DNA from: Leucoraja ocellata
Taxonomy: Eukaryota
Direction: 5' to 3'
Length of the DNA: 64,000 bases
Assembly: GCA_036785375.1 (NCBI GenBank)
Contig: JAWMAR010001270.1
Location: 1-64,000, forward strand
Shown here: positions 1 to 64,000 of the stretch, in pieces
How the letters are laid out: every line of letters begins with the position of its first letter
How positions within the stretch are numbered: position 1 is the stretch's first letter
Made by a program: the position numbers and the translations under genes
Notes under the pieces: model-generated
What the model was told of the DNA's origin: nothing
Database searches by the model: none
The model's input: the letters and a program-made list of their open reading frames with translations, nothing else

Positions 1-730
1 TTAGCCACAAGGGCCACATCTAACTCCCTCTTACATATAGCCAATGAACTGGCCTCAACTACCTTCGGCAGAGAATTCCACAGATTTACCACTCTCTGTG
101 TAAAACATGATTTTCTCATCTCGGTCCTAAAAGACTTCCCTCTTATCCTTAAACTGTGACCTCTAGTTCTGGACTTCTATAAGTTTCTATAAGATTCCCC
201 CCAATCTTCTAAATTCTAGCGTGTACAAGCCGAGTCTATCCAGTCTTTCTTCATATGAAAGTCCTGCCATCCCAGGGATCAGTCTGGTGAACCGTCTCTG
301 TACTCCTTCTATGGCAAGAATGTCTTTCCTCAGATTAGGAGACCAAAACTGTACGCAATACTCCAGGTGTGGTCTCCCCAAGACCCTGTACAACTGCAGT
401 AGAACCTCCATGCTCCTATACTCAAATCCTTTTGCTATGAATGCTAACATACCATTTGCTTTCTCCACTGCCTATTGCACGTGCATGCCTACTTTCAATG
501 ACTGGTGTACCATGACACCCAGGTCTCGTTGCATCTCCCCTTTTCCTAGTCGGCCGCCATTCGGATAATAGTCTACTTTCCTGTTTTTGCCACGAAAGTG
601 GATAACCTCACATTTATCCACATTATACTGCATCTGCCATGCATTTGCCCACTCACCCAGCCTATCCAAGTCACCTTGCAGCCTTCTAGCATCCTCCTCA
701 CAGCTAACACTGCCCCCCAGCTTTGTGTCA
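1..730 (-). mobile_element. CR1 LINE, 3' part of ORF2
   Basis: Minus-strand ORFs ...RPHLEYCVQFWSPNLRKDILAIEGVQRRFTR and WQMQYNVDKC. Confidence 0.9.
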
Positions 731-887
731 GATGATGTTATAATGCCCGACTTTTGGCGCTTCTCTGCAATATGTCAGGTAATACATTGAAACTGATACA
801 TTATCTTCACATGCAAGAGAGCAAAACGTATAAAACACACGAAGACCTGTCAGCACTTAATTTCATGTCCGTATTTGAATACGTTAG

Positions 888-2030
888 GTGTGGCTATTTC
901 ATCTTTTATAATTAATTCCAGCATCTTCCCCACCACCGATGTCAGGCTAACTGGTCTATATATCCCTGCTTTCTCTCTCCCGCCTTTCTTAAACAGTGGG
1001 ATAACATTAGCTACCCTCCAATCCACAGGAACTGATCCTGAATCTACAGAACATTGGAAAATAATCACCAATGCGTCCATGATTTCCAGAGCCACCTCCT
1101 TAAGTACCCTGGGATGCAGGTCATCGGGCCCTGGGGATTTATCAGTCTTCAGTCCCATCAGTCTACCCAACACCATTTCCTGCCTAGTGTGCATTTCCTT
1201 CAGTTGCTCCGTCACCCTAGATCTTATGCCCACTGGTACATCAGGGAGATTGTTTGTGTCCTCCTTAGTGAAGATGGATCCAAAGTACCTGTTCAACTCG
1301 TCTGCAATTTCCTTGTTCCCCATAAAAATTCACCTTTCTCAGTCTTCAATGGTCCAACTTTGATCCCAACTTTTTTTCCTCTTCACATACCTAAATAAGC
1401 TTTTAATACCCTCCTTTATATTCTGGGCCAGCTTACCTTCGTACCTCATCTTTTCTCCCCGTATTGCCTTTTTAGTTATCTTCTGTTGCTATTTAAACGT
1501 TTCCCAATCTTCTGGCTTCCTGTTCATCTATGCTATTTTATATGTCTTCTCTTTTATTTTTATATTGTCCCTGACTTCCCTTCTCAGCCCACGGTCGCCC
1601 CTTACTCCCCTTGGAATCTTTCTTGCTCTTTGGAATGAACTGATCCTGAACCTTCAGTATTATTCCAAGAAATACCTGCCATTGTTGAATCCATTGCCAT
1701 CCCTGCTAGGGTATCTTTCCAGTCAACTTTGGCCAGCTCTTCCCTCATCGCTTCATAATCCCCTTTGTTCAACTGTAATACTGACACCTCCGATTTATCC
1801 TTCTCCCTCTCAAATTGTAGATTAAAATTTATCAGATTATGGTCACCACCTCCTAATGGCTCCTTGACATCGAGTTCCCTTTATCAAATGCGGTTTATTA
1901 CACAACACTAAAATCCAAAATTGCCTTCTCCCTGGTAGGTTCCAGTACAAGCTGCTCTAAGAATCCATCTCGGAGGCACTCCACAAACTCACTTTCTTGG
2001 GGTCCAGTACCAGCAGCTGCAGCCCCTTCA
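888..2030 (-). mobile_element. CR1 LINE ORF2 fragment (degenerate)
   Basis: [15 protein letters not shown]...[12 protein letters not shown]. Confidence 0.88.
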
Positions 2031-2059
2031 CACACATTGTGTCGTATCGTAGTACCTGA

Positions 2060-2330
2060 AATTTGAAAATATAATGTTCAAACATTAGTTTGTAAGCTAC
2101 TCAAGCGAAATGTAAAGTGCTGGTCTTCCAGTTTGTGTGTTGGTCTCACTCTGGCAGTGGGGGACGGAAGGGACGAAAGGTCGGTATGGGAAGGAAAAGG
2201 TACGTTCAAATGGTTAGCAACCTAGAGCTCCAGCTGGCCTTCGCGAACAGGGCAAGGTTCGCCATCTAAAATATCGTCTGTCCATTCCTTCCGCCGATGC
2301 TGCCTGACCCGCTGAGTTCCTCCAGCATTC
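2060..2330 (-). mobile_element. Penelope-like element fragment (duplicated at ~42020-42290)
   Basis: Minus strand reads approximately KLEDQHFTFRLSSLQ, similar to the PLE C-terminal motif at 11080-11140. Adjoins the gctgg...gcagcatc repeat. Confidence 0.45.
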
Positions 2331-2814
2331 TGTTCTTTGCTGAAGGAACACAGCAGATTAGAGGTATCCATTTGCTCTATAGGTGCTGGATAGCTTGTTG
2401 GGTCCGTCGAGCAGTACAAAAATAATTTACGTGGAACGAGAAAACTAGTAAAATACACGGAAGAACGGAATTGTGTTTGTGGTAGAAAACTACTGGAATA
2501 ATATAACGGTAATATGGACGTTTCGGGTCCCTTCATTCAGTCCCAACACCTGCAGTTCCTCGTGTCTCCATTTTGTTTGTGTAATTCAATTAGTGATAGC
2601 TTCTGCTCTCGGGATTCTTTAGTGCTCCCGGAAGGTCTAGGAGAAAATTCTACATCAAGCATAAATGTTTCACCTGCGAGATGAGATGGGATGCCTTAAA
2701 ATAAAACTAAATATGAAACCCACTGCACTGTCACATGATATCCGGCGTCATGAAATACACGAATCTTTGAAGAGGCTTCCTCATTTGCAGCAAGCGACCA
2801 CCTCATTTTGCAAA

Positions 2815-2869
2815 ATGTCGTTTGGAGCATCAGTTCGATACATGACTCTTCTGGCTACAGTTTGGCACG
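2815..2869 (+). CDS. Gene A exon 1: signal peptide (MSFGASVRYMTLLATVWH) of VJ-C1 IgSF receptor
   Basis: ATG at 2815, 18 codons +1 nt, donor G|GTACGT (phase 1). A homologous 55-nt exon precedes each of the four V exons. Confidence 0.8.
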
Positions 2870-3271
2870 GTACGTTTAGATACATGTGGGGTTTCCGAAT
2901 CCCATGTCATGTTTTATAATATTCTATTTTAAAAAAAAGACACAACGTTCTGGAGTAATTCCGTGGGTCAGACAGCATCTTAGGAGAACGTGGATAGGTG
3001 ACGTTTCGGGTCGAAACTACTTCAGAATCTAAAGAAGACTCCTGGCCGCTGAGTTATTCCAGCACTCGGTGTCTTTTTTTGTAAACCAGCCGGTGCATTT
3101 CTTGTATCTCCTTAGAATATTCTATGTTGGTTACCAAGCACGAATTTAGTTACAGTGCTTCTTAATTCGTTTATGTCCGATTCTAGTTTATTTTGAATTT
3201 TTCAACTCTTTGTTCATTTTGCTTGTCCGGATGGCCAGCTGTTTTCAGTATTCTTGTTTTATTTCTGGCAG

Positions 3272-3577
3272 CCTTCGAAGTAACTTCAACCAAAGTGGAC
3301 CAATTCCCTAAAGACCTGACCGTCCACAGAGGAGGCAATGCGTCCATGTTCTGCACATTCTCAATACAACAAGTTACTCCTGATGTTTACTGGTGGAGAT
3401 GGGGCGAGAAGACATTTATAGAACCAGACAGCAGAAAACAATTTTCTATCAGAAAGGGCAGTGCGGATTTCATTCTCCTGAATACGAAAATCGCGGACTC
3501 CGGAGTTTATTATTGTAAATTGAAACAACAGCAGCAATCTATCGGAGATGGACCTGGCTCAAGGCTCACCGTGTTCG
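3272..3577 (+). CDS. Gene A exon 2: Ig V-set domain with germline-joined J-like G strand (NKp30/antigen-receptor-like)
   Basis: Acceptor ttctggcag|, donor G|GTAAGT, phase 1/1, 306 nt. Motifs MFC, VYWW, DSGVYYC and GDGPGSRLTV. Confidence 0.92.
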
Positions 3578-5079
3578 GTAAGTGCCCTGTAAGGGAGACA
3601 TTTTAAGCTTCCCGGGGTACAAGTAAAGCTCGCTGATATGAATAACATGACATTTTATAACTCGGCAAAAACTCGATAAGATTTATACTATAAAAACAAA
3701 CCGTTCCAAATCTGATATATTTAAATAATCCGTAAGTGGGTCAGCATCTGTGTAGAGCGAAAATGTCCTTTTCCTCATATCGTACTTCTCCAGACATTTT
3801 CCATTGCTCTCCTGTAGATTCGCGCTGTGCACTTTGGCGTTATTGCCCACGATTCAGATTCTCCGAAATCTGTAATCATTTAATCACTTAAAGTCTGGAA
3901 ACACGAAAATAAATCGATCTCTCGAGATTGGGATGTTAGAATATTCATTTAGATTAGGTATCGTGGGGTATGTGACAACAGGGTTTGTGACACAGAGACC
4001 TGACGCACAAACCACCCACGATTGAATTGAACAACGGAGCGGCCTCGGCCTTCATATTCTACTCTTATTCGTCGGCTGTAAACGAAGCTGAACCCCGGAT
4101 CAAACCACCGTGTTTATTATACAGATGAATCCTATAAACCGTTGAGAGGTTTGATTTGCTCGATTCTTACTCCAGGGACAGAATATCACCGTTTCACTCC
4201 GAGGATTCTCATTAAACCCTTAACCTTTATAAAATACGAGTAAGATTTAACGGCATTGGGGCAAACGCCTGAGCTCCCGTCCTTACAATTACATTCTTAC
4301 ATGACTCAACCACGTTTCCCACAAGAATCAGTCTCTCCACGTTATTCATTCTATCTAAATAGATCTGTGTTCGTGCCACAGATTAATTTTACGTTTTAGC
4401 TGATGATGCACTCGCCGAGGCTGAGAATAAGCATCGAGGTCTCCTCCGAGTTCAATAAAGAAACCGATCCAACAACCTGTTACTAAAGAAACGGAATGTA
4501 AAAATATTTAAAACTTATTAAACTCGTAGTCATCAACTCGTACAGCGATTTAACAAGAGGCCTCCTACTAACTACCTACTGATTTTAGATCCGACGGAGG
4601 TAGATCATCGTTCGCAAATTACCCACTCTGTGCTGATATAAGTGAAATCTTATTCAGACCAAACGTCTTCAACAAACCGAGTACATTTGGAAAATGGCAA
4701 AATTGTAGAAGAGACGTAGTCTAATTTGGATTTCCCATTCGCGTATTGTACTTATTGAAGAAGTGTCTAATATTTGCACGGCGATACTAATTATCAATAA
4801 ATAGACACAAAAAGCTGGAGTAACTTAACGGGACAGGCAGCATCACTGGAGAGAAGGAATGGGTCGAGATCCTTCTCCAGACATCTGCATTTCCTTCTTA
4901 ATAATTATTAGTATAACTCTATCATGCTCAAATTGTTCAGTTAGCGTTGTGGAGAAACGTCCCGGGCCAAAAGCTGTATCACTTGAGCCCTCCATCCCAG
5001 GTATTAAACAATTGTGTGGCCCAAGCTTTCATCTATGCAACTACGGCCTTCCTCTTGATTATTGATATTGGTGACATCT

Positions 5080-5395
5080 GGATATATACAGCGCTACATT
5101 GGTTAGCGCTGCCCACAATTTCAGCGACCCACCTTCAACCCAGATCCTGCGTGCGTCCATATATAGTTGTCCCCTTCAACGCGTAGACGTTCCTCCGGTG
5201 CTCCGGTTTATTCCGCGTGCCACAGATCTGCAGGTTGGTAGGAAAACTAGTCTCTGTAAATTGTCCCGGTTGATTGGTCGTGGTGAGGAGTGAAGAGGAA
5301 AGTTGACAGCAGATGAAAAATGAATAAGTAGAGATGGAGGTTTAATAACGCAATCTGCGCTGCTCTGTGCTGTGCTGTGCTGTGTATCTCTGTGA
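5080..5395 (+). mobile_element. Degenerate tRNA-derived SINE (HE1/V-SINE-like); copy at ~45370-45695
   Basis: Similar to the reverse complement of the SINEs at 21065 and 23035 (ccggtgctccggtt..., aaattgtccc, gctgtgtatctct tail). Confidence 0.55.
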
Positions 5396-5764
5396 TATTC
5401 CACTCTACACGTATCATTCTTTACACCAAAATCTCATAGAAACAGTCATTTTTGAACTGAACATAAAATTTTGTTGCCAGCGATGATACACCCCCCTCCA
5501 CGCTACTGATTTGGCACTTCAGAACATTGGCGATGTTTCAGAAGTCCACATATTACCTACATCCAAACCTCGGATTCCTTATGTATTGCTTGGATATATT
5601 TCACTGTCAAATCTAAAACAATGACAAATCAGTGGGTGCAAAAGCGATTGTACCGATAACCGATCTGATGGTGGGAGTGCAAGGTCGCGGTGTGACGAGG
5701 CAAACTAGAATGTTATCGTTGAATTGGAAAGAAAATATGCAACATATGTTTTCTTCTGTTACAG

Positions 5765-6055
5765 CTCCGCCAACTCCCCTGAGCATTAGCCAAGTTAATG
5801 GCAGTTCGCCGCCCAGACTTGTGTGTAAAACGGCTGCCTTTTCCCCGAAGGAAGTGAAAATATCCTGGCAAAGAAATGGTGTAACAATTTCCACCGGAGA
5901 AGAACGTGTGAACACCAGTAGCGTGGAGGAGTTGTATGTGGCTTCCAGCTTTCTCCAAGTAACGAAGCCTACCTGGCGCGTTGATATTTACACCTGCCTA
6001 GTGTCACATGTCTCCCTTGCGGTCCCGGCCAGAGTCGACTACACCGTCAAGCCAG
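5765..6055 (+). CDS. Gene A exon 3: Ig C1-set domain
   Basis: Acceptor tctgttacag|, donor G|GTAAG, phase 1/1. C1 hallmarks LVCKTAAFSP, ISW, YVASSFLQV and YTCLVSHVSL. Confidence 0.92.
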
Positions 6056-6329
6056 GTAAGACTGGCAAACAGAACTGGGAACAGAGGGAGACCTCCGATC
6101 CGATTTAGAAATATTGTTGGATACAGCTCAAACACGACTAGACGGGCTGAATGTGGACCGTGTTTATTCACCGCGGGAGTTCGGGCAAACTGACGTATCA
6201 TATGCTCTCATCTGTTTTCTAAATTATATCTGCATCTTCAATATTTATAGTGTCTGTGACGTGGCTAAACCTTCAAGGCTGTCAGAGGTGTTAGCAAACA
6301 AAAAATAATCAAAAAGACACAATCAGTGA

Positions 6330-8236
6330 GATGGGGATAGAGGTACACGTTCTTTATATATAGTCGGGAAATTACTTTGCAATGCTGAGATATTTCCCTA
6401 TTTTGAGGGTATGAGAGAAGGTCTAGCTCAACTTGATTGGGGCAGGTTATTTGAGGGGGAAGGAACATCGGCCAAGTGGGATGTTTTAAACGTATGCTGT
6501 AGAGAGCTCCGGGTGTGTACGTCTCCGTTAGAGTGAAAGGCAAAGCAGGCAAACGTGAAGAAGCTTGGCTGACGAGGGAAATTGAGACGTTAGTCAAAAA
6601 CAAGAAGGATGCATGGGACAGGTAAAGGCAGTTGGGATAAGTGCATCACTGGAGGAGTTTTGGGAAATAAGGAGCAAACTAAAAAAGGAGATCAGAAGGG
6701 CAAAAATTGGCCAGGAGATAGCTCTGGCGGGTACCATAAAAGACAATCCGAAAAGATTTTGTAAAAACATAAGGGGGGAAAGGATAACCAGAGAGAAAGT
6801 GGGACCTCTCAGGAATAAAAGCGGTCACCTCTGTGTGGAGCCACAGGAGATGGGTAAGGTCCTCAAAGAGTATTTCTCCTCTGCATTTACCAAGGAGAAA
6901 ACAGTAGGATGGAGGAAATTGGAGCAGTTACTGGAAGTGTCATGAGAGCATCGAGGAAGTACTGTCGAGGAAGTACTAAAGGTACTGTCTTGTTTGAAGG
7001 TAGTCAAATCTCTGGGGCCTGGTCGGATATATCAGAGGAAACAAGGGAGGAAATTGCGGAGGCCCTGGATTAAATGTATGTCGTCCTTAAATACAGGAGA
7101 GGTGCCAGAGGATTGGTGGGTGGCAAATGTTGTGCCTCTTTTCAAGAAGGACTGCAGGGAAAATGCTGGGAACTATAGGCTGGAGAGCTTAACATTTGTA
7201 GTTGATAAGTTACTGTGGAGTATTCTGAGGGATAGGTTATACATGCATTTGGATGGGCATGGGCTGATTAGGGACAGTCAGCATGGTTTTGTACGTGGGA
7301 CGTCGTGTCTCACAATCTGATTGATTGTTTTTGAAAACGTGGGCAAAAAGGTTGATGATGGCAGAGGGGTAGATGTTGTGTGCATGGATTTTAATAAGGC
7401 ATTCGACAAGGTGCCGCATGGTTGGCTGTTTTGGAAGGTTAGATCTCGTGGGATCTAAGGAGAGATAGCTGAATGGATAGTAAATTAGCTCCATGGAAGA
7501 AAATAGAATGTTAGTGGAAGATTGCTTCTCAGAATGGAGGCCAGTGACTAGTGGTGTGCCACAGGGTTCGGTGCTGGGCCCGTTACTGTTTGGCATCTAC
7601 ATCAATGATTTGGATGAAAACAAACAGGGCAAGATTAGCAAGATTGCTGATGATACAAAAGTTAGTGGTTTTGCAGATAGTGAAGATGGTTATGAACGAT
7701 TGCAGCAGGAACTGGATCGCTTGGCCACGTGGGCAGAGGAATGGTTGATGGAATTTAATACAGAGAAGTTTAAGGTGTTGCATTTTGGGAAGTCGAACAA
7801 GGGCAGGACCTAAACAGTAAATGCTAGTGGTGTAGAGCAGAGGGGTCTAGGAGTACAAGTGCATGGTTCCTTGAAGGTCGAATCGCAGGTGGTCAAAACG
7901 GCTTTTGGCACTTTGGCCTTCATCATTCAGAGTATTGAGTATAGATGTTGGTAGGTCATGTTGCAGTGGTATAAGACGTTGGTGAGACCACATTTAGAAT
8001 ATAGTGTTCAGTTCTGGGCACCATGTTATAGGAAAGATATTGTCAATCTTGAAATGGTTCAGAAAAGATTTACGATGATGTTGCCAGGTCTAGAGAGTGT
8101 GTGAGCTATAGGGAGACGTTAAGTAGGCTGGGTCTCTATTCCATGGAGCGTTGGAGGATGAGGGGAGATCTTATAGAAGTGTACACAATTATGAGGGGAA
8201 TAGATCGGGTAGATGCACAGATTCTACCCAGAGTAG
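6330..8236 (+). mobile_element. CR1 LINE ORF2 remnant, truncated at the duplication junction
   Basis: [14 protein letters not shown]...IADDTK, multiple stops. The paralogous copy at 46630-48860 retains its 3' end. Confidence 0.9.
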
Positions 8237-8250
8237 AATCTGTGCATCTA

Positions 8251-8720
8251 CCGCGGGTCAAAGGAGTTGGAGGAATTGAGTGAAATCCAGGTTAGCCGGG
8301 AAGTGGTGTTGGGTAAATTGAATGGATTAAAGGCCGATAAATCCCCAGGGCCAGATAGGCTGCATCCCAGAATACTTAAGGAAGTAGCTCCAGAAATAGT
8401 GGATGCATTAGTAATAATCTTTCAAAACTCTTTAGATTCTGGAGTAGTTCCTGAAGATTGGCGGGTAGCAAACGTAACCCCACTTTTTAAGAAGGGAGGG
8501 AGAGAGAAAATGGGGAATTACAGACCAGTTAGTCTAACATCGGTAGTGGGGAAACTGCTAGAGTCAGTTATTAAAGATGGGATAGCAGCACATTTGGAAA
8601 GTGGTGAAATCATTGGACAAAGTCAGCATGGATTTACGAAAGGTAAATCATGTCTGACGAATCTTATAGAATTTTTCGAGGATGTAACTAGTAGCGTGGA
8701 TAGGGGAGAACCAGTGGATA
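8251..8720 (+). mobile_element. Internal CR1 fragment nearly identical to ~11393-11862, lacking a 3' end
   Basis: ORF 8267-8791 matches ORF 11229-12245 almost residue for residue up to GEPVD. Confidence 0.88.
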
Positions 8721-8955
8721 TGGAAGGTTACAAAGAGATGTCAGATCTGAAAATGACAGATCAAAGCAGACGACATATATTTATTCGCTAACTTGCAAAT
8801 AATGCAATTCGTTCCATTCGGTATATATTGGAATGCTTGTACACCAAGGATTAAAAAGACACATTCGGAGTGCTCTGCCTTCCTGACTCCTAATTTCTCA
8901 CCAGTTTCTTAGTTTATCTGTTTTACAGTTTTAAATGTATCTGCTTCTCCTGCAG

Positions 8956-9054
8956 ACTCTAATCTCGCACTGATTCTCGGATGTGTAGTGGGCGTATTGG
9001 CAATTTTAATCCCGATTATAATTTTGATAGTACTCAGAATAAAGGCAACAAATG
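8956..9054 (+). CDS. Gene A exon 4: uncharged transmembrane exon (DSNLALILGCVVGVLAILIPIIILIVLRIKATN)
   Basis: Acceptor ttctcctgcag|, donor G|GTAAGA, phase 1/1, 99 nt. About 23 hydrophobic residues followed by basic residues. Homologous to the TM exons of genes B and C. Confidence 0.85.
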
Positions 9055-9159
9055 GTAAGACCGTTATTTATTTTTGCCAATTGCTTTAATATCCTAACAG
9101 TATTTCAGAAAACAGGAACATTGAATTAATAAATGTCGAGTGCAGAAGAAGAAACATTG

Positions 9160-9203
9160 TAGGTCATCATTAGGTGATCATTAGGTCATCATTAGGTGAT
9201 CAT
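9160..9203 (+). repeat. 11-bp tandem repeat x4 (TAGGTCATCAT/TAGGTGATCAT)
   Basis: Read directly from the sequence. Confidence 0.9.
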
Positions 9204-9676
9204 TCACATAACAAAAACATTATGACAGTTAACTATTGAAATGTGCTGGAACATTTTATTTTTTTCAAAATTCGAATTATTCGCTCATCGACTGCGTCTT
9301 TATTTCACATCTAAGAGGAATTGTTCATACATTACATTTTATTCTTTAAAACTATTGAATCTTAAGGAATTTGATATGGATCTTGACTTTGTTTGTGAGC
9401 AACCTGCTCTAACTTGCCACACTTTTTATTTTCATTGTAATTTTGGAATGTGACACGGCTGCTGACACGCTATCACCATTTGATAATTTAATTCAAAGTC
9501 ATGTTCGATTACATATTACAGACTATGCGAAGTTAATACACTAACACAAGATTGCAAAAACCGCTATGGCTAAACGGTTTCAAATATAACGGCGCCATCA
9601 GGAGTTCTTACTTTAGCCAATACATTTGATTATCTTCAAAGACACAATATTCATTTTGTTGTCTTGTTTTCTTTAG

Positions 9677-9720
9677 ATGTTAATAAAAATTCGATGGAAT
9701 CAAGTCGAAGTGCAGAAACG
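9677..9720 (+). CDS. Gene A exon 5: short cytoplasmic exon (DVNKNSMESSRSAET)
   Basis: Strong acceptor ttgttttctttag|, donor |GTAGGG. Phase 1 to 0, which fits the last exon exactly. Confidence 0.7.
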
Positions 9721-10549
9721 GTAGGGTGCAATGCTCTTAGTATTGCCATTTTTTTTCAAAAATGTTCTTTAGCAAAGATTTTAATTTCATTGAGTAAAAT
9801 CTAGAATTATTGTGGCACAGTGGAAGCTGTCCTGTTTATATCAACCTTGCATTTTCGAGTAATTACCAATATTATTTTCAATTTCAAAGAATGCACTCCA
9901 AATCATTAACGTTAAGTCACTGATGAAGCGTTTGTCATGTTCATCGATCTGCTGCTGTCGGGCAAAAAACTTTGTTCTCTCAAGGATGCGATTCGGGGGC
10001 AGGTAACATAACTCTAAAATTTTCTGAGTAGGACGGTTGGATTGTCGATAGATTCTGCTGGCACAATGACCTGGCCATTATCGTTGGGGAAAACTCGAAG
10101 TTGGCTGCACGAAGCATTCTGGACCCGCTAGATTGAGCAGTAGCGATGCCTTCAGATCATCGGGGTCATTTAGTGAGCATAATCACGTTCAAACATGCGC
10201 CATCGCTCATCTGTCAGTAAAACACAAGGGGACTCGGTTTTCGACAGGAGTTGGCCATAACGTTGAAAAATCACAAAATAAAACTGATAAAGAAAATAAA
10301 CAGCGGTAAACGAACGTAGTGGGTTAGACCCAATAACTATGTAATTACCCGACTCGCACTCAGATAAAGGTATAAGCATCTTTAATATCCATTCCAGTAT
10401 CAGATATGCAGTACATTATACATTCATTCTGCTGCAACTACTGAATACAGTAAGCGAGTTCTTGCACCATAAAGCATGCACTAGGCAGAGTTATTATTAC
10501 TAAGCATTCTGATTGGCTAACATCCAATAGTCAATCTACAACCCCCATT

Positions 10550-11215
10550 GCCCAATCTACACCATATCCCTTATACCTATCTCCATTCCCCACCAGGAAG
10601 GTCTCGGGGCATTCCCAATCTTTTTATGGAGATCCAATCAGTTCCCCTCAACTAACACTTTCCTCCATCTGGCAGAATACGTCTTCAGCTTTAACAACTA
10701 TTCTTGACTCCTCTCACTTTCTTTAAGTCAAAGGTATAGCCTTGTATCTTTGTTTATATTTAGAATTGACACCCTGTGCAAGTGTACAAACAGCATGGGT
10801 GCGACTCCCCCGTTGATGGATTGCTTTCACAATTTGTCACCACGGACACCTTTCCATTTCTAGGCCTGGTTTTCAACGTGATTGTTCTCAAACACGACTT
10901 ACAAATTAGATTTTTGGATTCAAGTTTCTTGGTGCAGTGGATCACTTCTGAGGCAGAGGTGACCTGTACAATAGGGATGGTTGCACCTGAACTGTTTGGA
11001 ACCTATATCGAGGCAGTTCCCGAGGCAGGTTCGGTCCTGGGCCTCCTCCATTGATAGAGTAAGACCACATGCAAATTGGTGGAACAGCACCTCATAATTC
11101 ACTTGGGTAGCTTCACCCTTGGGTAGTGGTATGAACATTAAATTATACAATTTTTTGCTAACTTCTACATAATCACCTCCCCTCACTTTTCTGCCCCTTC
11201 TCCCTCCCCAATCCC
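10550..11215 (+). mobile_element. Penelope-like retroelement remnants (RT piece and C-terminal endonuclease region)
   Basis: Degenerate segments resembling 'NNFSFDSSHFLQVKG' at ~10690-10740 and 'EQHLIIHLGSF..GMNI' at ~11080-11140, recalled as chondrichthyan PLE motifs. Confidence 0.5.
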
Positions 11216-11257
11216 GATCCTCAGCTAAATGTCAGGTAACCAGTTCACAATTACGTA

Positions 11258-13050
11258 TCCTGTAGGTCCCTTGCAGTCAGAAACAGGTGAGTTGATCATG
11301 GGGAACAAGGATATGGCGGACCAATTGAATAACTACTTTGGTTCCGTCTTCACTAAGGAAGACATAAATAATTTGCCGGAAATAGCAGGGAACCGCGGAT
11401 CAAAGGAGTTGGAGGAATTGAGTGAAATCCAGGTTAGCCGGGAAGTGGTGTTGGGTAAATTGAATGGATTAAAGGCCGATAAATCCCCAGGGCCAGATAG
11501 GCTGCATCCCAGAGTACTTAAGGAAGTAGCTCCAGAAATAGTGGATGCATTAGTAAAAATCTTTCAAAACTCTTTAGATTCTGGAGTAGTTCCTGAAGAT
11601 TGGCGGGTAGCAAACGTAACCCCACTTTTTAAGAAGGGAGGGAGAGAGAAAATGGGGAATTACAGACCAGTTAGTCTAACATCGGTAGTGGGGAAACTGC
11701 TAGAGTCAGTTATTAAATATGGGATAGCAGCACATTTGGAAAGTGGTGAAATCATTGGACAAAGTCAGCATGGATTTACGAAAGGTAAATCATGTCTGAC
11801 GAATCTTATAGACTTTTTCGAGGATGTAACTAGTTGCGTGGATAGGGGAGAACCAGTGGATGTGGTGTATCTGGACTTCCAGAAGGCTTTCGACAAGGTC
11901 CCACATAAGAGATTAGTATACAAACTTAAAGCACAAGGCATTGGGGGTTCAGTATTGATGTGGATAGAGAACTGGCTGGCAAACAGGAAGCAAAGAGTAG
12001 GAGTAAACGGGTCCTTTTCACAATGGCAGGCAGTGACTAGTGGGGTACCCCAAGGCTCAGTACTGGGACCCCAGCTATTTACAATATATATTAATGATCT
12101 GGATGAGGGAATTGAAGGCAATATCTCCAAGTTTGCGGATGACACTAAGCTGGGGGGCAGTGTTAGCTGTGAGGAGGATGCTAGGAGACTGCAGGGTGAC
12201 TTGGATAGGCTGGGTGAGTGGGCAAATGTTTGGCAGATGCAGTAATGTGGATAAATGTGAGGTTATCCATTTTGGTGGCAAAAACAGGAAAGCAGACTAT
12301 TATCTAAATGGTGGCCGATTGGGAAAGGGGGAGATACAGCGAGACCTGGGTGTCATGGTACACCAGTCATTGAAGGTAGGCATGCAGGTGCAGCAGGCAG
12401 TAAAGAAAGCGAATGGTATGTTAGCTTTCATTGCAAAAGGATTTGAGTATAGGAGCAGAGAGGTTCTACTGCAGTTGTACAGGGTCTTGGTGACACCACA
12501 CCTGGAGTATTGCGTACAGTTTTGGTCTCCAAATCTGAGGAAGGACATTATTGCCATAGAGGGAGTGCAGAGACGGTTCACCAGACTGATTCCTGGGATG
12601 TCAGGACTGTCTTATGAAGAAAGACTGGATAGACTTGGTTTATACTCTCTAGAATTTAGAAGATTGAGAGGGGATCTTATAGAAACTTACAAAATTCTTA
12701 AGGGGTTGGACAGGCTAGATGCAGGAAGATTGTTCCCGATGTTAGGGAAGTCCAGGACAAGGGGTCACAGCTTAAGGATAAAGGGGAAATCCTTTAAAAC
12801 CGAGATGAGAAGAACTTTTTTCACGCAGAGAGTGGTGAATCTCTGGAACTCTCTGCCACAGAGGGTAGTTGAGGCCAGTTCATTGGCTATATTTAAGAGG
12901 GAGTTAGATGTGGCCCTTGTGGCTAAGGGGATCAGGGGGTATGGAGAGAAGGCAGGTACGGGATACTGAGTTGGATGATCAGCCATGATCATATTGAATG
13001 GCGGTGCAGGCTCGAAGGGCCGAATAGCCTACTCCTGCACCTAATTTCTA
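11258..13050 (+). mobile_element. Young 5'-truncated CR1 LINE (RT domain to 3' UTR, single frameshift at ~12243)
   Basis: [21 protein letters not shown] and FADDTK motifs; (TTTCTATG)n-type tail. Lies in gene A intron 5. Confidence 0.95.
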
Positions 13051-13319
13051 TGTTTCTATGTGTCTATGTATCCCTCGTGGGATCGCACCACCCCTAGACA
13101 ACAATTGTCCTATCCAGGAACACCTAGTCTTGGGTTGTCTGTTGCTGGCATTGATCTGTCCTGGTCTTTTTTTGCTTCCAGACCCCCCTCTCTACAATCA
13201 GTCTGAAGAAGGGTCCTGGACCGAAACGGCACCTATCCGTTTTCTGCTAAAATGCTGCCTGTCCCACTGAGATACTGCAGCATTTTGTGTCTGTCTCAGG
13301 TTTTGCTAATATTACATGG

Positions 13320-15520
13320 GTGGATTTAAGTTAGATTGGCGGGGGGGGGGGGGGGATCCAATTCAGGACTGAGGCAGGTGAGAAACAGATGCTGAGAGAA
13401 TGTTTAGAGGAGAGAATAGGCAGGAGCATGGCAAGGAGTGAGGAAAGACTATTGGATTGAATTGTATTTATTTTAATGCGAGAGGTCTATAGGTAATGTG
13501 TAGCGGGTACGTGTGACTGGGACATTGTAGCCATTACAGAAACCTGGCTAAGAAAGGGACAGGATACAGATGTTATAGGAGAGAGAGGTAGCAGTTAGAG
13601 GAAGCAGTGTTGCTTTATTTAAGGAGAACTTCATGGCAGTAGTCCGAGATGACATTACTGATCGTCGTTCAGTGAGGTTATATGGGTGGAAATATGAAAT
13701 TGTTGTTGGGAGCGTTCTTTAGACCTCCAAATAATCAACAGGAATTTAGAAGAGCAAATATGCCAGGAGATTGCAGGCATCTTCAAGACTAATGTTGTCA
13801 AATCTGGGATTTTCATATTCTCAATATAGACTGGGATTGTCATAACACCTAGAGTTTAGACGGAATGGAAATTGTCAAATATGGTCAGGAAAGTTACCTT
13901 AGACAATATGTAGAGGGGCCTTACATAGGAGAGGGCAAAGCTTGATCTACCCAAAGGAAATTGGAAAGGGAACTGACTGATGTGTTCATAGATTACCCTT
14001 TTGGGACCAGTGCTCACTGTTCTATTAACTTTAAAATAGTTATGGATAAAGACTCATGGGTGGACCCATGAGTTCAAATTCTGAATTTGGGCAAGGCCAA
14101 CTTTTAAGGTGTTAGACAGGAATTTGCTAAATTTAATTCAAGTAGGTTGTTTGTGGGCAAAGGAACATTCAGGAACATACTTGGAAAGGAAATCAGGAGG
14201 CCAACAGGTGGTCAAGAGGAAACGCTTGCAAATAATATTAAGGTAAATCCAGATTTTATAAAATATTAGGCAAAAGAAGGTAACTAGAGAGTATAGGGCC
14301 CCACAGAAACCAAAGTCGTCATCTCTGCGTGGAGCGGCAGGAGATGGGCAAGGTACTCAACGAGTATTTCTCCTCTGTTTTTAACATGGAGGCAGACATG
14401 AAGACTGGGAACTTGGGACAGTTAATGAAAATGTCTTGACAGCCCACATTACGATCGAGGAGGTGCTGAATGTCCTGAGGTGTATGAATGTAGAATAATC
14501 TACCAGACCTGATCAGATATATCAGAGGACACTGTGGGAAGTTAGAGAAGAAATAGCATCTGGGCTGAGGTAAACAAATCATCATTAAACAGGTCTGAGC
14601 TGCAGAAAATGTTTGGATTTATTTCCCGACATGCAATACCTCACACTTATCTGCACATGCCTAACTGATCAAGATCCTGCTGTAATATTTGATGACCATC
14701 TTCATTATCTACTTTACCACTGACTTAATGTCATCTGCAAGCTTACCAAAAAAATCTTCTATATTCTGGCCCAAATCATTGACATGCAACACAAACGGCA
14801 ATGAATCCAGCACCAATCCCCGAGGCACACCCTTACTCCCAGGCCTCCAGACATTCCTTGCTGGAGACAGAGAAACTTGGAACAATAATAGAAATCTCGA
14901 GGACAGTATGTATTATGTTTGAGGAGCATACACAAAAAGCTGGAGTAACTCAGTGGGACAGGCATCATCTCTGGAGAAAAGGAATGGGTGCCGTTTCGGG
15001 GTCGAGACACTTCTTTAGACCCTTCTTCCTCATGGTTGAGGAGGTACTGAATGTCATTGCAAAGAAAATCTTAGGAACTATAGATCAGCGAGCCAAATAT
15101 CTGTGGTAGGCAAATTACTGGAGAGAAACATTAGATTGCATAGGATCCAGGGAGTACTGGAAAGAATTGGCTTCATGGAAGGAAGCAGAGGTGATGGCGA
15201 AAGGTTGTTTGTCTGACTGGAGGCCCGTGACTAGTGTTATGCCTCAGGGATCAGTGCTGGGCCCATTGCTATTTGTGGTTTGTATCAATGATTTGAATGA
15301 GAATGTACAAGGCATGGTTAATAAGTTTGCAGGTGACACTAAAGTGGGTGGTATCGTAGATAACGCAGATATTTGATCAGTTAGGGAAATGGGCTGAGAG
15401 ATTGTTAATGTTAAATGCAGATAAGCACAAGGTGTTGCATTTTGGGAAATCAAACCAGGACAAGACCCACACAGTGAAAGGCAGGGTCCTGGGAAGTGTT
15501 GTGGAGCAAAGGGATCTAAT
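13320..15520 (+). mobile_element. Old fragmented CR1 LINE (endonuclease and RT remnants)
   Basis: Degenerate [17 protein letters not shown] and FAGDTK segments interrupted by small repeats. Confidence 0.7.
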
Positions 15521-16049
15521 ATTGTAGGTACCCAAAATTGCTGGAGAAACTTAGCGGGTGCAGCAGCATCTATGGAGCTAAGGAAATAGGCGACGTTTCG
15601 GGCCGAAACCCTTCTGCAGACTGATGGGGAGTGGGGGGGGGGGGGAGGGGGGGGGGGGGGGAGAGAAGGAAGGAAAAAGGGAGGAGGAGCCCGAGGGCAG
15701 GGGAGGGGGAGATGGGAGGAGACAACTTGAGGGTTAAGGAAGGGGAGGAGACAGCAAGGGCTAGCAAAATTGGGAGAATTCCTTGAAAGTGGTGTCACAG
15801 ATAGAGTGGTCAGATAACTTTTGGTATGTTGGCCTTCATCAGTCAGGGAATGAGTCCACATGCAGCTTAGATTATTCACCAACTGACTCTTTCCATGGTA
15901 AAGGTCCATGGTGCAAGGACATCGCCCTCACTTTTGATCCCAGTTTCAATCTAACAAATACTCTTAGCTGTGTGGACTGATTTCTGCCAAGGTGCAACCA
16001 AATTGTCCTCGCCCCGATCCGCAATATGACCAAGGCTGCAAATTTTTTT

Positions 16050-16370
16050 TAGTTTAGTTTAGAGATGCAGTGCTGAAACAAGCCCTTTGGCCAACTGAGT
16101 CGCACAGACCAGCGATTCCCGTACATTAACATTATTCTGCACACACTAGGGACAATTTACATTTTACCAAGCCGATTAACCTACAAACTAATACGTCTTG
16201 AGTGTGGGATGAAACCGAAATTCTAGGAGAAAACCCACACGTCACGTGGAGAACGTACAGACTCCAGACAGGCAAGCACCCAGGGTCCAAGGTCAGGATC
16301 CAACCCGGGTCTCTGGCACTAAGGCAGCACCAATCTTTGGGCAGCACCTCTATTGCTGCACCACTGTGTG
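16050..16370 (-). mobile_element. tRNA-derived SINE (HE1/V-SINE-like)
   Basis: gtttagtttagagat tail; similar to the copies at 21065 and 23035. Confidence 0.75.
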
Positions 16371-16789
16371 AATAGGGTAAATATTAGTCAAACCCTCAAT
16401 CAGTGATCAGACACAAATATCGCAACAGGGGACTTTGCATAATCTTGTACCCTGATGTTTGAGCACTACTCGAATTTATCAACCATTCTTAGTCTTGGAA
16501 TCCAAAAACTCAGACCAATTACATTTCTTTATATAAAAAAGGATATTCATCTGGTTGGCCTATACTCTACCGCTACATCAGAGAATCTGGTGCTTCTGTA
16601 CCCATGAATTTGCAACTGCATTGTCACAGGACAAAGAGTACTGTAGAAGCTGTACTTTGTCCAGGCGCAGCCACTCAGCACTGAGATGCGGGGATCATGA
16701 ATGCATCTTGCAATGAATGGGCTCAACAGCTGAAAATGGGGCTGCTTCATTGGTTGAGAGGGGCCCGTCTCATCAGCACATCTAAGATC

Positions 16790-17290
16790 ACAAAAGAATC
16801 TTGATGAACTGGGACAATGGGCCGAGGAATGGCACATGGAGTTTAATGCAGAAGTTTTACATTGGCAAGACAAACTTGGACAGGGTTAATACAATAAATG
16901 GTAGGCCATGGGGAGTGCTGTAGAACAGAAAGACCTAGAAGTACATAGTTCCATGAATATGGTGATGCAGGTAGACAGGGTGCTGAAGAAAATATTTGGC
17001 ATGCATGTCTTCATGAGTCAGGTTGAGTACAGGAGTTGGGGCATGTTATTGCTGGCTAAGATGTTGGTACGGTCACATTGAGTACTGTGTACAGTTCTGG
17101 GGTGAAAATACAGCTATTCACCAGGATAGGGAGAATGGGGTTAAGGTGAGAGAGGGATATTAAAGGGGCCTTTGGAGCAACTTTTTCACCAAAAGGGTGA
17201 TTCGCGAGCAGCCAGAGGAAGTGCGAGGCAAGTACATTTACAATATACAAGACACTTGGACAGGTTCACGGCTCGATAAGGTATGATACA
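16790..17290 (+). mobile_element. Old CR1 3' fragment
   Basis: WAEEWHMEFN and LEYCVQFW-like remnants. Confidence 0.65.
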
Positions 17291-17931
17291 TACATATTTG
17301 GGCCACAAAGCGACTTCCATCACAATTAGCAGGAGGTGAGGGAGGATTTGTAGGGCGCTCGCCCAGCTGCTTTTCTGTAGCAATGACCTGCACTCATGGA
17401 TGTCTCACTGTATCTTGCATAACAGCACACTGTATGACACTCGCCTCCCTGTTCGCCCCATCCCACCCGATAGCAGCACACAGACAGCCATCGAATATTT
17501 AAAATGGCTCCTTCCACATGGGCTAGTCTGCTACTGGGTCACTGACTTTTGCATCGCCTGGTTGTGCCAGAGGCGAGTCGTGTCCATAACCAGGAACCCG
17601 GCCCTGCAAGCCTGGTTGTAACAGGCCATGTATAAGCACAACTTGCTTTCTGGGAAGGAACACCGAACGCTAGTTGAACGCCGAACTAATGTATTAGCAT
17701 ACTGAAAAAGTAGTACTTTAAATCTTTACCTACACTTCCTAGGAGATTACACTAGCAATAACCTAGTATGAACATTAAGTGCAAAAATAAATATTGCTTT
17801 ATAAATACAATTAAAAATTGGAGTAAGAAAAAATACTTAAAGTAACTATCTTATACTAATCAATGATCGATATTTGAAAACAAAATCTATTCATGTATTT
17901 ACTAACATCCGATATTTAATGACTTTCACAG

Positions 17932-18057
17932 ACTAAAGGAAGCGAAGCTGACAAGCCTACTTACGCTGCTCTGCAGTTTTCCAAATCAATTAAATCGGCA
18001 CCTAAACCCAAGAACGAACACCCAGTCTACGCAGATATAAATATTTCAAAGGGGTAA
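17932..18057 (+). CDS. Gene A exon 6: terminal cytoplasmic exon with two ITIM-like motifs (TKGSEADKPTYAALQFSKSIKSAPKPKNEHPVYADINISKG*)
   Basis: TACTAAC branch point at 17900-17906, acceptor ctttcacag|, phase 0, TAA at 18055-18057. Motifs TYAAL and VYADI. Joined model is 921 nt, 306 aa. Confidence 0.78.
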   Translation, partial: TKGSEADKPTYAALQFSKSIKSAPKPKNEHPVYADINISKG

Positions 18058-20069
18058 CGGTACTGTGAATGAGTGAAGATGCAAGACCTTATCACTTGCC
18101 ATTTATTGCCTGTCCAATTGAAAGGAACCACATCGCAGATCAGGGAAGAGGATCGCTATCATTTGCAACAGAGGAAATACCTTGACAGAATCGGAAGCCG
18201 ACGTGTTAATAACCAGTGCTTTCCAAGACGAAAGCAAGAACAGTAATGCCAGTGTCATACAGGTGCAAACATAAAAACCTATCCTCCCTCATTTATGCTG
18301 CTGTACTGTACATTTGGTGCAATGTTATCAAAATTTCACAAAGTGAGCTTACGTTCTATAAGAAAATGCCCGTTACTTCAATTTTATAAAAATAATTTTA
18401 TTTTCACTTAATTAAAACTGTCTTTTCAAATTCATCCACGGCTTGAAGATTATCAGTTGTTGTGACTGCCATCTGTATTGATACAAAACAGAAAAAATTG
18501 CCAACCAACAAACCAGGAGAGAAATGCATTGTTCCCTAAAGTGATTAGGGCAGTGCGGAACCACAAGGTGCACTCCAAGTCCTTGCGAGAAGTGACTTTT
18601 GCACCTGTTCAAATATTTGGACGAAAAGACTTGGATACTTATAGATCGAGTTGAGAAGATCTATAATCTCATTGAATGGCTGAATTTAGAGAACAGCATT
18701 TTAAAGAATTATGTCTGGGAGTAAGAACAGATTGGTGCATTTAACATTGGCTTAAATGCAGGCCATACACATATCATATCTAGGCAGTCCTATTCCACAT
18801 TTTTCTACATCTTTTTTCTCTCATGCCCATCAACGTCTCCTACTCAGCTAACCCAGGGTCAATTTACGGTAAAGAGGAAGGAAAGTGAAGGAAACCCACA
18901 TTGGCATAACATGTTCACATTGCAGAGCATTAGAAGTACAAGTCAGGATAATCTACCACCATTAACTGGTGATTAAAGTACTATTATATATTATGGGATT
19001 GGTATAGTGATAGGCTGCCGAAGGCAATAGATGGGGAGAAAAGGAAATCCACTGCCCGACTCTTAACCTACAGTACCCCACAATACATTGGGAGCCCAGA
19101 GTCACCCATTATGGATATACAAGCAGCAGTTGTTCACCTCTCCCTTACCAAGGCACAATACCCCACCTCTGCAATAAATTATCGCGATAATATTCGAATC
19201 TGCTTTAAATCCGAAGTGCTGATTTTGAAATGTTGTTAGAATTGCATTTGCATCTGTTTGGATACGCGGCTTCAAATTGTGAATGGAATATTTTCGTAAA
19301 TGTTCATACTGGGCAGATAGTGTTTTCGTCGGAACCTATGAAAGATAGGAAGGTATTGCTTTAACATCTAAGGTGTAGAGTTATGCTGGGCCAGGTTTGG
19401 ACGCAGACAGTGCCTAGAACGCGTTACCACGGGTGCTGGAAGAAGATAAGACAGCAGTTTTTAAAGAGTCTTTTCGATAGGCATATACATATGTACGAAG
19501 GAACTGCAGATGCTGGTTTAAACCGAAGATAGGCACAAAAAGCTTGAGAACAGCGGGACGGGCAGCATCTCTGGAGAGATGTAATGGGTGACGTTTCGCG
19601 TCGAGACCCTTCTTCAGAAATATTGCAGGCATAGTGGGATGTGGATCATATGCCGATAGAGGAGATTAGTTTATCTTCGCATCATGTTCCGCGTAGAGGT
19701 ACTAGGCCGAGAGACCCATTGCAGTGTTTAACTGTTGTATGTTTTATAATCTATTTGCTTTCGGAGACCTGAGTTCGATTCTCACTACTTCATCTGCGAA
19801 TTATAAATCTGCTTATTTAAATTAAATTATGTATATGCGTATACGCCGTCCTTGCTCTGCTCTTTTTTAGATGCCTCTTATTTGTTTCATCAGGACGAAG
19901 CGTATGCCCTTCCGATTCAGATATCTTTTAGACTTCTGCTTGTAATTCGCAAACACGAATGGGTCCATGCGAGCTTCTGCAACGTTTCTAAAAAAAAGAT
20001 GCATCGAAACTAAGTTTTTTTCCATCGTCTACTGACTAACTAATCATCTACTGACTAACTAACTGACCA

Positions 20070-20190
20070 CTGCATTTCTAGCTTGACAAAATAGAAATAA
20101 CACACAGCATGAAAATAGAACTGTTCTCGCGAGTCTGCTGGCGACGTCATGGAAAGGCTTGCGGTCGAATGCTGTGCCTATCTGAAACAA
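20070..20190 (+). promoter_or_regulatory. Putative conserved upstream regulatory element of gene B (CRE-like/GGAAA/RUNX-like)
   Basis: gagtctgctggcgacgtcatggaaaggcttgcggtc is homologous to 56759-56795, upstream of gene D. Confidence 0.4.
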
Positions 20191-20504
20191 ACAAGTCACG
20201 GACGGCTCGCGTTATCATCTTAAGTGTAGAACAAGAAGATTAATTTAAGACCATTGCTTAAAAGTCCGCTTCCGTAAATGAAACATTTCTAAGGTTGTAC
20301 TGTAATCTTCATTATTTCACAGGTAGACACAACATGCTGGAGTAACACAGTGGGACAGGCAGCATCACTGGAGAGAAGGAATGGGTGACGTTTCGGGTTG
20401 AAACCCTTCTTTCCTTTATTGTTCTTTCCTTAATTATTTCGTGTTCGTTCTGGGAAATAAATAAATACGTGGTAAACATCTTCATGGCAATTGGCTGATT
20501 TTTA

Positions 20505-20652
20505 AATATAACCATATAATATAACCATATAACAATTACAGCACGGAAACAGGCCATCTCGGCCCTTCTAGTCCGTGCCGAACACTTACTCTCACCTAGT
20601 CCCATCTACCTGCACTCAGAACATAACCCTCCATTCATTTCCGTCCATATAC
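20505..20652 (-). mobile_element. CR1 3'-end fragment ((ATATGGTT)n-tail subfamily)
   Basis: Reverse complement matches the 3' end of the element at 60650-60785. Confidence 0.8.
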
Positions 20653-21064
20653 CTGTTTCATCATTCTTGCCTGCTTGGAGTCCCGGGTATTTCATATGGT
20701 TGACGCGTTGTCACTTTTGCTCAGAAGAGCAGAGACGTGTGGTGCCTCTCCGGCATAGAGGAGCTGAAATATATCCGTGAGGGTTACTGGTCAGACTACC
20801 CCTGTGCACTTGACCTATGTGGGTGCGCTTAGTTCGTATTCCATACAACATTTGACAAGTTGTGATGATTCTATTGATAATAAGAAGATATCGCCTGTAA
20901 TTAGAGGCAACTTCCTGGCATTAACTATAAAGTTCATAGACTTTAGGGGCCGCTCGAATGGATAAGGAGAATGCAGATTGACTGGCAATATGTCGCAATT
21001 GATGACCGTCGGAGATATGCATTTAGTGCATTTACATCTTCAGTCTACATCTAAATTCCAGTTT

Positions 21065-21365
21065 TGTTTAATTTAGTTTAGAGATGCAGCGCGAAAACTG
21101 GCCCTTCGGCCCATTGGGTCCGCGCCGATAAGCGATCAACGCATATTAACACTATCCTACCCACGGTAGGGACATTTTTTACATTTACCAAGCCATTTAC
21201 CTACATGCCTGCACGTCTTTGGAGTGTGGGAAGAAACCGGAGAAAGAAAGCCCACGCGGTCACGGGGAGAACGTACAAACCCCGTACAGACAGTCCCCGT
21301 AGTCGGGATCGAACCCGGGTCCCCGGCGCTGCAAGTGCTGTTAGGCAGCAACTCTACCGCTGCGA
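21065..21365 (-). mobile_element. tRNA-derived SINE (HE1/V-SINE-like)
   Basis: Minus strand has A-box-like gcagcggtagagttgc and B-box GGTTCGATCCC. Confidence 0.8.
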
Positions 21366-21889
21366 TCACTTGGAAACAAAGTTGTGGCAAGATAATTACT
21401 GGATAATGCTAGATTGCAGGTACTTTGTAATCTGAAATGAATCACGAAATATTGTGAATTCTAGGCGTCGAGGACAATCTGTGGAGAAAGTTAAACAGTA
21501 AATATTTCTATATTATAACAGAAATGATCAACTCGAGACGTTAGTTCTATTTCGCAATCTGACCTGTTGCAGGATTCCAGTCAATTCCACCAAATGGGAG
21601 AAAACAGTATTTTCTTGTTAATGGCAATCCAACACATCTTGTCGAAAGGAGAATAAAAACGCAATCTAACCAATTATTCCCATCGGGCATTGTTAATAAT
21701 ATTTGGAAAACGCATATGCGATGACGCCATCAACAATGTAAGGGTCTAACATTATGGAAAACAAAATTATGTTGCCCAAAGCTTTCCGCGTCTCCTGTTT
21801 ACTAAATTAATCTAATTTAATGAAACTTTAAAAATATAGGAGCCATCTTGGAACCATTTAATCGAAGTTAAATTAATAATGCAAACATG

Positions 21890-22590
21890 ATTGAAGGTAG
21901 GCATGCAGGTGCAGCAGGCAGTAAAGAAAGCGAATGGTATGTTGGCTTTCGTAGCAAAAGGATTTGAGTATAGGAGCAGGGAGGTTCTACTGCAGTTGTA
22001 CAGGGTCTTGGTGAGACCACGCCTGGAGTATTGCGTACAGTTTTGGTCTCCAAATCTGAGGAATGACATTATTGTCATAGAGGGAGTGCAGAGAAGGTTC
22101 ACCAGACTGATTCCTGGGATGTCAGGACTGTCTTATGAAGAAAGACTGGATAGACGTGGTTTATACTCTCTAGAATTTAGGAGATTGAGAGGGGATCTTA
22201 TAGAAACTTACAAAATTCTTAAGGGGTTGGACAGGCTAGATGCAGGAAGCTTGTTCCCGATGTTGGGGAAGTCCAGGACAAGGGGTCACAGCTTAAGGAT
22301 AAGGGGGAAATCCTTTAAAACCGAGATGAGGAGAACTTTTTTCACACAGAGAGTGGTGAATCTCTGGTACTCTCTGCCACAGAGGGTAGTTGAGGCCAGT
22401 TCATTGGCTATATTTAAGAGGGAGTTAGATGTGGCCCTTCTGGCCAAGGGGATCAGAGGGTATGGAGAGAAGGCAGGTACGGGATACTGGGTTGGATGAT
22501 CAGCCATGATCATATTGAATGGCGGTGCAGGCTCGAAGGGCCGAATGGCCTACTCCTGCACCTAATTTCTATGTTTCTATGTTTCTATGA
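21890..22590 (+). mobile_element. CR1 LINE 3' fragment, same subfamily as 11258-13050
   Basis: 202-aa ORF2 C-terminus and (TTTCTATG)n tail. Confidence 0.93.
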
Positions 22591-23034
22591 TCTTTTTCAG
22601 TATTCGCTTGCGGTATCACAATATTCTTTTCTATTAAACAATGGGAATATACCGATGCATTTCCTCAAAATGTGGCAAATAAAATTCTTCAAATCCATTT
22701 TGTAAGATTATTATTGGTCCATTGTTGCAGAACAGCCCTTCGCTGACAGTAACGTGCACAGAAATCCTTAATTTGGAAGATTTGCCGTGTATTGAGGTTT
22801 TCTCGAACTGCCACTCGTTTCTTTACACTGCTGACTTCACTAAAAAATAAACACCGTGCCGCTTTAAATCTGAGCAGTCTTCATTATCTTCAAGACCAGC
22901 ATCACAAACCGGAATGTTCTTGTTGCAGCTCTTCGTTTGAACGGTTAATGTGGACAGACTTAAAACCCGAATATTACGCAATCTTTACATGGAAGTTCAA
23001 ATAGAAGCCATTTTCAGAAGCAGTTTTTTAGCAA

Positions 23035-23340
23035 TAGTTTAGAGATACAGCGCGGAAACAGGCCCTTCGACCCACAGAGTCCGCGCCGACCAGCGATCAC
23101 CCCGTACATTAGCACTATCCTGCACGCTAGGGACAATTTACAATCTTTACCGAAGCCAATCAACCTACGAACATGTACGTCTTTGGAATGTGGGCGGAAA
23201 CCGGAGCGCCCAGAGAAAACCCAAGCCAGTCACGGGACGAACGTACAGACTCCATACAGACAGCACCCGCAGTCGGGATCGAACCCAGGTCTCTGGCGCT
23301 GTAAGTGCAGCAACTCTACCACTGCGATACGGTCCTGCCC
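23035..23340 (-). mobile_element. tRNA-derived SINE (HE1/V-SINE-like)
   Basis: Minus-strand A-box gcagtggtagagttgc, B-box GGTTCGATCCC and gctgtatctctaaacta tail. Confidence 0.82.
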
Positions 23341-24486
23341 GATTTCAGTAATTTAAAAAATATCCAGAGAATTACTGTGTATATTTGGAATATTATGTCC
23401 TTCCATTGAACGGCACAAGGTCTCTAAGTGAGGCGCATCAAACATTTAAATTACACGAAAATTTCTTAACCATTTGGTCTACAACAGGTTTCCGCTCGTG
23501 CAATTTATTGTGTGTTCTGAAGCCAAAATCATTGATTTGTGCAGAGGAATGTGAGTATAACCACGATACGGGGAAAACATAAAGAGTTCAAACCGCCTCG
23601 CTCACAACATTGGCTTCTTGCCTGTAGTCCAAACTTTAAGTAATCCTTCATTTCTACGATTTTTAAAACAATACTTTGGAGGAAATTATAAGATTAACAG
23701 TTTGGTTTAAATCTCCCTAATTTATATTGGCCCATTCGATTAATTTACAGACCCTATTCTCCTGCGTTGTGTGGATGTCAACAGCATAAGTTGATTGCTC
23801 TACTGGGCATTATCGGAAGAAAAAACATAGATTTCATTCATACGTTAGCTGTAGCGGCTTGGCGCCAATTTTCTGCTGGACTCCCCATAGAATATTGCTG
23901 CAATTGTGTTTATGTAAATAGTAGAAATATTAGTTAACAAAAACCAGCATGGAGATTTGGTTTTGTAGGAATAGCAACCGGAGTTAGTGTGAAAAACGTC
24001 AGATGGAAACATAATCAATATAAAGCTGCGGATGGCGATGGTGAAGGCTGAACAGGAAGAAACGAAATGGGTGATTGTTGCTTGAATGTATATAATCGAA
24101 AGAGCACAACACACATTGGGAAGGGGGGGGGGGGGAGATTCAAGGGAAGGTGGGTGTCTACGTTTGTGCATCTAAATATTCACAAGCACTCCTTACCTTC
24201 TACGCGGAACGATTTGTGACAATTAACTGAGTAGGCAGCTGATGCATATTTAATTCCGAGTAAAAATCTCGATGCTACGGGAGGAGGTTGTGAACACGTT
24301 TCAGGAAGTATTGGAAGGCTTTGTTACAATGGGAATGGGCCGAACTATGACCTCTCCCGCCGCACGAGCCACAGTCGTGGGATATATTACGTCACGGTCA
24401 CGTTTCATATATTTACTCATAATTTCCTTTTCCGCAGAGCAAGTTTTGAGTAAACTAACAACAAGTTGGCAATTTATTCTTGTAAC

Positions 24487-24541
24487 ATGTCGGTGAAAGT
24501 TAGAGTTTGGTCCATGGCTCTTCTGGTCATACTAACGCAGG
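24487..24541 (+). CDS. Gene B exon 1: signal peptide (MSVKVRVWSMALLVILTQ)
   Basis: 55 nt, donor G|GTATAG, phase 1. Paralogous to the A/C/D leaders. Confidence 0.8.
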
Positions 24542-24734
24542 GTATAGTTAAAATGTGTGCCATTTCTGGTCTAAGTATTATTTTTCGAAAATTCGGACCT
24601 GGTTTCGAGCTATTAGGTTCATCTATTAGGCCCTCGTGGGTTTATAGTTGTTTCGTGCTTTTCGACAGTTGGTTCCTGTATTCTCTGTCCAGTGTTTACA
24701 ACTGTTTCAATTGTTCTTGCTTTTTCCCCGACAG

Positions 24735-25040
24735 CTACCGAAGTCTATTCGACCAGAGTGTCCCAATTCCCTGCCATCTTGGACGTTGGCGGCGGTGAAC
24801 ATGCTATCATGTATTGCACATTTCCAATATCGAAAGACACTATTGGCGTTAATTGGTGGAGGGACGGCATGAAGACATTCCTTGAACCGGACAGTAGAAA
24901 ACAATTTACGATAGATTCTGGAAGGGAAATATTTACTCTCCAACATGTGCGTGTCGCTGACTCCGGTCTGTATTACTGTCAAGTAAAGTTCCAGCATCAG
25001 GTTATCGGGAATGGAAGTGGCAGCCTGATCACCGTATTTG
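24735..25040 (+). CDS. Gene B exon 2: VJ-type Ig V domain
   Basis: Acceptor ttccccgacag|, donor G|GTGAGT, 306 nt. Motifs MYC, VNWW, DSGLYYC and GNGSGSLITV. Confidence 0.92.
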
Positions 25041-27060
25041 GTGAGTGTGTGTGTTAGGGAAATAAGCAATTTTCAGTTCTATGTCGTTTGTAAAGTCTAG
25101 TCGCGAGGATAATATGAAAAATCGCCTGTTGATAAATATCCAGTAATAACAATTTTAAATTACAGGGACCAGTAATTCAAAATGAAACAAAGCACAATGT
25201 ACATAATCACCAGGTCGAGTAGCACTTGTGGGACGCGTGGGTATTGAGGGTTATTCTGTTCATTGTACGATACTTTGCGAGACTCCTTTTCATTGCCACT
25301 ATGAATGGGCGCAGCCCATTCATTTAGCGGTCCCGAATTTTAAGCCAATCTCCCAGATGGATGTATCGTTAAGAACGGGTAAATGCTGAGATGGAAGGAA
25401 TTCATTCTGAGGTGTGGTTAGAAATGTTTTGCAATGAGATATTTAAATAATATTCCTGTTAGTTTGAGTGGCTGGAGTGTGATATCCAGGTTTCTCATCA
25501 CTAAGAAAAGAGATTAGGAGCAATTTTAATACGTCGATGGTAGAGTCTGTCATGCCTCTAATTCTACATCGACAGCTTTAGAACCTCATAAGACCAATGT
25601 GCTGCTGCAACCCAAGGACCTTGGTATTCCAACATGTGGGACTCATCGCTGCTGATTCCAAGCTACTTCAATTAAATCTTTTTTCTTTTTTTTGACATCG
25701 CTTGACACTAATTTTGTCAGGCATAACCTCAGTCTATTCAACCAATTTGGCACCGTACGGGGGAAAAAAGAAGTAAACAACATCTCAACTGAAATTATTT
25801 AAAGTCCGGGAATAAACAGTAACATTTATTTCATCGTTAAAGATTATCCTGATTAAGTGAATTAAGTCAAGCTTTCTAAAGATTTGTAATAAACGGACAA
25901 AGCAACCCAACAATCAACTCCCCGTCCAGTTAGACACCGGCTGCAGCTCGTACGGAAGGAGTTCGCGTTAATAAATGCCAAATATAGGGCCTTTTACGTG
26001 CAGACCTAACTGAGTAGAATCTGCACAGCGAGAAACAGAGCTTGTTCTTTTCCCTCGTTTGGCTTCTGCAAGCTATCATCATTAACGCCGATCTAGCGTT
26101 GTCGATTCACTGTCGCCAATTTGGCACAACAGATGGAACTGATTTGTATAGAGACACAAAATGCTGGAGTAACTCAGCGGGGCAGGCAGCATCTCTGGGT
26201 AGAAGGAATGAGTGACGTTTGGGGTCGATACCCTTCTTCAAACCTCGATCCGAAACGTCACCCATTCGTTATCCGAAGAGATGTTGTTGTTCGGTTTAAA
26301 CCAGCTTCTGTAGTTCTTTCCTACATACTGACAAAGAATAAGTGCGCTCGTAGATTGCTTGTAATATATACCACGGTGTTTCAATAAAAGCATTCAATGC
26401 GCGAGAAAGGTAGGTGTTCCAGCACTTGGTTCACATGCAGGTAAATGGTTGTGATCGGCATTTCAAACCCATATCTGGTTCTGGTTCTGGTTGATTACTG
26501 CGCAAACACCTCATGTGGTTATATCGTGCAGGTCGGAGTGAGTAGAGTAGAGTATAGTGATTAGGTGTTGAAGTGGGTGTTTTTGACCAGGGTGAGGAGA
26601 TTTAATCCATATACTACTTAAAATGCTAACGGGATTAATCATTAATCTTCATGTATAACCGCTTCCTGTCATCACACTATACAAATCTGTTATATTTCGA
26701 TTATGATGGCTCCATTTCTTTTCCAACATATGAATGATCCGAACATGGCCACTTTTAAATAATCACGGCAGGCTTCTGGCAAAAACTTTCGCGCGATACC
26801 GGGGAACGTCCATTCAGAACAGAGTTTATTTTGGAACTCCTTAAATTCTGTTGGCACTCCTTAAATTCCCCCTCTTTGTATCTTGGCGGAGTTCGCCCGG
26901 ATGTCCGCTAGGAAAGGGAGTATAAATGAACGACACACTGGGAAGTTTAAATATTAAATAATTTGGTATTGACAAATACGACTCGGTGGCGAGATAAAAT
27001 GTAAATATTTACAATGAAATGGAAAGCGAACACCCGATATTTTTTTTTTCTTTGCTTAAG

Positions 27061-27354
27061 ATCCCCCAACTCCCTTGACAATTGTTCCTGCTGAAGGACT
27101 TGGATCTCCACGGAAACTTGTGTGCAAAACTGGCGCCTTTTATCCGGAGAAATTAGAAATAATCTGGCTAAGAAATAACGAGGAAATTCGCACTGGAATC
27201 GAAACTGTGAAAAAACCGAGCGAAGAAGGATTGTTTGTGGCTTCTAGTTTTTTGGAAATAACGCAGCCTGGGGAGGGCAAAGATATTTACACCTGTCTGG
27301 TATCGCATGTCTCCCTGAAGGTGGCGGCCAGTTTCAGTTATACCCTGGGCCAAG
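27061..27354 (+). CDS. Gene B exon 3: Ig C1-set domain
   Basis: Poly-T acceptor ...ttgcttaag|, donor G|GTAAGA. Motifs LVCKTGAFYPE, IIW and YTCLVSHVSL. Confidence 0.92.
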
Positions 27355-27886
27355 GTAAGACTGGAGTCAGTTACACATGATATTGGGGCGGTAGATCAAA
27401 TTCGATCAGATTAATAACTGGACAGCTTTCCGTACACGGAGCGAAGGGTAAATGTGGCTCGCATTTATTCGCATGAAAGCATCACTTGCATGCTGTTTAA
27501 AATTAATTGTACTTCATCAGTTCTTGTAAGGAAATCCGTGTGAGATGAATTGACAAACTGAATTGATATAATGATTGTAATGAGCAAAAACGTCCTGGGA
27601 TATGCATATATCTACTGTCTGGTGAAATATATGAAGATAAAGCCTAAATTCCGTTTAACGTCAGTAAGCAGCTTTCCGCACATGGGCACAATACAACGGC
27701 AATTGCTTGTCCTGTGGATTCCATTACTAACTTCCATCTGGTGCCTCGTGGTATACCTTCCAAACTTTCCGATGTGGGTATTAAAATGCACCTACGAAAT
27801 GATTTACTTTGTTGACTGCCGTTTGTATATTTGTTCTGAAATGTATAAATTCTTTACAGTTTCTAAATTTTCTGTTAATCCACCAG

Positions 27887-27985
27887 GAATTGATCGCAAA
27901 CAGATTATCGTATATGCAGTAGGTGGATCAGTAATTTTAATTCTGATTATAATCGTGATAGGACTCGCCTTAAAGATATGGCACG
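27887..27985 (+). CDS. Gene B TM exon 1, neutral (GIDRKQIIVYAVGGSVILILIIIVIGLALKIWH)
   Basis: Acceptor aatccaccag|, donor G|GTAAGA, phase 1/1, 99 nt, hydrophobic. Confidence 0.8.
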
Positions 27986-28074
27986 GTAAGAATCTTGATA
28001 ATAATCATACAATAATAATTTCTATGGTTAAAACGAGAATGGATATGTCAATGGTGTTTGCTCACAGAGGAGCA

Positions 28075-28180
28075 CCGGAGTACTGATTGTGGATGATCAG
28101 CAATGATCACATTGAATGGCGGTGCTGGCTCGAAGGGCCGAATGGCCTACTCCTGCACCTATTGTCTATTTTCTATTGTC
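28075..28180 (+). mobile_element. CR1 3' UTR fragment
   Basis: ggatgatcagc...gaatggcggtgctggctcgaagggccgaatggcctactcctgc. Confidence 0.8.
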
Positions 28181-28835
28181 AGTCAAACACTGAATCTGAA
28201 TAGAAAATTATTTCATCTGCCCCACACCACCCTGGCATCACATATAACCCTTAAAGGTTCCTTCCAGTTTCAACTATTTGGTCAAACAAGGAAATGCAGG
28301 AAGCATTTTAAACGAATTCTACATCAGATTAGAAATACAGCTGCGTAGTTGTTCAAACACGAGAGATAGAAGTGTGAATTGTATTATTTATGATGAAAGA
28401 CCAACGTGCAAGCAGCTCAAAAACTAATACCTCATTCAATGCATCCCGACTGAGATGAATTACCAACTTGAATTTATGTGCGGCTTATTTCATGGTAAAC
28501 AATCGTGAGTATATAGGACTGCGCGGCCAGATTCGGCTCAATATCCATCTACAAATTTGTAGACGACACCACGGTTGTGAGCATGATCGCAGACAGTGGC
28601 ATGTGCGTGTGTCCCTAGTTCTCGAATTCACTCTTAACCCCCTCTTTTACATCACCCATTGCTAAAATACGTCCTTACATCTTCACGGTATCTGCACGCA
28701 TGTCCTATTATGTGGATCGATGACAAATTATGCTGTTTAATGGCTCTGCTTTTTTTTAAACTGATGTCTATTGCCTAGTGTAACAATATGAAAAAAATAA
28801 ATCTCTTCTTAACCTTAATCAATTATCCCCTACAG

Positions 28836-28852
28836 AAAGAGCTACTTTGTAA
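28836..28852 (+). CDS. Gene B possible short terminal exon after TM1 (ERATL*)
   Basis: Acceptor atcccctacag|, phase 1. Resembles the gene C terminal exon DRARNG*. Very short, so weakly supported. Confidence 0.3.
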
Positions 28853-29024
28853 AGTGACGCGTTTGCTTGATAATTAAAACATTAACCCATAATTGTTGCA
28901 ATATGTATTTCCTACAATATTTTTTGGTGGGTTGGAGCGTTACTTTTCAATGCTCTGCCTTATTAGCTTCTACTCCCTGTATAATTAATATGTCTTACGG
29001 TTTCTTATTTTTCACCTAATCCAG

Positions 29025-29126
29025 AATGTACCTATAAAATACTGATTCTCACACGTGCAGTGGGCGGGTTGGTAATTTTACTTTCGATTATAATTTTGAC
29101 CAGATTAGCATGGACGGCACAACATG
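29025..29126 (+). CDS. Gene B TM exon 2, Arg-containing (ECTYKILILTRAVGGLVILLSIIILTRLAWTAQH)
   Basis: Acceptor cctaatccag|, donor G|GTAAGA, phase 1/1, 102 nt. Clear nucleotide similarity to the gene A TM exon. Confidence 0.72.
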
Positions 29127-29436
29127 GTAAGAACCTTGGATTGTTCAGTTATTTCAATTGTATTTCTAGAAAAGAGAAAATATGCGTTTTTATTCGGAAT
29201 TAAACAGAACGTCCATAGTATTTATCTATTTTACAGTTGGCTATACCAATGTAAACAGTGCCTTAAAATGCAATGATTTCACCTTTCCATTCGAAGTATT
29301 CACTCCTCCCCTGAACCAATGCATTTTGAACACCTGAGTGTATTCACCGAAATGTGTCCCTCGTGACAAAACGAGAGGAAACCGAGCGTCCGAGAGCAAA
29401 GTAGCCAATTTCAATCTGTCCAAAGGGCCCTGCCGG

Positions 29437-29602
29437 CTAAGATTCTAAGATTAAGATTAAGATTCAATTTTAATTGTCATTGTCAGTGTACAGTACAGAG
29501 ACAACGAAATGCATTTAGCATCTCCCTTGAAGAGCGACATAGCAAACGATTTGAATAAATAATAATAAGTGTCGGGGGGGGGGGGGGGGGTGGTGATTGG
29601 CA
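29437..29602 (-). mobile_element. 3'-terminal fragment of a Rex1/Babar-like LINE flanked by 67-bp direct repeats (29363-29429, 29623-29689)
   Basis: Matches ~38468-38627. The flanking repeats differ at 2 positions. Confidence 0.85.
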
Positions 29603-30331
29603 AATCAAACTGACAAATCAAAGTGACAAAACGAGAGGAAACCGAGCGTCCGAGAGCAAAGTAACCAATTTCAATCTGTCCAAAAGGCCACAACCTGTGA
29701 TCCGACTGACAAATGGAAGTGTATCACTAAATTCAGAATGGGAATTTACACCATGGCCTTGACAGATGAAACTGGTTGCCAGCGATCAAACACAAATACA
29801 TCAAAACGGCTCTGTGCAATATTAGTACTTCACATGGATAGTATCCTATGTGTTTAAGAATTTAACGAATCTCTTAATCTGGCCTTCAATGTCGCCTGTT
29901 TGACGTTTGTTCCTTCTCCTTATGACCCCGTGGATTTATTCCGGGTGTTCCTGCTTTCTAGCACATCTCAAAGATGTGTGGAATGGCGGGTTAATTATCC
30001 CCTGTAATATGCTCATCTGGTAGAGGACTGCTAAAGTTTGGGGGCGCAGGGGAGGTTAATGACAATATGAAGAGAATAAAGTCGTATTTGGGTTAATGGG
30101 AGTTTGACGGTCGGCGCAGACTTGGATCCGCGTAACTACGACATAGTTCTGTGGACCAAGATCGGCTCATGTGAAAATCGAGAAAAATATTGATATAAAA
30201 TCCATATAACCTTTCTGCAAACTAAAATGTATAATTGTTGAGTACCTTAGAATGTTATTGGAAATAAAAACGATTGTTTTCCCGAGTCACTGAACGATGG
30301 ACTAATGGCCGATATGGAATTACTTCCACAG

Positions 30332-30442
30332 ACTAAAGGAGGGGGAGCCAACAAGCTGTTCCGCATCTTCCCAACTAATAACAAATCAACAATTAAGCAA
30401 AACGGCAAACACGCAAAGGTTTCAAAGAAAGCGAGAAGTTGA
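30332..30442 (+). CDS. Gene B terminal exon, paralogue of the gene A ITIM exon but lacking tyrosines (TKGGGANKLFRIFPTNNKSTIKQNGKHAKVSKKARS*)
   Basis: Acceptor and start cttccacag|actaaagga match the gene A ctttcacag|actaaagga, with ACTAAT upstream. The linking phase 1-to-0 exon was not confidently found. Confidence 0.5.
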   Translation, partial: TKGGGANKLFRIFPTNNKSTIKQNGKHAKVSKKARS

Positions 30443-30989
30443 GAAACAAAATACACTTCGTTTCTGTGGACTATAAGGAATTACGGGTTTGAAGTATTGT
30501 TCCTTTGTACCTACTGCATGCAGTCAAAACAACGATGGAGGTCACAGATACAGGAGAGGATAGTGAAACGTTCGTTTTCACATTATGCATTATGATAAAC
30601 TGCAGAAATTGTCGCTGAATATGTCAATTTACCGAGTGTTCAATGTCGAAAGCGATAGCAGTTTAAAGCGGATAGCAAAACTAAACACCTGCGCTAGTTT
30701 ATTTAGGATGCTTTCATACAACCTTACATATGGCGAAACTTCACGAACATTTCGCAACTCATTTCAAACCAAATGCCAATTAATTACATTTTAAAATGAA
30801 ATAACGTTCCATTCATTAAATCACTTGCTTTTGCAAATCAAGCCATGGTTTATAGTTCATCAGCTGTTATGAAATGCGACTGCGTGGAGACAAACTACAG
30901 AAGGAACTTTGTCGCTGAACCGACAGAAGGCACATTGGAAGTCAGAGCATTCAATACAGACGTTGGGAGGCCATGGTACAGTAGCATAA

Positions 30990-31620
30990 GAAACACAGAA
31001 ACATAGAAACATAGAAAATATGTGCAGGAGGAGGCCATTCGGCCCTTCGAGCCAGCACCGCCATTCATTGCGATCATGGCTGATCGTCCCCAATCAATAA
31101 CCCGTGCCTGCCTTCTCCCCATATCCCTTGATTCCACTAGTCGCTAGCCACCATCTAACTGTCTCTTAAATCCATCCAGTGATTTGGCCTCCACTGCCCC
31201 CTGTGGCAGGGAATTCCACAAATTCACAACTCTCTGAGTGAAAAAGTGTTTTCTCACTTCAGTCTTAAATGGCATCCTCTTTAAAACTGTGACCCCTGGT
31301 TCTGGACTCGCCCAACATTGGGAACATTTTTCCTGCATCTAGCTCGATCAGTCCTTTTATAATTTTATATGCTTCTATAATAATTCCCTCTCATCCTTCT
31401 AATCTCCAGTGAATACCTCTTTTCAATCTTTCCACATATGACAATCCCACCATCCCCGGGATCATCCTCGTGAACCTAGGCTGCACTGCCTCAATCACAA
31501 GGATGTCCTTCCTCAAATTAGGAGACCAAAACCGTACACAATACTCCAGATGTGGTCTTACCAGAGCCCTATACAACTGCAGAAGAACCTCTCTACCCCT
31601 ATACTGAAATCCTCTTGTTA
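30990..31620 (-). mobile_element. CR1 LINE 3' fragment
   Basis: (CATAGAAA)n tail on the + strand; RPHLEYCVRFWSP. Confidence 0.9.
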
Positions 31621-31791
31621 TGGAGCTATAGCAGGGTGACCAAATCTTCCTATCGTTCTGCATTATTTTTAATAAACGAGGCATTTAATAATACCTAGGC
31701 CCTGGGTCATTCGGGTATAAACATTCTCGCCAGCTGAGCTACTGTGTGTGTATGGACCTGCGTATTCATTTCAATGAGATTTATAAATAAA

Positions 31792-32908
31792 CTATACTAA
31801 GTGGGATCCGTTGGGTCCCTGTCACACAAGAGGCTTGGTTCCCCAAGGCAATATTGCATCACTCACCCATAGCCCCCAACTGCACGGGCGCAGCTCATTT
31901 CCCCTCATCCCTAGCACTCTCGCCCCTCCCCTTCACCCTCCCTCTTCATTCCCCTCTACTCATCCCCTCCACCACCCCCCCCCCCTTCACCTCTCTCTCC
32001 CTCTCCTTTCCCCTACCCTCAGTCATTCCCTCACTCCCTCCCTCCATAACTCCTCTCACTTCCCTAATCCCCTCCTCTCCCTCTATTTCCCCTCCTCCCC
32101 TACTCTCCCTCCTCACTTCTTCCCTCTCCTCCTACCCTCCCCCAAATTTTCCCTCGCCTCTCCTTGCCCCTACCCTCAGTCACTCTCTCCCTCCCTCCAT
32201 AACCCCTCCCCCCCCCCCTCTTCACCCACTCTCCCTCCCCAGGGTCTCGAGGTTGCCGCTCCTCTCCCTTCTTATGAGCCCTGGAGGAGCATCAGCCGTC
32301 GGCGTCCTCAGAGCCAGGCCTCGGATCGGCCCGGAAGCACCAGCAGCTGTGTCTGTGTACCAGCGTGTGGGCGGAGGGGGGAGAGATCAGAGAAAAGACG
32401 GGGGAAGAGTCATGGGGGAGAGGGGGTATCACGGGGAAGGGGGCAGGGTCCAGCGAGGGGAACGAGAGGGGAGGGGGCTGGAGCTGGGGGGCGTTGCGAT
32501 GGTGGTATGTATGGGACTCACAGTGGTCGCTGGACTTTCTCCTCCGCCGAGATCAGATTCACCACTTTCCATTTGGCGACGTCTGCCATGCAGCGCCGCT
32601 TCCGGTCCCTCCGAAAATGGTGTCCGGTTGGAGACCTCCGTCGGCCACCCACGGCGTCCCTCAGCTCCAGTAAAGACGCGATGGCGCAGGAAGGGGTGGA
32701 CCGTCCTGATGAGTGACAGGAAAAGAGACTATTTCCGCGCGGCGCTGACTGGCAGGAGAGGAGATCGATCTGCGCCTGCGCAGTTTTAAAGATTTTTATA
32801 TCTCGCTAACGTTTACAATAGGACAATAGCACAGGACAACGGTGAGTAAGAAAAATCATAGCACTGTCCCGTACCACTTTTGCGCAAATAGAAAAACTAG
32901 GCAAACCA
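31792..32908 (-). mobile_element. C/G-rich non-autonomous repeat, possibly Helitron-like, cut by the gap
   Basis: Low-complexity CT-rich then GA-rich tracts. Imperfect hairpin gggatcc-gtt-gggtccc (31803-31819) about 11 nt from an ATAG (CTAG-like) end on the minus strand. Confidence 0.3.
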
Positions 32909-33221
32909 NNNNNNNNNNNNNNNNNNNNNNNNNNNNNNNNNNNNNNNNNNNNNNNNNNNNNNNNNNNNNNNNNNNNNNNNNNNNNNNNNNNNNNNNNNNN
33001 NNNNNNNNNNNNNNNNNNNNNNNNNNNNNNNNNNNNNNNNNNNNNNNNNNNNNNNNNNNNNNNNNNNNNNNNNNNNNNNNNNNNNNNNNNNNNNNNNNNN
33101 NNNNNNNNNNNNNNNNNNNNNNNNNNNNNNNNNNNNNNNNNNNNNNNNNNNNNNNNNNNNNNNNNNNNNNNNNNNNNNNNNNNNNNNNNNNNNNNNNNNN
33201 NNNNNNNNNNNNNNNNNNNNN
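32909..33221. other. Assembly gap (313 N)
   Basis: Run of n characters. Confidence 1.
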
Positions 33222-36200
33222 AGTAGGCCACAGCGTACTGCAGGCTGCCCAAATCCACAATTGTATCTATTTAAATTATTGACTCAATACAGCACCAGCC
33301 TTCAAAACGCAAGAATGTCTGGAATGAGCCTGTCAATTATCAAATCCCCGGTATTAGCCTGTGTCACAGCCATTCAAATTCGATATTGATTAACACGAAT
33401 TACAAGCTGTGTGGTCAACCAATTTGAGACAGTCCTTACATTCCTATCTAAACAAACTTCCTGGATTGAAGGAAACAAGGAGAATCTGCTGTGTTGGGGA
33501 TAGGTTAGAAAGTTCAGATTGGATTCTAACAGGCTGGTTAAACTTTCGAGGTGGGTTGGCTTAAATAAAGATGCTGTCGCTTTAACCTCTGCTGTTGGTT
33601 CCAGACTGTCAGCACAAAGTTGGGAGCCAGGTCCGGTTGACCGGGCGGTGATAATTATGAGAATTTACAGCTATTTGAATGCAGCAAAACTAGAGGCTTC
33701 ACTCAGGAGTAGGTCGCACCTCCCCAGCTGATGGGCCCTTTTCTCGCTCTCTATCGCCCACCATATCAGGTGGGCAAACGCAGAGCCAACCCGTAATATG
33801 AGTGGGTGCATTTTCTCAGTCAGACTTTGTCGACAGTTGGGGTGGGGGATCTGGGAGAGAGAGAGCTGGTGATGCTGCACAGATGTAACAGTTTAATAAT
33901 GACCCATTAAAACCCACCCTTCAGCCATTCGGCAACCTGGGCTGATCTGATCTGACAGCACTCTCACTAGCTCGCCGCATGCCCAATCCTAATGCAGAGC
34001 CTCCACAAAACCTTTGGGCTTCAGGTAACACCAGCAGAAAGAGCCTCTGCTAACAAGGGCAGGCAATCTGTGCTGGTCAATGTGCACTGGGCGAGATGGC
34101 TGGGGGAAATGTACTGCAACCACCGCAAACTTGGAACAGCACAGACCCTCCACTCAATCTATCCAATACTAAAAGGTGGGCATTTCGCAGTTAAATGTCT
34201 TATATTGGATTGGAAGCTTCTTCACAGGGCCAACCCTTTACTCATTTTTCCTCTGAGATTAATCTTTGCCTGAATGGTACATTCACACCGCCTGTAGGTA
34301 AAGCATCAGCCCACATCACACCGATACAGTCGCTGCCTGCCTCAGATTAAATATATGTTTACACATAAATTATGAATAAGACAATGTTTCAAACAAGTAA
34401 TATTTTCTTATTTCAGTACATATTAAGGATTCAATGAAAATAATAAATTCTTTTTGAATATCTCACAATTGCAGATTAATGAACTGAACTAGAACTGGGA
34501 CTGTGTAAGTAGTGTGTGAACAACAGAACAAGAAAGGAAGAAAATGAGTTGACAGAATTCTAGATTAATTCCTTGGTAGAATAGTAAACGATTTATGCAC
34601 AGTTTATACAGTGCTGTGTTTGCTTTTATTATCCCGAATGACCTTTGACAAATCCCATAATTCCTTACGTTTATCAAGATACCGAACTCGCTTATCCTAC
34701 AAGGGATGCACAACCGAAACATAAGAATTACCTTTCAGGCAATTACAGTGCAATTGGGGAGATAGTTATACACATGAGAACCTCGTTACCGAGTTCCTAG
34801 CATGAAGAGTTATCCCAGATTTTCTCGATTCATCTGCGCAAACGATTGCTTTTCAATTTTAGACCGCAATGTATCTCAGGTCGAAAGTTTTCATCTGGTG
34901 AAAGGGAGGAGACCAAGCTCTATTTCTCACCCTTCCATGCAAAATTGAATCAAATCCATTATAAAAGGAGAATACTGGAAGTACTTAGTAAACCCACAAC
35001 ATCCGTGAAAACAGAGCATTCTATGTATTTATAATGGATTTTGTGTATCTGTTTGCTTAATCGAATCACATTATCAGTCTCTGTCATGTGATGGATCTTT
35101 ACTTTTGTTGTCTGGTGTGGTATAATGCTCATAATATTAACCAGAAAATGCACATTGTGATATTAGAAATTTGACAATAAGGCCGTAAAAGTTGTCTTCT
35201 GTGTCCTGGTTCTGTGGACCAGAAAGAACAAGCAGAATTTTCAATCCTCTCAGTCTAGTTACAGAGTGCATGCATGTACATTTCAGTTAAAGTCGAATCA
35301 CAGTTCAGTTAATGTCGAATACGAAAGGGTTAATAGAACAATGAACAACCAAGCTGCAAAAAAAAAACGAGGTCCTGCAGCCAAAAATACAATTTCAGCA
35401 AGGATTGGAATGAAGCACTAATTCCATTTGTCTGAGTATTCGCGGATTGCTTCGGTGTGAGAGATTCATACTCTCCAACCTTCTGGATGAAAAATTGCTT
35501 CCTGTTGAATGTTGAATGGCCCGATCTTATTTCCAAAATTACCTCTCACTCTGTGGATCCATCATCAGAAAAATAATTGCGATTTCATAACCTCCTACCT
35601 CTGCTGGAGGAGTGGGCTCCTCCTGGTGGCTTCACAGAATATTGCAGACGTTTATCACCTATCCCCAACATCATGAGTAAATTTCGCCAGCGAGAGAGGA
35701 TGTTGCAGAACTCTCTCGCTACCGACATTTCAGCACTCCCACATTCCTGAAGCGGATGATTGCATAGTACTCATCGTACTGCCCCTATCTGTATGTCATC
35801 TGCCAGGCTCAATTTGAAGAAGGGTTTCGGCCCGAAACGTTGCCTATTTCCCTCGCTCCATAGATGTTGCTGCACCCGCTGAGTTTCTCCAGCATTTTTG
35901 TCTACCTTCGATTTTCCAGCATCTGCAGTTCCTTCTTAAACAATTCACTTGATCTAATTTCATTCTACACTATAATTTATTATACTTTTTTTCTTCACAA
36001 TGACAATAGTTGAGCAAAACCACTTGGTCCTCTTATTCTTGCGTATGACGTGCACAGCCTAAAGTTGTAGGACAACTTGGTCTATTTAATCTTATTTGAT
36101 TTTGCACGCCAGATTGATTGCATTCATTGAAACAGAGCGGACCACGTGAAGGCTGCAATCTTCCGCCACTACCACTTGACCAAGTCATTAGGTTTATAGA

Positions 36201-36427
36201 ATATAAGAACGGTGAACTAATGGAGAAGAAGCACGTACATTGGGGAGTGGACATGGAATGGTGGAGCGGGGTGATGAGTCAAGTAACGCGAGGGGGGATA
36301 GAAAAGGTGAAAATGGGAGAGATACGCTGGGTGGACTTGTGCGAGTGAGAAAGACACACAGGGCCAGTGGGTTACATGTAAGTGGAAAGATCAGTGTTCA
36401 TGCCACTGAGTGGCATGCTCTGTCTAA

Positions 36428-36780
36428 GCGGTATGAACATTGACTTCTCTAACTTCAACTAACCATTGCTTTCCCTCTCTATCCATCCCTCCCCCTTCCC
36501 AGTTCTTCGACCAGTCTTCCTGTCTCCAACTACATTTTATCTTTGTTTGCTTTGTTGTTACCTTCTCTCGGCTAACAATGATCTATTCTACATTGCCCTT
36601 GATCTCAATTCCCTTTGCCCTGTTTCCACAACTTCAAACTTCCTTATCTATCTATATCCCTCCCCCGACGTCAGTCTGAAGAAGGTCTCGACCTGAAACG
36701 TTACTCATTCCTTCTCTCCAGAGATGCTACCTGTCCCTCTGAGTTACTCCAGCCATTCTGTGTCTATCTCTGGTTTATAG
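36428..36780 (+). mobile_element. Penelope-like 3' end carrying a hammerhead-ribozyme-like core at 36676-36702
   Basis: gcggtatgaacattgacttctc (GMNIDF) followed by CTGAAGA-aggtc-tc-gacct-GAAA-CGTT. Confidence 0.55.
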
Positions 36781-38460
36781 AGAACCGGCCTCCACCGCCT
36801 TCTGAGGCAGAGAATTCCACAGACTCACAACTCTCTGTATGAAAAAGTTATTCTTCATCTCCGTTCTAAATGGCTTACCCCTTATTCTTAAACTGTAACC
36901 CCTGGTTCTGGACTCCCTTCAAAATCGGGAACATGTTTCCTGCCTCTAGCTTGTCCAACCTTATATGTTTCAATAAGACGCACTCCCATCCTAAATTCCA
37001 GAGTATACAAGCCCAGCGGCTCCATTCTATCAACATATGATAATCCCACCATCCTGGGAATTAACCTGGTGAACCTACCTACGCTGCACTCCCTCAATAG
37101 CAAGAATGCCCTCCTCAGATTTGGAGACCAAAACTGCAATAAATATTCCAGGTGTGGTCTCACTAGTGCCCTGTACAACAGCAGAAAGACCTCTTTGCTC
37201 CTGTACTCAACTCCTCTTGTTATGAAGGCCATTTGCTTTCTTCACTGCCTACTGTACCTGCATGCTTACTTTCAGTGACTGATGAATAAGGACCCCCAGA
37301 TCCCGTTGTACTTGCCTTTTTCCCAACTTGACACCATTTAGATAATAACCTGCCTTCCTGTTTTGCCACCAAAGTGGATAACCTCACATTTATCCACATT
37401 AAACGGCATCTGCCATGCATCTGCCCACTCACCCAACCTGTCCAAGTCATGCTGCATCCTCATAGCATCCTCCTCACAGGTCACACTGCCACCCAGCTTT
37501 GTGTCATTCGCAAATTTGCTAATGTTATTTTTAATCCCTTCATCAAAATCATTAATGTATATTGTAAATAGCTGCAGTCCCAGCACCGAGCCTTGCGGTA
37601 CCCCACTAGTCACTGCCTACCATTCTGTAAGGGACCCGTTAATCCCTACTCTTTTTTTCCTGTCTGCCAACCAATTTTCTATCCGTCAGCACTCTACCCC
37701 CCAATACCATGTGCCCTAATTTTGCCCACTAAGCTCCTATGTGGGGCCTTATCAAATGCTTTCTGAAAGTCCAGGTACACTACATCCACTGGCTCTCCCT
37801 TGTCTATTTTCCCAGTTAAATCCTCAAAAAATTCCAGAAGATTAGTCTAGCATGATTTCCCCTTCGTAAAACCATGCTGACTCGGACTGATCCTGCTACC
37901 TGTACTGTTATCCAAATGTGTGGCTATTTCATCTTGTATAATTAATTCCAGCATCTTCCCCACCACCGATGTCAGGCTAACTGGCCTATAAATCCCTGTT
38001 TTCTCTCTCCCCGCCTTTCTTAAACAGTGGGATAACATTAGCTACCCTCCAATCCACAGGAACTGATCCTGAATCTACAGAACATTGGAAAATAATCACC
38101 AATGCATCCATGATTTCCAGAGCCACCTCCTTAAGTACCCTGGGATGCAGATCATCGGGCCCTGGGGATTTATCAGTCTTCAGTCCCATCAGTCTACCCA
38201 ACACCATTTCCTGCCTAATGTGCATTTCCTTCAGTTCCTCTGTCACCCAAGATCTTATGGCCACTGGTACATCAGGGAGATTGTTTGTGTCCTCCTTAGT
38301 GAAGATGGATCCAAAGTACCTGTTCAACTCGTCTGCAATTTCCTTGTTCCCCATAATAAATTCACCTTTCTCAGTCTTCAATGGTCCAACTTTGATCCTA
38401 ACTTTTTTTTCCTCTTCACATACCGAAATAAGCTTTTAATACCATCCTTTATATTCTGGG
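36780..38460 (-). mobile_element. CR1 LINE ORF2 remnant (continues at 41402-41990 after the Rex1 insertion)
   Basis: GVPQGSVLG...FANDTK and KSPGPDDLHP on the minus strand. Confidence 0.9.
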
Positions 38461-38467
38461 CCAATTT

Positions 38468-41032
38468 CAGATTCAGATTCAGATTCAATTTTAATTGTCA
38501 TTGTCAGTGTACAGTACAGAGACAACGAAATGCATTTAGCATCTCCCTTGAAGAGCGACATAGCAAACGATTTGAATAAAAAAATAATAAGTGTCCGGGG
38601 GGGGGGGGGGGGGGGGGTGATTGGCAGTCACCGAGGTACGTTGTTGAGTGGAGTGACAGCCGCCGGAAAGAAGCTGTTCCTCGACCTGCTGGTTCGGCAA
38701 CGGAGAGACCTGTAGCGCCTCCCGGATGGTAGGAGGGTAAACAGTCCATGGTTGGGGTGAGAGCAGTCCTTGGCGATGCTGAGCGCCCTCCGCAGACAGC
38801 GCTTGCATTGGACAGACTCAATGGAGGGGAGCGTGGAACCGGTGATGCGTTGGGCAATTTTCACCACCCTCTGCAATGCCTTCCGGTCGGAGACAGAGCA
38901 GTTGCCATACCATACTGTGATGCAGTTGGTAAGGATGCTCTCGATGGTGCAGCGGTAGATGTTCACCAGGATCTGAGGAGACAGGTGGACCTTCTTCAGT
39001 CTCCTCAGGAAGAAGAGACGCTGATGAGCCTTCTTGATCAGAGTAGAGGTATTGTGGGTCCAAGAGAGGTCATTGGAGATGTTGACTCCCAGGAACCTGA
39101 AGCTAGAAACACGTTCCACCTCCGTCCCGTTAATGTGGATGGGGGTGTGCGTGCCGCCTCTGGACTTCCTGAAGTCTACAATGAGCTCCTTGGTCTTCTT
39201 GGAGTTAAGGGCCAGGTTGTTGTCAGCGCACCATGCTGCTAAGTGCTGGACCTCCTCCTGTAGGCCAGCTCATCGTTGTTGCTGATGAGGCCAATCACCG
39301 TTGTATCATCTGCATACTTGATGATGGTGTTAGTACCATGTACAGGTGTGCAGTCATAGGTGAAGAGGGAGTAGAGGAGGGGGCTCAGCACACAGCCCTG
39401 AGGAACGCCGGTGTTCAGGGTGAGGGTTGAAGAGGTGTGCTTGTCTAACCTCACAGACTGGGGTCTGTTGGTTAGAAAGTCCAGTGTCCAGTTGCAGAGG
39501 GAGGGGTCGATGCCCAGGTTACCGAGTTTGGTGATCAGTTTTGATGGAATAATGGTGTTGAATGCTGAGCTGTAATCGATGAACAGCATTCTTACATAAG
39601 TGTCTCTGTTGTCGAGGTGGGAGAGGGCGGAGTTAAGTGCCGTTGAGATGGCATCCTCCGTACTCCTGTTCTTGCGGTAGGCAAACCGATAGGGATCCAG
39701 TGTGGGGGGTAGGCAGCTTTTTGAGGTGTGCCAGGACCAGCCTCTCGAAGCACTTGGTGATGATGGGGGTAAGTGCAACTGGGCGGAAGTCGTTGAGGCT
39801 TGCCGCAGTGGAGTGTTTTGGCACTGGCACGATGGAGGTGGCTTTAAGGCAAGTGGGGACAACTGCTTGGGCAAGTGACAGGTTGAAGATGTCAGTCCAG
39901 ACGTCTGTCAGCTGCGCAGCACAGGCCCTGAGCACGCGCCCGGGGATGCCGTCAGGGCCAGCAGCCTTTACGTGCATTAGTCCTACTCAGTGCCACATAC
40001 ACGTCGTAGGGGGTGAGTGTGAGGGGTTGGTGATCGGCAGGTAGAACAGCCTTGATGGCTGTCTCTAGATTGTCCCTGTTGAAGCGGCCATAGAAGTGAT
40101 TAAGCTCCTCAAGGAAGGAGGCGTCGCTGGATGTGGGGGTGATGTTGGAGGGTCTGTAGTCCGTGATGGCCTGGATGCCTTGCCACATGCGTCGGGGGTC
40201 GGAGTTGTTGTTGAAGTGCTCCTCAATCCTGAGCTCATGGCAGTGCTTGGCCTTCCTGATGCCCCTCTTCAGGTTAGCCCTGGATGAACTGTAGGCTCGA
40301 GCATCGCCTGACCTGAAAGCGGTGTCCCGTGCTTTCAGCAGTAGCCTGACCTCGCTGTTCATCCATGGCTTCTGATTCGGGTATATTTGAGGGAGGTGAC
40401 ACTATTGATGGTGCAGTTTATAAAGTCCAGAACAGAGGATGTGTAGGAATCCATGTCCGTGTGAGAGTCAAGGGTGGCCTGGGCTGCAAACGCCTTCCAG
40501 TCAGTGTTTCCAAAACACTGCTGAAGTGTGAAGTCCGCTTCCTCTGACCAGACTTTAACTGTCCTTACAGTTGGTTTAACCCGTCTGATGAGTGGGAAGT
40601 ACTTAGGGAGCAGGAACAATGAGACGTGATCAGACTGACCAAGGTGGGGGAGAAAAGATGGCGTTGTAAGCTTCAACCATGTTGGTGTAGACTTTGTCCA
40701 GTGTCTTGTCTACTCTAGTGGGGAAGGATACATGTTGGTGGAATTTGGGGAGTACAGTCTTCAGTTTGGAGTGATTGAAGTCACCCGCAACAATGAAGGC
40801 TGCCTCGGGGTTGTGCCTCTGTTTTTTGCTAATGGCAATATGCAGCTCTTTCATTGCAAGCTTGGCATTAGCATCAGGAGGGATATAGGCTGCAGTCACA
40901 ACAGTGGAGGTGAACTCTCTGGGCAGATAGAACGGTCTGCATCTAACCAAGAGGAACTCAAGGTTAGCTGAGCAGTGACTCTCGATGATGGTGGAGTCCG
41001 TGCACCATGCTTTGTTTACATAAATGCACAGA

Positions 41033-41063
<31 letters not shown>

Positions 41064-41401
41064 TGGTCTTACCAGAGTCTGATGTCCTGTCCGCTCGGAG
41101 TAAATGACGCCCCGATAACTGGATGGCGCTGTCAGTGTTGAGCCAAGTTTCAGTGAAGATCAAGATGTTGCAGTCCTTGATCCGGTTGTGGGAGGTGATC
41201 CTTAGCCGGAGTTCATCCATTTTGTTTGCCAGTGAGCGCACGTTGGCGAGGAAAAGGCTAGGAATCGCTGCCCTGTGTGGGGCTAGCTCTAACCTGGCCT
41301 TTAACCCATCTCTGCGTCCCCGGCGGTGTTTTCGTACCCGTCGCCGTCTGTTGGTGCTTCTGGTGGGCCGAGCAGGCTTGGTGCGCGCTGGTGTTCTGCC
41401 G
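38468..41401 (-). mobile_element. Rex1/Babar-clade LINE (APE endonuclease + RT, frameshifted), nested in CR1, apparent TSD CAATTT
   Basis: ORFs with [39 protein letters not shown] and YADD. (GAATCT)n 3' tail. CAATTT at 38462-38467 and 41402-41407. Absent from the paralogous site at ~1430. Confidence 0.88.
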
Positions 41402-42776
41402 CAATTTACCTTCGTACCTCATCTTTTCTCCCCGTATTGCCATTTGTTGCTCTTTAAACGTTTCCCAATCTTCTGGCTTCCTGTTCATCTATGCTATTTT
41501 ATATGTCTTCTCTTTTTATTTTTATATTGTCCCTGACTTCCCTTGTCAGCCACGGTCGCCGCTTACTCCCCTTGGAATCTGTCTTGCTCTTTGGAATGAA
41601 CTGATCCTGCACCTTCAGTATTATTCCAAGAAATACCTGCCATAGTTGAATCCATTGCCATCCCTGCTAGGGTATCTTTCCAGTCAACTTTGGCCAGCTC
41701 TTCCCTCATCGTTTCATAGTCCCCTTTGTTCAACTGTAATACTGACACCTCCGATTTATCCTTCTCCCTCTCAAATTGTAGATTAAAATTTATCAGATTA
41801 TGGTCACCACCTCCTAATGGCTCCTTGACATCGAGTTCCCTTTATCAAATGCGGTTTATTACACAACACTAAATCCAAAATTGCCTTCTCCCTGGTAGGT
41901 TCCAGTACAAGCTGCTCTAAGAATCCATCTCGGAGGCACTCCACAAACTCACTTTCTTGGGGTCCAGTACCAGCAACTGCAGCTCCTTCACACACATTGT
42001 ATCGTATCGTAGTACCTGAAATTTGAAAATATAATGTTCAAACCATTAGTTTGTAAGCTACTCAAGTGAAATGTAAAGTGCTGGTCTTCCAGTTTGTGTG
42101 TTGGTCTCACTCTGGCAGTGGGGGACGGAAAGGACGGAAAGGTCGGTATGGGAAGGAAAAGGTACGTTCAATTGGTTAGCAACCCAGAGCTCCAGCTGGC
42201 CTTCGCGAACAGGGCAAGGTTCGCGATCTAAAATATCGTCTGTCCATTCCTTCCGCCGATGCTGCCTGACCCGCTGAGTTCCTCCAGCATTCTGTTCTTT
42301 GCTGAAGGAACACAGCAGATTAGAGGTATCCATTTGCTCTATAGGTGCTGGATAGCTTGTTGGGTCCGTCGAGCAGTACAAAAATAATTTACGTGGAACG
42401 AGAAAACTAGTAAAATACACTGAAGAACAGAATTTTGTTTGTGGTAGAAAAGTACTGGAATAATACAACGGTGATATGGACGTTTCGGGTCCCTTCATTC
42501 AGTCCCAACACCTGCAGTTCCTCGTGTCTCCATTTTGTTTGTGTAATTCAATTAGTGATAGCTTCTGCTCTCGGGATTCTTTAGTGCTCCCGGGAGGTCT
42601 CGGAGAAAATTCTACATCAAGCATAAATGTTTCACCTGGGAGATGAGATGGGATGCCTTAAAATAAAACGAAATATGAAACCCACTGCACTGTCACATGA
42701 TATCCGGCGTCATGAAATACACGAATCTTTGAAGAGGCTTCCTCATTTGCAGCAAGCGACCGCCTCATTTTGCAAA

Positions 42777-42831
42777 ATGTCGTTTGGAGCATCAGTTCGA
42801 TACATGACTCTTCTGGCTACAGTTTGGCACG
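42777..42831 (+). CDS. Gene C exon 1: signal peptide (identical to gene A leader)
   Basis: 55 nt, donor G|GTACGT. Confidence 0.8.
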
Positions 42832-43224
42832 GTACGTTTACATACATGTGGGGTTTACGAATCTCATGTCATATTTTATATTATTCTATTTTTAAAAAAG
42901 ACATGTAGTTCTAGAGTAATTCCGTGGGTCAGGCAGCATCTAAGGAGAACGTGGATAGGTGACGTTTCGGGTCGAAACTACTTCAGAATCTAAAGAAGAC
43001 TCTTGGCCGCTGAGTTACTCCAGCACTCGGTATCTTTTTTTGTTAACCAATTCCTTGTATCTCCTTAGAATATTCTATGTTGGTTACCAAGCACGAATTT
43101 AGTTACAATGCTTCTTAATTCGTTTATGCCCGATTCTAGTTTATTTTGAATTTTTCAACTCTTTGCTCATTTTGCTTGTCCGGGTGGCCAACTGTTTTCA
43201 GTATTCTTGTTTTATTTCTGGCAG

Positions 43225-43530
43225 CGTTCGAAGTAACTTCAACCAAAGTGGACCAATTCCCTAAAGACCTGACCGTCCACAGAGGAGGCAATGCGTCCAT
43301 GTTCTGCACATTCTCAATACAACAAGTTACTCCTGATGTTTACTGGTGGAGATGGGGCGAGAAGACATTTATAGAACCAGACAGCAGAAAACAATTTTCT
43401 ATCAGAAAGGGCAGTGGGGATTTCATTCTCCTGAATACGAAAATCGCGGACTCCGGAGTTTATTATTGTAAAGTGAAACAACAGCAGCAATCTATCGGAG
43501 ATGGACCTGGCTCAAGGCTCACCGTGTTCG
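43225..43530 (+). CDS. Gene C exon 2: VJ-type Ig V domain (2 aa differences from gene A)
   Basis: AG/GT boundaries, phase 1/1, 306 nt. DSGVYYCKVKQQQQSIGDGPGSRLTV. Confidence 0.92.
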
Positions 43531-46063
43531 GTAAGTGCCCTGTAAGGGAGACATTTTAAGCTTCCTGGGGTACAAGTAAAGCTCGCTGATATGAATAACA
43601 TGACATTTTATAACGGCAAAAACTCGATAAGATTTATACCATAAAAACAAACCGTTCCAAATCTGATATATTTAAATAATCCGTAAGTGGGTCAGCATCT
43701 GTGTAGAGATAAAATGTCCTTTTCCTCATTTCGTACTTCTCCAGAGATTTTCCATTGCTCTCCTGCAGATTCGCGCTGTCCACTTTGGCGTTATTGCCCA
43801 CGATTCAGATTCACCCTTTACTACCCTCCATGGTGTGCTTGAATGTATTTACATCAAATGACTTAGATTAAAAGGTTGTTTAGAATTGTTTTTCATGGAC
43901 AAGGTTGAAGCCACGTGGATGTTTTAATCTCAGTTGTGATAGGAATGTCCCATTTCTGCTCCCGAAGACAACGGAATAATGTTAACACCTCCATCCTGGA
44001 TAGGTTCTTTAAAACAATATTCAAACGCCACCACTCTACGCCAATAGTGGTTACAATCTCATAAGAATAGTGTTTACAGTCCATATTGATTCACACATAA
44101 TTTTCGCTTTTTACGCGCCACCTTACAAATTATCTCCGAAATCTGTAATCATTTAATCACTTAAAGTCTGGAAACAAGAAAATAAATCGATCTCTCGAGA
44201 TTGGGATGTTAGAATATTAATTTTGATTAGGTATCGTGTGGTATGTGACAACAGGGTTTGTGACACAGAGACCTGACACAAAAACCATCCACGATTGAAT
44301 TGAACAACGGAGCGGCCTCGGCCTTAAATATTCTACTCTCATTCGTCGCCTGTAAACGAAGCTGAACCCCGGATCAAACCACCATGGTTATTATACAGAT
44401 GAATCCTATAAACCGTTGAGAGGTTTGATTTGCTCGATTCTTACTCCAGGGACAGAATATCACCGTCTCACTCCGAGGATTCTCATTAAACCCTTAACCT
44501 TTATAAAATACGAGTTAGATTAAACGGCATTGGGGCAAACGCCTGAGCTCCCGTCCTTACAATTACATTCTTACATGACTCAACCACGTTTCCCACAAGA
44601 ATCAGTCTCTCCACGTTTCCCCCCAATTATTCATTCTATCTAAATAGATCTGTGTTCGTGCCACAGATTAATTTTACGTTTTAGCTGATGATGCACTCGC
44701 CGAGGCTGAGAATAAACATTGAGGTATCCCCCGAGTTCAATAAAGAAACCGATTCAACAACCTGTTACTAAAGAAACGGAATGTAAAAATATTTAAAACT
44801 TATGAAACTCGTAGTCATCAACTCGTAGAGCGATTTAACAACCTACTAACTACCTACTGATTGTAGATCCGACGGAGGTAGATCATCGTTCGCAAATGAC
44901 CCACTCTGCTGATATAAGTGAAATCTTATTCAGACCAAACGTCTTCAACAAACCGAGTACATTTGGAAAATGGCAAAATTGTAGAAGAGACGTAGTCTAA
45001 TTTGGATTTCCCATTCGCGTATTGTACTTATTGAAGACGTGTCTAATATTTGCACGGCGATACTAATTATCAGTAAATAGATACAAAAAGCTGGAGTAAC
45101 TTAACGGGACAGGCAGCATCTGTGGAGAGAAGGAATGGGTGACGTTTCGGGTCGAGATCCTTCTCCAGACATCTGCATTTCCTTCTTAATAACTATTAGT
45201 ATAACTCTATCATGATCAAATTGCTCAGTTAGCGTTGTGGAGAAACGTCCCGGGCCAAAAGCTGTATCACTCGAGCCCTCCATCCCAGGTATTAAACAAT
45301 TGTGTGGCCCAAGCCTTCATCTATGCAACTACGGCCTGCCTATTGATTATTGATATTAGTGACATCTGGATATATACAGCGCTACATTGGTTAGCGCTGC
45401 CCACAATTTCAGCGACCCAAGTTCGACCCAGATCCTGCGTGCGTCCATATATAGTTCTCCCCTTCAACGCGTAGACATTCCACCGGTGCTCCGGTTTATT
45501 CCGCATGCCACAGATATGCAGGTTGGTAGGAAAACTAGCCTCTGTAAATTGTCCCGGTTGATTGGCCGTGGTGAGGAGTGAAGAGGAAAGTTGACAGGAG
45601 ATGAAAAATGAATACGTGGAGATGGAGGTTTAATGACGCAATAGGTAATCTGGGCTGCTCTGTGCTGTGCTGTGCTGTGCTGTGTATCTCTGTGATATTC
45701 CACTCTACACGTATCATTCTTTACACCAAAATCTCGTAAAAACAGTCATTTTTGAACTGAACATAAAAGGTTGTTGCCATCGATGATACACCCCCGCCAC
45801 GCTACTGATTTGGCACTTCAGAACATTGGCGATTTTTCAGAAGCCCACATATTACCTACATCCAAACCTCGGATTCCTTATGTATTGCTTGGATATATTT
45901 CACTGTCAAATCTAAAACAATAACAAATCAGTGATTGCAAAAGCGATTGTACCGATAACCGATCTGATGGTGGGAGTGCAAGGTCGCGGTGTGACGAGGC
46001 AAACTAGAATGTGATCGTTGAATTGGAAAGAAAATATGCAACATATTTTTTCTTCTGTTACAG

Positions 46064-46354
46064 CTCCGCCAACTCCCCTGAGCATTAGCCAAGTTAATGG
46101 CAGTTCGCCGCCCAGACTTGTGTGTAAAACGGCTGCCTTTTCCCCGAAGGAAGTGAAAATATCCTGGCAAAGAAATGGTGTAACAATTTCCACCGGGGAA
46201 GAACGTGTGAACATCAGTAGCGTGGGGGGGTTGCATGTGGCTTCCAGCTTTCTCCAAGTAACGAAGCCTACCTGGCGCGTTGATATTTACACCTGCCTAG
46301 TGTCACATGTCTCCCTTGAGGTCCCGGCCAAAGTCGACTACACCGTCAAGCCAG
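46064..46354 (+). CDS. Gene C exon 3: Ig C1-set domain (6 aa differences from gene A)
   Basis: Acceptor tctgttacag|, donor G|GTAAGA, 291 nt, C1 motifs intact. Confidence 0.92.
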
Positions 46355-46629
46355 GTAAGACTGGCAAACAGAGCTGGGAACAGAGGGAGACCTCCGATCC
46401 GATTTAGAAATATTGATGGATACAGCTCAAACACGACTAGACGGGCTGAATGTGGACCGTGTTTATTCGCCGCGGGAGTTCGGGCAAACTGACGTATCAT
46501 ATGCTCTCATATGTTTTCTAAATTATATCTGCATCTTCAATATTTATAGTGTCTGTGACGTGGCTAAACCTTCAAGGCTGTCAGAGGTGTTAGCAAACAA
46601 AAAATAATCAAAAAGACACAATCAGTGAG

Positions 46630-48860
46630 ATGGGGATAGAGGTACACGTTCTTTATATATAGTCGGGAAATTACTTTGCAATGTTGAGATATTTCACTAT
46701 TTTGAGGGTATGAGAGAAGGTCTAGCTCAACTTGACTGGGGCAGGTTATTTGATGGGGAGGGAACATCGGCCAAGTGGGATGTTTTAAACGTATGCTGTA
46801 GAGAGCTCAGGGTGTGTACGTCTCCGTTAGAGTGAAAGGCAAAGCAGGCAAACGTAAAGAAGCTTGGCTGACGAGGGAAATTGAGACGTTAGTCAAAAAC
46901 AAGAAGGATGCATGGGACAGGTAAAGGCAGTTGGGATAAGTGCATCACTGGAGGAGTTTTGGGAAATAAGGAGCAAACTAAAAAAGGAGATCAGAAGGGT
47001 AAAAATTGTCCAGGAGATAGCTCTGGCGGGTACCATAAAAGACAATCCGAAAAGATTTTGTAAAAACATAAGGGGGGAAAGGATAACCAGAGAGAAAGTG
47101 GGACCTCTCAGGAATAAAAGCGGTCACCTCTGTGTGGAGCCACAGGAGATGGGTAAGGTCCTCAAAGAGTATTTCTCCTCTGCATTTACCAAGGAGAAAA
47201 CAGTAGGATGGAGGAAATTGGAGCAGTTACTGGAAGTGTCATGAGAGCATCGAGGAAGTACTGTCGAGGAAGTACTAAAGGTACTGTCGTGTTTGAAGGT
47301 AGTCAAATCTCTGGGGCCTGGTCGGATATATCAGAGCGCATTGCGGGACACAAGGGAGGAAATTGCGGAGACCCTGGATTAAATGTATGTCGTCCTTAAA
47401 TACAGGAGAGGTGCCAGAGGATTGGTGGGTGGCAAATGTTGTGCCTCTTTTCAAGAAGGACTGCAGGGAAAATGCTGGGAACTATAGGCTGGAGAGCTTA
47501 ACATTTGTCGTTGATAAGTTACTGTAGAGTATTCTGAGGGATAGGTTATACATGCATTTGGACGGGCATGGGCTGATTAGGGACAGTCAGCATGGTTTTG
47601 TACGTGGGACGTCGTGTCTCACAATCTGATTGATTGTTTTTGAAAACGTGGGCAAAAAGGTTGATGAGGGCAGAGCTGTAGATATTGTGTGCATGGATTT
47701 TAATAAGGCATTCGACAAGGTGCCGCATGGTTGGCTGTTTTGGAAGGTTAGATCTCGTGGGATCTAAGGAGAGATAGCTGAATGGATAGTAAATTAGCTC
47801 CATGGAAGAAAATAGAATGTTAGTGGAAGATTGCTTCTCAGAATGGAGGCCAGTGACTAGTGGTGTGCCACAGGGTTCGGTGCTGGGCCCGTTACTGTTT
47901 GGCATCTACATCAATGATTTGGATGAAAACAAACAGGGCAAGATTAGCAAGATTGCTGATGATACAAAAGTTAGTGGTTTTGCAGATAGTGAAGATGGTT
48001 GTGAACGATTGCAGCAGGAACTGGATCGCTTGGCCACGTGGGCAGAGGAATGGTTGATGGAATTTAATACAGAGAAGTTTAAGGTGTTGCATTTTGGGAA
48101 GTCGAACAAGGGCAGGACCTAAACAGTAAATGCTAGAGGTGTAGAGCAGAGGGGTCTAGGAGTACAAGTACATGGTTCCTTGAAGGTCGAATCGCAGGTG
48201 GTCAAAACGGCTTTTGGCACTTTGGCCTTCATCATTCAGAGTATTGAGTATAGACGTTGGTAGGTCATGTTGCAGTGGTATAAGACGTTGGTGAGACCAC
48301 ATTTGGAATATAGTGTTCAGTTCTGGGCACCATGTTATAGGAAAGATATTGTCAATCTTGAAATGGTTCAGAAAAGATTTACGATGATGTTGCCAGGTCT
48401 AGAGCGTGTGTGAGCTATAGGGAGACGTTAAGTAGGCTGGGTCTCTATTCCATGGAGCGTTGGAGGATGAGGGGAGATCTTATAGAAGTGTACACAATTA
48501 TGAGGGGAATAGATCGGGTAGATGCACAGATTCTACCCAGAGTAGGGGAATCGTGGACCAGAGGACATAGGTTCAAGGTGAAGGGGAAAAGATTTAATAG
48601 GAATCCGAGGGGTAACATTTTCACACAGAGGGTGGAGGGTGTAAGTAACAAGCTGCCAGAGGAGGTGGTTGAGGCTGGGACTATCCCATCGTTTAAGAAA
48701 CAGTTGGACAGGTACATGGATAGGAAATGTTTGGAGGGTTATGGACCAAGCACAGGCAAATGGGACTAGGGTAGCAGGGACATTGTTGGCCGGTGTACGC
48801 GAGTTGGGCCGAAGGGCATGTTTCCACACTGTATCATTCTGTGACTGTATGACTCTTCTC
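46630..48860 (+). mobile_element. CR1 LINE ORF2 remnant with intact 3' end
   Basis: RT motifs and ...GYGPSTGKWD* followed by the 3' UTR. Confidence 0.9.
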
Positions 48861-49266
48861 AGAGATTAGTGAATCTTTGTAATTCCCTACCTCGAAGCGT
48901 TGCAGATGTTTGAAAAGTGAGGATTGACTTTTATAGATTTCTGGACAGGTTGGATCACCAACAAGGACAAGGGCAGCAGGTGCATGTGAACACCACGGCC
49001 TGCAGGCTGCCTTCCAAATTGCACACTAGCTTGACTTGGAAATGTATCACTCGTTGACATATAATGCAATAACAATATTGTTCATATTGGAAGCAAGATC
49101 TCCCGTTTATTTTGTAGTGTCCATTTGCCTAATATTTCTATTTTATTTGGATATTTTTTGTAGTACAGTGACACTTGATAAAGCTCTTTACACAAATACA
49201 ATTCTATAGTTTGTTCATTCACTTGTGATAATTGTCTTATTGCTCAATTACTTTTTACGTCTGCAG

Positions 49267-49371
49267 GTTCGGCCAGCGTTGTCCTTGTCCTTCGCAATGT
49301 AGGAGGTACATTGATCATTCTACTGGTGTTGGCTACCTTGAGAATTGTTTTTGGATCAAACTCTGCCAAAG
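49267..49371 (+). CDS. Gene C exon 4: Arg-containing transmembrane exon (GSASVVLVLRNVGGTLIILLVLATLRIVFGSNSAK)
   Basis: Acceptor ttttacgtctgcag|, donor G|GTGAAT, phase 1/1. Arg near the N-terminus of the hydrophobic stretch, aligned with the xVGG motif of the paralogous TM exons. Confidence 0.8.
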
Positions 49372-50308
49372 GTGAATGAAGCTTCATTCTAGAGTTAATC
49401 TTCAAATTCCCTGTAAAATGGTGCTGCGGAGAATCAAATGACGCTACGTGAATTGATGCTATTTGGCCACATTGTCAATAACAAGACCGTGATCCCCAAA
49501 CGGTACAGAATTATATCAGTTCTCCATCCCCAGACTCACAGAGGACAACAATTCCGTCAAGTCTCCGCTATCACCAGTGTTCCAAATTCACTTGTAAAAA
49601 TCCAAAATCAAAAGAGGGCATTGAAAGAGCTTAGAAAAATAAATTGTTAATCATCGTTAATATCAAGGAATACAATGACCGTCTTCTAATCGAACTGTTA
49701 TAAAATAATTGTTCCAATGATGAAACGCCACATGCAGAATTGGAAGATGAGAGCGGTTGTAATTTAGATGTCGCCACTTGGAGCGGTTTCCTTCCTCAAG
49801 TTACAGCTTTGTGCAATTGTTTATCTTGGGCCAATGCATGTTGGATAAATTGATTATTTCCCAAACCTTTGATTTAAAAGTTGTCGGCACGATTGCCGTT
49901 CTTTCTTTCATTTCTGTGGTCAGTCGGGACTCCGCTGAATGTTGTGATTTCTGCATCTGCCCGAATTGGTCCCCATCCCATTGTTTTTGCTTCTGAAGGA
50001 TGGAGCCCAGCCGCGGCTGATCCCTGTCCGATGAAGCGTTGGGAATGTCTTCAAAACTGATGTTCAGATAATTATTCAAAGTATCATTTAGTGGTGACTC
50101 TCTCGCCTTGACTTCGAACCCATCTGGAGACAAAGGCGACAAATCGATTTTAGTCGGGAGCACAAATTGGGCAACAGGGAATCGGCGCCCGTTAGATGTC
50201 TTGTCGGCTCATAATAAGAGTGGTGTAAGAAAATATGTCAACATTCAAAATAACTCACGATCGTCAAATCTCCCCTATAGTACCCAATTGATTTGTCTTC
50301 CTGTCTAG

Positions 50309-50404
50309 GCTCCGTGGTAAAGGTTGACCGATTGGTCGAGACATCAGAGCAAACAATGAACAGAGAGGAACATGGAAAGACCTCCGGGTATGTGATAGAA
50401 ACGG
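50309..50404 (+). CDS. Gene C exon 5: cytoplasmic exon without ITIM (GSVVKVDRLVETSEQTMNREEHGKTSGYVIET)
   Basis: Acceptor gtcttcctgtctag|, donor G|GTAAGA, phase 1/1. An alternative donor after 50387 is possible. Confidence 0.55.
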
Positions 50405-50475
50405 GTAAGAACGCTAGGGGACTTATCACAATAATTCAGTTGATATAAACTTTAAATGTTTTGTTTCTTTAACAG

Positions 50476-50495
50476 ATCGTGCTAGAAACGGCTGA
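50476..50495 (+). CDS. Gene C terminal coding exon (DRARNG*)
   Basis: Strong acceptor ttgtttctttaacag|, TGA at 50493-50495. Confidence 0.55.
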
Positions 50496-51154
50496 CTGAA
50501 TCTAAGCGTATTATACTGAAAATTGCACTATTTACTCAAAACCGGACCACCGTCTCAGTCTTAAAAGCTGCATTTGGCCGAGTAATTCCAGCTTTGTTCA
50601 GGGAGACGAGTCCTGATTTTACAAAGATCTGAATAAAATTATGCATCCTGGTGTTGTTGTTGAAAGACCAGACCCCAATTCCGAATTGATGTCCAGCTCC
50701 TCTGTATCCTTCATCAGAAAGAAAATCGCTTCCATCTGCCATAGAGAGCCTCTTTACACTGCGCGAGAGGCGGGCTCCACCTTGTGGCTTCAGCGAAGTA
50801 CTACAGACTTTGTCAATCCGTTCTGCAATTTAGCATCATGTCCTTCTTCCATCTGGGCGGTGCCTCCAGCTCCTGAATATTGCGCTCTCCCATCATTCCA
50901 TAACCTCAGCATGCCTGAGGCTGATGAGTTAAGTCACCATGACTCCGATGTCTGCAACCCGCCAGCCTGATAACCACAAATGTTGAATCCAAATTAATTA
51001 GTGCAGAATATTTCACAAAGGAAGCAAAGGTTATAAACTTAATCCACTGCTCAAAACATATATTGGACAAGTTATTTCCGGACAAATCGTTGTCAATTAA
51101 TTTTTTTATTAATATGCGAAATTAGATCTGATATAAAGATACTGGTAACTATTA

Positions 51155-51535
51155 GAAACATAGAAACATAGAAAATAGGTGCAGGAGTAGGCCATTCGGC
51201 CCTTCCAGCCTGCACTGCCATTCAATATGATCATGACTGATCATCCAACTCAGTATCCTGTACCTGCCTTCTCTCCATACCCCCTGATCCCTTTAGCCAC
51301 AAGGGCCGCATCTAACTCCCTCTTAAATATACCCAATGAAGTGGCCTCAAATACCTTCTGTGCCAGAGAATTCCAGAGATTCACCACTCTGTGTGAAAAA
51401 TGTTTTTCTCATCTCGGTCCTAAGAGATTTCCCCCTTATCCTTAAACTGTGATCTCTTGTTCTGGACTTCCCCAACATCGGGAACAATCTTCCTGCATCT
51501 AGCTTGTCCAACCTCTTAAGAATTTTGTAATCTAT
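51155..51535 (-). mobile_element. CR1 3' fragment
   Basis: (CATAGAAA)n tail; KLDAGRLFPMLGKSRTR. Confidence 0.9.
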
Positions 51536-51664
51536 TAGTTTGCATCCATTTGAATTTGTATATTTTTTCAGTCCCTTTCTTCCAGAAAGATATATAAATG
51601 CAAAACTGGCATAAACTTCAAATGTGGCATGAAATAAACTACGAGAGTGGAAAAGTAAACTGTC

Positions 51665-52280
51665 TATATATAACCATATAACCATATAACAATTACAGCA
51701 CAGAAACAGGCCATCTCGACCCTTCTAGTCCGGGCTGAACACGTATTCTCCCCTAGTCCCATATACCTGCGCTCAGACCATAACCCTCCATTCCTTTCCC
51801 ATACATATAACTATCCAATTTATTTTTAAATTATAAAAACGAACCTGCCTCCACCACCTTCACTGGAAGCTCATTCCACACAGCCACCACTCTCTGAGTA
51901 AAGAAGTTCCCCCTCATGTTACCCCTAAACTTCTGTCCCTTAATTCTCAAGTCATGTCCCCTTGTTTGAATCTTCCCTGCTCTCAGTGGGAAAAGCTCAT
52001 CCACGTCAACTCTGTCTATCCCTCTCATCATTTTAAAGACCTCTATCAAGTCCCCCCCTTAACTTTCTGCGCTCCAAAGAATAAAGCCCTAACTTGTTCA
52101 ACCTTTCTCTGTAACTTAGTTGCTGAAACCTAGGCAACATTCTAGTAAATCTCCTCTGTACTCTCTCTATTTTGTTGACATCCTTCCTATAATTAGGCGA
52201 CCAAAATTGTACACCATATTCCAGAATTGGCCTCACCGATGCCTTGTATAATTTTAACATTACATCTCAACTTCTATACT
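51665..52280 (-). mobile_element. CR1 3' fragment ((ATATGGTT)n subfamily)
   Basis: LEYGVQFWSPNYRKD; tail ataaccat repeats. Confidence 0.9.
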
Positions 52281-53509
52281 CTATTATCTTGAGGGGAAAG
52301 AGTTATGCCTTGAATTTTTTTTAAAGTTCAAAGGGTGTAATCTATTATTCACTGGTGTTTATTAGATCTAATTTTATGCCAGATTTAACTCATTCTAAAT
52401 TTTAAATTTCTTCCACAAAATGATATCGGCAAGAAATTAATTCTTAGAATATAGTTTTGAGCAATTAATCGATTTTATAGAAATCGAGCCTTTATTAAAT
52501 ATGCTCTATCAGTTTGTCTGAATTTATGACAATGATGTAACAGATAAGTTGTAACTTAACCATGTTATGCATTGGCATCACTTTTGTAATAGAACCCCTT
52601 GATGTAGACCTTTTCAACTGCAAATTAAATGAAATTGGATGGAAATTGAAAGCATAAACGAGCCATAATCAAATGCAACAAAATGTTTGTAGTTCTCAAT
52701 GTCAGATTTGTTTAAATCTAAAGGTAAATGAAGTAAAATTCAGGAATGAAATACACTTACAAGAATGACCATTTAATAGCTAATTAGTTTTTGATTTAGA
52801 TAGGTATGAGGCGGTACTTTTTTAAAGAATACATAAATTGCTCAGGCAATTTGAAATGACTCTCCTCCTGACAGCCCATCCACAATCTAAGAGCATGCCG
52901 AAGCTTAACCTACTTGCCTGGATAAATCAAACTCCAAAAACATTGAAGAAGTTCAACACCATCCTTGATCAGCTTCCCATCTACCAACCTAATCTGCACC
53001 ATGGCATCAGGGTCTGGCAACCATCCTAACTTAAAAATATGCTGTTTTTCATCATCAGGTTTACTTCTAAATCTAAGTGCTTCCTTCCCAATTGCATGGG
53101 GGAGTTCATTCACATGAAGGAATGCAGTAATTCAAGCCTGTGGATAATGTCCATCTTCTCAGGGCAACGGGGGACGGACAATAAATGCTGGATTCGTTGA
53201 TGTTGCCCACATTCCTGGAAAGATAAACACCAAATAATACCCAGTTATTGGATGAGTAAGGTGTTTGGGAGCATTAATACATAAATCTATGAATAGAGAT
53301 TAACGGGGCCATATAAAAAGAACATTGCACCATTCATTTTTACTCAGACTGAATTGAAAAGCAGAAAAGAATAAGGCAAGTGGATTGAACTGGAGTATAG
53401 TGTACAAAATGAGGCAATTCTTATCCAGAAATAAAACATTGATTTGGGCTTGTCTGTATGGATAAACAATGTAATTGAGTGGCCTAATAGAAGTTTTAAG
53501 GTTTGACAG

Positions 53510-55950
53510 AGTAGACGTTTACCCTATCTATTCCCTTCATGATCATATATCTGTATAAGATCACTCCTCATTCTCCTGCGCTCCAAGGAATAAAGTCCTA
53601 ACCTGCTCAACCTCCCCCATCTACTTCTGGCAACATCCTCGTAAATCGTCTCTGCATCAATAACATTCCCTACAATAGGATGACGAAAACTGAAGACAAT
53701 ATTCCAAATGTGGCCTCACTAATGTCTTGAGCAACTGCAACCTAACTAAGCAACTGTAACTGAGGAATTATTTAACTACCGTGTAAAATTGGTAGGTCAT
53801 CTTCCATGATTCCCCTTTCAAATGAAAGATCACCACTCCTCGATAGGAAATAGCTGAAGGAATTGCAATATATTTCCATCAACATGGTCCACTGCAGCTA
53901 TGATGCAACAGTAATGGAGACTATTTATTTTATGTTGGTGAATCGGTACCAATGAGAAGGGTTTCTTTATCCTGAATAATGTTGTGCTTCTTGAGTATTT
54001 TTTAGAGCTAAATGTATCCATGTAAGTAATAAATATGCTCCACCGAGTGTCATGAACAAGAACATGGAAGGAAAAACATTAAATGCAGATAGGTTTTGCC
54101 TGGAAGACAGTGGGAGCATAAAGCACTGAAACATGTGAGTAAGCATGTGCTGTTTATGTGCGCCTTTGGTGTACAATGTACAGTTCTGATCACCACACCA
54201 CAGAAAAATATTGATTGATTAGTAGGACTAGATGTTACAATCCCTAATATTTCACTACAATTGACATTCTTGGGTATGACCACTAGGTGAATTTGCTAAC
54301 AATCAGACACATCTTCAGTTCTGTACCTCAACGTCACTAGCCATAGAGAGTTTGCAGAAGAGTTTCACCAGGATCAGGTCTAGAATGGTAAGCTGTAGTT
54401 AGAAGAAGAAATTGTGTTGACTGGATTATTCTCACTGAAGTGTACGAGACTGAGCGTGAACACATCAAGATTTATAAATTGATCAGAAGCATAAATAGGA
54501 CAATAGTCAGTCATTTTCCTTCACCGGGAGAGTCTGGAATTAAATAGCATTGTTTAAGCTGACACAGGATAAATTGAAAGGAGAAATGAGAGACAGTTTT
54601 ATTTCCACACAGAAGGCTATGGTTGTGTGGAATTAATTGCCAAGGCAGTCAGAAATGTAGCTTTCCACCACTACCACTGTCTACTTTCACCATGGCAATT
54701 TTAGATGCAATTAGCCAACGATGTAAGGTGTGTCCAGTATGTCTTAATCTTCTGAACCAACCTACGATGTGAAACCATGTCAAACGTCAAATAACATGCC
54801 TACAATCCCGCCTTGATGAATCTGTTTAGTACTTGCCTCATAAAGTTCAATCAAATTAGTGAGGCAGGATTTACCCCCGCACAAAGATGTACTGACTATC
54901 CCTAATAAATACCTGAATTATCAAATTTACATAAATCATATCTCTTAAGACCTTCCTCATTAATTTCCCTCATTAATGAAGTAAGGCACAACAGTTGTAA
55001 TTACTTGGCATATCTTTGGTGCTCTTCTTAAGTGAAAGAATAGTAGTTATCCTTCCCTGTTTTGGCATGTCACCTTTGAAGAATGAAGGTACTGAAACCT
55101 CTGCCTGGGCCACAGGTATCTCCTGCCTTGCCATCTTTCCTTTCACCTTAATTGGAACTTGCTGGATCTGAAGTCTGGTTAATTGTTCCTTAAAAGACTT
55201 CCACTTGTCAGTTTTACCTACAAGCATCTGTGCCCAGTCTACATTCATCAATTTCTAGTTACGTTATTGAAACAAGCCTTTCTCGAATTTAAGGAACAAC
55301 CTGATCCCTTTACATAAATAACTTGAACGTTTCTGAATTTTCACTGTTCAAAAAGTCTCGCTAAACCAACATTTCCTCCACCTACCCAGTGCTTTCCTGA
55401 TAATGTCGAGCATCATACTGACTCATATCTGACAGGACCAATAATATATTGGCTCTCAAAATGTGTGGTACAAACTTAACAAATTTCTCTCCATCTAAAC
55501 CCGTGACAATCAGGACAATCCAGTTAAGATTGAGCATATAAAAATGCCCACTATAACAAACTTTGGCAGCTTGCTTACATACCTGTTCCAGTCATTTTTC
55601 CTGACTACTGGGAAGTCTATCTTATAACTTTGGCAAAGTGATCGTTCCTCTCTTTTTCCCAAATTCGATCCATAAGGCCTCATTGGATGAACCCTCCAGG
55701 ATACCCTTCCAAAGGGCTAATTATTTTCTGCCTAACAGGCAATGCAAACATACCCCCCTGCTCTTCTGCAGCACTCTTTCTCACACCTGAAGGTTGTATA
55801 ACTTGGAACATTAAGTTGCCAGTCTTGTCCTTCCCTCTTCCCTCAACTATGTGATTGCAGTAAAGTCATCATTCCAAGTTCTGACACATGCTCTAATGTC
55901 AACTGACTTGCCAGTGAGACACCTTGCATTAAAGTAAATGCTGTTGGGCC
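53510..55950. mobile_element. Several old CR1 fragments in both orientations
   Basis: Degenerate CR1 ORF2 segments at ~53520-53760 (-), ~54350-54650 (+) and ~54760-55950 (-). Confidence 0.6.
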
Positions 55951-56704
55951 TGCTAAGCCTCCTCGGCTTGCGAACCTGCCACCCTCTACTCTGCCCTTGG
56001 GACTTGCTTGATTTGTCCTGCACAAATTTCACCCCAGTTGTTGCACTGGTTCCATGCTTCCACCGACCTTCTCCCTTCCCAAGGTCGTTTAAACACTTCT
56101 AAGTAGCTTGAATAATCCTCTCTTCTCTGATCTTCGTTCCCTTCCAGTTTAGATCAATCAATGTTTCCTATAAAGATCCCACGCATGAATCCTGAGATAG
56201 GACTCATGAAGTAATTTTTTTAAAACATTTGTGGAACTGCCTAAACTCACTTTGCAAGACCTTTATCTTCCCGTAAAGCACGTTCTGTGTATTTTCTTGA
56301 AATGGTTTGAAGATGTTGTGTCAATGAAAGTTGGTGTTTTCTGGGAAAACATCGCAGTAAAACGTATGCGTTTAAATAAATGTGTGTATGTGTGTATCTA
56401 AATCTGTGCATGCGTGCGTGCTTGTCAGCTTTCTTTTCAATTTATTCTCGTCCATTGTAAATGTCTTTTTTTGCTTCTTGTTCCATTGCGATTGGAAAGG
56501 GTACGTCCTCTGGAAGGAAATTTTTAAAAAGACTAACAGTGCTGGAGTAACTCTGTGGATCAGGCAGCATCGCTGATGTGTAGGTGACGTTTCGAGTCGA
56601 GACCTTTCTTCAAACTTTAGCTTTCTGTATGTAATTCGCTGTAGCCAGAGTATGCACATTTGCAACTTCTCTATAAAAAGATGATATAGCCAATGAACCC
56701 GATA

Positions 56705-56815
56705 AATACATTCATAGCTCGAACTAAGAGTAAATAACCCATAAGAATAATGCACCTTGAATCTGCTGGTGACATCATGGAAACTCGTTGTGGTCAAAGT
56801 GTACGATGATCTGAA
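56705..56815 (+). promoter_or_regulatory. Putative conserved upstream regulatory element of gene D
   Basis: gaatctgctggtgacatcatggaaactcgttgtggtc is homologous to 20131-20166. Confidence 0.4.
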
Positions 56816-57454
56816 GTTGCAAACTGCTTGCGGTATCCAATTTGACGCTGAAGTGGAAGAAGTCTAATTTGAGTAATTTATTTGAGACCCTGTTTCTGAT
56901 ACCAAAATATTTGCTCTGCGAGTTTTATGTTTGGTAATTGCGCGCCGTGTACATTCTGGAAAAAAGAAATACGAAACAATTATCTTGATATCAATTCAAA
57001 ACAAGTTTTAAAGTTGCCAATCTTTCTATTGCAACGTAGAAGGACAAACCACTTATTGTTTCATTGGCAATCATTATAAAATTGATAATTGGATAAATAT
57101 CCTGACATTCCCCTGTATTATCGGTTACGACAAGAGAGGGGCATTTCGAAACACTGAAGTAATTTCAGCTGAAAACAAATCTGAAATAATTTGTCGGTTA
57201 ATATGCTTGCAAGAAGAGATGAGCCGCTTAACAAAGAAAACAACTAGTGAAACACGAGGGAACACGTGTTTTAAATCTACTTTTGGTCCCAGAGCACTTT
57301 ATTGTCATCGAACATGTTGTCATTACTGTAAACAGTAGAGGGTTGAATTAACAAGTTTACAAAGCTTCGCATCCAGATAGGGTAATAAAACGAAATGGAA
57401 AAAAAGCCAAATCTACATCTTCCCCTAAATAAGACAAGACGTAAAAAAAAGGGA

Positions 57455-60400
57455 AGAGGTCCTAAAGGGAGGATTTTAGGGAGCTGGGAGGAGAGTTAAG
57501 GAAAAGGACCAAAAAGGTAACAATCTCAGGATTACTGCCTGTGCCACGCGACAGTGAGAGTAGGAATGGAGCGAGGTGGAGGATAAATGCATGGCTGAAA
57601 CACTGGTGCACAGGGCAGGGATTCAAGTTTCTGGATCATTGGGACTTCTTTTGGGGAAGGTGGGACCTGTACAGAAAGGATGGGTTTCACTTGAACCCGA
57701 GGGGGACCAATATCCTGGCGGGGAAATTTGCAAAGGCTACTGGGGAGACTTTAAACTAGAATGGTTGGGGCGAGGGACTCAAATAGAGAAAGCTAGTAGA
57801 CAGAATGGGAGGCAGGAAGCAGAAAAGAGAAGCACTCGGACACAAGAGGAGAAATAAAAAAAAAGAAATAACCAGAGAATAAGAGACGGGGGGTTTCTTA
57901 AATGTGCATATTTTAATGCTAGGAGCATTGTAAGAAAGGTGGATGAGCTTAGAGTCTGGATAGACACATGGAAGTATGATGTTGTGGCGATCAGTGAAAC
58001 ATGGTTGCAGGAGGGCTGTGATTGGAAACTAAATATTCCAGGATTTCGTTGCTTCAGGTGTGATAGAATTGGAGGGGCAAGAGGTGGAGGTGTTGCATTG
58101 CTAGTCAGGGAAGATATTACAGCAGTGCTTTGGCAGGATAGATTGGAGGGCTCATCTAGGGAGGCTATTTGGGTGTAACTGAGAAGTGGGAAAGGTGTAG
58201 CAACACTTATAGGGGTGTATTATAGACCACCAAATGGGGAACGAGAATTGGAAGAGCAAATATGTAAGGAGATAGCAGATATTAGTAGTAAGCACAAGGT
58301 AGTGATTGTGGGAGATTTCAACTTTCCACACATAGACTGGGAAACACATTCTGTAAATGGGCTGGATGGTTTGGAGTTTGTAAAATGTGTGCAGGATAGT
58401 TTTTTGCAGCAATACATAGAGGTACCTACTAGAGGAGGGGCAGTGCTGGACCTCCTGTTAGGAAATGAGACGGGACAGATGGCGGAGGTATGCGTTGGGG
58501 AGCACTTCGGGTCCAGTGATCACAATACCATTAGTTTCAATATCATTATGGAGAGGGTCAGAACTGGACCTAGGGTTGAGATTTTGGATTGGAGAAAGGC
58601 TAACTTTGATGAGATGCGAGGATTTAAAAGGAGTGAACTGGGACATTTTGTTTTATGGGAAAGATGTAGAAGAGAAATGGAGGACATTTAAAGGGGAAAT
58701 TTTAAGAGTACAGAATCTTTATGTTCCTGTTCGGTTGAAAGGAAACAGTAAAAATTGGAAAGAACCCTGGTTTTCAAGGGAAATTGGACATCTTGTTCGG
58801 AAAAAGAGGGAGATCTACAATAATTATAGGCAGCATGAAGTAAATGAGGTGCTTGAGGAGTATAAGGAATGTAAAAAGAATCTTAAGAAAGAAATTTGAA
58901 AAGCTAGAAGAAGATATGAGGTTGCTTTGGCAAGTAAGGTGAAAGTAAATCCAAAGAGTTTCTACAGCTATATTAATAGCAAAAGGATAACGAGGGATAG
59001 AATTGGTCCATTGGAGAGACAGAGTGGACAGCTATCTGCAGAGCCAACAGAGATGGGGGAGATATTGAACAATTTTTTTTCTTCGGTATTCACCAAGGAG
59101 AAGGATATTGAATTATGTGAGGTAAGGGAAACTAGTAGAGTAGCTATGGATACTACGAGGTTCAAAGTAAAAGAAGTACTGACACTTTTGAAAAATATAA
59201 AAGTGGATAAGTCTCCAGGTCCTGACAGGATATTCCCTAGGACATTGAGGGAAGTTAGTGTAGAAATAGCCGGGGTTATGACAGAAATAGTTCAAATGTC
59301 ATTAGAAACGGGAATAGTCCCCGAGGATTGGCGTACTGCGCATGTTGTTCCATTGTTTAAAAAGGGTTCTAAGAGTAAACCTAGCAATTATAGACCTGTT
59401 AGTTTGACTTCAGTGGTGGGCAAATTAATGGAAAAGATACTTAGAGATAATATATATAAGCATCTGGATAAACAGGGTCTGATTAGGAACAGTCAACATG
59501 GATTTGTGCCTGGAAGGTCATGTTTGACTAATTTTCTTGAATTTTTTGAAGAGGTTACTAGGGAAATTGACGAGGGTAAAGCAGTGGATGTTGTCTATAT
59601 GGACTTTAGTAAGGCCTTTGACAAGGTTCCTCATGGAAGGTTGGTTAAGAAGGTTCAACTGTTGGGTATAAATGCAGGAATAGCAAGATGCATTCAACAG
59701 TGGCTGAATGGGAGAAGCCAGAGGGTAATGGTGGATGGCTGTTTATCGGGTTGGAGGCAGGTGACTAGTGGGGTGCCTCAGGGATCTGTGTTGGGTCCTT
59801 TGTTGTTTGTCATGTACATCAATGATCTGGATGAAGGTGTGGTAAATTGGATTAGTACGTATGCAGATGATACCAAGATAGGGGGTGTTGTGGATAATGA
59901 AGAGGATTTCCAAAGTCTACAGAGTGAATTAGGCCATTTGGAAAAAGGGGCTGAAAGATGGCAGATGGAGTTTAATGATGATAAATGTGAGGTGCTACAC
60001 CTTGGCAGGGCAAATCAAAATAGGACGTACATGGTAAATGGTAGGGAATTGAAGAATACAGTTGAACAGAGGGATCTGGGAATAACCGTGCATAGTTTCT
60101 TGAAGGTGGAATCTCATATAGATAGGGTGGTAAAGAAAGCTTTTGGTATGCTAGCCTTTATAAATCAGAGCATTGAGTATAGAAGCTGGGATGTAATGTT
60201 AAAATTGTACAAGGCATTGGTGAGAAAATCTGGAGTATGGTGTACAATTTTGGTCGCCCAATTATAGGAAGGATGTCAACAAAATAGAGAGAGTACAGAG
60301 GAGATTTTCTAGAATGTTGCCTGGGTTTCAACAACTAAGTTACAGAGATAGGTTGAATAAATTAGGTCTTTATTCGCTGGAGCGCAGAAGGTTAAGGGGG

Positions 60401-60785
60401 GACTTGATAGAGGTCTTTAAAATGATGAGAGGGATAGACAGAGTTGATGTGGCAAGCTTTTCCCTTTGAGAATAGGGAAGATTCAAACAAGAGGACATGA
60501 CTTCAGAATTAAGGGACAGAAGTTTAGGGGTAACATGAGGAGGAACTTCTTTACTCAGAGAGTGGTAGCGGTGTGGAATGAGCTTCCAGTGGAAGTGGTG
60601 GAGGCAGGTTCGTTGGTATCATTTAAAAATAAATTGGATAGGCATATGGATGAGAAGGGAATGGAGGGTTATGGTATGAGTGCAGGCAGGTGGGACTAAG
60701 GGAAAAAAAGTTGTTCGGCACGGACTTGTAGGGCCGAGATGGCCTGTTTCCGTGCTGTAATTGTTATATGGTTATATGGTTATTT
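57455..60785 (+). mobile_element. Nearly full-length CR1 LINE: ORF1 C-terminus (SGNH-esterase-like) and complete but disrupted ORF2 (APE + RT)
   Basis: DGFHLN motif in ORF1. ISETWL, GDFNFP and SDH in the endonuclease. YMDFSKAFDKV, GVPQGS and YADD in RT. (ATATGGTT)n tail. Confidence 0.95.
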
Positions 60786-62480
60786 GACCTCCCAAAGTGC
60801 ACCACACTTGCACACTCATTCTGCCATTTCTCCGTCCATTTCTGCAACTGATTATAATCCCTCATATAACTTGACTGCCAACCTCTTTTCCACAAGTTTC
60901 CCAATTTTGGTATTATTTGATAACTACTAACCAACCCATTTATTTGCAAATCATTTTTATATATTGCTGATGACAGAGGTCCCAGTGCAGATCCCCGAGA
61001 AACTTTATTGGTCACAGACATCCAGCTAAAATAACTCACTTCCATCACAGCACTCAGTCTGCTCTGAGTAAGTCAGTTCTGAATTCCAACAACCACATCA
61101 CCTTGGATTCCAAACACTTTCATCTTTTGGATTACCTACCATGAGGGATTCAATCAAATGTCTAGCCAAAAATAAACTAAGACAGCATTCACTGCCCCAC
61201 CCAGATCAATCACCTTCATCTCCTGCTCAAAAACACCAATCAGGGTCATAATACATGGCCTTCTATGTACAAAGCCACGCTGACTGTCTTTAATTAGCCC
61301 ATTTTCTTCCAAACACAAATAGAGCCTCTCCCAAATAATCCACTCCAATAGCTGATCTATCCCTGATGTGAGGCCCAGTCCTATAATTTCCTTGATCATC
61401 TCTAGTTTCCTTCTTAAACAAAGGAACAATATTGGCTGTTCTTCAGTCCTCTGGAGTGTTGCCCTTCAGCTAAAGAAATTATTAAGTGTAGGAAGGAACT
61501 GCAGATGCTGATTTACACCAAAGAAAAACACAAAATGTTGGAGTAACTCAGCAGGTCAGGCAGCAACCCTAGATAGAAGGAATGGATGACATTTCAGGTT
61601 GAGACCCTTCTGCAAACTGAGAGTCAGTGGAGAGGGAGACACAAAGATATGGAAGGGTAGGGTGTGAAAACAAGATATCAAAGGGGACGGAGTACAACAA
61701 AAATGTACAATAGATCATCCAGACCTCCAGCCTGAATATTGTTCTTCCACCACTACCCACTGCCTTCTATTAGTAAGCCATTTATGAATCCATACAATCA
61801 AATCATTGTTAATCCTCTGTCAAAACACAAGATCCTGATCTTTTGGATCAGCCTACATCAAATGCATCCCTAAAATCTATGTAGATGCCATCTGCCATTC
61901 TACTGTCATGGATCACCTTTGCTCCTTCTTCAAAAAATCTGGAGCATTAATAAAAACATGACCTGTCATGTACAAAGCCATGCTGACTGTCTAAATGAAA
62001 CCATTCTCTTCCAAATGGAAGTAAATCCTATCCAAATGAATCATATCCAATAGCCTCCCTATTATTGACGTGTGGTGCACCAGGCCCATATTAGTTAAAT
62101 TCCCTCTATTTCCCTTTTTAAACAATGGAACAACATTAGCTACTCTGCAGTCCTCCAGATCATTGCATTTAGCCAGAAAAAATGCTAAAATCTTTGTCAA
62201 GGTTCTTGCAATTTCCGCTCTTGCCTCTCTCAAGAAATATATCGCATTAGGCCCTGTGGATTTATCCACGTTAATGTTTTTTTAAAAACCCCTGTATCTT
62301 AATCCAAAATCTGTCCTTGAATATTAATATTCTCAACACTGAACTCACCGTCTTCCATGCCCTTCTCCTCAGTCAATACAGATGCAATGTATCTGTTTAG
62401 TACTTTGCCTCAACCCGTCTCCATGCACAACATTGAGTGACCCCTCCCCTATCTTCGTTACCCTCTTGTTTTAATGTAGG
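60786..62480 (-). mobile_element. Old CR1 RT fragments interrupted by hammerhead-like short repeats
   Basis: Minus-strand remnants RVANVVPLFKKG and LIKDSQRGFV. Confidence 0.7.
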
Positions 62481-63305
62481 TATTTTTTTTAAGGGATTGT
62501 ATGTAATCCGACTCCCCAAAACCATTTTGTGGCAGCTTTTATACTGGAGTCACTCAGCAGGACAGGCAGCATCTCTGGAGACAAGGAATGGGTGACGTTT
62601 CGGGACCCTTCTTCAAGCGTCTGGTGGCAACTTTTGGTCCTTCTAATCGTCCATTTCAGTTCATCCTTCCTTGCTTTATATTCCAATTAAAATCAGGCTG
62701 TGTTGAAGCGAAAGAAATAAAGAAAGAAATATCTGGGTTAGTTACTCCTGTTGTTTTTCCAGTGGGCTTCAAGCCCCGGGACATGGAACATAAGAGAGAT
62801 TAGAAAGACATCAAACCCGAAGTGCGGTGACGAAATAAATTCATAAACTCATAAATCAAAGCAGAATTAGACCATTCAGCCCATCGAGTCTTCTCCGCCA
62901 TTCTATCATGACTGATTAACCCTTCGCTCTCAACCACATTCTCCTTCCTTCCCCCGGTAATTTTTTTTTTAAGTTCATATTAGATTGTAAGTCCCTTACG
63001 TCGAATGAGGAAAATCTGCGATTCTCTTCTGAATGGTCAGTCAATCATTTGAACATGGATCCAGGGAAGTCTGAGAGAGAATTGTACCCCGATAGAAACT
63101 GTTCACTTGGCAGTGGGGGCGGACCCTCGCTCATACTAGCACTCCACCAACACCGAACCAAATGTGAAACCCACTTTACCGTCATGTGACATCCTATGTC
63201 ATGGTCACAAGCGGAAAATATTTATTCACCAGCAACTCTTTCTTGCAAGGATCTTTTAGGAAACTTCTCTCATTTGCAACAAACGGCCAACAACTTTCTT
63301 ATAAT

Positions 63306-63360
63306 ATGACAGTGGAAGCATCATTTCGGTACATGGCCCTTCTGGTGACAGTTTGGCAAG
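63306..63360 (+). CDS. Gene D exon 1: signal peptide (MTVEASFRYMALLVTVWQ)
   Basis: 55 nt, donor G|GTACTT. Paralogous to the A/C leader. Confidence 0.8.
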
Positions 63361-63566
63361 GTACTTTTAGATATATGTGCCGGTCCATCATATTCAATTC
63401 TGTTTTAGAATACTCCATTTAGTTGCCCACTGTGAATTTAGTTACAGTGCTTCTCCAGCTCGCTTGTCGCTAATTCTAATTTACTGTTGTAATTTTCAAC
63501 TCTTGATTCATTTTCCTTGTCCAGTTTGTGCAACTGTTTTCAGTGTTTTTCCTTAATTTCTGGCAG

Positions 63567-63872
63567 CCAACGAAGTAACTTCGACCAAAGTGGACCAATT
63601 CCCGAAAGAGCTGACAGTCCACAGAGGAGGCAATGCGTCCATGTTCTGCACGTTCTCAATACAACAAGTTACTCTTGATGTTTCTTGGTGGAGATGGGGA
63701 GAGAAGACATTTATAGAACCAGACAGCAGAAAAATAATTTCTACCAAAAAGGGCAGTGGGGATTTTGTTCTCCTGAATGCAAATGTAGCGGACTCCGGGG
63801 TTTATTATTGTAAAGTGAAACATCAGCAGCAATCTATCGGAGATGGAGCTGGCTCCAGGCTGACTGTAATTG
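63567..63872 (+). CDS. Gene D exon 2: VJ-type Ig V domain (rest of the gene lies beyond the window)
   Basis: Acceptor tttctggcag|, donor G|GTAAGT, 306 nt. DSGVYYCKVKHQQQSIGDGAGSRLTV. Confidence 0.92.
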
Positions 63873-64000
63873 GTAAGTATCCCATGACGGAGAGAACGTA
63901 AGCTCTCTATAGTATAAATTATGCTCTCTAATGTGAATAACATCACATTTTATCGCTGGGTTAAAACTGGATGATTACTAATAACTGTATTTTATGTTAT

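Follow-up and report, generated by a model that had tools for sequence, protein, structure and literature searches.

A V-C1 receptor gene of Leucoraja ocellata that shares its ectodomain block with a nearby paralogue: a possible deletion-fusion after tandem duplication

The window analysed here is a 64,000-nucleotide stretch of Leucoraja ocellata DNA (contig JAWMAR010001270.1, positions 1 to 64,000 of the forward strand), in which V-C1 receptor genes A and C lie approximately 40 kb apart. Their exons are as follows.

2815-2869, + strand: gene A leader exon, identical to that of C, start predicted
3272-3577, + strand: gene A V-set exon, two amino-acid differences from C
5765-6055, + strand: gene A C1-set exon, six amino-acid differences from C
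8956-9054, + strand: gene A transmembrane (TM) exon, core without a charged residue, nearest to the neutral TMs of Pristis and Heterodontus
9677-9720, + strand: first cytoplasmic exon of gene A, a prediction that uses just splice sites and reading frame
17932-18057, + strand: gene A last exon, two ITIM-like tyrosine motifs, Pro at -2 in both
42777-42831, 43225-43530 and 46064-46354, + strand: gene C leader, V and C1 exons
49267-49371, + strand: gene C TM exon, containing Arg
49267-50495, + strand: gene C TM and short predicted tail, the tail without an ITIM-like motif

Identity between A and C is 98% in the V domain and 94% in the C1 domain and falls to 38% in the TM segment. A previous reading of this DNA from sequence only had placed the C1-TM intron in phase 1 in every paralogue, and this is true of all three genes in which the intron is visible (A, B and C; the C1 exon of gene D lies outside the window). 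As a result of the phase-1 introns the 306-residue frame of A stays open. Gene C has the anatomy of an activating partner, with a charged TM residue (Arg) followed by a short tail that lacks an ITIM-like motif. The ITIM consensus places I, V, L or S at Y-2, and no canonical ITIM is present in A, both motifs of which have Pro at this position; among 19 homologues scanned, motif 1 carries Leu at -2 in nine of 12 matches and Thr in the other three, and motif 2 carries Ala or Thr in all 10. No further cytoplasmic exon of A was found using 19 homologue tails, and the last-exon search for A gave no candidate. The predicted exons support a receptor-pair anatomy for A and C, as the sequence-only reading had proposed, but the ITIM half that it assigned to A does not carry over intact: because both motifs depart from the consensus, the back half of A is only predicted to be of the inhibitory type.

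The block common to the two genes, and the repeats at its edges, comprise the following features.

888-8236, + strand: cassette copy in A, with CR1 remnant, promoter region, leader, V, C1 and CR1 remnant; matches 37918-48545
6588-8236, + strand: 3' part of the A cassette, 1.1% from C versus 2.8% elsewhere
38464-41405, - strand: LINE insertion in C only, with RVT_1 and Exo_endo_phos, of a family other than CR1 and with a 6-bp target duplication
43816-44132, no strand: 317-bp segment in C only, at which contigs of the public runs X1 and X4 stop exactly
1-730, - strand: 5'-truncated CR1 copy in the left flank of A, 73% to 36782-37506
731-887, no strand: filler, 157 bp of non-CR1 DNA
36782-41990, - strand: left CR1 of C, 3' end intact, spanning breakpoint 37918
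8208-8252, no strand: fold-back, a perfect 20-bp inverted repeat (8208-8227/8233-8252) with a 5-nt loop
8250-8720, + strand: CR1 filler, an open-frame fragment from within ORF2 of a young CR1 subfamily
11262-13075, + strand: young CR1 in the last intron of A, the nearest match of the CR1 filler
46700-48860, + strand: right CR1 of C, spanning breakpoint 48545

BLAST of the window against itself aligned 888-8236 of A with 37918-48545 of C in three collinear blocks (888-1430/37918-38463, 1433-3864/41406-43815 and 3860-8236/44133-48545), beyond which the surroundings of the two genes are all non-homologous. The common block runs from the promoter through the leader, V and C1 exons, introns included, and ends 5' of the TM exon; it contains 177 substitutions in 7,312 aligned sites (2.42%; identity 97.6%). 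Two segments within it belong to C only, namely a 2.9-kb LINE and 317 bp further downstream. The LINE sits inside the left CR1 of C, with A retaining the empty site, and its insertion is younger than the A/C split. Divergence between the copies changes at about 6588 (permutation p=0.004), so the cassette has more than one age, and its 3' part (6588-8236) was likely re-homogenised with C. CpG content was rejected as a cause of this step, which persists at non-CpG sites (125/5,228 versus 13/1,579, with a cut point picked after the data had been seen).

These results bear out most of what had been read from the sequence about the edges of the block. Its proposed limits of 888/37917 and 8236/48545 were confirmed, with the left partner corrected to 37918. 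On the left, A does adjoin about 157 bp of filler and a different CR1: the filler has no match elsewhere within the window, and the CR1 at 1-730 is likely a flank that was already present before the cassette and is distinct from the left CR1 of C. Among the matches listed, this CR1 family continues differently past 730 in all four runs. A 6-bp hairpin, of a kind found in 2% of random 26-mers, lies 5 bp ahead of the left junction. The CR1s of C, described as uninterrupted, do run on across both breakpoints, although the left copy carries an interruption 545 bp further in. On the right, the reported fold-back and CR1 fragment of another subfamily resolve into the 20-bp inverted repeat, the sole perfect one of at least 12 bp with a loop of at most 10 in the 64 kb, and the ORF2 filler of the young CR1; C has only a 4-bp inner stem at the same site. 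Microhomologies of 3-4 bp mark the entry to and exit from the filler, and the right junction thus combines a short inverted duplication, microhomology at each switch and a templated insert, the features of fold-back/MMBIR-type repair.

The filler is 98.5% identical to 11392-11862 inside gene A (7/471 differences), a divergence whose shortfall from the A/C mean is not significant (p=0.27). A test of its youth gave P=0.02 when set against the mean A/C age and a non-significant P=0.23 against the rate of the 3' tract, and the right junction looks younger than the A/C duplication. Copying of the filler from 11392 at the time the cassette formed is not favoured: one of the five polarisable differences is derived on the filler and four on the 11392 copy, so that another young copy is equally likely as the source.

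Public contigs from four runs, including X1, X2 and X4, were taken as the best 32 of about 495,000 records, with CR1 dominating. Among the matches listed, both forms of the 317-bp site occur in X1 and X4, with contigs terminating at 3861 and beginning at 3860, and both letter sets next to this site occur in X2, placing both cassette types in organisms A and B and in three of the four runs. Over the 2,041 sites covered by six of the seven X4 cassette contigs listed, these have 31 differences from A, compared with 68 between A and C (p=2e-4); for all seven the counts are 53 versus 78 over 2,467 sites (p=0.03). X4 is therefore nearer to A than C is, which places the cassette split before the species split from organism B. 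The one listed A-only contig of X4 differs from the window at 9 of 595 sites, and among the matches listed the distance of X4 from the window is 1.5% both across the cassette and in the A-only region. X1 and X2 each have one listed contig over 8717-9120, with 0 and 3 differences from the A-side sequence in about 404 bp and with nine letters at the left that misfit the window. Both runs also have letters found in neither the A nor the C copy of the window, and so need not stand for the source animal. Short paths beside high-copy repeats can be dropped by contig assemblers, so X1 and X2 might also have the junction. In X1 and X2 the contig depths suggest unequal dosage of the A and C types, but they are not copy numbers and were set aside.

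Both CR1s that flank the cassette are 3'-truncated in A only, and since neither retains its 3' end there, the ends of the block are derived in A and not a retrotransposition product. We favour, with a probability of about 0.48, an origin of gene A in which a break-repair deletion later joined the front half of an old, C-like tandem duplicate to an inhibitory-type neighbour; the limits of the block, the truncation of the CR1s in A only and the anatomy of the junction argue for the fusion. Duplication of a C-like gene would have preceded the separation from organism B, with 887/888 as its left edge. The copies then diverged, as is seen in the sequence, C gained the 2.9-kb LINE, and the 3' part was later, in all likelihood, homogenised again. 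A subsequent break in the C1-TM intron of the duplicate would have been followed by fold-back on the 4-bp stem with copying of 16 nt, a 3-bp switch into a young CR1 with copying of about 470 nt, and rejoining at 4 bp upstream of the TM exon of the neighbour, a sequence of events for which the anatomy is visible. The tail of the duplicate and the neighbour's own front half would have been lost along with a presumed deleted middle. The right junction would be the fusion point, as read from one assembled germline junction rather than raw reads. The product is predicted to recognise largely the ligand that C recognises, to be driven by a C-type promoter and to signal differently.

It is rather unlikely, yet deserves most weight among the alternatives, that the right junction is an assembly fill or misjoin, in which a gap at 8237-8716 was closed by a fold-back read and near-consensus CR1; both cassettes would then be real while the assembled gene A may not exist. 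The scaffold does have a 313-N gap, the filler keeps an open frame and lies near the ancestral state, and X1 and X2 are near-identical to the A side but show another left flank at 8717. No contig bridging 887/888, 8236/8237 or 8720/8721 occurs among the matches listed, the best 32 of about 495,000. Against a fill, the filler has one derived change and seven differences from its nearest copy, microhomology is present at both switch points as in repair scars, and X1 and X2, with letters foreign to both window copies, may differ from the source animal.

Unlikely too, and slightly less credible, is an older chimera or one-step paste, in which break-induced template switching copied a C-lineage block into the A locus and replaced the front half of A, the right junction being either the paste itself or a later intronic deletion. 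Hairpins at both junctions, filler and cassette ages that are not formally different, and the uniform 1.5% distance of X4, as if cassette and A-only region were co-inherited, are all consistent with it. A one-step paste, however, requires an unconverted allele to persist through the species split, the two-step version requires a third event, and the step at about 6588 indicates a block of more than one age. The sequence-only reading had a C-type block joined to A in such a paste; gene A as assembled is mosaic and its ends are derived, but a single event is unsupported because the cassette split is older than the species split, the right junction looks young, and it is not the sole form in two samples.

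The proposal that LINE-associated exon shuffling moved the block, by CR1-CR1 recombination or CR1 transduction, is very improbable. Both donor-side breakpoints do lie within CR1, and a CR1 in the same orientation is found 157 bp from the left junction. CR1-like DNA, however, makes up 35% of the possible left interval and 74% of the C1-TM intron of C, giving a chance of CR1 at both breakpoints of 0.35 x 0.74 = 0.26 (window-wide, 0.34 squared = 0.11), and the breakpoints are not in LINEs beyond this expectation. The CR1s at the left junction are 411 bp off register and separated by 157 bp of non-CR1 DNA, and the right junction resumes about 1.3 kb earlier in ORF2; an in-register hybrid CR1 is absent at both, and homologous recombination is already contradicted. 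Marks of transduction are likewise absent, as introns are kept and both CR1s in A lack 3' ends. The CR1s are best read as bystanders and patch material rather than a recombination substrate, and A and C are not evidence of a novel shuffling mechanism driven by LINEs. Equally improbable is that the cassettes are two alleles of one locus (uncollapsed haplotypes) assembled on either side of a gap: a gap does separate them, 2.4% divergence is possible between immune alleles, and contig depths, an unreliable measure, show no clean doubling, but everything beyond the block is non-homologous, and both 317-bp forms in X1 and X4 and both letter sets in X2 put the two types in three of four runs and two organisms.

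Relatives of these genes in other elasmobranchs are automatically named SIRP-like or NCR3LG1-like (Heterodontus XP_067905823.1, Pristis XP_051884096.1, Mobula and Scyliorhinus). They resemble A in their V-C1-TM layout, V identity of 63-65%, homologous neutral TM and two-tyrosine last exon, and some have Arg TMs; in the window, by comparison, A, C and D group in a V clade of their own (100/99), A and C have a long C1 branch, and A has Pro at -2. Neither A, B nor C could be placed in a tree of the TM segment, whose alignment offered too few columns; of the 33 homologues, the 5 that have no TM exon were excluded from it. The SIRP ectodomain is V-C1-C1, which is not matched by the single C1 exon of A, B and C; for the homologue P0002, the score of SIRP-alpha is close to that of antibody light chains (E 1.4e-12 versus 2e-12), and UrIg2 (PDB title V-C1-C2-C3) is a weak match. 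None of 63 homologue matches is skate-named, so there is no close orthologue to show the former ectodomain of A. Ectodomain exchange recurs in this family, also in Mobula and Scyliorhinus, and A and C point to a large V-C1 receptor cluster that so far stands under automatic names only. The literature searched, mostly main texts of non-subscription journals, contained no description of the family. Tentatively, A could be a very young, segregating fusion allele that joins an activating-type ectodomain and promoter to an inhibitory-type tail through a fold-back/template-switch scar, within a KIR-like haplotype system of cartilaginous fish and a V-C1 paired-receptor family, absent from the literature searched, with repeated ectodomain swaps (Mobula, Scyliorhinus). 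If true, the scar would be legible at base level, which is unusual, and fused and unfused haplotypes would be directly comparable.

KIR fusion genes and FCGR2C are hybrid receptors with the front of one tandem paralogue and the back of another, and are described as unequal homologous crossovers. Gene A is likewise a front/back hybrid of paralogues, but unlike theirs its junction is non-homologous. Repair scars with fold-back and template switching (FoSTeS/MMBIR) are described in PMC11724301 and PMC4888836; A resembles these in its 16 nt of new inverted duplication (5-34 bp reported), switch microhomology and templated insert, and differs in being one germline junction inferred from an assembly. 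SIGLEC11/SIGLEC16, according to PMC5701461, is an adjacent inhibitory/activating pair with a common upstream region and ectodomain exons and repeated later conversion. A and C also share an upstream region and ectodomain exons, but their common block is 7.3 kb, and whereas that pair arose from a duplicated inhibitory gene, here it is the inhibitory-type gene that has the derived ends. Ectodomain sharing by paired receptors is already known, and PMC3210942 describes opposing pairs with homogenised ligand-binding domains ('merohomogenization') for KLRC/NKG2, KLRI, KLRB and PIR. Unlike those pairs, A and C are a putative pair of a chondrichthyan V-C1 family, and their block ends at non-homologous junctions rather than as conversion tracts in old homology; like them, the similarity takes in introns, covers the ligand-binding half only and is patchy in age (PMC3210942). 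If the fusion is real, ectodomain exchange between paired receptors would extend to cartilaginous fish.

A, B, C and the beginning of D, four genes of a V-C1 receptor family, lie on one strand of the window; a 313-N scaffold gap (32909-33221) separates B from C. The leader and V of D (63306-63872; 85% identity with C) fall inside the window, its C1 and TM past the end. Self-BLAST of the window aligned A 888-8236 with C 37918-48545 in three collinear blocks (177 substitutions over 7,312 sites). This cassette begins ~1.9 kb 5' of the predicted start, takes in leader, V and C1, and breaks off within the C1-TM intron, before the TM exon, as the sequence-only reading had proposed. Two segments belong to C only:

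C, 2.9 kb: LINE from a different family; its target duplication is 6 bp long, and A has the empty site
C, 317 bp: segment to which the A/C comparison assigns no polarity

LINE insertion truncates 5' ends. In A it is the 3' end that is missing from each flanking CR1; in C, as had been claimed, both elements run unbroken across the breakpoints. The derived ends of the cassette are therefore those of A. The C1 exons (5767-6054 versus 46066-46353) differ by six non-synonymous codons and one synonymous, four of them within eight residues, and V has fewer, with only 2 changes. The predicted spliced frame of A is open (306 residues), but this is no evidence of a real join, since not only the intron before the TM exon, as noted earlier, but every intron up to it is phase 1.

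The relatives of these genes are chondrichthyan proteins under automatic names such as SIRP-like and NCR3LG1-like. In literature of partial coverage we found no description of the family, and two papers mention PRARP, UrIg and MDIR without describing it (PMC10751288; PMC3031540). In trees of 33 selected homologues and the window genes, A, B and C grouped with batoids by C1 (support 99/99), and A, C and D formed a single clade by V (100/99). The TM and last exon of A are of a conserved neutral, two-tyrosine type seen in the Heterodontus protein P0002. C pairs a TM containing Arg with a short tail. Heterodontus and Pristis genes are the closest outside the window to A's V and to its TM as well, so this lineage of ectodomains is no deep stranger to A's tail type. 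Both tyrosine motifs of A have Pro at -2, found in 0 of 22 motif matches from 19 homologues, so that inhibitory signalling is predicted for A and its expression presumed. Seven of 55 within-species homologue pairs were at least 85% identical in both V and C1: four include models without a TM exon, one has like TMs, and two have dissimilar TM exons (Mobula birostris P0160/P0169, 93/94/48% for V/C1/TM; Scyliorhinus canicula P0172/P0177, 93/93/17%). Ectodomain sharing therefore recurs within this elasmobranch family, and these two pairs lie in named genomes in which breakpoints could be mapped.

In the simplest history, to which we give a probability of about 0.48, a C-like gene would have been duplicated first, the copies later being partly re-homogenised, and a recent deletion would then have joined the duplicate's front half to the back half of an inhibitory-type neighbour, with repair by fold-back and template switching; we infer the deleted middle and the order of events. 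At the right breakpoint C has a natural 4-bp stem, which in A has grown into an inverted repeat of 20 perfectly paired bp, the only one of its kind in the window. From there A passes through a 3-bp microhomology into a young CR1, tracks it for ~470 bp and leaves this filler at a 4-bp match into its TM intron, an exit backed by contigs whose fit starts at 8717. Such scars are described for fold-back and templated repair (PMC11724301; PMC4888836), and the junction as assembled is of that type. A weaker, 6-bp hairpin adjoins the left junction; 2% of 3,974 random 26-mers contain one.

Contig sets X1, X2, X4 and X7 were compared with 560-11250; CR1 dominated, and among the 32 matches listed no contig bridged any junction. 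In both X1 and X2 one listed contig covers 8717-9120 with nine extra left-hand letters unlike the window (in X1 the side was deduced from the right end common with X2), indicating that a form of A's TM intron without the right junction exists in both samples, where the form with the junction may be missing or may have been lost in assembly. That the right junction is an assembly fill is unlikely, if the most credible of the alternatives. The stretch 8717-8773 weakly resembles a SINE-like repeat at ~61620-61690; in the unfused intron a repeat of this sort, here truncated, may have stood at that place. Of the filler's 7 differences from the copy at 11392, five could be polarised and one of these is derived on the filler, as would suit a young junction; on the other side, the distance of the filler does not fall significantly short of the A/C mean (p=0.27). 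A one-step paste or older chimera is doubtful. A/C divergence has a step at ~6588, from 159/5,663 before to 18/1,649 after (permutation p=0.004).

Among the matches listed, X1 and X4 contigs stop at 3861 and resume at 3860 with no loose letters, in our reading because the organisms behind X1 and X4 each carry both 317-bp forms, and X2 has both letter sets next to this site. The long X1 contigs listed belong to the A type, with 3 differences over 969 bases against 27 between A and C there. Six of the seven X4 cassette contigs listed lie 1.5% from A over stretches with 3.3% A/C divergence; the seventh has 22/427 differences, and the A-only region in the listed X4 matches is also 1.5% from the window. 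The A/C cassette split thus predates the split from X4's organism; X7, an outgroup, is more distant (115/2,208 and 40/1,054 differences, summed over matches listed). Both cassette types occur in two organisms; the partial duplication is real, and uncollapsed alleles are a very improbable account of the two cassettes. At 5436-5548, listed X1 and X2 matches show a C-like cassette with letters in neither window gene, suggesting a third allele or paralogue.

CR1-like DNA makes up ~34% of the window (slightly overcounted, as part of the other LINE is included), 35% of the possible left-breakpoint interval and 74% of C's C1-TM intron. On the left, A's CR1 (1-730) is 73% identical to C 36782-37506; this alignment stops 411 bp before the breakpoint, and A has 157 bases of non-CR1 sequence between that element and the cassette. 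On the right, the filler resumes at an ORF2 position ~1.3 kb further back. Neither junction is an in-register crossover. CR1 transduction was ruled out because A retains its introns. That LINE-mediated shuffling moved the cassette, as first suggested, is hardly credible: CR1 at both breakpoints is expected by chance with a probability of ~0.26, the junctions are out of register and the introns are kept. This is not a new LINE mechanism.

In gene B two phase-1 TM exons stand in tandem (27887-27985, 29025-29126), a neutral one and an Arg-bearing one; over 59 nt the Arg exon matches A's TM at 83% identity. Alternative splicing of the two could yield opposite signalling from a single gene. Its last exon (30332-30442) is a homologue of A's tyrosine-motif exon with both tyrosines lost; either TM exon spliced straight to it meets a stop one codon later, and no exon that would restore the frame was located. 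At 29363-29690 a 155-bp 3' fragment of the family of C's inserted LINE is flanked by two ~65-bp copies with few differences between them, a duplication of unusual length.

KIR and FCGR2C provide hybrid receptor genes, and A is, on its sequence, probably a receptor-pair fusion of known kind with a junction well preserved as assembled. Opposing receptors in which homogenisation is confined to the ligand-binding half are described for KLRC and others (PMC3210942) and for SIGLEC11/16 (PMC5701461), apparently with further cases. A and C resemble the KLRC and SIGLEC11/16 pairs in that the near-identity of A and C is restricted to the presumed ligand-binding half.

What the first reader, a model, noticed from the sequence alone, without database searches (positions are those of the whole stretch)
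2815..63872. Tandem family of non-rearranging VJ-C1 immunoreceptors forming a paired activating/inhibitory system
Seen in sequence: four + strand genes share a 55-nt leader and a 306-nt V exon, and the three complete ones add a C1 exon, joined by phase-1 introns. The V exon already contains the J-like G strand (C-x9-G-x-G-x-G-S-x-L/I-T-V), so V and J are germline-joined. The signalling halves differ: A has a neutral TM and two Tyr motifs, C has an Arg TM and no ITIM, and B has both TM types. Established knowledge: C1-set domains are largely confined to Ig/TCR/MHC/B2M/tapasin/SIRP-type molecules. NKp30 (NCR3) has a single VJ-type domain with, as I recall, the same Cys-to-GxG spacing and a TM Arg, but no C1. 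VJ-C1 genes such as PRARP/VJC1 have been proposed as proto-antigen-receptor relatives. Inference: this is a chondrichthyan multigene VJ-C1 paired receptor family with TCR/Ig-light-chain-like ectodomain architecture and innate NK-type signalling. Automated pipelines would likely label it only 'SIRP-like' or 'NCR3-like'.
Basis: partly seen in the sequence, partly recalled or inferred. Interest (0 to 1): 0.92.

Follow-up and report, generated by a model that had tools for sequence, protein, structure and literature searches.

The report
SIRP-like V-C1 paired receptor gene cluster
Four neighbouring genes in a cartilaginous fish encode cell-surface receptors built like a one-chain antibody arm, in versions that look made to switch immune cells off or on; the family exists unnamed in many shark and ray genomes and most resembles the known SIRP receptors.

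Summary
Four + strand genes share a 55-nt leader exon and a 306-nt V exon (4 of 4). Three add a C1-set exon. All introns are phase 1 with AG/GT borders. The J-like G strand lies inside the V exon and there is no RSS. Gene A has a neutral TM and a two-tyrosine tail. Gene C carries a 96% copy of A's ectodomain cassette on an Arg TM exon. Gene B has two alternative TM exons (neutral, Arg) and a decayed tail. The N gap (32909-33221) lies between B and C, outside every exon.

Relatives were found only in Chondrichthyes. They are V-C1-TM proteins that RefSeq names SIRP-alpha-like, NCR3-ligand-like, tapasin-like or IgL-like. The closest known non-rearranging family is SIRP (PDB rank 8 of 5792; Atlas 0.97). 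NKp30 never ranked. SIRP is already a described V-C1 paired family, so novelty is moderate.

Untested: splicing (no RNA run holds gene B), linkage and function. The key shark NCR3 paper could not be read. The scan's first-stage notes report similar NKp30-like and V-C1 genes on other pieces of this genome.

The parts
2815..2869 (+). Gene A leader exon (55 nt, ends in phase 1)
   Evidence: ATG at 2815, GT donor at 2870. Aligns to residues 1-17 of homologues.
3272..3577 (+). Gene A V exon (306 nt) with a J-like G strand
   Evidence: AG/GT borders. Pfam V-set 4.7e-08. Motif C-x9-GxGxGSxLTV present.
5765..6055 (+). Gene A C1-set exon (291 nt)
   Evidence: Pfam C1-set 1.6e-13. 13 residues from Cys to Trp, FSP and CLVSH.
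8929..9054 (+). Gene A stalk and neutral TM exon (126 nt)
   Evidence: AG/GT borders and translation. Aligns to the TM of homologues.
9677..9720 (+). Gene A tentative first cytoplasmic exon (44 nt, phase 1 to 0)
   Evidence: AG acceptor and GTAGGG donor. Restores the frame of the last exon. Only weak similarity to homologues (E 0.13-0.25).
17932..18057 (+). Gene A last exon: tail with PTYAAL and PVYADI, then stop
   Evidence: 44-56% identical to the C-termini of family members.
24487..24541 (+). Gene B leader exon (55 nt)
24735..25040 (+). Gene B V exon (306 nt)
   Evidence: Pfam I-set/V-set.
27061..27354 (+). Gene B C1-set exon (294 nt)
   Evidence: Pfam C1-set 7.5e-12.
27860..27985 (+). Gene B TM exon 1 (neutral)
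   Evidence: Aligns to the same homologue segment as TM exon 2.
29025..29126 (+). Gene B TM exon 2 (Arg in the TM, Cys in the stalk)
   Evidence: 83% nt identity to A's TM exon. Its CGT (Arg) codon aligns with A's TGT (Cys) codon.
30332..30442 (+). Gene B last exon, homologous to A's but without tyrosines
   Evidence: 79-88% nt identity to A over the acceptor region.
42777..42831 (+). Gene C leader exon (identical to A's, 0 of 55 differences)
43225..43530 (+). Gene C V exon (3 of 306 nt differ from A)
46064..46354 (+). Gene C C1-set exon (7 of 291 nt differ from A)
49267..49371 (+). Gene C TM exon with Arg. Read-through of its donor stops after 2 codons.
63306..63360 (+). Gene D leader exon (55 nt)
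63567..63872 (+). Gene D V exon (306 nt). The rest of the gene lies beyond the window.
   Evidence: Pfam V-set 3.8e-09.
888..8236 (+). Copy 1 of the ectodomain cassette (upstream DNA, leader, V, C1 and 2.2 kb beyond)
   Evidence: 96.3-96.9% identical to 37918-48545 in three blocks. Reverse-transcriptase (LINE-type) ORFs lie at the downstream end of both copies; the upstream-end ORFs gave no Pfam match.
37918..48545 (+). Copy 2 of the ectodomain cassette (gene C)
32909..33221 (.). Assembly gap (313 N) between genes B and C, outside all exons

Best explanation
The window holds part of a tandem cluster of a V(J)-C1 type I membrane receptor family found across Chondrichthyes. In architecture and signalling logic the family is SIRP-like.

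Shown:
- Each gene encodes a split leader, one germline-joined V domain, one C1-set domain, a stalk/TM exon and a variable tail.

Inferred:
- The V domain binds an unknown ligand.
- Forms with a neutral TM and a tyrosine tail (gene A; canonical LTYAAL...TEYAEI tails in relatives) would recruit SH2 phosphatases and inhibit.
- Forms with an Arg in the outer part of the TM and almost no tail (gene C, gene B through TM exon 2) would pair with an acidic ITAM adaptor and activate.
- A and C carry nearly the same ectodomain because a 7-10 kb cassette was copied onto two different signalling halves. That is the classic signature of a paired receptor.
- Gene B looks like an inhibitory gene turning activating. 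It has a duplicated TM exon with an Arg codon where A has Cys, and a tail exon that has lost its tyrosines.
- In A and B, splicing a TM exon straight to the last exon gives Asp plus stop. Use of the small 44-nt exon would then decide whether a tail is made.

Not resolved: whether the family is orthologous to SIRP.
For: Gene structure:
- Exon anatomy, phases and splice sites.
- Pfam V-set and C1-set. C1 hallmarks met in 3 of 3 C1 exons (criteria from PMC2785349, passages read).
- No RSS in the window.
- Exon translations align one after another, and abutting, on full-length homologues. For example, on P0027 the leader aligns to residues 1-17, V to 21-120, C1 to 122-214, TM to 225-251 and the last exon to 304-344.
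- Both B TM exons align to the same homologue segment.

Selection and duplication:
- V-exon dN/dS is 0.28-0.36 for the 5 pairs with synonymous changes.
- In the A/C copies the V exon differs at 1.0%, against 3.4-5.9% in the flanking introns.
- The cassette duplicate was found.

Family and nearest known relatives:
- Relatives are chondrichthyan only: 27 of 27 named representatives, 31 of 31 hits and 31 of 33 hits.
- Crude census of 82 family proteins: 26 have a neutral TM with ITIM/ITSM and 15 have a basic TM residue without one.
- SIRP-alpha is the only chain among the best 60 PDB matches of homologue P0166 that is neither an antibody nor an engineered antigen-receptor-type chain: rank 8 of 5792, 48.6 bits against 51.4 for the top light chain.
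- The two best named Atlas clusters for P0048 are SIRP-alpha, at 0.97.
Against: - No transcript evidence. The 3 small runs guessed to be RNA covered only repeats and none of gene B's exons.
- A's two tyrosine motifs have Pro at -2 and miss the ITIM consensus.
- The 44-nt exon has a weak donor and only weak similarity to homologues.
- No cytoplasmic exons were found for C. No frame-restoring exon was found for B.
- SIRPs have two C1 domains and a TM Lys; these genes have one C1 domain and a TM Arg.
- By sequence the ectodomain is as close to Ig lambda light chains as to SIRP-alpha. No bony-vertebrate SIRP came up.
- A-C divergence (1-6%) is of the same order as the roughly 2% difference between the window and DNA run X1 in gene B. 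A mis-assembled allele is therefore not fully excluded.
- The Atlas and PDB evidence rests on homologues, not on the window's own spliced proteins.
Confidence: 0.68

Rival explanations
1. These are true members (orthologues or co-orthologues) of the SIRP family. On this reading they are already-known receptors in a new lineage and bind a CD47-like ligand.
For: - Atlas: the two best named clusters for homologue P0048 are SIRP-alpha, at 0.97 with 208-209 of 256 features.
- SIRP-alpha 2wng_A is rank 8 of 5792 for P0166.
- RefSeq names many members SIRP-alpha-like or SIRP-beta-1-like.
- Isoforms that skip C1 exist in the family, as reported for SIRPs (PMC12975943, passage read).
Against: - One C1 domain, not two, in 3 of 3 genes.
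- Arg rather than Lys in the TM.
- Ig light chains score as high as SIRP-alpha.
- SIRP-alpha was not among the best 60 for the single V or C1 exon, or for the V profile.
- No non-chondrichthyan SIRP was retrieved.
Confidence: 0.3
2. This is the shark NCR3/NKp30 multigene family already described for nurse shark (Kinlein et al. 2021), here with an added C1 domain.
For: - Single-exon VJ-type domain and an Arg in the TM of C and B-TM2.
- The doubled GxG before the J-like LxV resembles human NKp30 as I recall it (recall, not a call).
- First-stage notes on this genome call similar V domains NKp30-like (unchecked AI notes).
Against: - NKp30 chains were not among the best 60 in 4 PDB searches that included the V domain.
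- No hit named NCR3 or NKp30, and none from nurse shark, among the 31 and 33 hits.
- The literature read describes NKp30/NCR3 as a VJ-domain gene. It presents UrIg as the novel VJ-C1 gene of the elasmobranch MHC (PMC10751288 passages; PMC12227049 section 7).
- The white shark MHC is on chromosome 19. The white shark family member P0064 sits on a 193.5-Mb record, probably another chromosome (inference).
- The 2021 paper itself could not be read.
Confidence: 0.12
3. Part of the picture is artefact or decay. The A/C pair would be a mis-assembled allele next to a scaffold gap, and some genes (B, perhaps A) would be pseudogenes, so there is no working paired system here.
For: - An N gap lies between A/B and C.
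- A-C divergence is similar to the difference between the window and DNA run X1.
- B's tail has lost its tyrosines. A's ITIM-like motifs are degenerate. No RNA support was found.
Against: - The duplicate ends at 8236/48545, where reverse-transcriptase (LINE-type) ORFs lie, and each copy continues into a different, intact TM exon.
- All 16 core coding exons (leader, V, C1, TM) are open and have AG/GT borders.
- dN/dS is well below 1.
- The V exon is more conserved than its flanking introns between A and C.
Confidence: 0.1

Closest known systems
SIRP family (SIRP-alpha, -beta, -gamma)
   Same: - N-terminal V domain with a J-like G strand, followed by C1-set domains.
- Inhibitory members with tyrosine tails and activating members with a basic TM residue and a short tail.
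- Splice forms without the C1 part.
- Nearest non-antigen-receptor match by sequence and by language-model features.
- The same C1 hallmarks, including FSP as in SIRP-alpha d2 (PMC2785349).
   Different: - One C1 domain instead of two.
- Arg instead of Lys in the TM.
- Ligand unknown.
- Orthology and synteny untested.
- Relatives seen only in Chondrichthyes.
NKp30 / NCR3
   Same: - Germline-joined VJ-type domain in one exon.
- Short V domain (53 residues between the cysteines).
- Arg in the outer part of the TM of the activating forms.
   Different: - NKp30 is described with a single Ig domain and no C1 (PMC11999971 passage).
- It did not rank in any PDB search here.
- Shark NCR3 is stated to be MHC-linked (PMC12227049); linkage of this cluster is unknown.
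Ig light chains and TCR chains
   Same: - V-J-C1 order, split leader and phase-1 introns.
- Ig lambda light chains are the top PDB matches of homologue P0166, aligned from mid-V through J into C.
- An antibody Fab light chain (6al0_L) is the best single-domain match of A's C1 exon, at 47 bits.
   Different: - No RSS and no separate V and J segments.
- A TM and signalling tail sit on the same chain.
- A tandem family of complete genes.
UrIg / UrIg2 (non-rearranging shark VJ-C genes)
   Same: - Non-rearranging single-exon VJ plus C1-type domains in cartilaginous fish.
- UrIg2 (9dmx) is the top whole-chain PDB hit of A's C1 exon, at 4.4e-18.
   Different: - UrIg2 has nine C domains in nurse shark and is discussed as an antibody-like molecule (PMC12227049 section 7).
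- These genes have one C1 domain and NK-type signalling halves.
- The UrIg2 V domain was not among the best 60 hits of the V searches.
Paired NK and myeloid receptor families in general (KIR, Ly49, PILR, CD200R: recalled, no call)
   Same: - Near-identical ectodomains on inhibitory and activating signalling halves.
- Activating forms arise from inhibitory ones by a TM point change and tail loss.
   Different: - Different domain types (no C1 domain) and different lineages.

Membership tests
SIRP | N-terminal V-set domain with a J-like G strand | tested here: met
   Pfam V-set. GxGxGSx[LI]TV in 4 of 4 V exons.
SIRP | [quoted passage not shown] | tested here: not met
   One C1 exon per gene in 3 of 3 genes. 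tblastn with the stored proteins under 700 aa (including all family members) found no further C1 exon. One relative (P0120, Amblyraja) has two.
SIRP | C1 hallmarks: 13 residues from Cys to Trp, [FY][FYH]P-type BC motif, CxVxH | tested here: met
   13 residues, FSP/FYP and CLVSH in 3 of 3 C1 exons. Criteria from PMC2785349; FSP is listed there for SIRP-alpha d2.
SIRP | Inhibitory member with cytoplasmic ITIMs | tested here: inconclusive
   Gene A has PTYAAL and PVYADI, both with Pro at -2. Relatives have canonical LTYAAL and TEYAEI.
SIRP | Activating member with a basic TM residue and a short tail | tested here: met
   Arg in C's TM and in B's TM exon 2. It is Arg, not the Lys I recall for SIRP-beta (the review read says only 'positively charged').
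SIRP | Closer in sequence to SIRPs than to other IgSF families | tested here: inconclusive
   SIRP-alpha is rank 8 of 5792 for homologue P0166 but level with Ig light chains. Atlas 0.97 for P0048. SIRP-alpha was absent from the best 60 for single exons.
SIRP | Binds CD47; conserved synteny with SIRP loci | not testable with these tools
NCR3 / NKp30 | Single-exon VJ-type Ig domain | tested here: met
NCR3 / NKp30 | Ectodomain of one Ig domain only | tested here: not met
   A C1 exon follows the V exon in 3 of 3 genes. The description of NKp30 comes from the PMC11999971 passage. The shark paper was not readable.
NCR3 / NKp30 | Sequence similarity to NKp30 V domains | tested here: not met
   No NKp30 chain among the best 60. 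Only human NKp30 is in the PDB, so shark NCR3 remains untested.
NCR3 / NKp30 | MHC linkage in sharks | not testable with these tools
   No MHC marker lies in the window. There is only an indirect hint against linkage, from record size in white shark.
Rearranging antigen receptors (IgL, TCR) | Separate V and J segments flanked by RSS | tested here: not met
   0 RSS-like pairs in the window. The J-like strand is inside the V exon.
UrIg / UrIg2 | VJ exon followed by several C1-type domains | tested here: not met
   A single C1 exon followed by a TM exon. The UrIg2 architecture comes from PMC12227049 section 7.

The most novel reading that the evidence does not exclude
This chondrichthyan-wide family could be a surviving branch of the ancestral membrane-bound VJ-C1 receptor, from which both the SIRPs and the light-chain/TCR-type antigen receptors descend. 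It would then be a third non-rearranging relic beside UrIg and UrIg2, but one that still carries NK-type signalling. Within it, gene B could be a single gene that switches between a neutral and an adaptor-coupled receptor by mutually exclusive TM exons.
Probability: 0.12. Interest if true: 0.85.

Novelty: new variant of a known kind. Interest (0 to 1): 0.52.

Why it matters
C1-set domains are almost confined to antigen receptors, MHC molecules and a few associates. SIRPs have long been quoted as the link between innate receptors and the precursor of antigen receptors (PMC2785349). That paper states that no SIRP genes were known from organisms that predate the adaptive immune system (its Discussion, read).

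A V(J)-C1 family with inhibitory and activating forms in chimaeras, sharks and rays would place this receptor type at the base of the jawed vertebrates. It would also give comparative immunologists a third kind of non-rearranging VJ-C1 gene to compare with UrIg and UrIg2.

The window also shows several steps in how paired receptors are made:
- an ectodomain cassette copied onto another signalling half;
- a TM Arg codon aligned with a Cys codon one base away;
- a duplicated TM exon;
- a tail exon losing its tyrosines.

The practical point is that current annotation gives the family at least eight unrelated names.

Tried and rejected
Searches that led nowhere:
- The search for homologous proteins with the 137-aa ORF over A's V exon found nothing. 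Six candidates were scored and none passed.
- The Atlas search on the V part of P0025 gave only generic V-set clusters.
- The V-profile search of the PDB was swamped by multi-Ig proteins such as titin, contactins and Robo, through summed domain scores. The single-exon search was swamped the same way.
- A 46-aa search of the E-F-G strands gave CD4, Fc receptors and TCR J regions at E 0.004-0.1. It gave no NKp30.

RNA test:
- No listed run holding gene B is on record as RNA.
- Contigs of the three small runs guessed to be RNA lay only on repeats, in 7, 7 and 5 of 30 bins. None lay on B's exons. The junctions are therefore neither supported nor refuted.

Exon hunting:
- A sensitive tblastn of family tails was too noisy to use.
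- A strict splice-site scan missed even A's own 44-nt exon.
- A motif search found no such exon in B.

Rejected readings:
- UrIg-type secreted molecule: rejected because there is a single C1 exon followed by TM exons.
- B7H6 or B7 family: rejected because C1-set scores 1.6e-13 against 1.3e-04 for CD80-like C2, and because a J-like strand is present.
- The two TM exons of B used in series: rejected because both align to the same homologue segment.

Literature:
- Read as passages or sections: PMC12227049, PMC10751288, PMC2785349, PMC12975943, PMC11999971, PMC11599192, PMC12619710, PMC3964593, PMC10450919 and PMC12272517.
- Not held, so not read: Kinlein 2021 (PMC8273117), Flajnik 2012 (PMC3709836), Janes 2023 (PMC11019866), the UrIg 2023 paper (PMC10530332) and Ohta and Flajnik 2015 (PMC4594805).
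- Searches for a description of this family found none. One search (PRARP) returned only unrelated uses of the word in its 12 listed papers. One search was too loose (7,308 papers) to prove anything.
- Supplements were closed. The gene tables of PMC10751288 may list these genes or the NCR3 positions.

Full report
THE WINDOW AND THE GAP

The window is repeat-rich DNA of about 42% G+C. It has many ORFs from non-LTR retroelements. Pfam gave RVT_1 for 5 and Exo_endo_phos for 1 of the 9 ORFs scanned; the other 3 had no match.

One N run of 313 letters lies at 32909-33221. It sits 2.5 kb after the stop of gene B and 9.6 kb before the leader of gene C, so no predicted exon touches it and no frame crosses it. 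Its left flank is unique G+C-rich DNA (0.58-0.60), its right flank is unique DNA of 0.45 G+C, and no repeat bridges the two. The order and spacing of B and C therefore rest on the scaffold alone.

Reading the sequence and checking borders by script gives four + strand genes.
- Each of the four has a 55-nt leader exon and a 306-nt V exon.
- Three have a C1 exon of 291, 294 and 291 nt. Gene D runs off the window.
- All listed borders are AG...GT. The introns between leader, V, C1 and TM exons are phase 1.
- Pfam calls the V exons V-set/I-set and the C1 exons C1-set.
- The C1 exons meet the three C1 hallmarks listed by Hatherley et al. 2009 (passages read): exactly 13 residues from Cys to Trp, FSP or FYP, and CxVxH. 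All three hold in 3 of 3 exons.
- The J-like strand C-x9-GxGxGSx[LI]TV is inside all four V exons. The window holds no RSS-like heptamer/nonamer pair.
- The V domain is short, with 53 residues between its cysteines.

THE SIGNALLING HALVES

Gene A has a neutral TM exon (8929-9054). Its last exon (17932-18057) encodes PTYAAL and PVYADI.
- Both motifs carry Pro at -2 and so miss the ITIM consensus.
- The last exon is in phase 0, so an exon of length 2 mod 3 is needed. A 44-nt candidate at 9677-9720 fits. Its donor is weak and its similarity to homologues is only E 0.13-0.25.

Gene B has two TM exons, one neutral (27860-27985) and one with Arg (29025-29126).
- Both align to the same segment of full-length relatives, so they are alternatives, not a series.
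- The Arg exon is 83% identical in DNA to A's TM exon. Its CGT (Arg) codon aligns with A's TGT (Cys) codon.
- B's last exon is homologous to A's but has no tyrosine.

In both A and B, joining a TM exon directly to the last exon gives Asp and then a stop.

Gene C has a different Arg TM exon (49267-49371). Reading through its donor stops after two codons. tblastn with the family proteins found no tyrosine-tail exon downstream of C.

A AND C SHARE ONE ECTODOMAIN CASSETTE

Positions 888-8236 match 37918-48545 at 96.3-96.9%. The match ends before the TM exons, which are unrelated between A and C. Differences between the two copies:
- leader: 0 of 55;
- V exon: 3 of 306;
- C1 exon: 7 of 291;
- intron 1: 23 of 393;
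- intron 2: 75 of 2175.

V-exon dN/dS is 0.28-0.36 among the five pairs that have synonymous changes. The exons are thus under constraint, or are homogenised.

One caution applies. DNA run X1 differs from the window by about 2% in gene B. The A-C difference is therefore of allelic size, and only depth or long reads can exclude a mis-assembly. The two copies continue into different, intact TM exons, which argues for a real duplication.

RELATIVES

Full-length searches used natural database proteins.

The exhaustive HMMER search with A's V exon gave 395 proteins at E up to 0.001. Apart from giant multi-Ig proteins, the best hits are single-domain matches of 48-62% identity to proteins of 183-414 aa. 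Their sequences show leader-V-C1-TM-tail.
- I looked up 30 representatives. Of these, 27 carry a name and all 27 are from sharks, rays or the elephant fish. The other 3 come from raw assemblies.
- A word-index search with P0151 gave 31 hits, all chondrichthyan.
- A profile of 24 members gave 33 hits. Of these, 31 were chondrichthyan at E up to 3.5e-38. The other two were MHC-I-like proteins matched through the C1 domain.
- RefSeq names for family members include SIRP-alpha-like, SIRP-beta-1-like, NCR3 ligand 1-like, tapasin-related, Ig lambda-like, TCR beta-like, CD276 homolog and MHC class II beta-like.
- The exon translations of A and B align in order, and abutting, on these proteins. This supports the predicted junctions indirectly.

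A V-domain tree of 87 rows was built from 106 V-domain matches that scored above 60 bits over more than 80 profile positions; duplicates were then removed.
- A, C and D form one clade (support 100/100).
- B joins an unnamed contig protein, next to Mobula and Hypanus genes that have long tyrosine tails.
- All four window genes lie in a clade of 20 rows whose 14 named rows are all batoids. The window is therefore probably from a ray or skate.

A crude census of 82 members found the following:
- 26 with a neutral TM and at least one ITIM/ITSM;
- 15 with a basic TM residue and no such motif;
- 10 neutral without a motif;
- 8 mixed;
- 23 without a detectable TM.

Both receptor types therefore recur across species.

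WHAT IT IS CLOSEST TO

- A's C1 exon hits UrIg2 first as a whole chain (4.4e-18). Its best single-domain match is an antibody Fab light chain (6al0_L), at 47 bits.
- Homologue P0166 lies in the same clade as A, C and D. Its top PDB matches are lambda light chains (51.4 bits), aligned from mid-V through J into C.
- SIRP-alpha (2wng_A) is rank 8 of 5792 at 48.6 bits. It is the only chain among the best 60 that is neither an antibody nor an engineered antigen-receptor-type chain.
- The Atlas places P0048 next to two SIRP-alpha clusters at 0.97.
- NKp30 did not appear among the best 60. No protein named NCR3 or NKp30 appeared.

The papers I could read call NKp30/NCR3 a VJ-domain gene linked to the MHC. 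They present UrIg as the novel VJ-C1 gene of the elasmobranch MHC.

The white shark MHC is on chromosome 19. The white shark family member lies on a 193.5-Mb record, which is probably another chromosome. That last step is an inference.

The paper that describes the shark NCR3 family (Kinlein 2021) is not held. I therefore cannot exclude that it covers a V-C1 form.

HOW IT MOST LIKELY WORKS

Shown:
- the domain and exon anatomy;
- the two TM types;
- the cassette copy;
- sequence constraint on the exons;
- the family's range.

Inferred from established knowledge of paired receptors:
- The V domain binds a ligand.
- Neutral-TM forms with tails inhibit through SH2 phosphatases.
- Arg-TM forms couple to an acidic ITAM adaptor.
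- The Arg lies in the outer part of the helix. As I recall, that position fits FcR-gamma/CD3-zeta-type partners better than DAP12.
- The C1 domain may pair with another C1 domain, since C1 domains are always found paired (PMC2785349).

VERDICT

The finding is real and well read. Its architecture, lineage and annotation prediction are borne out.

The family's members are already predicted in more than fifteen chondrichthyan genomes, and its nearest known kind, SIRP, is a characterised V-C1 family with inhibitory and activating members.

It is best filed as a new variant of that kind:
- two Ig domains rather than three;
- Arg-based activating forms;
- chondrichthyan-wide distribution;
- unnamed, and not found described in the papers I could search.

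First-stage notes of this scan report similar V-C1 and NKp30-like genes on other pieces of the same genome, and further family members just beyond this window. These are unchecked leads.

Noticed in passing
window 26150-26300, 28080-28170, 29450-29600 (also near 4803-4864, 14930-15021, 15530-15621, 19531-19616, 20325-20411, 45073-45173, 56520-56615, 61528-61617, 62541-62616): A short interspersed repeat of about 90 nt occurs at least ten times in the window. It has enormous depth in DNA run X1. It is the only part of gene B's region present in the small runs guessed to be RNA. It is probably a SINE or a LINE tail.
   Followed up: partly
window 8250-8723 vs 11392-11865 (98.5%); 12369-13072 vs 21890-22592 (96.6%): Near-identical fragments of a non-LTR retroelement lie inside gene A's long intron. 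RVT_1 ORFs were confirmed. This suggests a recently active LINE family. Reverse-transcriptase ORFs of this kind also lie at the downstream end of the A/C cassette (the upstream-end ORFs gave no Pfam match).
   Followed up: partly
window 31811-32908: Unique G+C-rich DNA (0.58-0.60) abuts the left side of the N gap. It has two overlapping ORFs of about 300 aa, rich in Pro and Ser, with no Pfam match. It could be a CpG island, the first exon of another gene, or low-complexity DNA.
   Followed up: partly
window 24749, 27243, 27250, 27305: DNA run X1 differs from the window at four places inside gene B's V and C1 exons. By my reading of the codons, three are non-synonymous (Ser to Pro, Ser to Thr, Phe to Ser) and one is silent. 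The sample is small but hints at polymorphism in the ectodomain.
   Followed up: no
proteins P0025, P0045, P0058, P0064, P0164, P0204 (relatives, not the window): A third TM type recurs in sharks and the elephant fish. It has an Arg near the outer end and an Asp/Glu-His pair near the inner end of the helix, with a short tail. No such exon was seen in the window.
   Followed up: no
window 36888-41241, - strand: A large, partly intact non-LTR element (endonuclease plus reverse transcriptase ORFs) lies in a stretch of about 0.51 G+C between the gap and gene C.
   Followed up: partly

What the first reader, a model, noticed from the sequence alone, without database searches (positions are those of the whole stretch)
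2815..50495. Genes A and C: almost identical ectodomains wired to opposite signalling modules
Seen in sequence: the leaders are identical, V differs at 2 aa (A/G, L/V) and C1 at 6 aa. A continues into the neutral TM LALILGCVVGVLAILIPIIILIVL and a tail with TYAAL and VYADI. C continues into VVLVLRNVGGTLIILLVLATL and a tail with no YxxL/I. Established knowledge: this is the signature of paired receptors (KIR2DL/2DS, Ly49I/H, SIRPa/b, PILRa/b). An N-terminal TM Arg recruits FcRgamma/CD3zeta, as in NKp30 and NKp46. Inference: same or near-same ligand, opposite output, possibly a counter to pathogen decoys.
Basis: partly seen in the sequence, partly recalled or inferred. Interest (0 to 1): 0.85.

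Follow-up and report, generated by a model that had tools for sequence, protein, structure and literature searches.

The report
Young shark-lineage paired immune receptor genes
Two neighbouring immune-receptor genes of a cartilaginous fish share an almost identical outer part through a recent 7-kb copy, one ending in a tyrosine-motif tail and the other in an arginine-bearing membrane anchor, the classic look of an inhibitory/activating receptor pair, but no transcript of either was seen.

Summary
Leaders are identical (55/55 nt), the V exons differ at 2 aa and the C1 exons at 6 aa. Every proposed exon has canonical splice sites and a compatible phase. The similarity comes from a 7.35-kb block copied at 2.45% substitution divergence. 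Exons are not significantly better kept than introns (p 0.14), and dN/dS is not below 1. So the near-identity reflects youth, not demonstrated selection for a shared ligand.

LINE colinearity shows that C holds the ancestral arrangement. A is a chimera of a C-type outer part on B-like membrane and tail exons.

Both genes belong to an unnamed VJ-C1-TM receptor family found across cartilaginous fishes. NCBI labels its members inconsistently, as SIRPalpha-like, NCR3LG1-like and others. The family has both neutral-TM/ITIM and Arg-TM/short-tail members.

Weak points:
- No reads on the exons in four RNA runs.
- Both of A's tyrosine motifs have Pro at Y-2, outside the strict ITIM consensus.
- C has His at an invariant aromatic C1 position.
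- The adaptor is unknown.

The assembly gap touches no exon. The scan noted similar VJ-C1 receptors elsewhere in this genome; those notes are unchecked.

The parts
2815..2869 (+). Gene A leader exon (55 nt, ends in phase 1)
   Evidence: ATG at 2815 and a GT donor. Identical to C's leader, 55/55 nt. Aligns to the leaders of relatives P0157 and P0030.
3272..3577 (+). Gene A germline-joined VJ-type V exon (306 nt, phase 1 to 1)
   Evidence: Pfam V-set E 4.7e-8 and I-set 6.4e-8. The J-like G-x-G-x-x-L-x-V end lies in the same exon. The model has pLDDT 93.4 and its best fold matches are shark VNAR.
5765..6055 (+). Gene A C1-set exon (291 nt, phase 1 to 1)
   Evidence: Pfam C1-set E 1.6e-13. The best solved relative is UrIg2, chain 9dmx_A, E 4.4e-18.
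8956..9054 (+). Gene A transmembrane exon, uncharged core (Cys three residues before the G-V/G-G motif)
   Evidence: Canonical splice sites. tblastn to family TM exons gives E 1.6e-5. About 65% nt identity to both TM exon regions of gene B.
9677..9720 (+). Gene A small cytoplasmic exon (44 nt, phase 1 to 0)
   Evidence: Splice sites and phase only. No significant homology hit, so this is the least certain exon of A.
17932..18057 (+). Gene A last exon: ...PTYAAL...(18 aa)...PVYADI..., stop at 18055-18057
   Evidence: Aligns to the last exon of 8 relatives, best E 6.6e-8. A TACTAAC branch-point-like site precedes the acceptor. 64.8% nt identity to gene B's tail exon region.
42777..42831 (+). Gene C leader exon
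   Evidence: Identical to A's leader.
43225..43530 (+). Gene C VJ-type V exon
   Evidence: 3 nt and 2 aa differences from A. Pfam V-set E 8.6e-9.
46064..46354 (+). Gene C C1-set exon
   Evidence: 7 nt and 6 aa differences from A. Pfam C1-set E 2.8e-12. It has His where 35 of 35 relatives have Tyr or Phe.
49267..49371 (+). Gene C transmembrane exon with Arg-Asn in the outer third of the helix; read-through stop at 49377-49379
   Evidence: The Arg sits at the family's Cys position, three residues before G-G, as in gene B's second TM exon. No nucleotide similarity to the 3' regions of A or B.
50476..50495 (+). Possible last coding exon of C (6 codons plus stop), the alternative to read-through
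   Evidence: Acceptor and phase fit and AATAAA lies at 50632. No other support.
888..8236 (+). A copy of the duplicated block (upstream region, leader, V, C1 and part of a LINE)
   Evidence: Both ends break LINE colinearity.
37918..48545 (+). C copy of the duplicated block. It is longer because of a minus-strand LINE at about 38464-41405 and about 0.3 kb more at 43812-44133.
   Evidence: LINEs run colinear through both of its ends.
8209..8251 (+). Right junction of the A copy: a 16-nt perfect inverted copy (8209-8224 / 8236-8251), followed by an unrelated LINE fragment
   Evidence: The fragment 8250-8723 is 98.5% identical to 11392-11865.
32909..33221 (.). Assembly gap (313 N) between gene B and gene C; intergenic
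   Evidence: No family exon lies within 2.5 kb on the left or 9.5 kb on the right.

Best explanation
A and C are two tandem members of a cluster of at least four genes (A, B, C, D). The cluster encodes non-rearranging VJ-C1-TM immune-type receptors of a cartilaginous fish.

Shown:
- A roughly 7.35-kb piece carrying the proximal upstream region, leader, V and C1 exons of a C-type gene was copied. It was joined by non-homologous, LINE-embedded junctions in front of the TM and cytoplasmic exons of a B-like gene. This created chimera A.
- The genome therefore encodes two receptors whose outer parts differ at 8 residues. A has an uncharged TM and a tail with two YxxL/I motifs, homologous to the family's ITIM-bearing last exon. 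C has Arg-Asn in the outer third of its TM helix and a 10-16 aa tail without tyrosine.

Inferred:
- On binding the same or very similar ligands, A damps the cell through SH2-phosphatase recruitment.
- C signals through an ITAM-bearing partner chain held by the membrane Arg. CD3zeta or a DAP12-like chain is more likely than FcRgamma.
- Because the proximal 1.4 kb upstream is also copied, both are probably expressed in the same cells.

The pair looks like a newborn paired receptor. Its near-identity reflects its age, not yet any proven selection.
For: - Exon identity and counts.
- Canonical splice sites and phases for all 11 exons.
- Domain types.
- Duplication blocks.
- Direction of copying. 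The LINE ORF2 stays colinear through C's right breakpoint to residue 307 of a 310-aa reference ORF, but stops matching in A at the breakpoint. C's left LINE forms a single hit across 37918. A's junction carries a 16-nt inverted filler.
- A's TM and tail regions are about 65% nt identical to gene B's. They align to family exons with E 1.6e-5 and 6.6e-8.
- Arg lies at the same TM position in C, in B's second TM exon, and in Mobula P0152/P0153 and P0133. Codons there are TGT in A, CGT in B's second TM exon and CGC in C.
- Family census of 34 distinct TM strings, from the listing, hand-sorted. Twelve have a membrane-embedded basic residue, and 9 of those 12 have tails of 33 aa or less without an ITIM. 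Twenty-two are neutral, and 12 of those 22 carry ITIM tails.
- Mobula birostris has an Arg-TM model (P0165) that is 71% identical over 267 aa to an ITIM-bearing model (P0151) and 81% identical over the V region to another (P0033).
Against: - No expression seen. In four RNA runs (1.1-1.9 thousand million letters read from each), depth was 0 on the C1 exon bins and 0 on the Arg-TM exon bins; the only signal was 0.09 in one run at 46300-46499. A's C1 reads would also have been laid at the 95% threshold. Only repeats were covered. Tissues are unknown, and I could not confirm that the runs are from the window's species.
- Both of A's motifs have Pro at Y-2, outside the ITIM/ITSM consensus as I recall it. 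At the first motif, 8 of 8 aligned relatives have Leu or Val there.
- C has His where 35 of 35 relatives have Tyr or Phe in C1.
- No selection signal: exons 10/652 versus non-exon 169/6662 differences, p 0.14; Nd 8, Sd 1, p 0.69.
- C's TM exon has no nucleotide similarity to the TM exons of A or B. Hydrophobic ORF stretches alone are not rare: 18 real ones in six frames.
- Three of 12 Arg/Lys-TM relatives also carry ITIM-type tails, so TM charge and tail type are not strictly coupled in this family.
- The adaptor is unknown, and FcRgamma was reported absent from shark genomes in 2014.
Confidence: 0.55

Rival explanations
1. The pair is an incidental by-product of turnover in a fast-evolving gene cluster. 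One or both genes are silent or decaying, and no paired function has been selected. A would be a dead-on-arrival fusion, and C (or A) would be drifting towards a pseudogene.
For: - Zero depth on the exons in four RNA runs.
- Exon divergence is not lower than intron divergence, and dN/dS is not below 1.
- A's first motif has Pro where relatives have Leu or Val.
- C has His at an invariant aromatic core position.
- Neighbour B's tail exon has lost the first tyrosine motif (hit at 30329-30415).
- A's junctions are non-homologous breaks inside LINEs.
Against: - All reading frames and all 11 splice sites are intact in both genes.
- With only 10 exon differences, the selection tests have almost no power.
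- Four libraries of unknown tissue, sampled at 5-25%, are a weak negative.
- Both module types are kept in many species.
Confidence: 0.28
2. Both genes are expressed, but the outputs are not 'inhibit versus activate'. A's YxxL/YxxI motifs would act as endocytosis or other SH2-docking signals. C would be a partner-less, signalling-poor or decoy receptor, as SIRPgamma is in mammals (recalled).
For: - Pro at Y-2 in both of A's motifs.
- The 18-residue spacing between the motifs fits neither an ITAM nor a proven ITIM pair.
- No adaptor is identified, and FcRgamma was not found in sharks in a 2014 survey.
- Some relatives combine an Arg TM with ITIM tails.
Against: - A's tail is homologous to family tails that carry canonical L/V-x-Y-x-x-L plus T/A-x-Y-x-x-V motifs.
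- A membrane-embedded Arg at a fixed position recurs in several species and goes with short tails in 9 of 12 cases. That is hard to explain without a partner chain.
Confidence: 0.12
3. Assembly artefact: A and C are one locus represented twice (haplotigs or a false duplication), brought together across the N gap.
For: - An assembly gap at 32909-33221 separates the contig carrying A and B from the contig carrying C and D.
Against: - The blocks differ at 2.45% of sites plus a 2.9-kb LINE and other indels.
- Sequence beyond both ends of the block is unrelated apart from repeats.
- The neighbours are not allelic: B's V and D's V are each only 55% and 83% identical to A's V.
- A's junction has its own filler sequence.
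Confidence: 0.05

Closest known systems
SIRPalpha / SIRPbeta paired receptors (the label NCBI gives many relatives: 'tyrosine-protein phosphatase non-receptor type substrate 1-like')
   Same: - An N-terminal V domain with a J-like end, followed by a C1-set domain, then a TM.
- One form has a tyrosine-motif tail and another has a basic TM residue and a short tail.
- Forms arise by recent duplication.
(SIRP features are recalled from general knowledge.)
   Different: - One C1 domain here, not two.
- Arg in the outer third of the TM, not a central Lys.
- No SIRP chain among the best 60 sequence matches for V or C1, nor in the 50 fold-match rows shown.
- Orthology and CD47 binding were not tested.
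UrIg / UrIg2, non-rearranging VJ-C1 genes of elasmobranchs (PMC12227049; sections 7 and 16 read)
   Same: - A germline-joined VJ exon with a split leader.
- C1-set domains.
- Restricted to cartilaginous fish.
- The best solved relative of the C1 exon is UrIg2, chain 9dmx_A, E 4.4e-18.
   Different: - UrIg2 has nine C domains in nurse shark. It is expressed in liver and gill, and UrIg protein lies in extracellular matrix.
- Here there is one C1 plus signalling-type TM and tails.
- The margin over IgM constant domains is small (1.3e-16).
- The V exon did not hit UrIg2 among its best 60 matches.
   Same: - A non-rearranging VJ-type V domain. NKp30 appears at ranks 34 and 36 of the fold matches.
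- An Arg near the outer end of the TM helix that pairs with CD3zeta/FcRgamma (recalled).
   Different: NKp30 has no C1 domain and no inhibitory twin. Its sequence is not among the best 60 V matches.
Teleost NITRs and mammalian KIR/Ly49/PILR/CD300 paired receptors
   Same: Multigene clusters with inhibitory and activating forms that share ectodomains, and rapid birth and death of genes. PMC2213150 and PMC3533184 were seen only in a search listing.
   Different: - Different domain make-up: no C1 domain in those families (recalled).
- By the abstract of PMC2213150, activating KIR/Ly49 arise from inhibitory ones. Here the LINE evidence says the tyrosine-tailed gene received its ectodomain from the Arg-TM gene.
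Shark IgNAR V domains (VNAR)
   Same: Best fold matches of the V model: ranks 1-8, E 2.6e-9 to 6.5e-9, TM 0.75-0.81. The V is compact, with 53 residues between the two cysteines.
   Different: VNAR is rearranged and belongs to a multi-domain secreted or B-cell receptor chain. The identity is only 17-25% in those rows.

Membership tests
Paired (inhibitory/activating) immune receptors, as a functional class | Two genes in one genome with highly similar ligand-binding ectodomains | tested here: met
   Leader 55/55 nt identical; V differs at 2/101 aa and C1 at 6/96 aa.
Paired (inhibitory/activating) immune receptors, as a functional class | One member has a cytoplasmic ITIM or ITSM. Consensus recalled: S/I/V/L-x-Y-x-x-L/V/I, or T-x-Y-x-x-V/I. 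| tested here: inconclusive
   A has YAAL and YADI, but Pro at Y-2 in both. The exon is homologous to relatives' tails with canonical motifs, E 6.6e-8, where 8 of 8 have Leu or Val at Y-2 of the first motif.
Paired (inhibitory/activating) immune receptors, as a functional class | The other member has a basic residue inside the TM helix and a short tail without signalling motifs | tested here: met
   C has Arg as the sixth residue of a 21-residue hydrophobic stretch. Its tail is 10-16 aa with no Tyr.
Paired (inhibitory/activating) immune receptors, as a functional class | The activating member associates with an ITAM-bearing adaptor through the TM charge | not testable with these tools
   No adaptor sequence was available. 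PMC4016189 reports that no FcRgamma homologue was found in shark genomes.
Paired (inhibitory/activating) immune receptors, as a functional class | Both members are expressed, ideally in the same cells | tested here: inconclusive
   Depth was 0 on the C1 and Arg-TM exon bins in 4 of 4 RNA runs laid. Tissue is unknown and only 5-25% of each run was read.
Paired (inhibitory/activating) immune receptors, as a functional class | Shared or overlapping ligand | not testable with these tools
   No ligand is known. The 8 aa differences show no selection signal.
SIRP family | Three-domain ectodomain V-C1-C1 (recalled) | tested here: not met
   Only one C1 exon lies between V and TM in A, B and C. The relatives' models are also V-C1-TM.
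SIRP family | Specific sequence or fold similarity to SIRP domains | tested here: not met
   No SIRP chain in the best 60 of 479 V matches, in the best 60 of 7303 C1 matches, or in the 50 fold rows shown. Lower ranks were not visible.
UrIg/UrIg2 | VJ exon followed by several C domains (nine in nurse shark UrIg2); no ITIM/Arg-TM dichotomy described | tested here: not met
   A single C1 exon. Architecture as described in PMC12227049, section 7.
Rearranging antigen receptors (Ig/TCR) | Separate V and J segments joined by recombination | tested here: not met
   The J-like end lies in the same exon as V and runs straight into a GT donor.
Unnamed chondrichthyan VJ-C1-TM receptor family (NCBI models labelled SHPS-1-like, NCR3LG1-like, Ig lambda-like, PD-L1-like and others) | Shared leader, V, C1, TM and tail exon types across rays, sharks and a chimaera | tested here: met
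   - Profile search: 33 proteins at E<=1e-30, and the single-domain hits are V-C1-TM models.
- C1 is 49-56% identical to ray models.
- Leader, TM and tail exons align.
- Species and names.

The most novel reading that the evidence does not exclude
This could be a snapshot of the birth of a paired receptor in the oldest living jawed-vertebrate lineage. It sits inside an undescribed family, found across cartilaginous fishes, of non-rearranging receptors built like a single antigen-receptor chain (VJ + C1 + TM).

Two features would be new:
1. The neutral/activating switch would be a one-nucleotide Cys-to-Arg toggle at a fixed TM position (TGT versus CGT/CGC).
2. Here the tyrosine-tailed, presumably inhibitory gene was made by grafting the ectodomain of the Arg-TM gene onto inhibitory exons through a LINE-embedded template-switch junction. 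That is the reverse of the inhibitory-to-activating route described for KIR and Ly49.
Probability: 0.3. Interest if true: 0.7.

Novelty: new member of a known kind. Interest (0 to 1): 0.5.

Why it matters
Paired receptors are well known in mammals and bony fish, but little is documented for cartilaginous fish. This family has the VJ-C1 layout of an antigen-receptor chain without rearrangement. It therefore bears on what the innate relatives of Ig/TCR looked like and how they signalled.

The A/C pair is young enough that its origin can still be read: the breakpoints, the direction of copying and the junction filler are all visible. It also offers a clean experiment, because the two ectodomains differ at only 8 residues while the signalling exons differ completely. 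If neither gene is expressed, the pair is simply one more by-product of cluster turnover.

Tried and rejected
- **RNA evidence.** My one read-laying run (X13, X16, X17, X20 on 45900-51899) gave no depth on any exon, only on LINE/SINE-like repeats. It tests neither splicing nor strand. I chose the C side hoping that A-derived reads would show as loose ends at the C1 donor, but none were there. That share may be only the LINE.
- **Database gene models of the window's own species.** The C1 search (proteins of 90-285 aa) found 7 proteins, the best 56% identical. So no model or cDNA fragment of A or C is in that collection within that length range. Longer A-type models (about 306 aa) were outside the range and remain untested.
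- **Selection tests.** Searches have no power, with only 10 exon differences.
- **Homology of C's last small exon to A's 44-nt exon.** I saw a 12-of-13 nt resemblance by eye, but sensitive BLAST found nothing between the two 3' regions, so I dropped the idea.
- **Upstream acceptor for the V exon.** An acceptor at 3239 would lengthen the signal peptide. I rejected it because its AG is AA in C.
- **The 'SQ' match just upstream of A's tail exon.** I take it as the translated acceptor (tcacag), not lost exon sequence. A stop lies two codons upstream and a branch-point-like site precedes it.
- **Hydrophobic stretch at 49105-49170.** I take it as a T-rich intron, not a hidden neutral TM exon. It lacks the family's G-G motif and had no hit.
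- **TM motif count.** The motif gave 4 hits against 0.02 expected, but it was written from those same four exons, so the count is circular and only illustrative.
- **Literature.** Searches found no paper describing this family in the held library. Flajnik et al. 2012 (PMC3709836) is not held. A 2021 paper on shark NCR3 family genes, which I recall, appears only as a citation. Either could name the family, and supplements were closed. For PMC2213150 and PMC3533184 I saw only the search listing with the start of the abstract.
- **Joined model.** All searches were exon by exon, and CDS lengths were summed as numbers only.

Full report
**What is there.**

The window holds one N run, 32909-33221.

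Self-comparison shows a segmental duplication, 888-8236 <-> 37918-48545. It falls into three blocks of 96.3-96.9% BLAST identity. The C copy is longer by a minus-strand LINE at about 38464-41405 (endonuclease and reverse-transcriptase ORFs) and by about 0.3 kb.

Inside the block lie three exons of each gene, compared:
- Leader exons: 55/55 nt identical.
- V exons: 3/306 nt and 2/101 aa differ.
- C1 exons: 7/291 nt and 6/96 aa differ.

Pfam calls the exons V-set (with I-set scoring equally) and C1-set.

Beyond the block the genes diverge completely.
- A goes on to an uncharged TM exon (8956-9054), a 44-nt exon (9677-9720) and a last exon (17932-18057) carrying the two tyrosine motifs.
- C goes on to a TM exon (49267-49371) with Arg-Asn. 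It then either reads through to a stop three codons later or splices to a 20-nt exon ending at 50495.

All eleven exons have AG/GT boundaries and compatible phases. Exon lengths sum to 921 nt for A and to 777 or 765 nt for C. I added these as numbers only. I built no joined sequence and searched everything exon by exon.

**The gap.**

The N run lies between gene B's last family-like exon (30329-30415) and the start of C's copy of the block (37918). Its flanks are unique non-coding sequence, and no family exon is near it. It interrupts no exon or reading frame of A or C.

What it does leave open is whether the contig with A and B and the contig with C and D are correctly ordered and oriented. 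A haplotig explanation is unlikely for three reasons. Sequence outside the block is unrelated apart from repeats. The neighbours are not allelic: the V exons of B and D are 55% and 83% identical to A's. And A's junction has its own filler sequence. I could not test this with DNA reads.

**Why the ectodomains are alike.**

Across 7,314 aligned columns the two copies differ at 179 (2.45%), plus 87 gap columns. Exons differ at 10/652 and the rest at 169/6662, Fisher p 0.14. Counting whole codons exon by exon gives 8 non-synonymous and 1 synonymous difference, dN/dS about 2.4, p 0.69.

So the near-identity is what a young duplication gives by itself. Nothing here shows selection to keep a common ligand, and nothing shows diversifying selection either.

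Comparison with 30-35 relatives shows that both copies have changed.
- A is derived at both V sites and at one C1 site.
- C carries His where 35 of 35 relatives have Tyr or Phe.

**Direction of the copy.**

At the right end of the block, C's LINE reading frame continues colinearly to residue 307 of a 310-residue reference LINE ORF in the same window. A's stops matching at the breakpoint.

In A the breakpoint is followed by a perfect 16-nt inverted copy of sequence lying 11 nt upstream (8209-8224 / 8236-8251). After that comes an internal fragment of another LINE, 98.5% identical to 11392-11865.

At the left end, C's LINE is one continuous hit across 37918. In A, two LINE pieces of different age abut. 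C, or a C-like gene, is therefore the source and A is the derived chimera. This agrees with the scan's note s1-885008.

A's TM and tail regions are about 65% identical at nucleotide level to both TM exon regions and to the tail exon region of gene B. C's 3' region matches neither.

**What family.**

A profile of the four V exons in the window found 942 proteins at E<=0.001 among 1.84 billion, and 33 at E<=1e-30. Many are giant multi-Ig proteins that score by summing domains.

The single-domain hits are models of 220-410 aa with the same leader-V-C1-TM layout. They come from rays (Mobula, Hypanus, Hemitrygon, Narcine), from sharks (Scyliorhinus, Heterodontus, Heptranchias, Carcharodon, Chiloscyllium, Mustelus) and from the chimaera Callorhinchus.

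NCBI's automatic names for them disagree with one another: SIRPalpha/SHPS-1-like, NCR3LG1-like, Ig lambda-like, PD-L1-like, class II-like, tapasin-related and 'uncharacterized'. That is the mark of a family nobody has named. The closest C1 matches are ray models at 49-56% identity, and no model of the window's own species was found in the 90-285 aa range.

Relatives align to A's leader, to A's TM exon (E 1.6e-5) and to A's last exon (E 6.6e-8).

Among solved structures:
- The C1 exon is closest to UrIg2 (E 4.4e-18), just ahead of IgM constant domains.
- The V exon is closest to I-set domains, VNAR and TCR alpha.
- A confident V model (pLDDT 93.4) best matches shark VNAR domains. NKp30 is at rank 34, and no SIRP chain appears in the 50 rows shown.

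I therefore do not file the genes under SIRP, NKp30/B7-H6 or UrIg. The SIRP and UrIg layouts were tested and not met.

**The signalling modules.**

When the TM exons are anchored on their G-G motif, the residue three places before it is as follows:
- Cys in A and in most neutral relatives.
- Tyr in B's first TM exon.
- Arg in C, in B's second TM exon, and in Mobula P0152/P0153 and P0133.

The codons are TGT, TAT, CGC and CGT, so the charged and uncharged states are one nucleotide apart.

I hand-sorted the 34 distinct TM strings of the 46 relatives that carry the C1 motif (listing).
- Twelve have a membrane-embedded basic residue. Nine of these have tails of 33 aa or less without an ITIM, and three have ITIM-type motifs.
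- Twenty-two are neutral, and 12 of these carry ITIM tails. Several of the other ten look like truncated models.

In Mobula birostris an Arg-TM model (P0165) is 71% identical over 267 aa to an ITIM-bearing model (P0151). Its V region is 81% identical to that of another ITIM-bearing model (P0033). So pairs of this sort recur in the family.

**Cautions.**
- A's two motifs both have Pro at Y-2. At the first motif, 8 of 8 aligned relatives have Leu or Val there. The ITIM/ITSM consensus I apply is recalled, not taken from a call.
- The 18-residue spacing between A's motifs does not fit an ITAM.
- C's TM exon is supported by its splice sites, its phase and the position of the Arg, not by significant sequence similarity.
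- Hydrophobic ORF stretches as such are common, with 18 real ones in the window. My motif count is circular.
- The rule that an outer-third Arg pairs with CD3zeta/FcRgamma is recalled general knowledge.
- A 2014 survey reported no FcRgamma homologue in shark genomes (PMC4016189, passages read). CD3zeta or a DAP12-like chain is therefore the safer guess.

**Expression.**

The look-up of sequencing runs offered RNA runs under the same species label. I laid four of them on 45900-51899.

Depth was 0 in every bin from 45900 to 46699 and from 48900 to 51099, with two exceptions: 0.09 in X17 at 46300-46499 and 0.09 in X13 at 50300-50499. Reads fell only on the LINE (46700-48899) and on a very abundant repeat (51100-51899), mostly at 95-99% likeness.

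Because A's C1 exon is 97.6% identical to C's, A-derived reads would also have been laid, and none were. This counts against expression in those four libraries. It is weak evidence, however. Only 5-25% of each run was read, the tissues are unknown to me, and the absence of unique coverage means I could not even confirm the species.

**Verdict.**

I put about 0.55 on a working inhibitory/activating pair and about 0.28 on an incidental, partly silent product of cluster turnover. The remainder goes to other signalling readings or to an assembly artefact.

The kind is known, and this is a new member in an apparently unnamed family of cartilaginous fishes. The most interesting parts are the still-readable origin, the direction of the graft and the one-nucleotide Cys/Arg switch.

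The scan's first readers noted similar VJ-C1 receptors and paired systems on other pieces of this genome (s1-884633, s1-884616). I did not check those.

Noticed in passing
window 8209-8251: A's right breakpoint carries a perfect 16-nt inverted copy of the sequence 11 nt upstream, and C lacks it. This looks like a snap-back or template-switch repair scar.
   Followed up: yes
window 27886-27990, 29024-29134, 30329-30415: Gene B (V 24737-25039, C1 27063-27353) has two tandem TM exons. The first has Tyr and the second Arg at the family's Cys position. Its tail exon has lost the first tyrosine motif.
   Followed up: partly
window 63306-63871: A fourth gene, D, starts at the window's end. Its leader lies at 63306-63359, and its V exon is 83% identical to A's at protein level. 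At both sites where A and C differ in V, D agrees with C.
   Followed up: partly
window 38464-41405: A minus-strand LINE (endonuclease and reverse-transcriptase ORFs) sits 1.4 kb upstream of C's start codon and is absent from the A copy. It may affect C's regulation.
   Followed up: partly
window 3272-3577: The V domain is compact, with 53 residues between the cysteines. It scores equally as V-set and I-set, and its model best matches shark VNAR domains.
   Followed up: yes
window 46233-46235 (C1 exon of C): C has His where all 35 aligned relatives have Tyr or Phe. Four of the six C1 differences between A and C cluster within 8 residues.
   Followed up: partly
window 51100-51899: A repeat here is covered at depths of hundreds to about 2,500 in all four RNA runs, on both strands, with many variant letters and back-joints. 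It appears to be a highly transcribed repeat family.
   Followed up: no
window 37077-37091: A second TYAAL string lies in a LINE on the + strand. No relative matches there, so I take it as chance.
   Followed up: yes
window 8250-8723 and 11392-11865: An internal LINE fragment just upstream of A's TM exon is 98.5% identical to part of a near-full-length LINE 3 kb downstream. This is a second very recent local copy event.
   Followed up: no

Follow-up and report, generated by a model that had tools for sequence, protein, structure and literature searches.

The systems closest to the locus analysed here are summarized from the available portions of the cited papers. Mammalian SIRPs comprise ITIM, charged-transmembrane (TM) and short-tail members with a V domain plus two C1 domains (PMC12975943). 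In NKp30/NCR3, a TM Arg binds FcR-gamma/CD3-zeta and splice forms have opposite outputs (PMC6514059); NCR3 is a single-exon VJ gene (PMC12227049). In the tandem CEACAM family, duplication, recombination and altered TM-exon splicing rewire signalling, and ITIM exons are left unreachable (PMC5856374, PMC2832619). Dscam1 exon 17 provides an immunoglobulin-superfamily (IgSF) gene with two mutually exclusive TM exons (PMC1397879). Non-rearranging VJ-C1 genes are treated in PMC12227049 and PMC10751288, the available text of which apparently does not concern the elasmobranch VJ-C1-TM family described below. Our literature search, mostly outside subscription papers, returned no report of an IgSF gene choosing between TM exons to give activating or inhibitory forms, and no description of this elasmobranch family or of the gene B arrangement.

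The receptor cluster and its closest counterparts

The window analysed is a 64-kb stretch of Leucoraja ocellata contig JAWMAR010001270.1 (positions 1 to 64,000), and all features described are on its + strand. It contains an IgSF gene cluster amid LINE-derived ORFs. V exons lie at 3236 (gene A) and 24735 (gene B), and a C1-set exon is present in A, B and A'. In every cluster gene the V domain is encoded by one exon with a J-like end. A C1 HMM run over the window found three intact exons, one per gene. The window also contains, within 63518-63878, a fourth V exon (~63520) that is of the A type; the remainder of its gene lies beyond the window edge.

Gene B begins with a phase 1 leader exon (24487..24541; ATG, GTATAG donor) that resembles the leaders of relatives and is open into the V frame. 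It is followed by a VJ-type Ig domain in a single exon (24735..25040; Pfam V-set E 7.7e-06) and an intact C1-set exon (27061..27354; Pfam C1-set E 3.5e-12; AG/GTAAGA). The leader, V, C1 and first TM exon (TM1) are open with intact splice sites. The closest proteins were from rays and sharks (Mobula, Hypanus, Hemitrygon, Narcine, Pristis, Heterodontus and Scyliorhinus), with ~41-56% identity in V and 54-71% in C1; their names are automatic, such as SIRPA-like and NCR3LG1-like. By its layout of single-exon VJ, C1-set and TM exon, gene B is an elasmobranch VJ-C1-TM (SIRP-like) receptor. The protein searches returned no annotated or transcript-derived protein close to gene B. A spliced gene B protein was found in none of 126 candidates from a V-exon search of longer proteins, and the one match among three near-length proteins in the C1-exon search was a genomic read-through. 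The family alignment search (33 matches among 7999 scored) likewise gave no spliced form of B. No RNA data set containing gene B was found among those listed, and a presumed RNA run over the window covered 5 of 30 bins, at repeats only. An assembly gap of 313 N (32909-33221) lies 2.5 kb 3' of gene B.

We compared gene B with each described system. The elasmobranch SIRPA-like and NCR3LG1-like proteins (XP_062923465, XP_072135221, XP_069757175, XP_067906043) have the same leader-V-C1-TM layout, TM exon boundaries and ITIM terminal exon. Unlike gene B with its two TM exons, however, none of the retrieved proteins had two TM segments, as compared on protein models, and TM-swapped isoforms were absent among them (0/7 annotated isoform sets changed the TM exon). 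SIRPalpha/beta/gamma resemble gene B in their V and C1 ectodomain, and the Atlas places a relative, P0035, nearest to SIRP clusters (0.97 and 0.96). SIRPs, however, are V-C1-C1 proteins from separate genes, and SIRPbeta couples to DAP12, whereas gene B is V-C1 with an Arg and has one intact C1. NKp30/NCR3 (and NKp44) have one V and no C1, and their isoforms differ in the cytoplasmic tail rather than in TM exon choice. Gene B has a C1, and NKp30 was not among the 60 of 98 PDB matches listed for the V profile. The CEACAMs (horse CEACAM41/42/50) are an unrelated family, and the available text on them does not describe a choice between two TM exons. Dscam1 has a true tandem array whose exclusive splicing is proven and which is conserved in fly, mosquito and bee, whereas gene B has a broken C1 between its predicted TM exons. 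Gene B is not a Dscam exon 17-type array, a V-C1-C1 SIRP or a V-only NCR3. At most, it would be like a one-gene version of SIRP/CEACAM pairing or of the NKp30 isoforms.

Pairing in this family was seen between genes. Gene A has a neutral TM exon (8956..9054), then a linker (9677-9720) and an ITIM exon (17932-18057); its model is open from C1 through the linker to the native stop and carries two ITIM-like Tyr motifs. Gene A' is a 96% copy of the 5' part of gene A, and the duplicated block stops before the TM exons, at 8236/48545. Behind an ectodomain 98-99% identical to that of A (V 306/309, C1 284/291 nt identical), A' has an Arg-bearing terminal TM exon (49267..49377). This exon is unrelated to the TM exon of gene A. 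Together, A (3236-18057) and A' (43189-49377) look like a classic paired receptor, ITIM versus Arg. A pair from Mobula birostris, P0160 (neutral, ITIM) and P0166 (Arg), shows 93-94% identity (C1 91/97, V 95/102). Because their accessions fall outside one isoform series, they are likely separate genes. As judged from these sequences, the elasmobranch VJ-C1-TM family pairs its receptors as separate genes, and the paired-receptor arrangement is found at the gene level.

The two TM exons of gene B

The first-pass annotation had reported two paralogous phase 1/1 TM exons in gene B with intact AG and GTAAGA sites, and the exons, sites and quoted peptides proved correct. TM1 (27887..27985; 99 nt, ccaccAG acceptor, GTAAGA donor) is neutral. 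TM2 (29025..29126; 102 nt, atccAG acceptor, GTAAGA donor) carries an Arg and a stalk Cys (ECTYK) that may form an interchain disulfide. Both are open and hydrophobic (best 19-residue hydropathy 3.12 for TM1 and 2.60 for TM2). TM1 and TM2 are paralogous beyond chance: they have 58/96 nt in common, and each has 63/96 nt in common with the TM exon of gene A, which they match at E 1e-10 and 2e-12. The TM2 Arg is the sixth residue of the hydrophobic stretch, in its N-terminal part. It is encoded by CGT, where the same column reads TGT in A and TAT in TM1. The TM2 form would thus carry the sequence marks of an adaptor-coupled activating receptor, namely a basic TM residue and loss of the ITIM.

We used a rough splice scorer built on approximate frequencies. 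TM1 and TM2 were the sole two AG..GT exons above its thresholds in 27360-30331, with crude scores of 3.3/4.7 for TM1 and 3.5/5.1 for TM2. The intron between them is 1039 nt, and the phases are compatible. Predicted products are 252-256 residues via TM1 and 253 via TM2; both exons together keep the frame, as the annotation had stated, and give an open 286-aa product. We found no device for mutually exclusive choice (steric, frame or RNA pairing). A search for inverted repeats and RNA pairing gave 16 short repeats of 12-22 nt, none resembling a docking/selector pair.

An in-frame AG 27 nt 5' of the TM acceptor is kept at TM1 (27860-27886) and in gene A (8929-8955), and reads GG at TM2 (28998-29024). 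Its use could lengthen the stalk by 9 residues, and this upstream acceptor may see minor use. The gene models of relatives join C1 at the inner TM acceptor, as in TM1 and TM2; these models are predictions, and with them we dropped the reading of the GG as a dead TM2 acceptor.

A decayed unit and the exons downstream

The TM exons had been placed behind one C1 exon, which did not hold. Between them we observed the decayed 3' end of a second C1 exon (28224..28290), 730 nt upstream of the intact TM2. This remnant is about equally close to the C1 exons of B (44/66 nt) and A (44/67 nt), and its score was reached by 2/300 shuffles against B and 0/300 against A. Its F-strand Cys is lost, one extra base shifts the frame (+1), and its donor reads GA in place of GT. 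Together, the final 66 nt of the B C1 and the following intron are co-linear with 28224-28610 (246/432, score 152.5 vs a shuffle maximum of 83.5, 0/300), and in this alignment the C1-TM1 intron (27355..27710) is homologous to 28291-28610. The post-C1 intron of B alone scored 122.5 against the inter-TM sequence (maximum of 90.5 in 60 shuffles). The 5' part of the remnant C1 exon was not found. With the C1 remnant and the copied intron ahead of it, TM2 is part of a second C1-intron-TM unit, and the two TM exons do not form an exon-only tandem duplication behind one upstream exon. P0161 of Chiloscyllium is modelled as V-C1-C1 with two near-identical C1 domains, a SIRP-like layout lacking a TM exon, so C1 exon duplication happens in the elasmobranch VJ-C1-TM family.

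A repeat tail (28081..28180) lies just 5' of the C1 remnant, at or near the junction of both units, and is 90-93% identical to repeat ends at 12964, 22493, 31003 and 51160. We read it as CR1-like from RT-like ORFs, with no repeat-library match behind the label. Downstream of TM2, in the segment 29363..29689, an inserted repeat (29448-29602, 96% to 38469-38626) is flanked by two direct repeats that are unusually long (67 nt) and 97% identical. The insertion (29440-29690) is absent from one contig of another organism (organism B), which joins across it, and is thus recent.

The annotation had run its feature to 30442. This position is the phase 0 stop of a terminal exon (30332..30442), a frame that neither TM exon reaches. 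The exon is homologous to the ITIM exon of gene A and open in phase 0 to its native stop; its 3'UTR is also homologous to that of gene A (score 199 vs a shuffle maximum of 96; ATTAAA at 30815). Relative to A, it lacks 10 nt at one place, where 1 nt is inserted, and 15 nt at another; these changes removed both Tyr codons and kept the frame. We read these separate deletions as a probable trace of ITIM loss under expression. The end of the exon resembles P0029/P0161/P0157 and not the B-type Mobula tails.

In inhibitory relatives, one or two linker exons precede the ITIM exon. A phase 1>0 linker exon for gene B was found in none of five scored candidates, and tblastn, HMM and splice scans for it were negative; the tail HMM matched the gene A exon only (E 9.5e-10). 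Approximately 50 bare AG..GT candidates of this phase are present in gene B, none of them family-like. We rejected 30052-30085 as an A-type linker (score 31 vs a shuffle 95th percentile of 30). At 29237-29250, for example, a diverged micro-exon may serve instead. Since no linker was found, either TM exon joined directly to the 30332 exon reads Asp and then stop.

A short terminal exon, ERATL* (28836..28852), had also been proposed between the TM exons. Its letters read as described, and an ATTAAA lies at 28873, 21 nt past the stop. Its acceptor is weak, however: it scores only ~2.0, and the window has 3.4 AGs per kb that score 2.0 or higher. Of 214 such AG sites, 19 have a hexamer no more than 60 nt from the first stop. 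The candidate sits within the C1-TM2 intron of the relic, and no homolog was found among relatives. ERATL* is possible but unproven as a real exon. Poly(A) hexamers between TM1 and TM2 are at 28796 and 28873.

We also assessed the affinities of these parts among relatives. In a TM tree of 47 rows, TM1 grouped with 19 B-type exons of Mobula, Hypanus and Hemitrygon (support 97/96). The grouping was kept (support 90/87) in a 35-row tree from which 12 of the 47 rows, on long or distant branches, were left out. In neither tree did TM2 join the TM1 clade; its shortest paths led to P0170/P0166/P0026/P0022, and both TM1 and TM2 are on long branches. A sister relationship of TM1 and TM2 was not rejected by an AU test on 41-43 columns (p 0.18). 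A TM2-like TM went with a remnant-like C1 end (Spearman 0.55, 30 of 32 relatives, 2 being skipped by pattern; because the rows are related, the p of 0.002 is overstated), and the best match of the C1 remnant was P0026. TM2, the C1 remnant and the terminal exon thus resemble another paralog class than that of TM1, to judge by these sequence affinities.

An Arg near the TM2 column recurs in P0152/P0153, P0166/P0170, P0041, P0129 and P0099, which is likely the result of repeated independent gains. An Arg in the N-terminal part of the TM was seen in several TM types of the family, including TM2 and A'. Within one 90% cluster, P0040 and P0152 differ by Cys/Arg at the TM2 Arg column. P0153 has an Arg at the TM2 column plus a full ITIM tail, so Arg alone does not mean activation. 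Mobula P0166 and P0170 have a B-type ectodomain on a TM2-like Arg exon, as C1>TM2 splicing would give. Their Arg column is shifted by one residue from that of TM2, and the Arg residues of TM2 and of P0166/P0170 are therefore likely separate gains.

Four of the seven listed runs were compared with the window, the presumed RNA run being one of them. The other three come from two other organisms, X1 and X2 from organism A and X4 from organism B; they cover both TM exons and look like DNA, since their coverage extends evenly over introns. Depths in X1, X2 and X4 were 7, 70 and 72 in the TM1 bin and 14, 96 and 41 in the TM2 bin, and one X4 contig, which lacks the 29440-29690 insertion, spans TM2. 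Among the 40 of 446 substitutions and 12 of 40 indels listed, changes in TM1 were missense only and none fell within TM2. None of the contigs listed bridges the repeat at 28081-28180; contigs tile to it from both sides (two from X1, one from X4).

Origin and possible use of TM2

We give about an even chance to the reading that a deletion fused gene B, from its leader to TM1, to what is left of the 3' end of a neighbouring paralog, and that the gene now makes mainly a tail-less, non-signalling receptor with a neutral TM. The downstream paralog would first have passed from inhibitory to activating by a one-step Arg gain and the frame-keeping ITIM deletions; together, these suggest that it was activating before truncation. 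It would then have lost its leader, V and most of C1 by a deletion near 28081-28180, the same deletion that would have removed the cytoplasmic exons of gene B. Transcripts of gene B would contain TM1 and terminate in one of three places, namely an intronic poly(A) site, ERATL* or the relic terminal exon (Asp-stop), with TM2 unused or included only as unregulated leakage. We consider a fusion by deletion likelier than an internal duplication. In favour of the fusion reading, a remnant C1 and a copied intron precede TM2; TM1, unlike TM2, falls with B-type ray TM exons; relatives with a more TM2-like TM tend to have a more remnant-like C1 end; and the end of the terminal exon matches P0029/P0161/P0157 and not the B-type Mobula tails. 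The negative linker search favours a tail-less product. That pairs exist at the gene level, and that none of the seven isoform sets swaps its TM, favours a relic. So does horse CEACAM41, a putative activating receptor for which, in the available text, none of the cloned transcripts contains the TM exon that is intact in the genome (PMC5856374), which shows that an intact TM exon can miss transcripts. Against a fusion relic, TM2 is intact (ORF, AG and GTAAGA) beside a C1 remnant broken in three ways. In simulations, a dead TM2 stayed intact with probability 0.42-0.32 at 6% neutral divergence and 0.25-0.19 at 10%, values that suit a relic, but with only 0.14-0.07 at 15-20%, which counts against one. 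The splice scores of TM2 match those of TM1, giving the spliceosome no evident reason to skip it, and sequence matching both exons is present in two other organisms. The AU result leaves room for internal duplication, and the Mobula models P0166/P0170 correspond to a product of the C1>TM2 type.

These same observations bear on the proposal of the annotation that splicing switches gene B between a decoy and an activating receptor. The anatomical part of this proposal stands: C1>TM1 and C1>TM2 are both possible, and the Arg is in the N-terminal part of the TM. TM2, however, is better explained as part of a decayed unit, and neither an exclusion device nor a TM-swapping isoform set was found. A rather unlikely version is that both TM exons were kept and co-opted after fusion. 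Transcripts ending after TM1 would then give a neutral decoy, and those skipping TM1 an Arg receptor coupled to an ITAM adaptor (of the FcR-gamma/CD3-zeta type), the choice being made by alternative polyadenylation or skipping. An intact TM2 next to a decayed C1 fits this version, as do two open routes of 252-256 aa that end in a last exon, the hexamers at 28796 and 28873, coverage of both TM exons in organisms A and B, and the ectodomain-TM combination of P0166/P0170; Arg gain with double ITIM loss also suits an activating module. Set against it are the lack of anything found that would stop double inclusion, the unswapped isoform sets, the one-residue offset of the Arg column and the ITIM tail of P0153. 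We regard as unlikely a scenario in which a formerly inhibitory receptor acquired, by a deletion, an activating paralog's membrane module and now has its neutral or Arg TM picked by splicing or polyadenylation.

Should both TM exons be included by default, as equal splice scores, compatible phases, the 1039-nt intron and an open 286-aa product would permit, gene B would make a two-pass hairpin with 9 residues between the helices, or an unregulated low-function mixture. Two TM segments occur in none of the retrieved relatives, and the Arg would face the cytoplasmic side; we regard this outcome as highly improbable. It is also very unlikely that gene B is a young pseudogene or an assembly join through the repeat at 28081-28180. 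Such an origin would account for a gene with no cytoplasmic exons of its own, long branches for TM1 and TM2, no close annotated or transcript-derived protein in the searches and a repeat bridged by none of the contigs listed. However, gene B keeps open frames and intact sites in its leader, V, C1 and TM1, the repeat is reached on either side by tiled contigs of other organisms, and the listed TM1 differences are missense only.

Overall, the observation in the first-pass annotation is partly confirmed and its interpretation partly supported. The gene B locus holds a real two-TM-exon feature, most likely a fusion relic within a paired-receptor cluster, a view that we hold with middling confidence; a regulated switch is possible, if doubtful. 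As a fusion relic, the locus would offer a snapshot of birth and death in a little-described elasmobranch paired-receptor cluster, in which the steps from inhibitory to activating, an Arg gain and two ITIM deletions, are still legible. The A/A' cluster may be used as a paired-receptor model in the oldest jawed lineage. If the TM switch is true, gene B would be a paired receptor within a single gene, both outputs having the identical ligand-binding domain. If TM2 is used, a decoy and an activating receptor would come from one gene without the gene conversion that separate pairs need.
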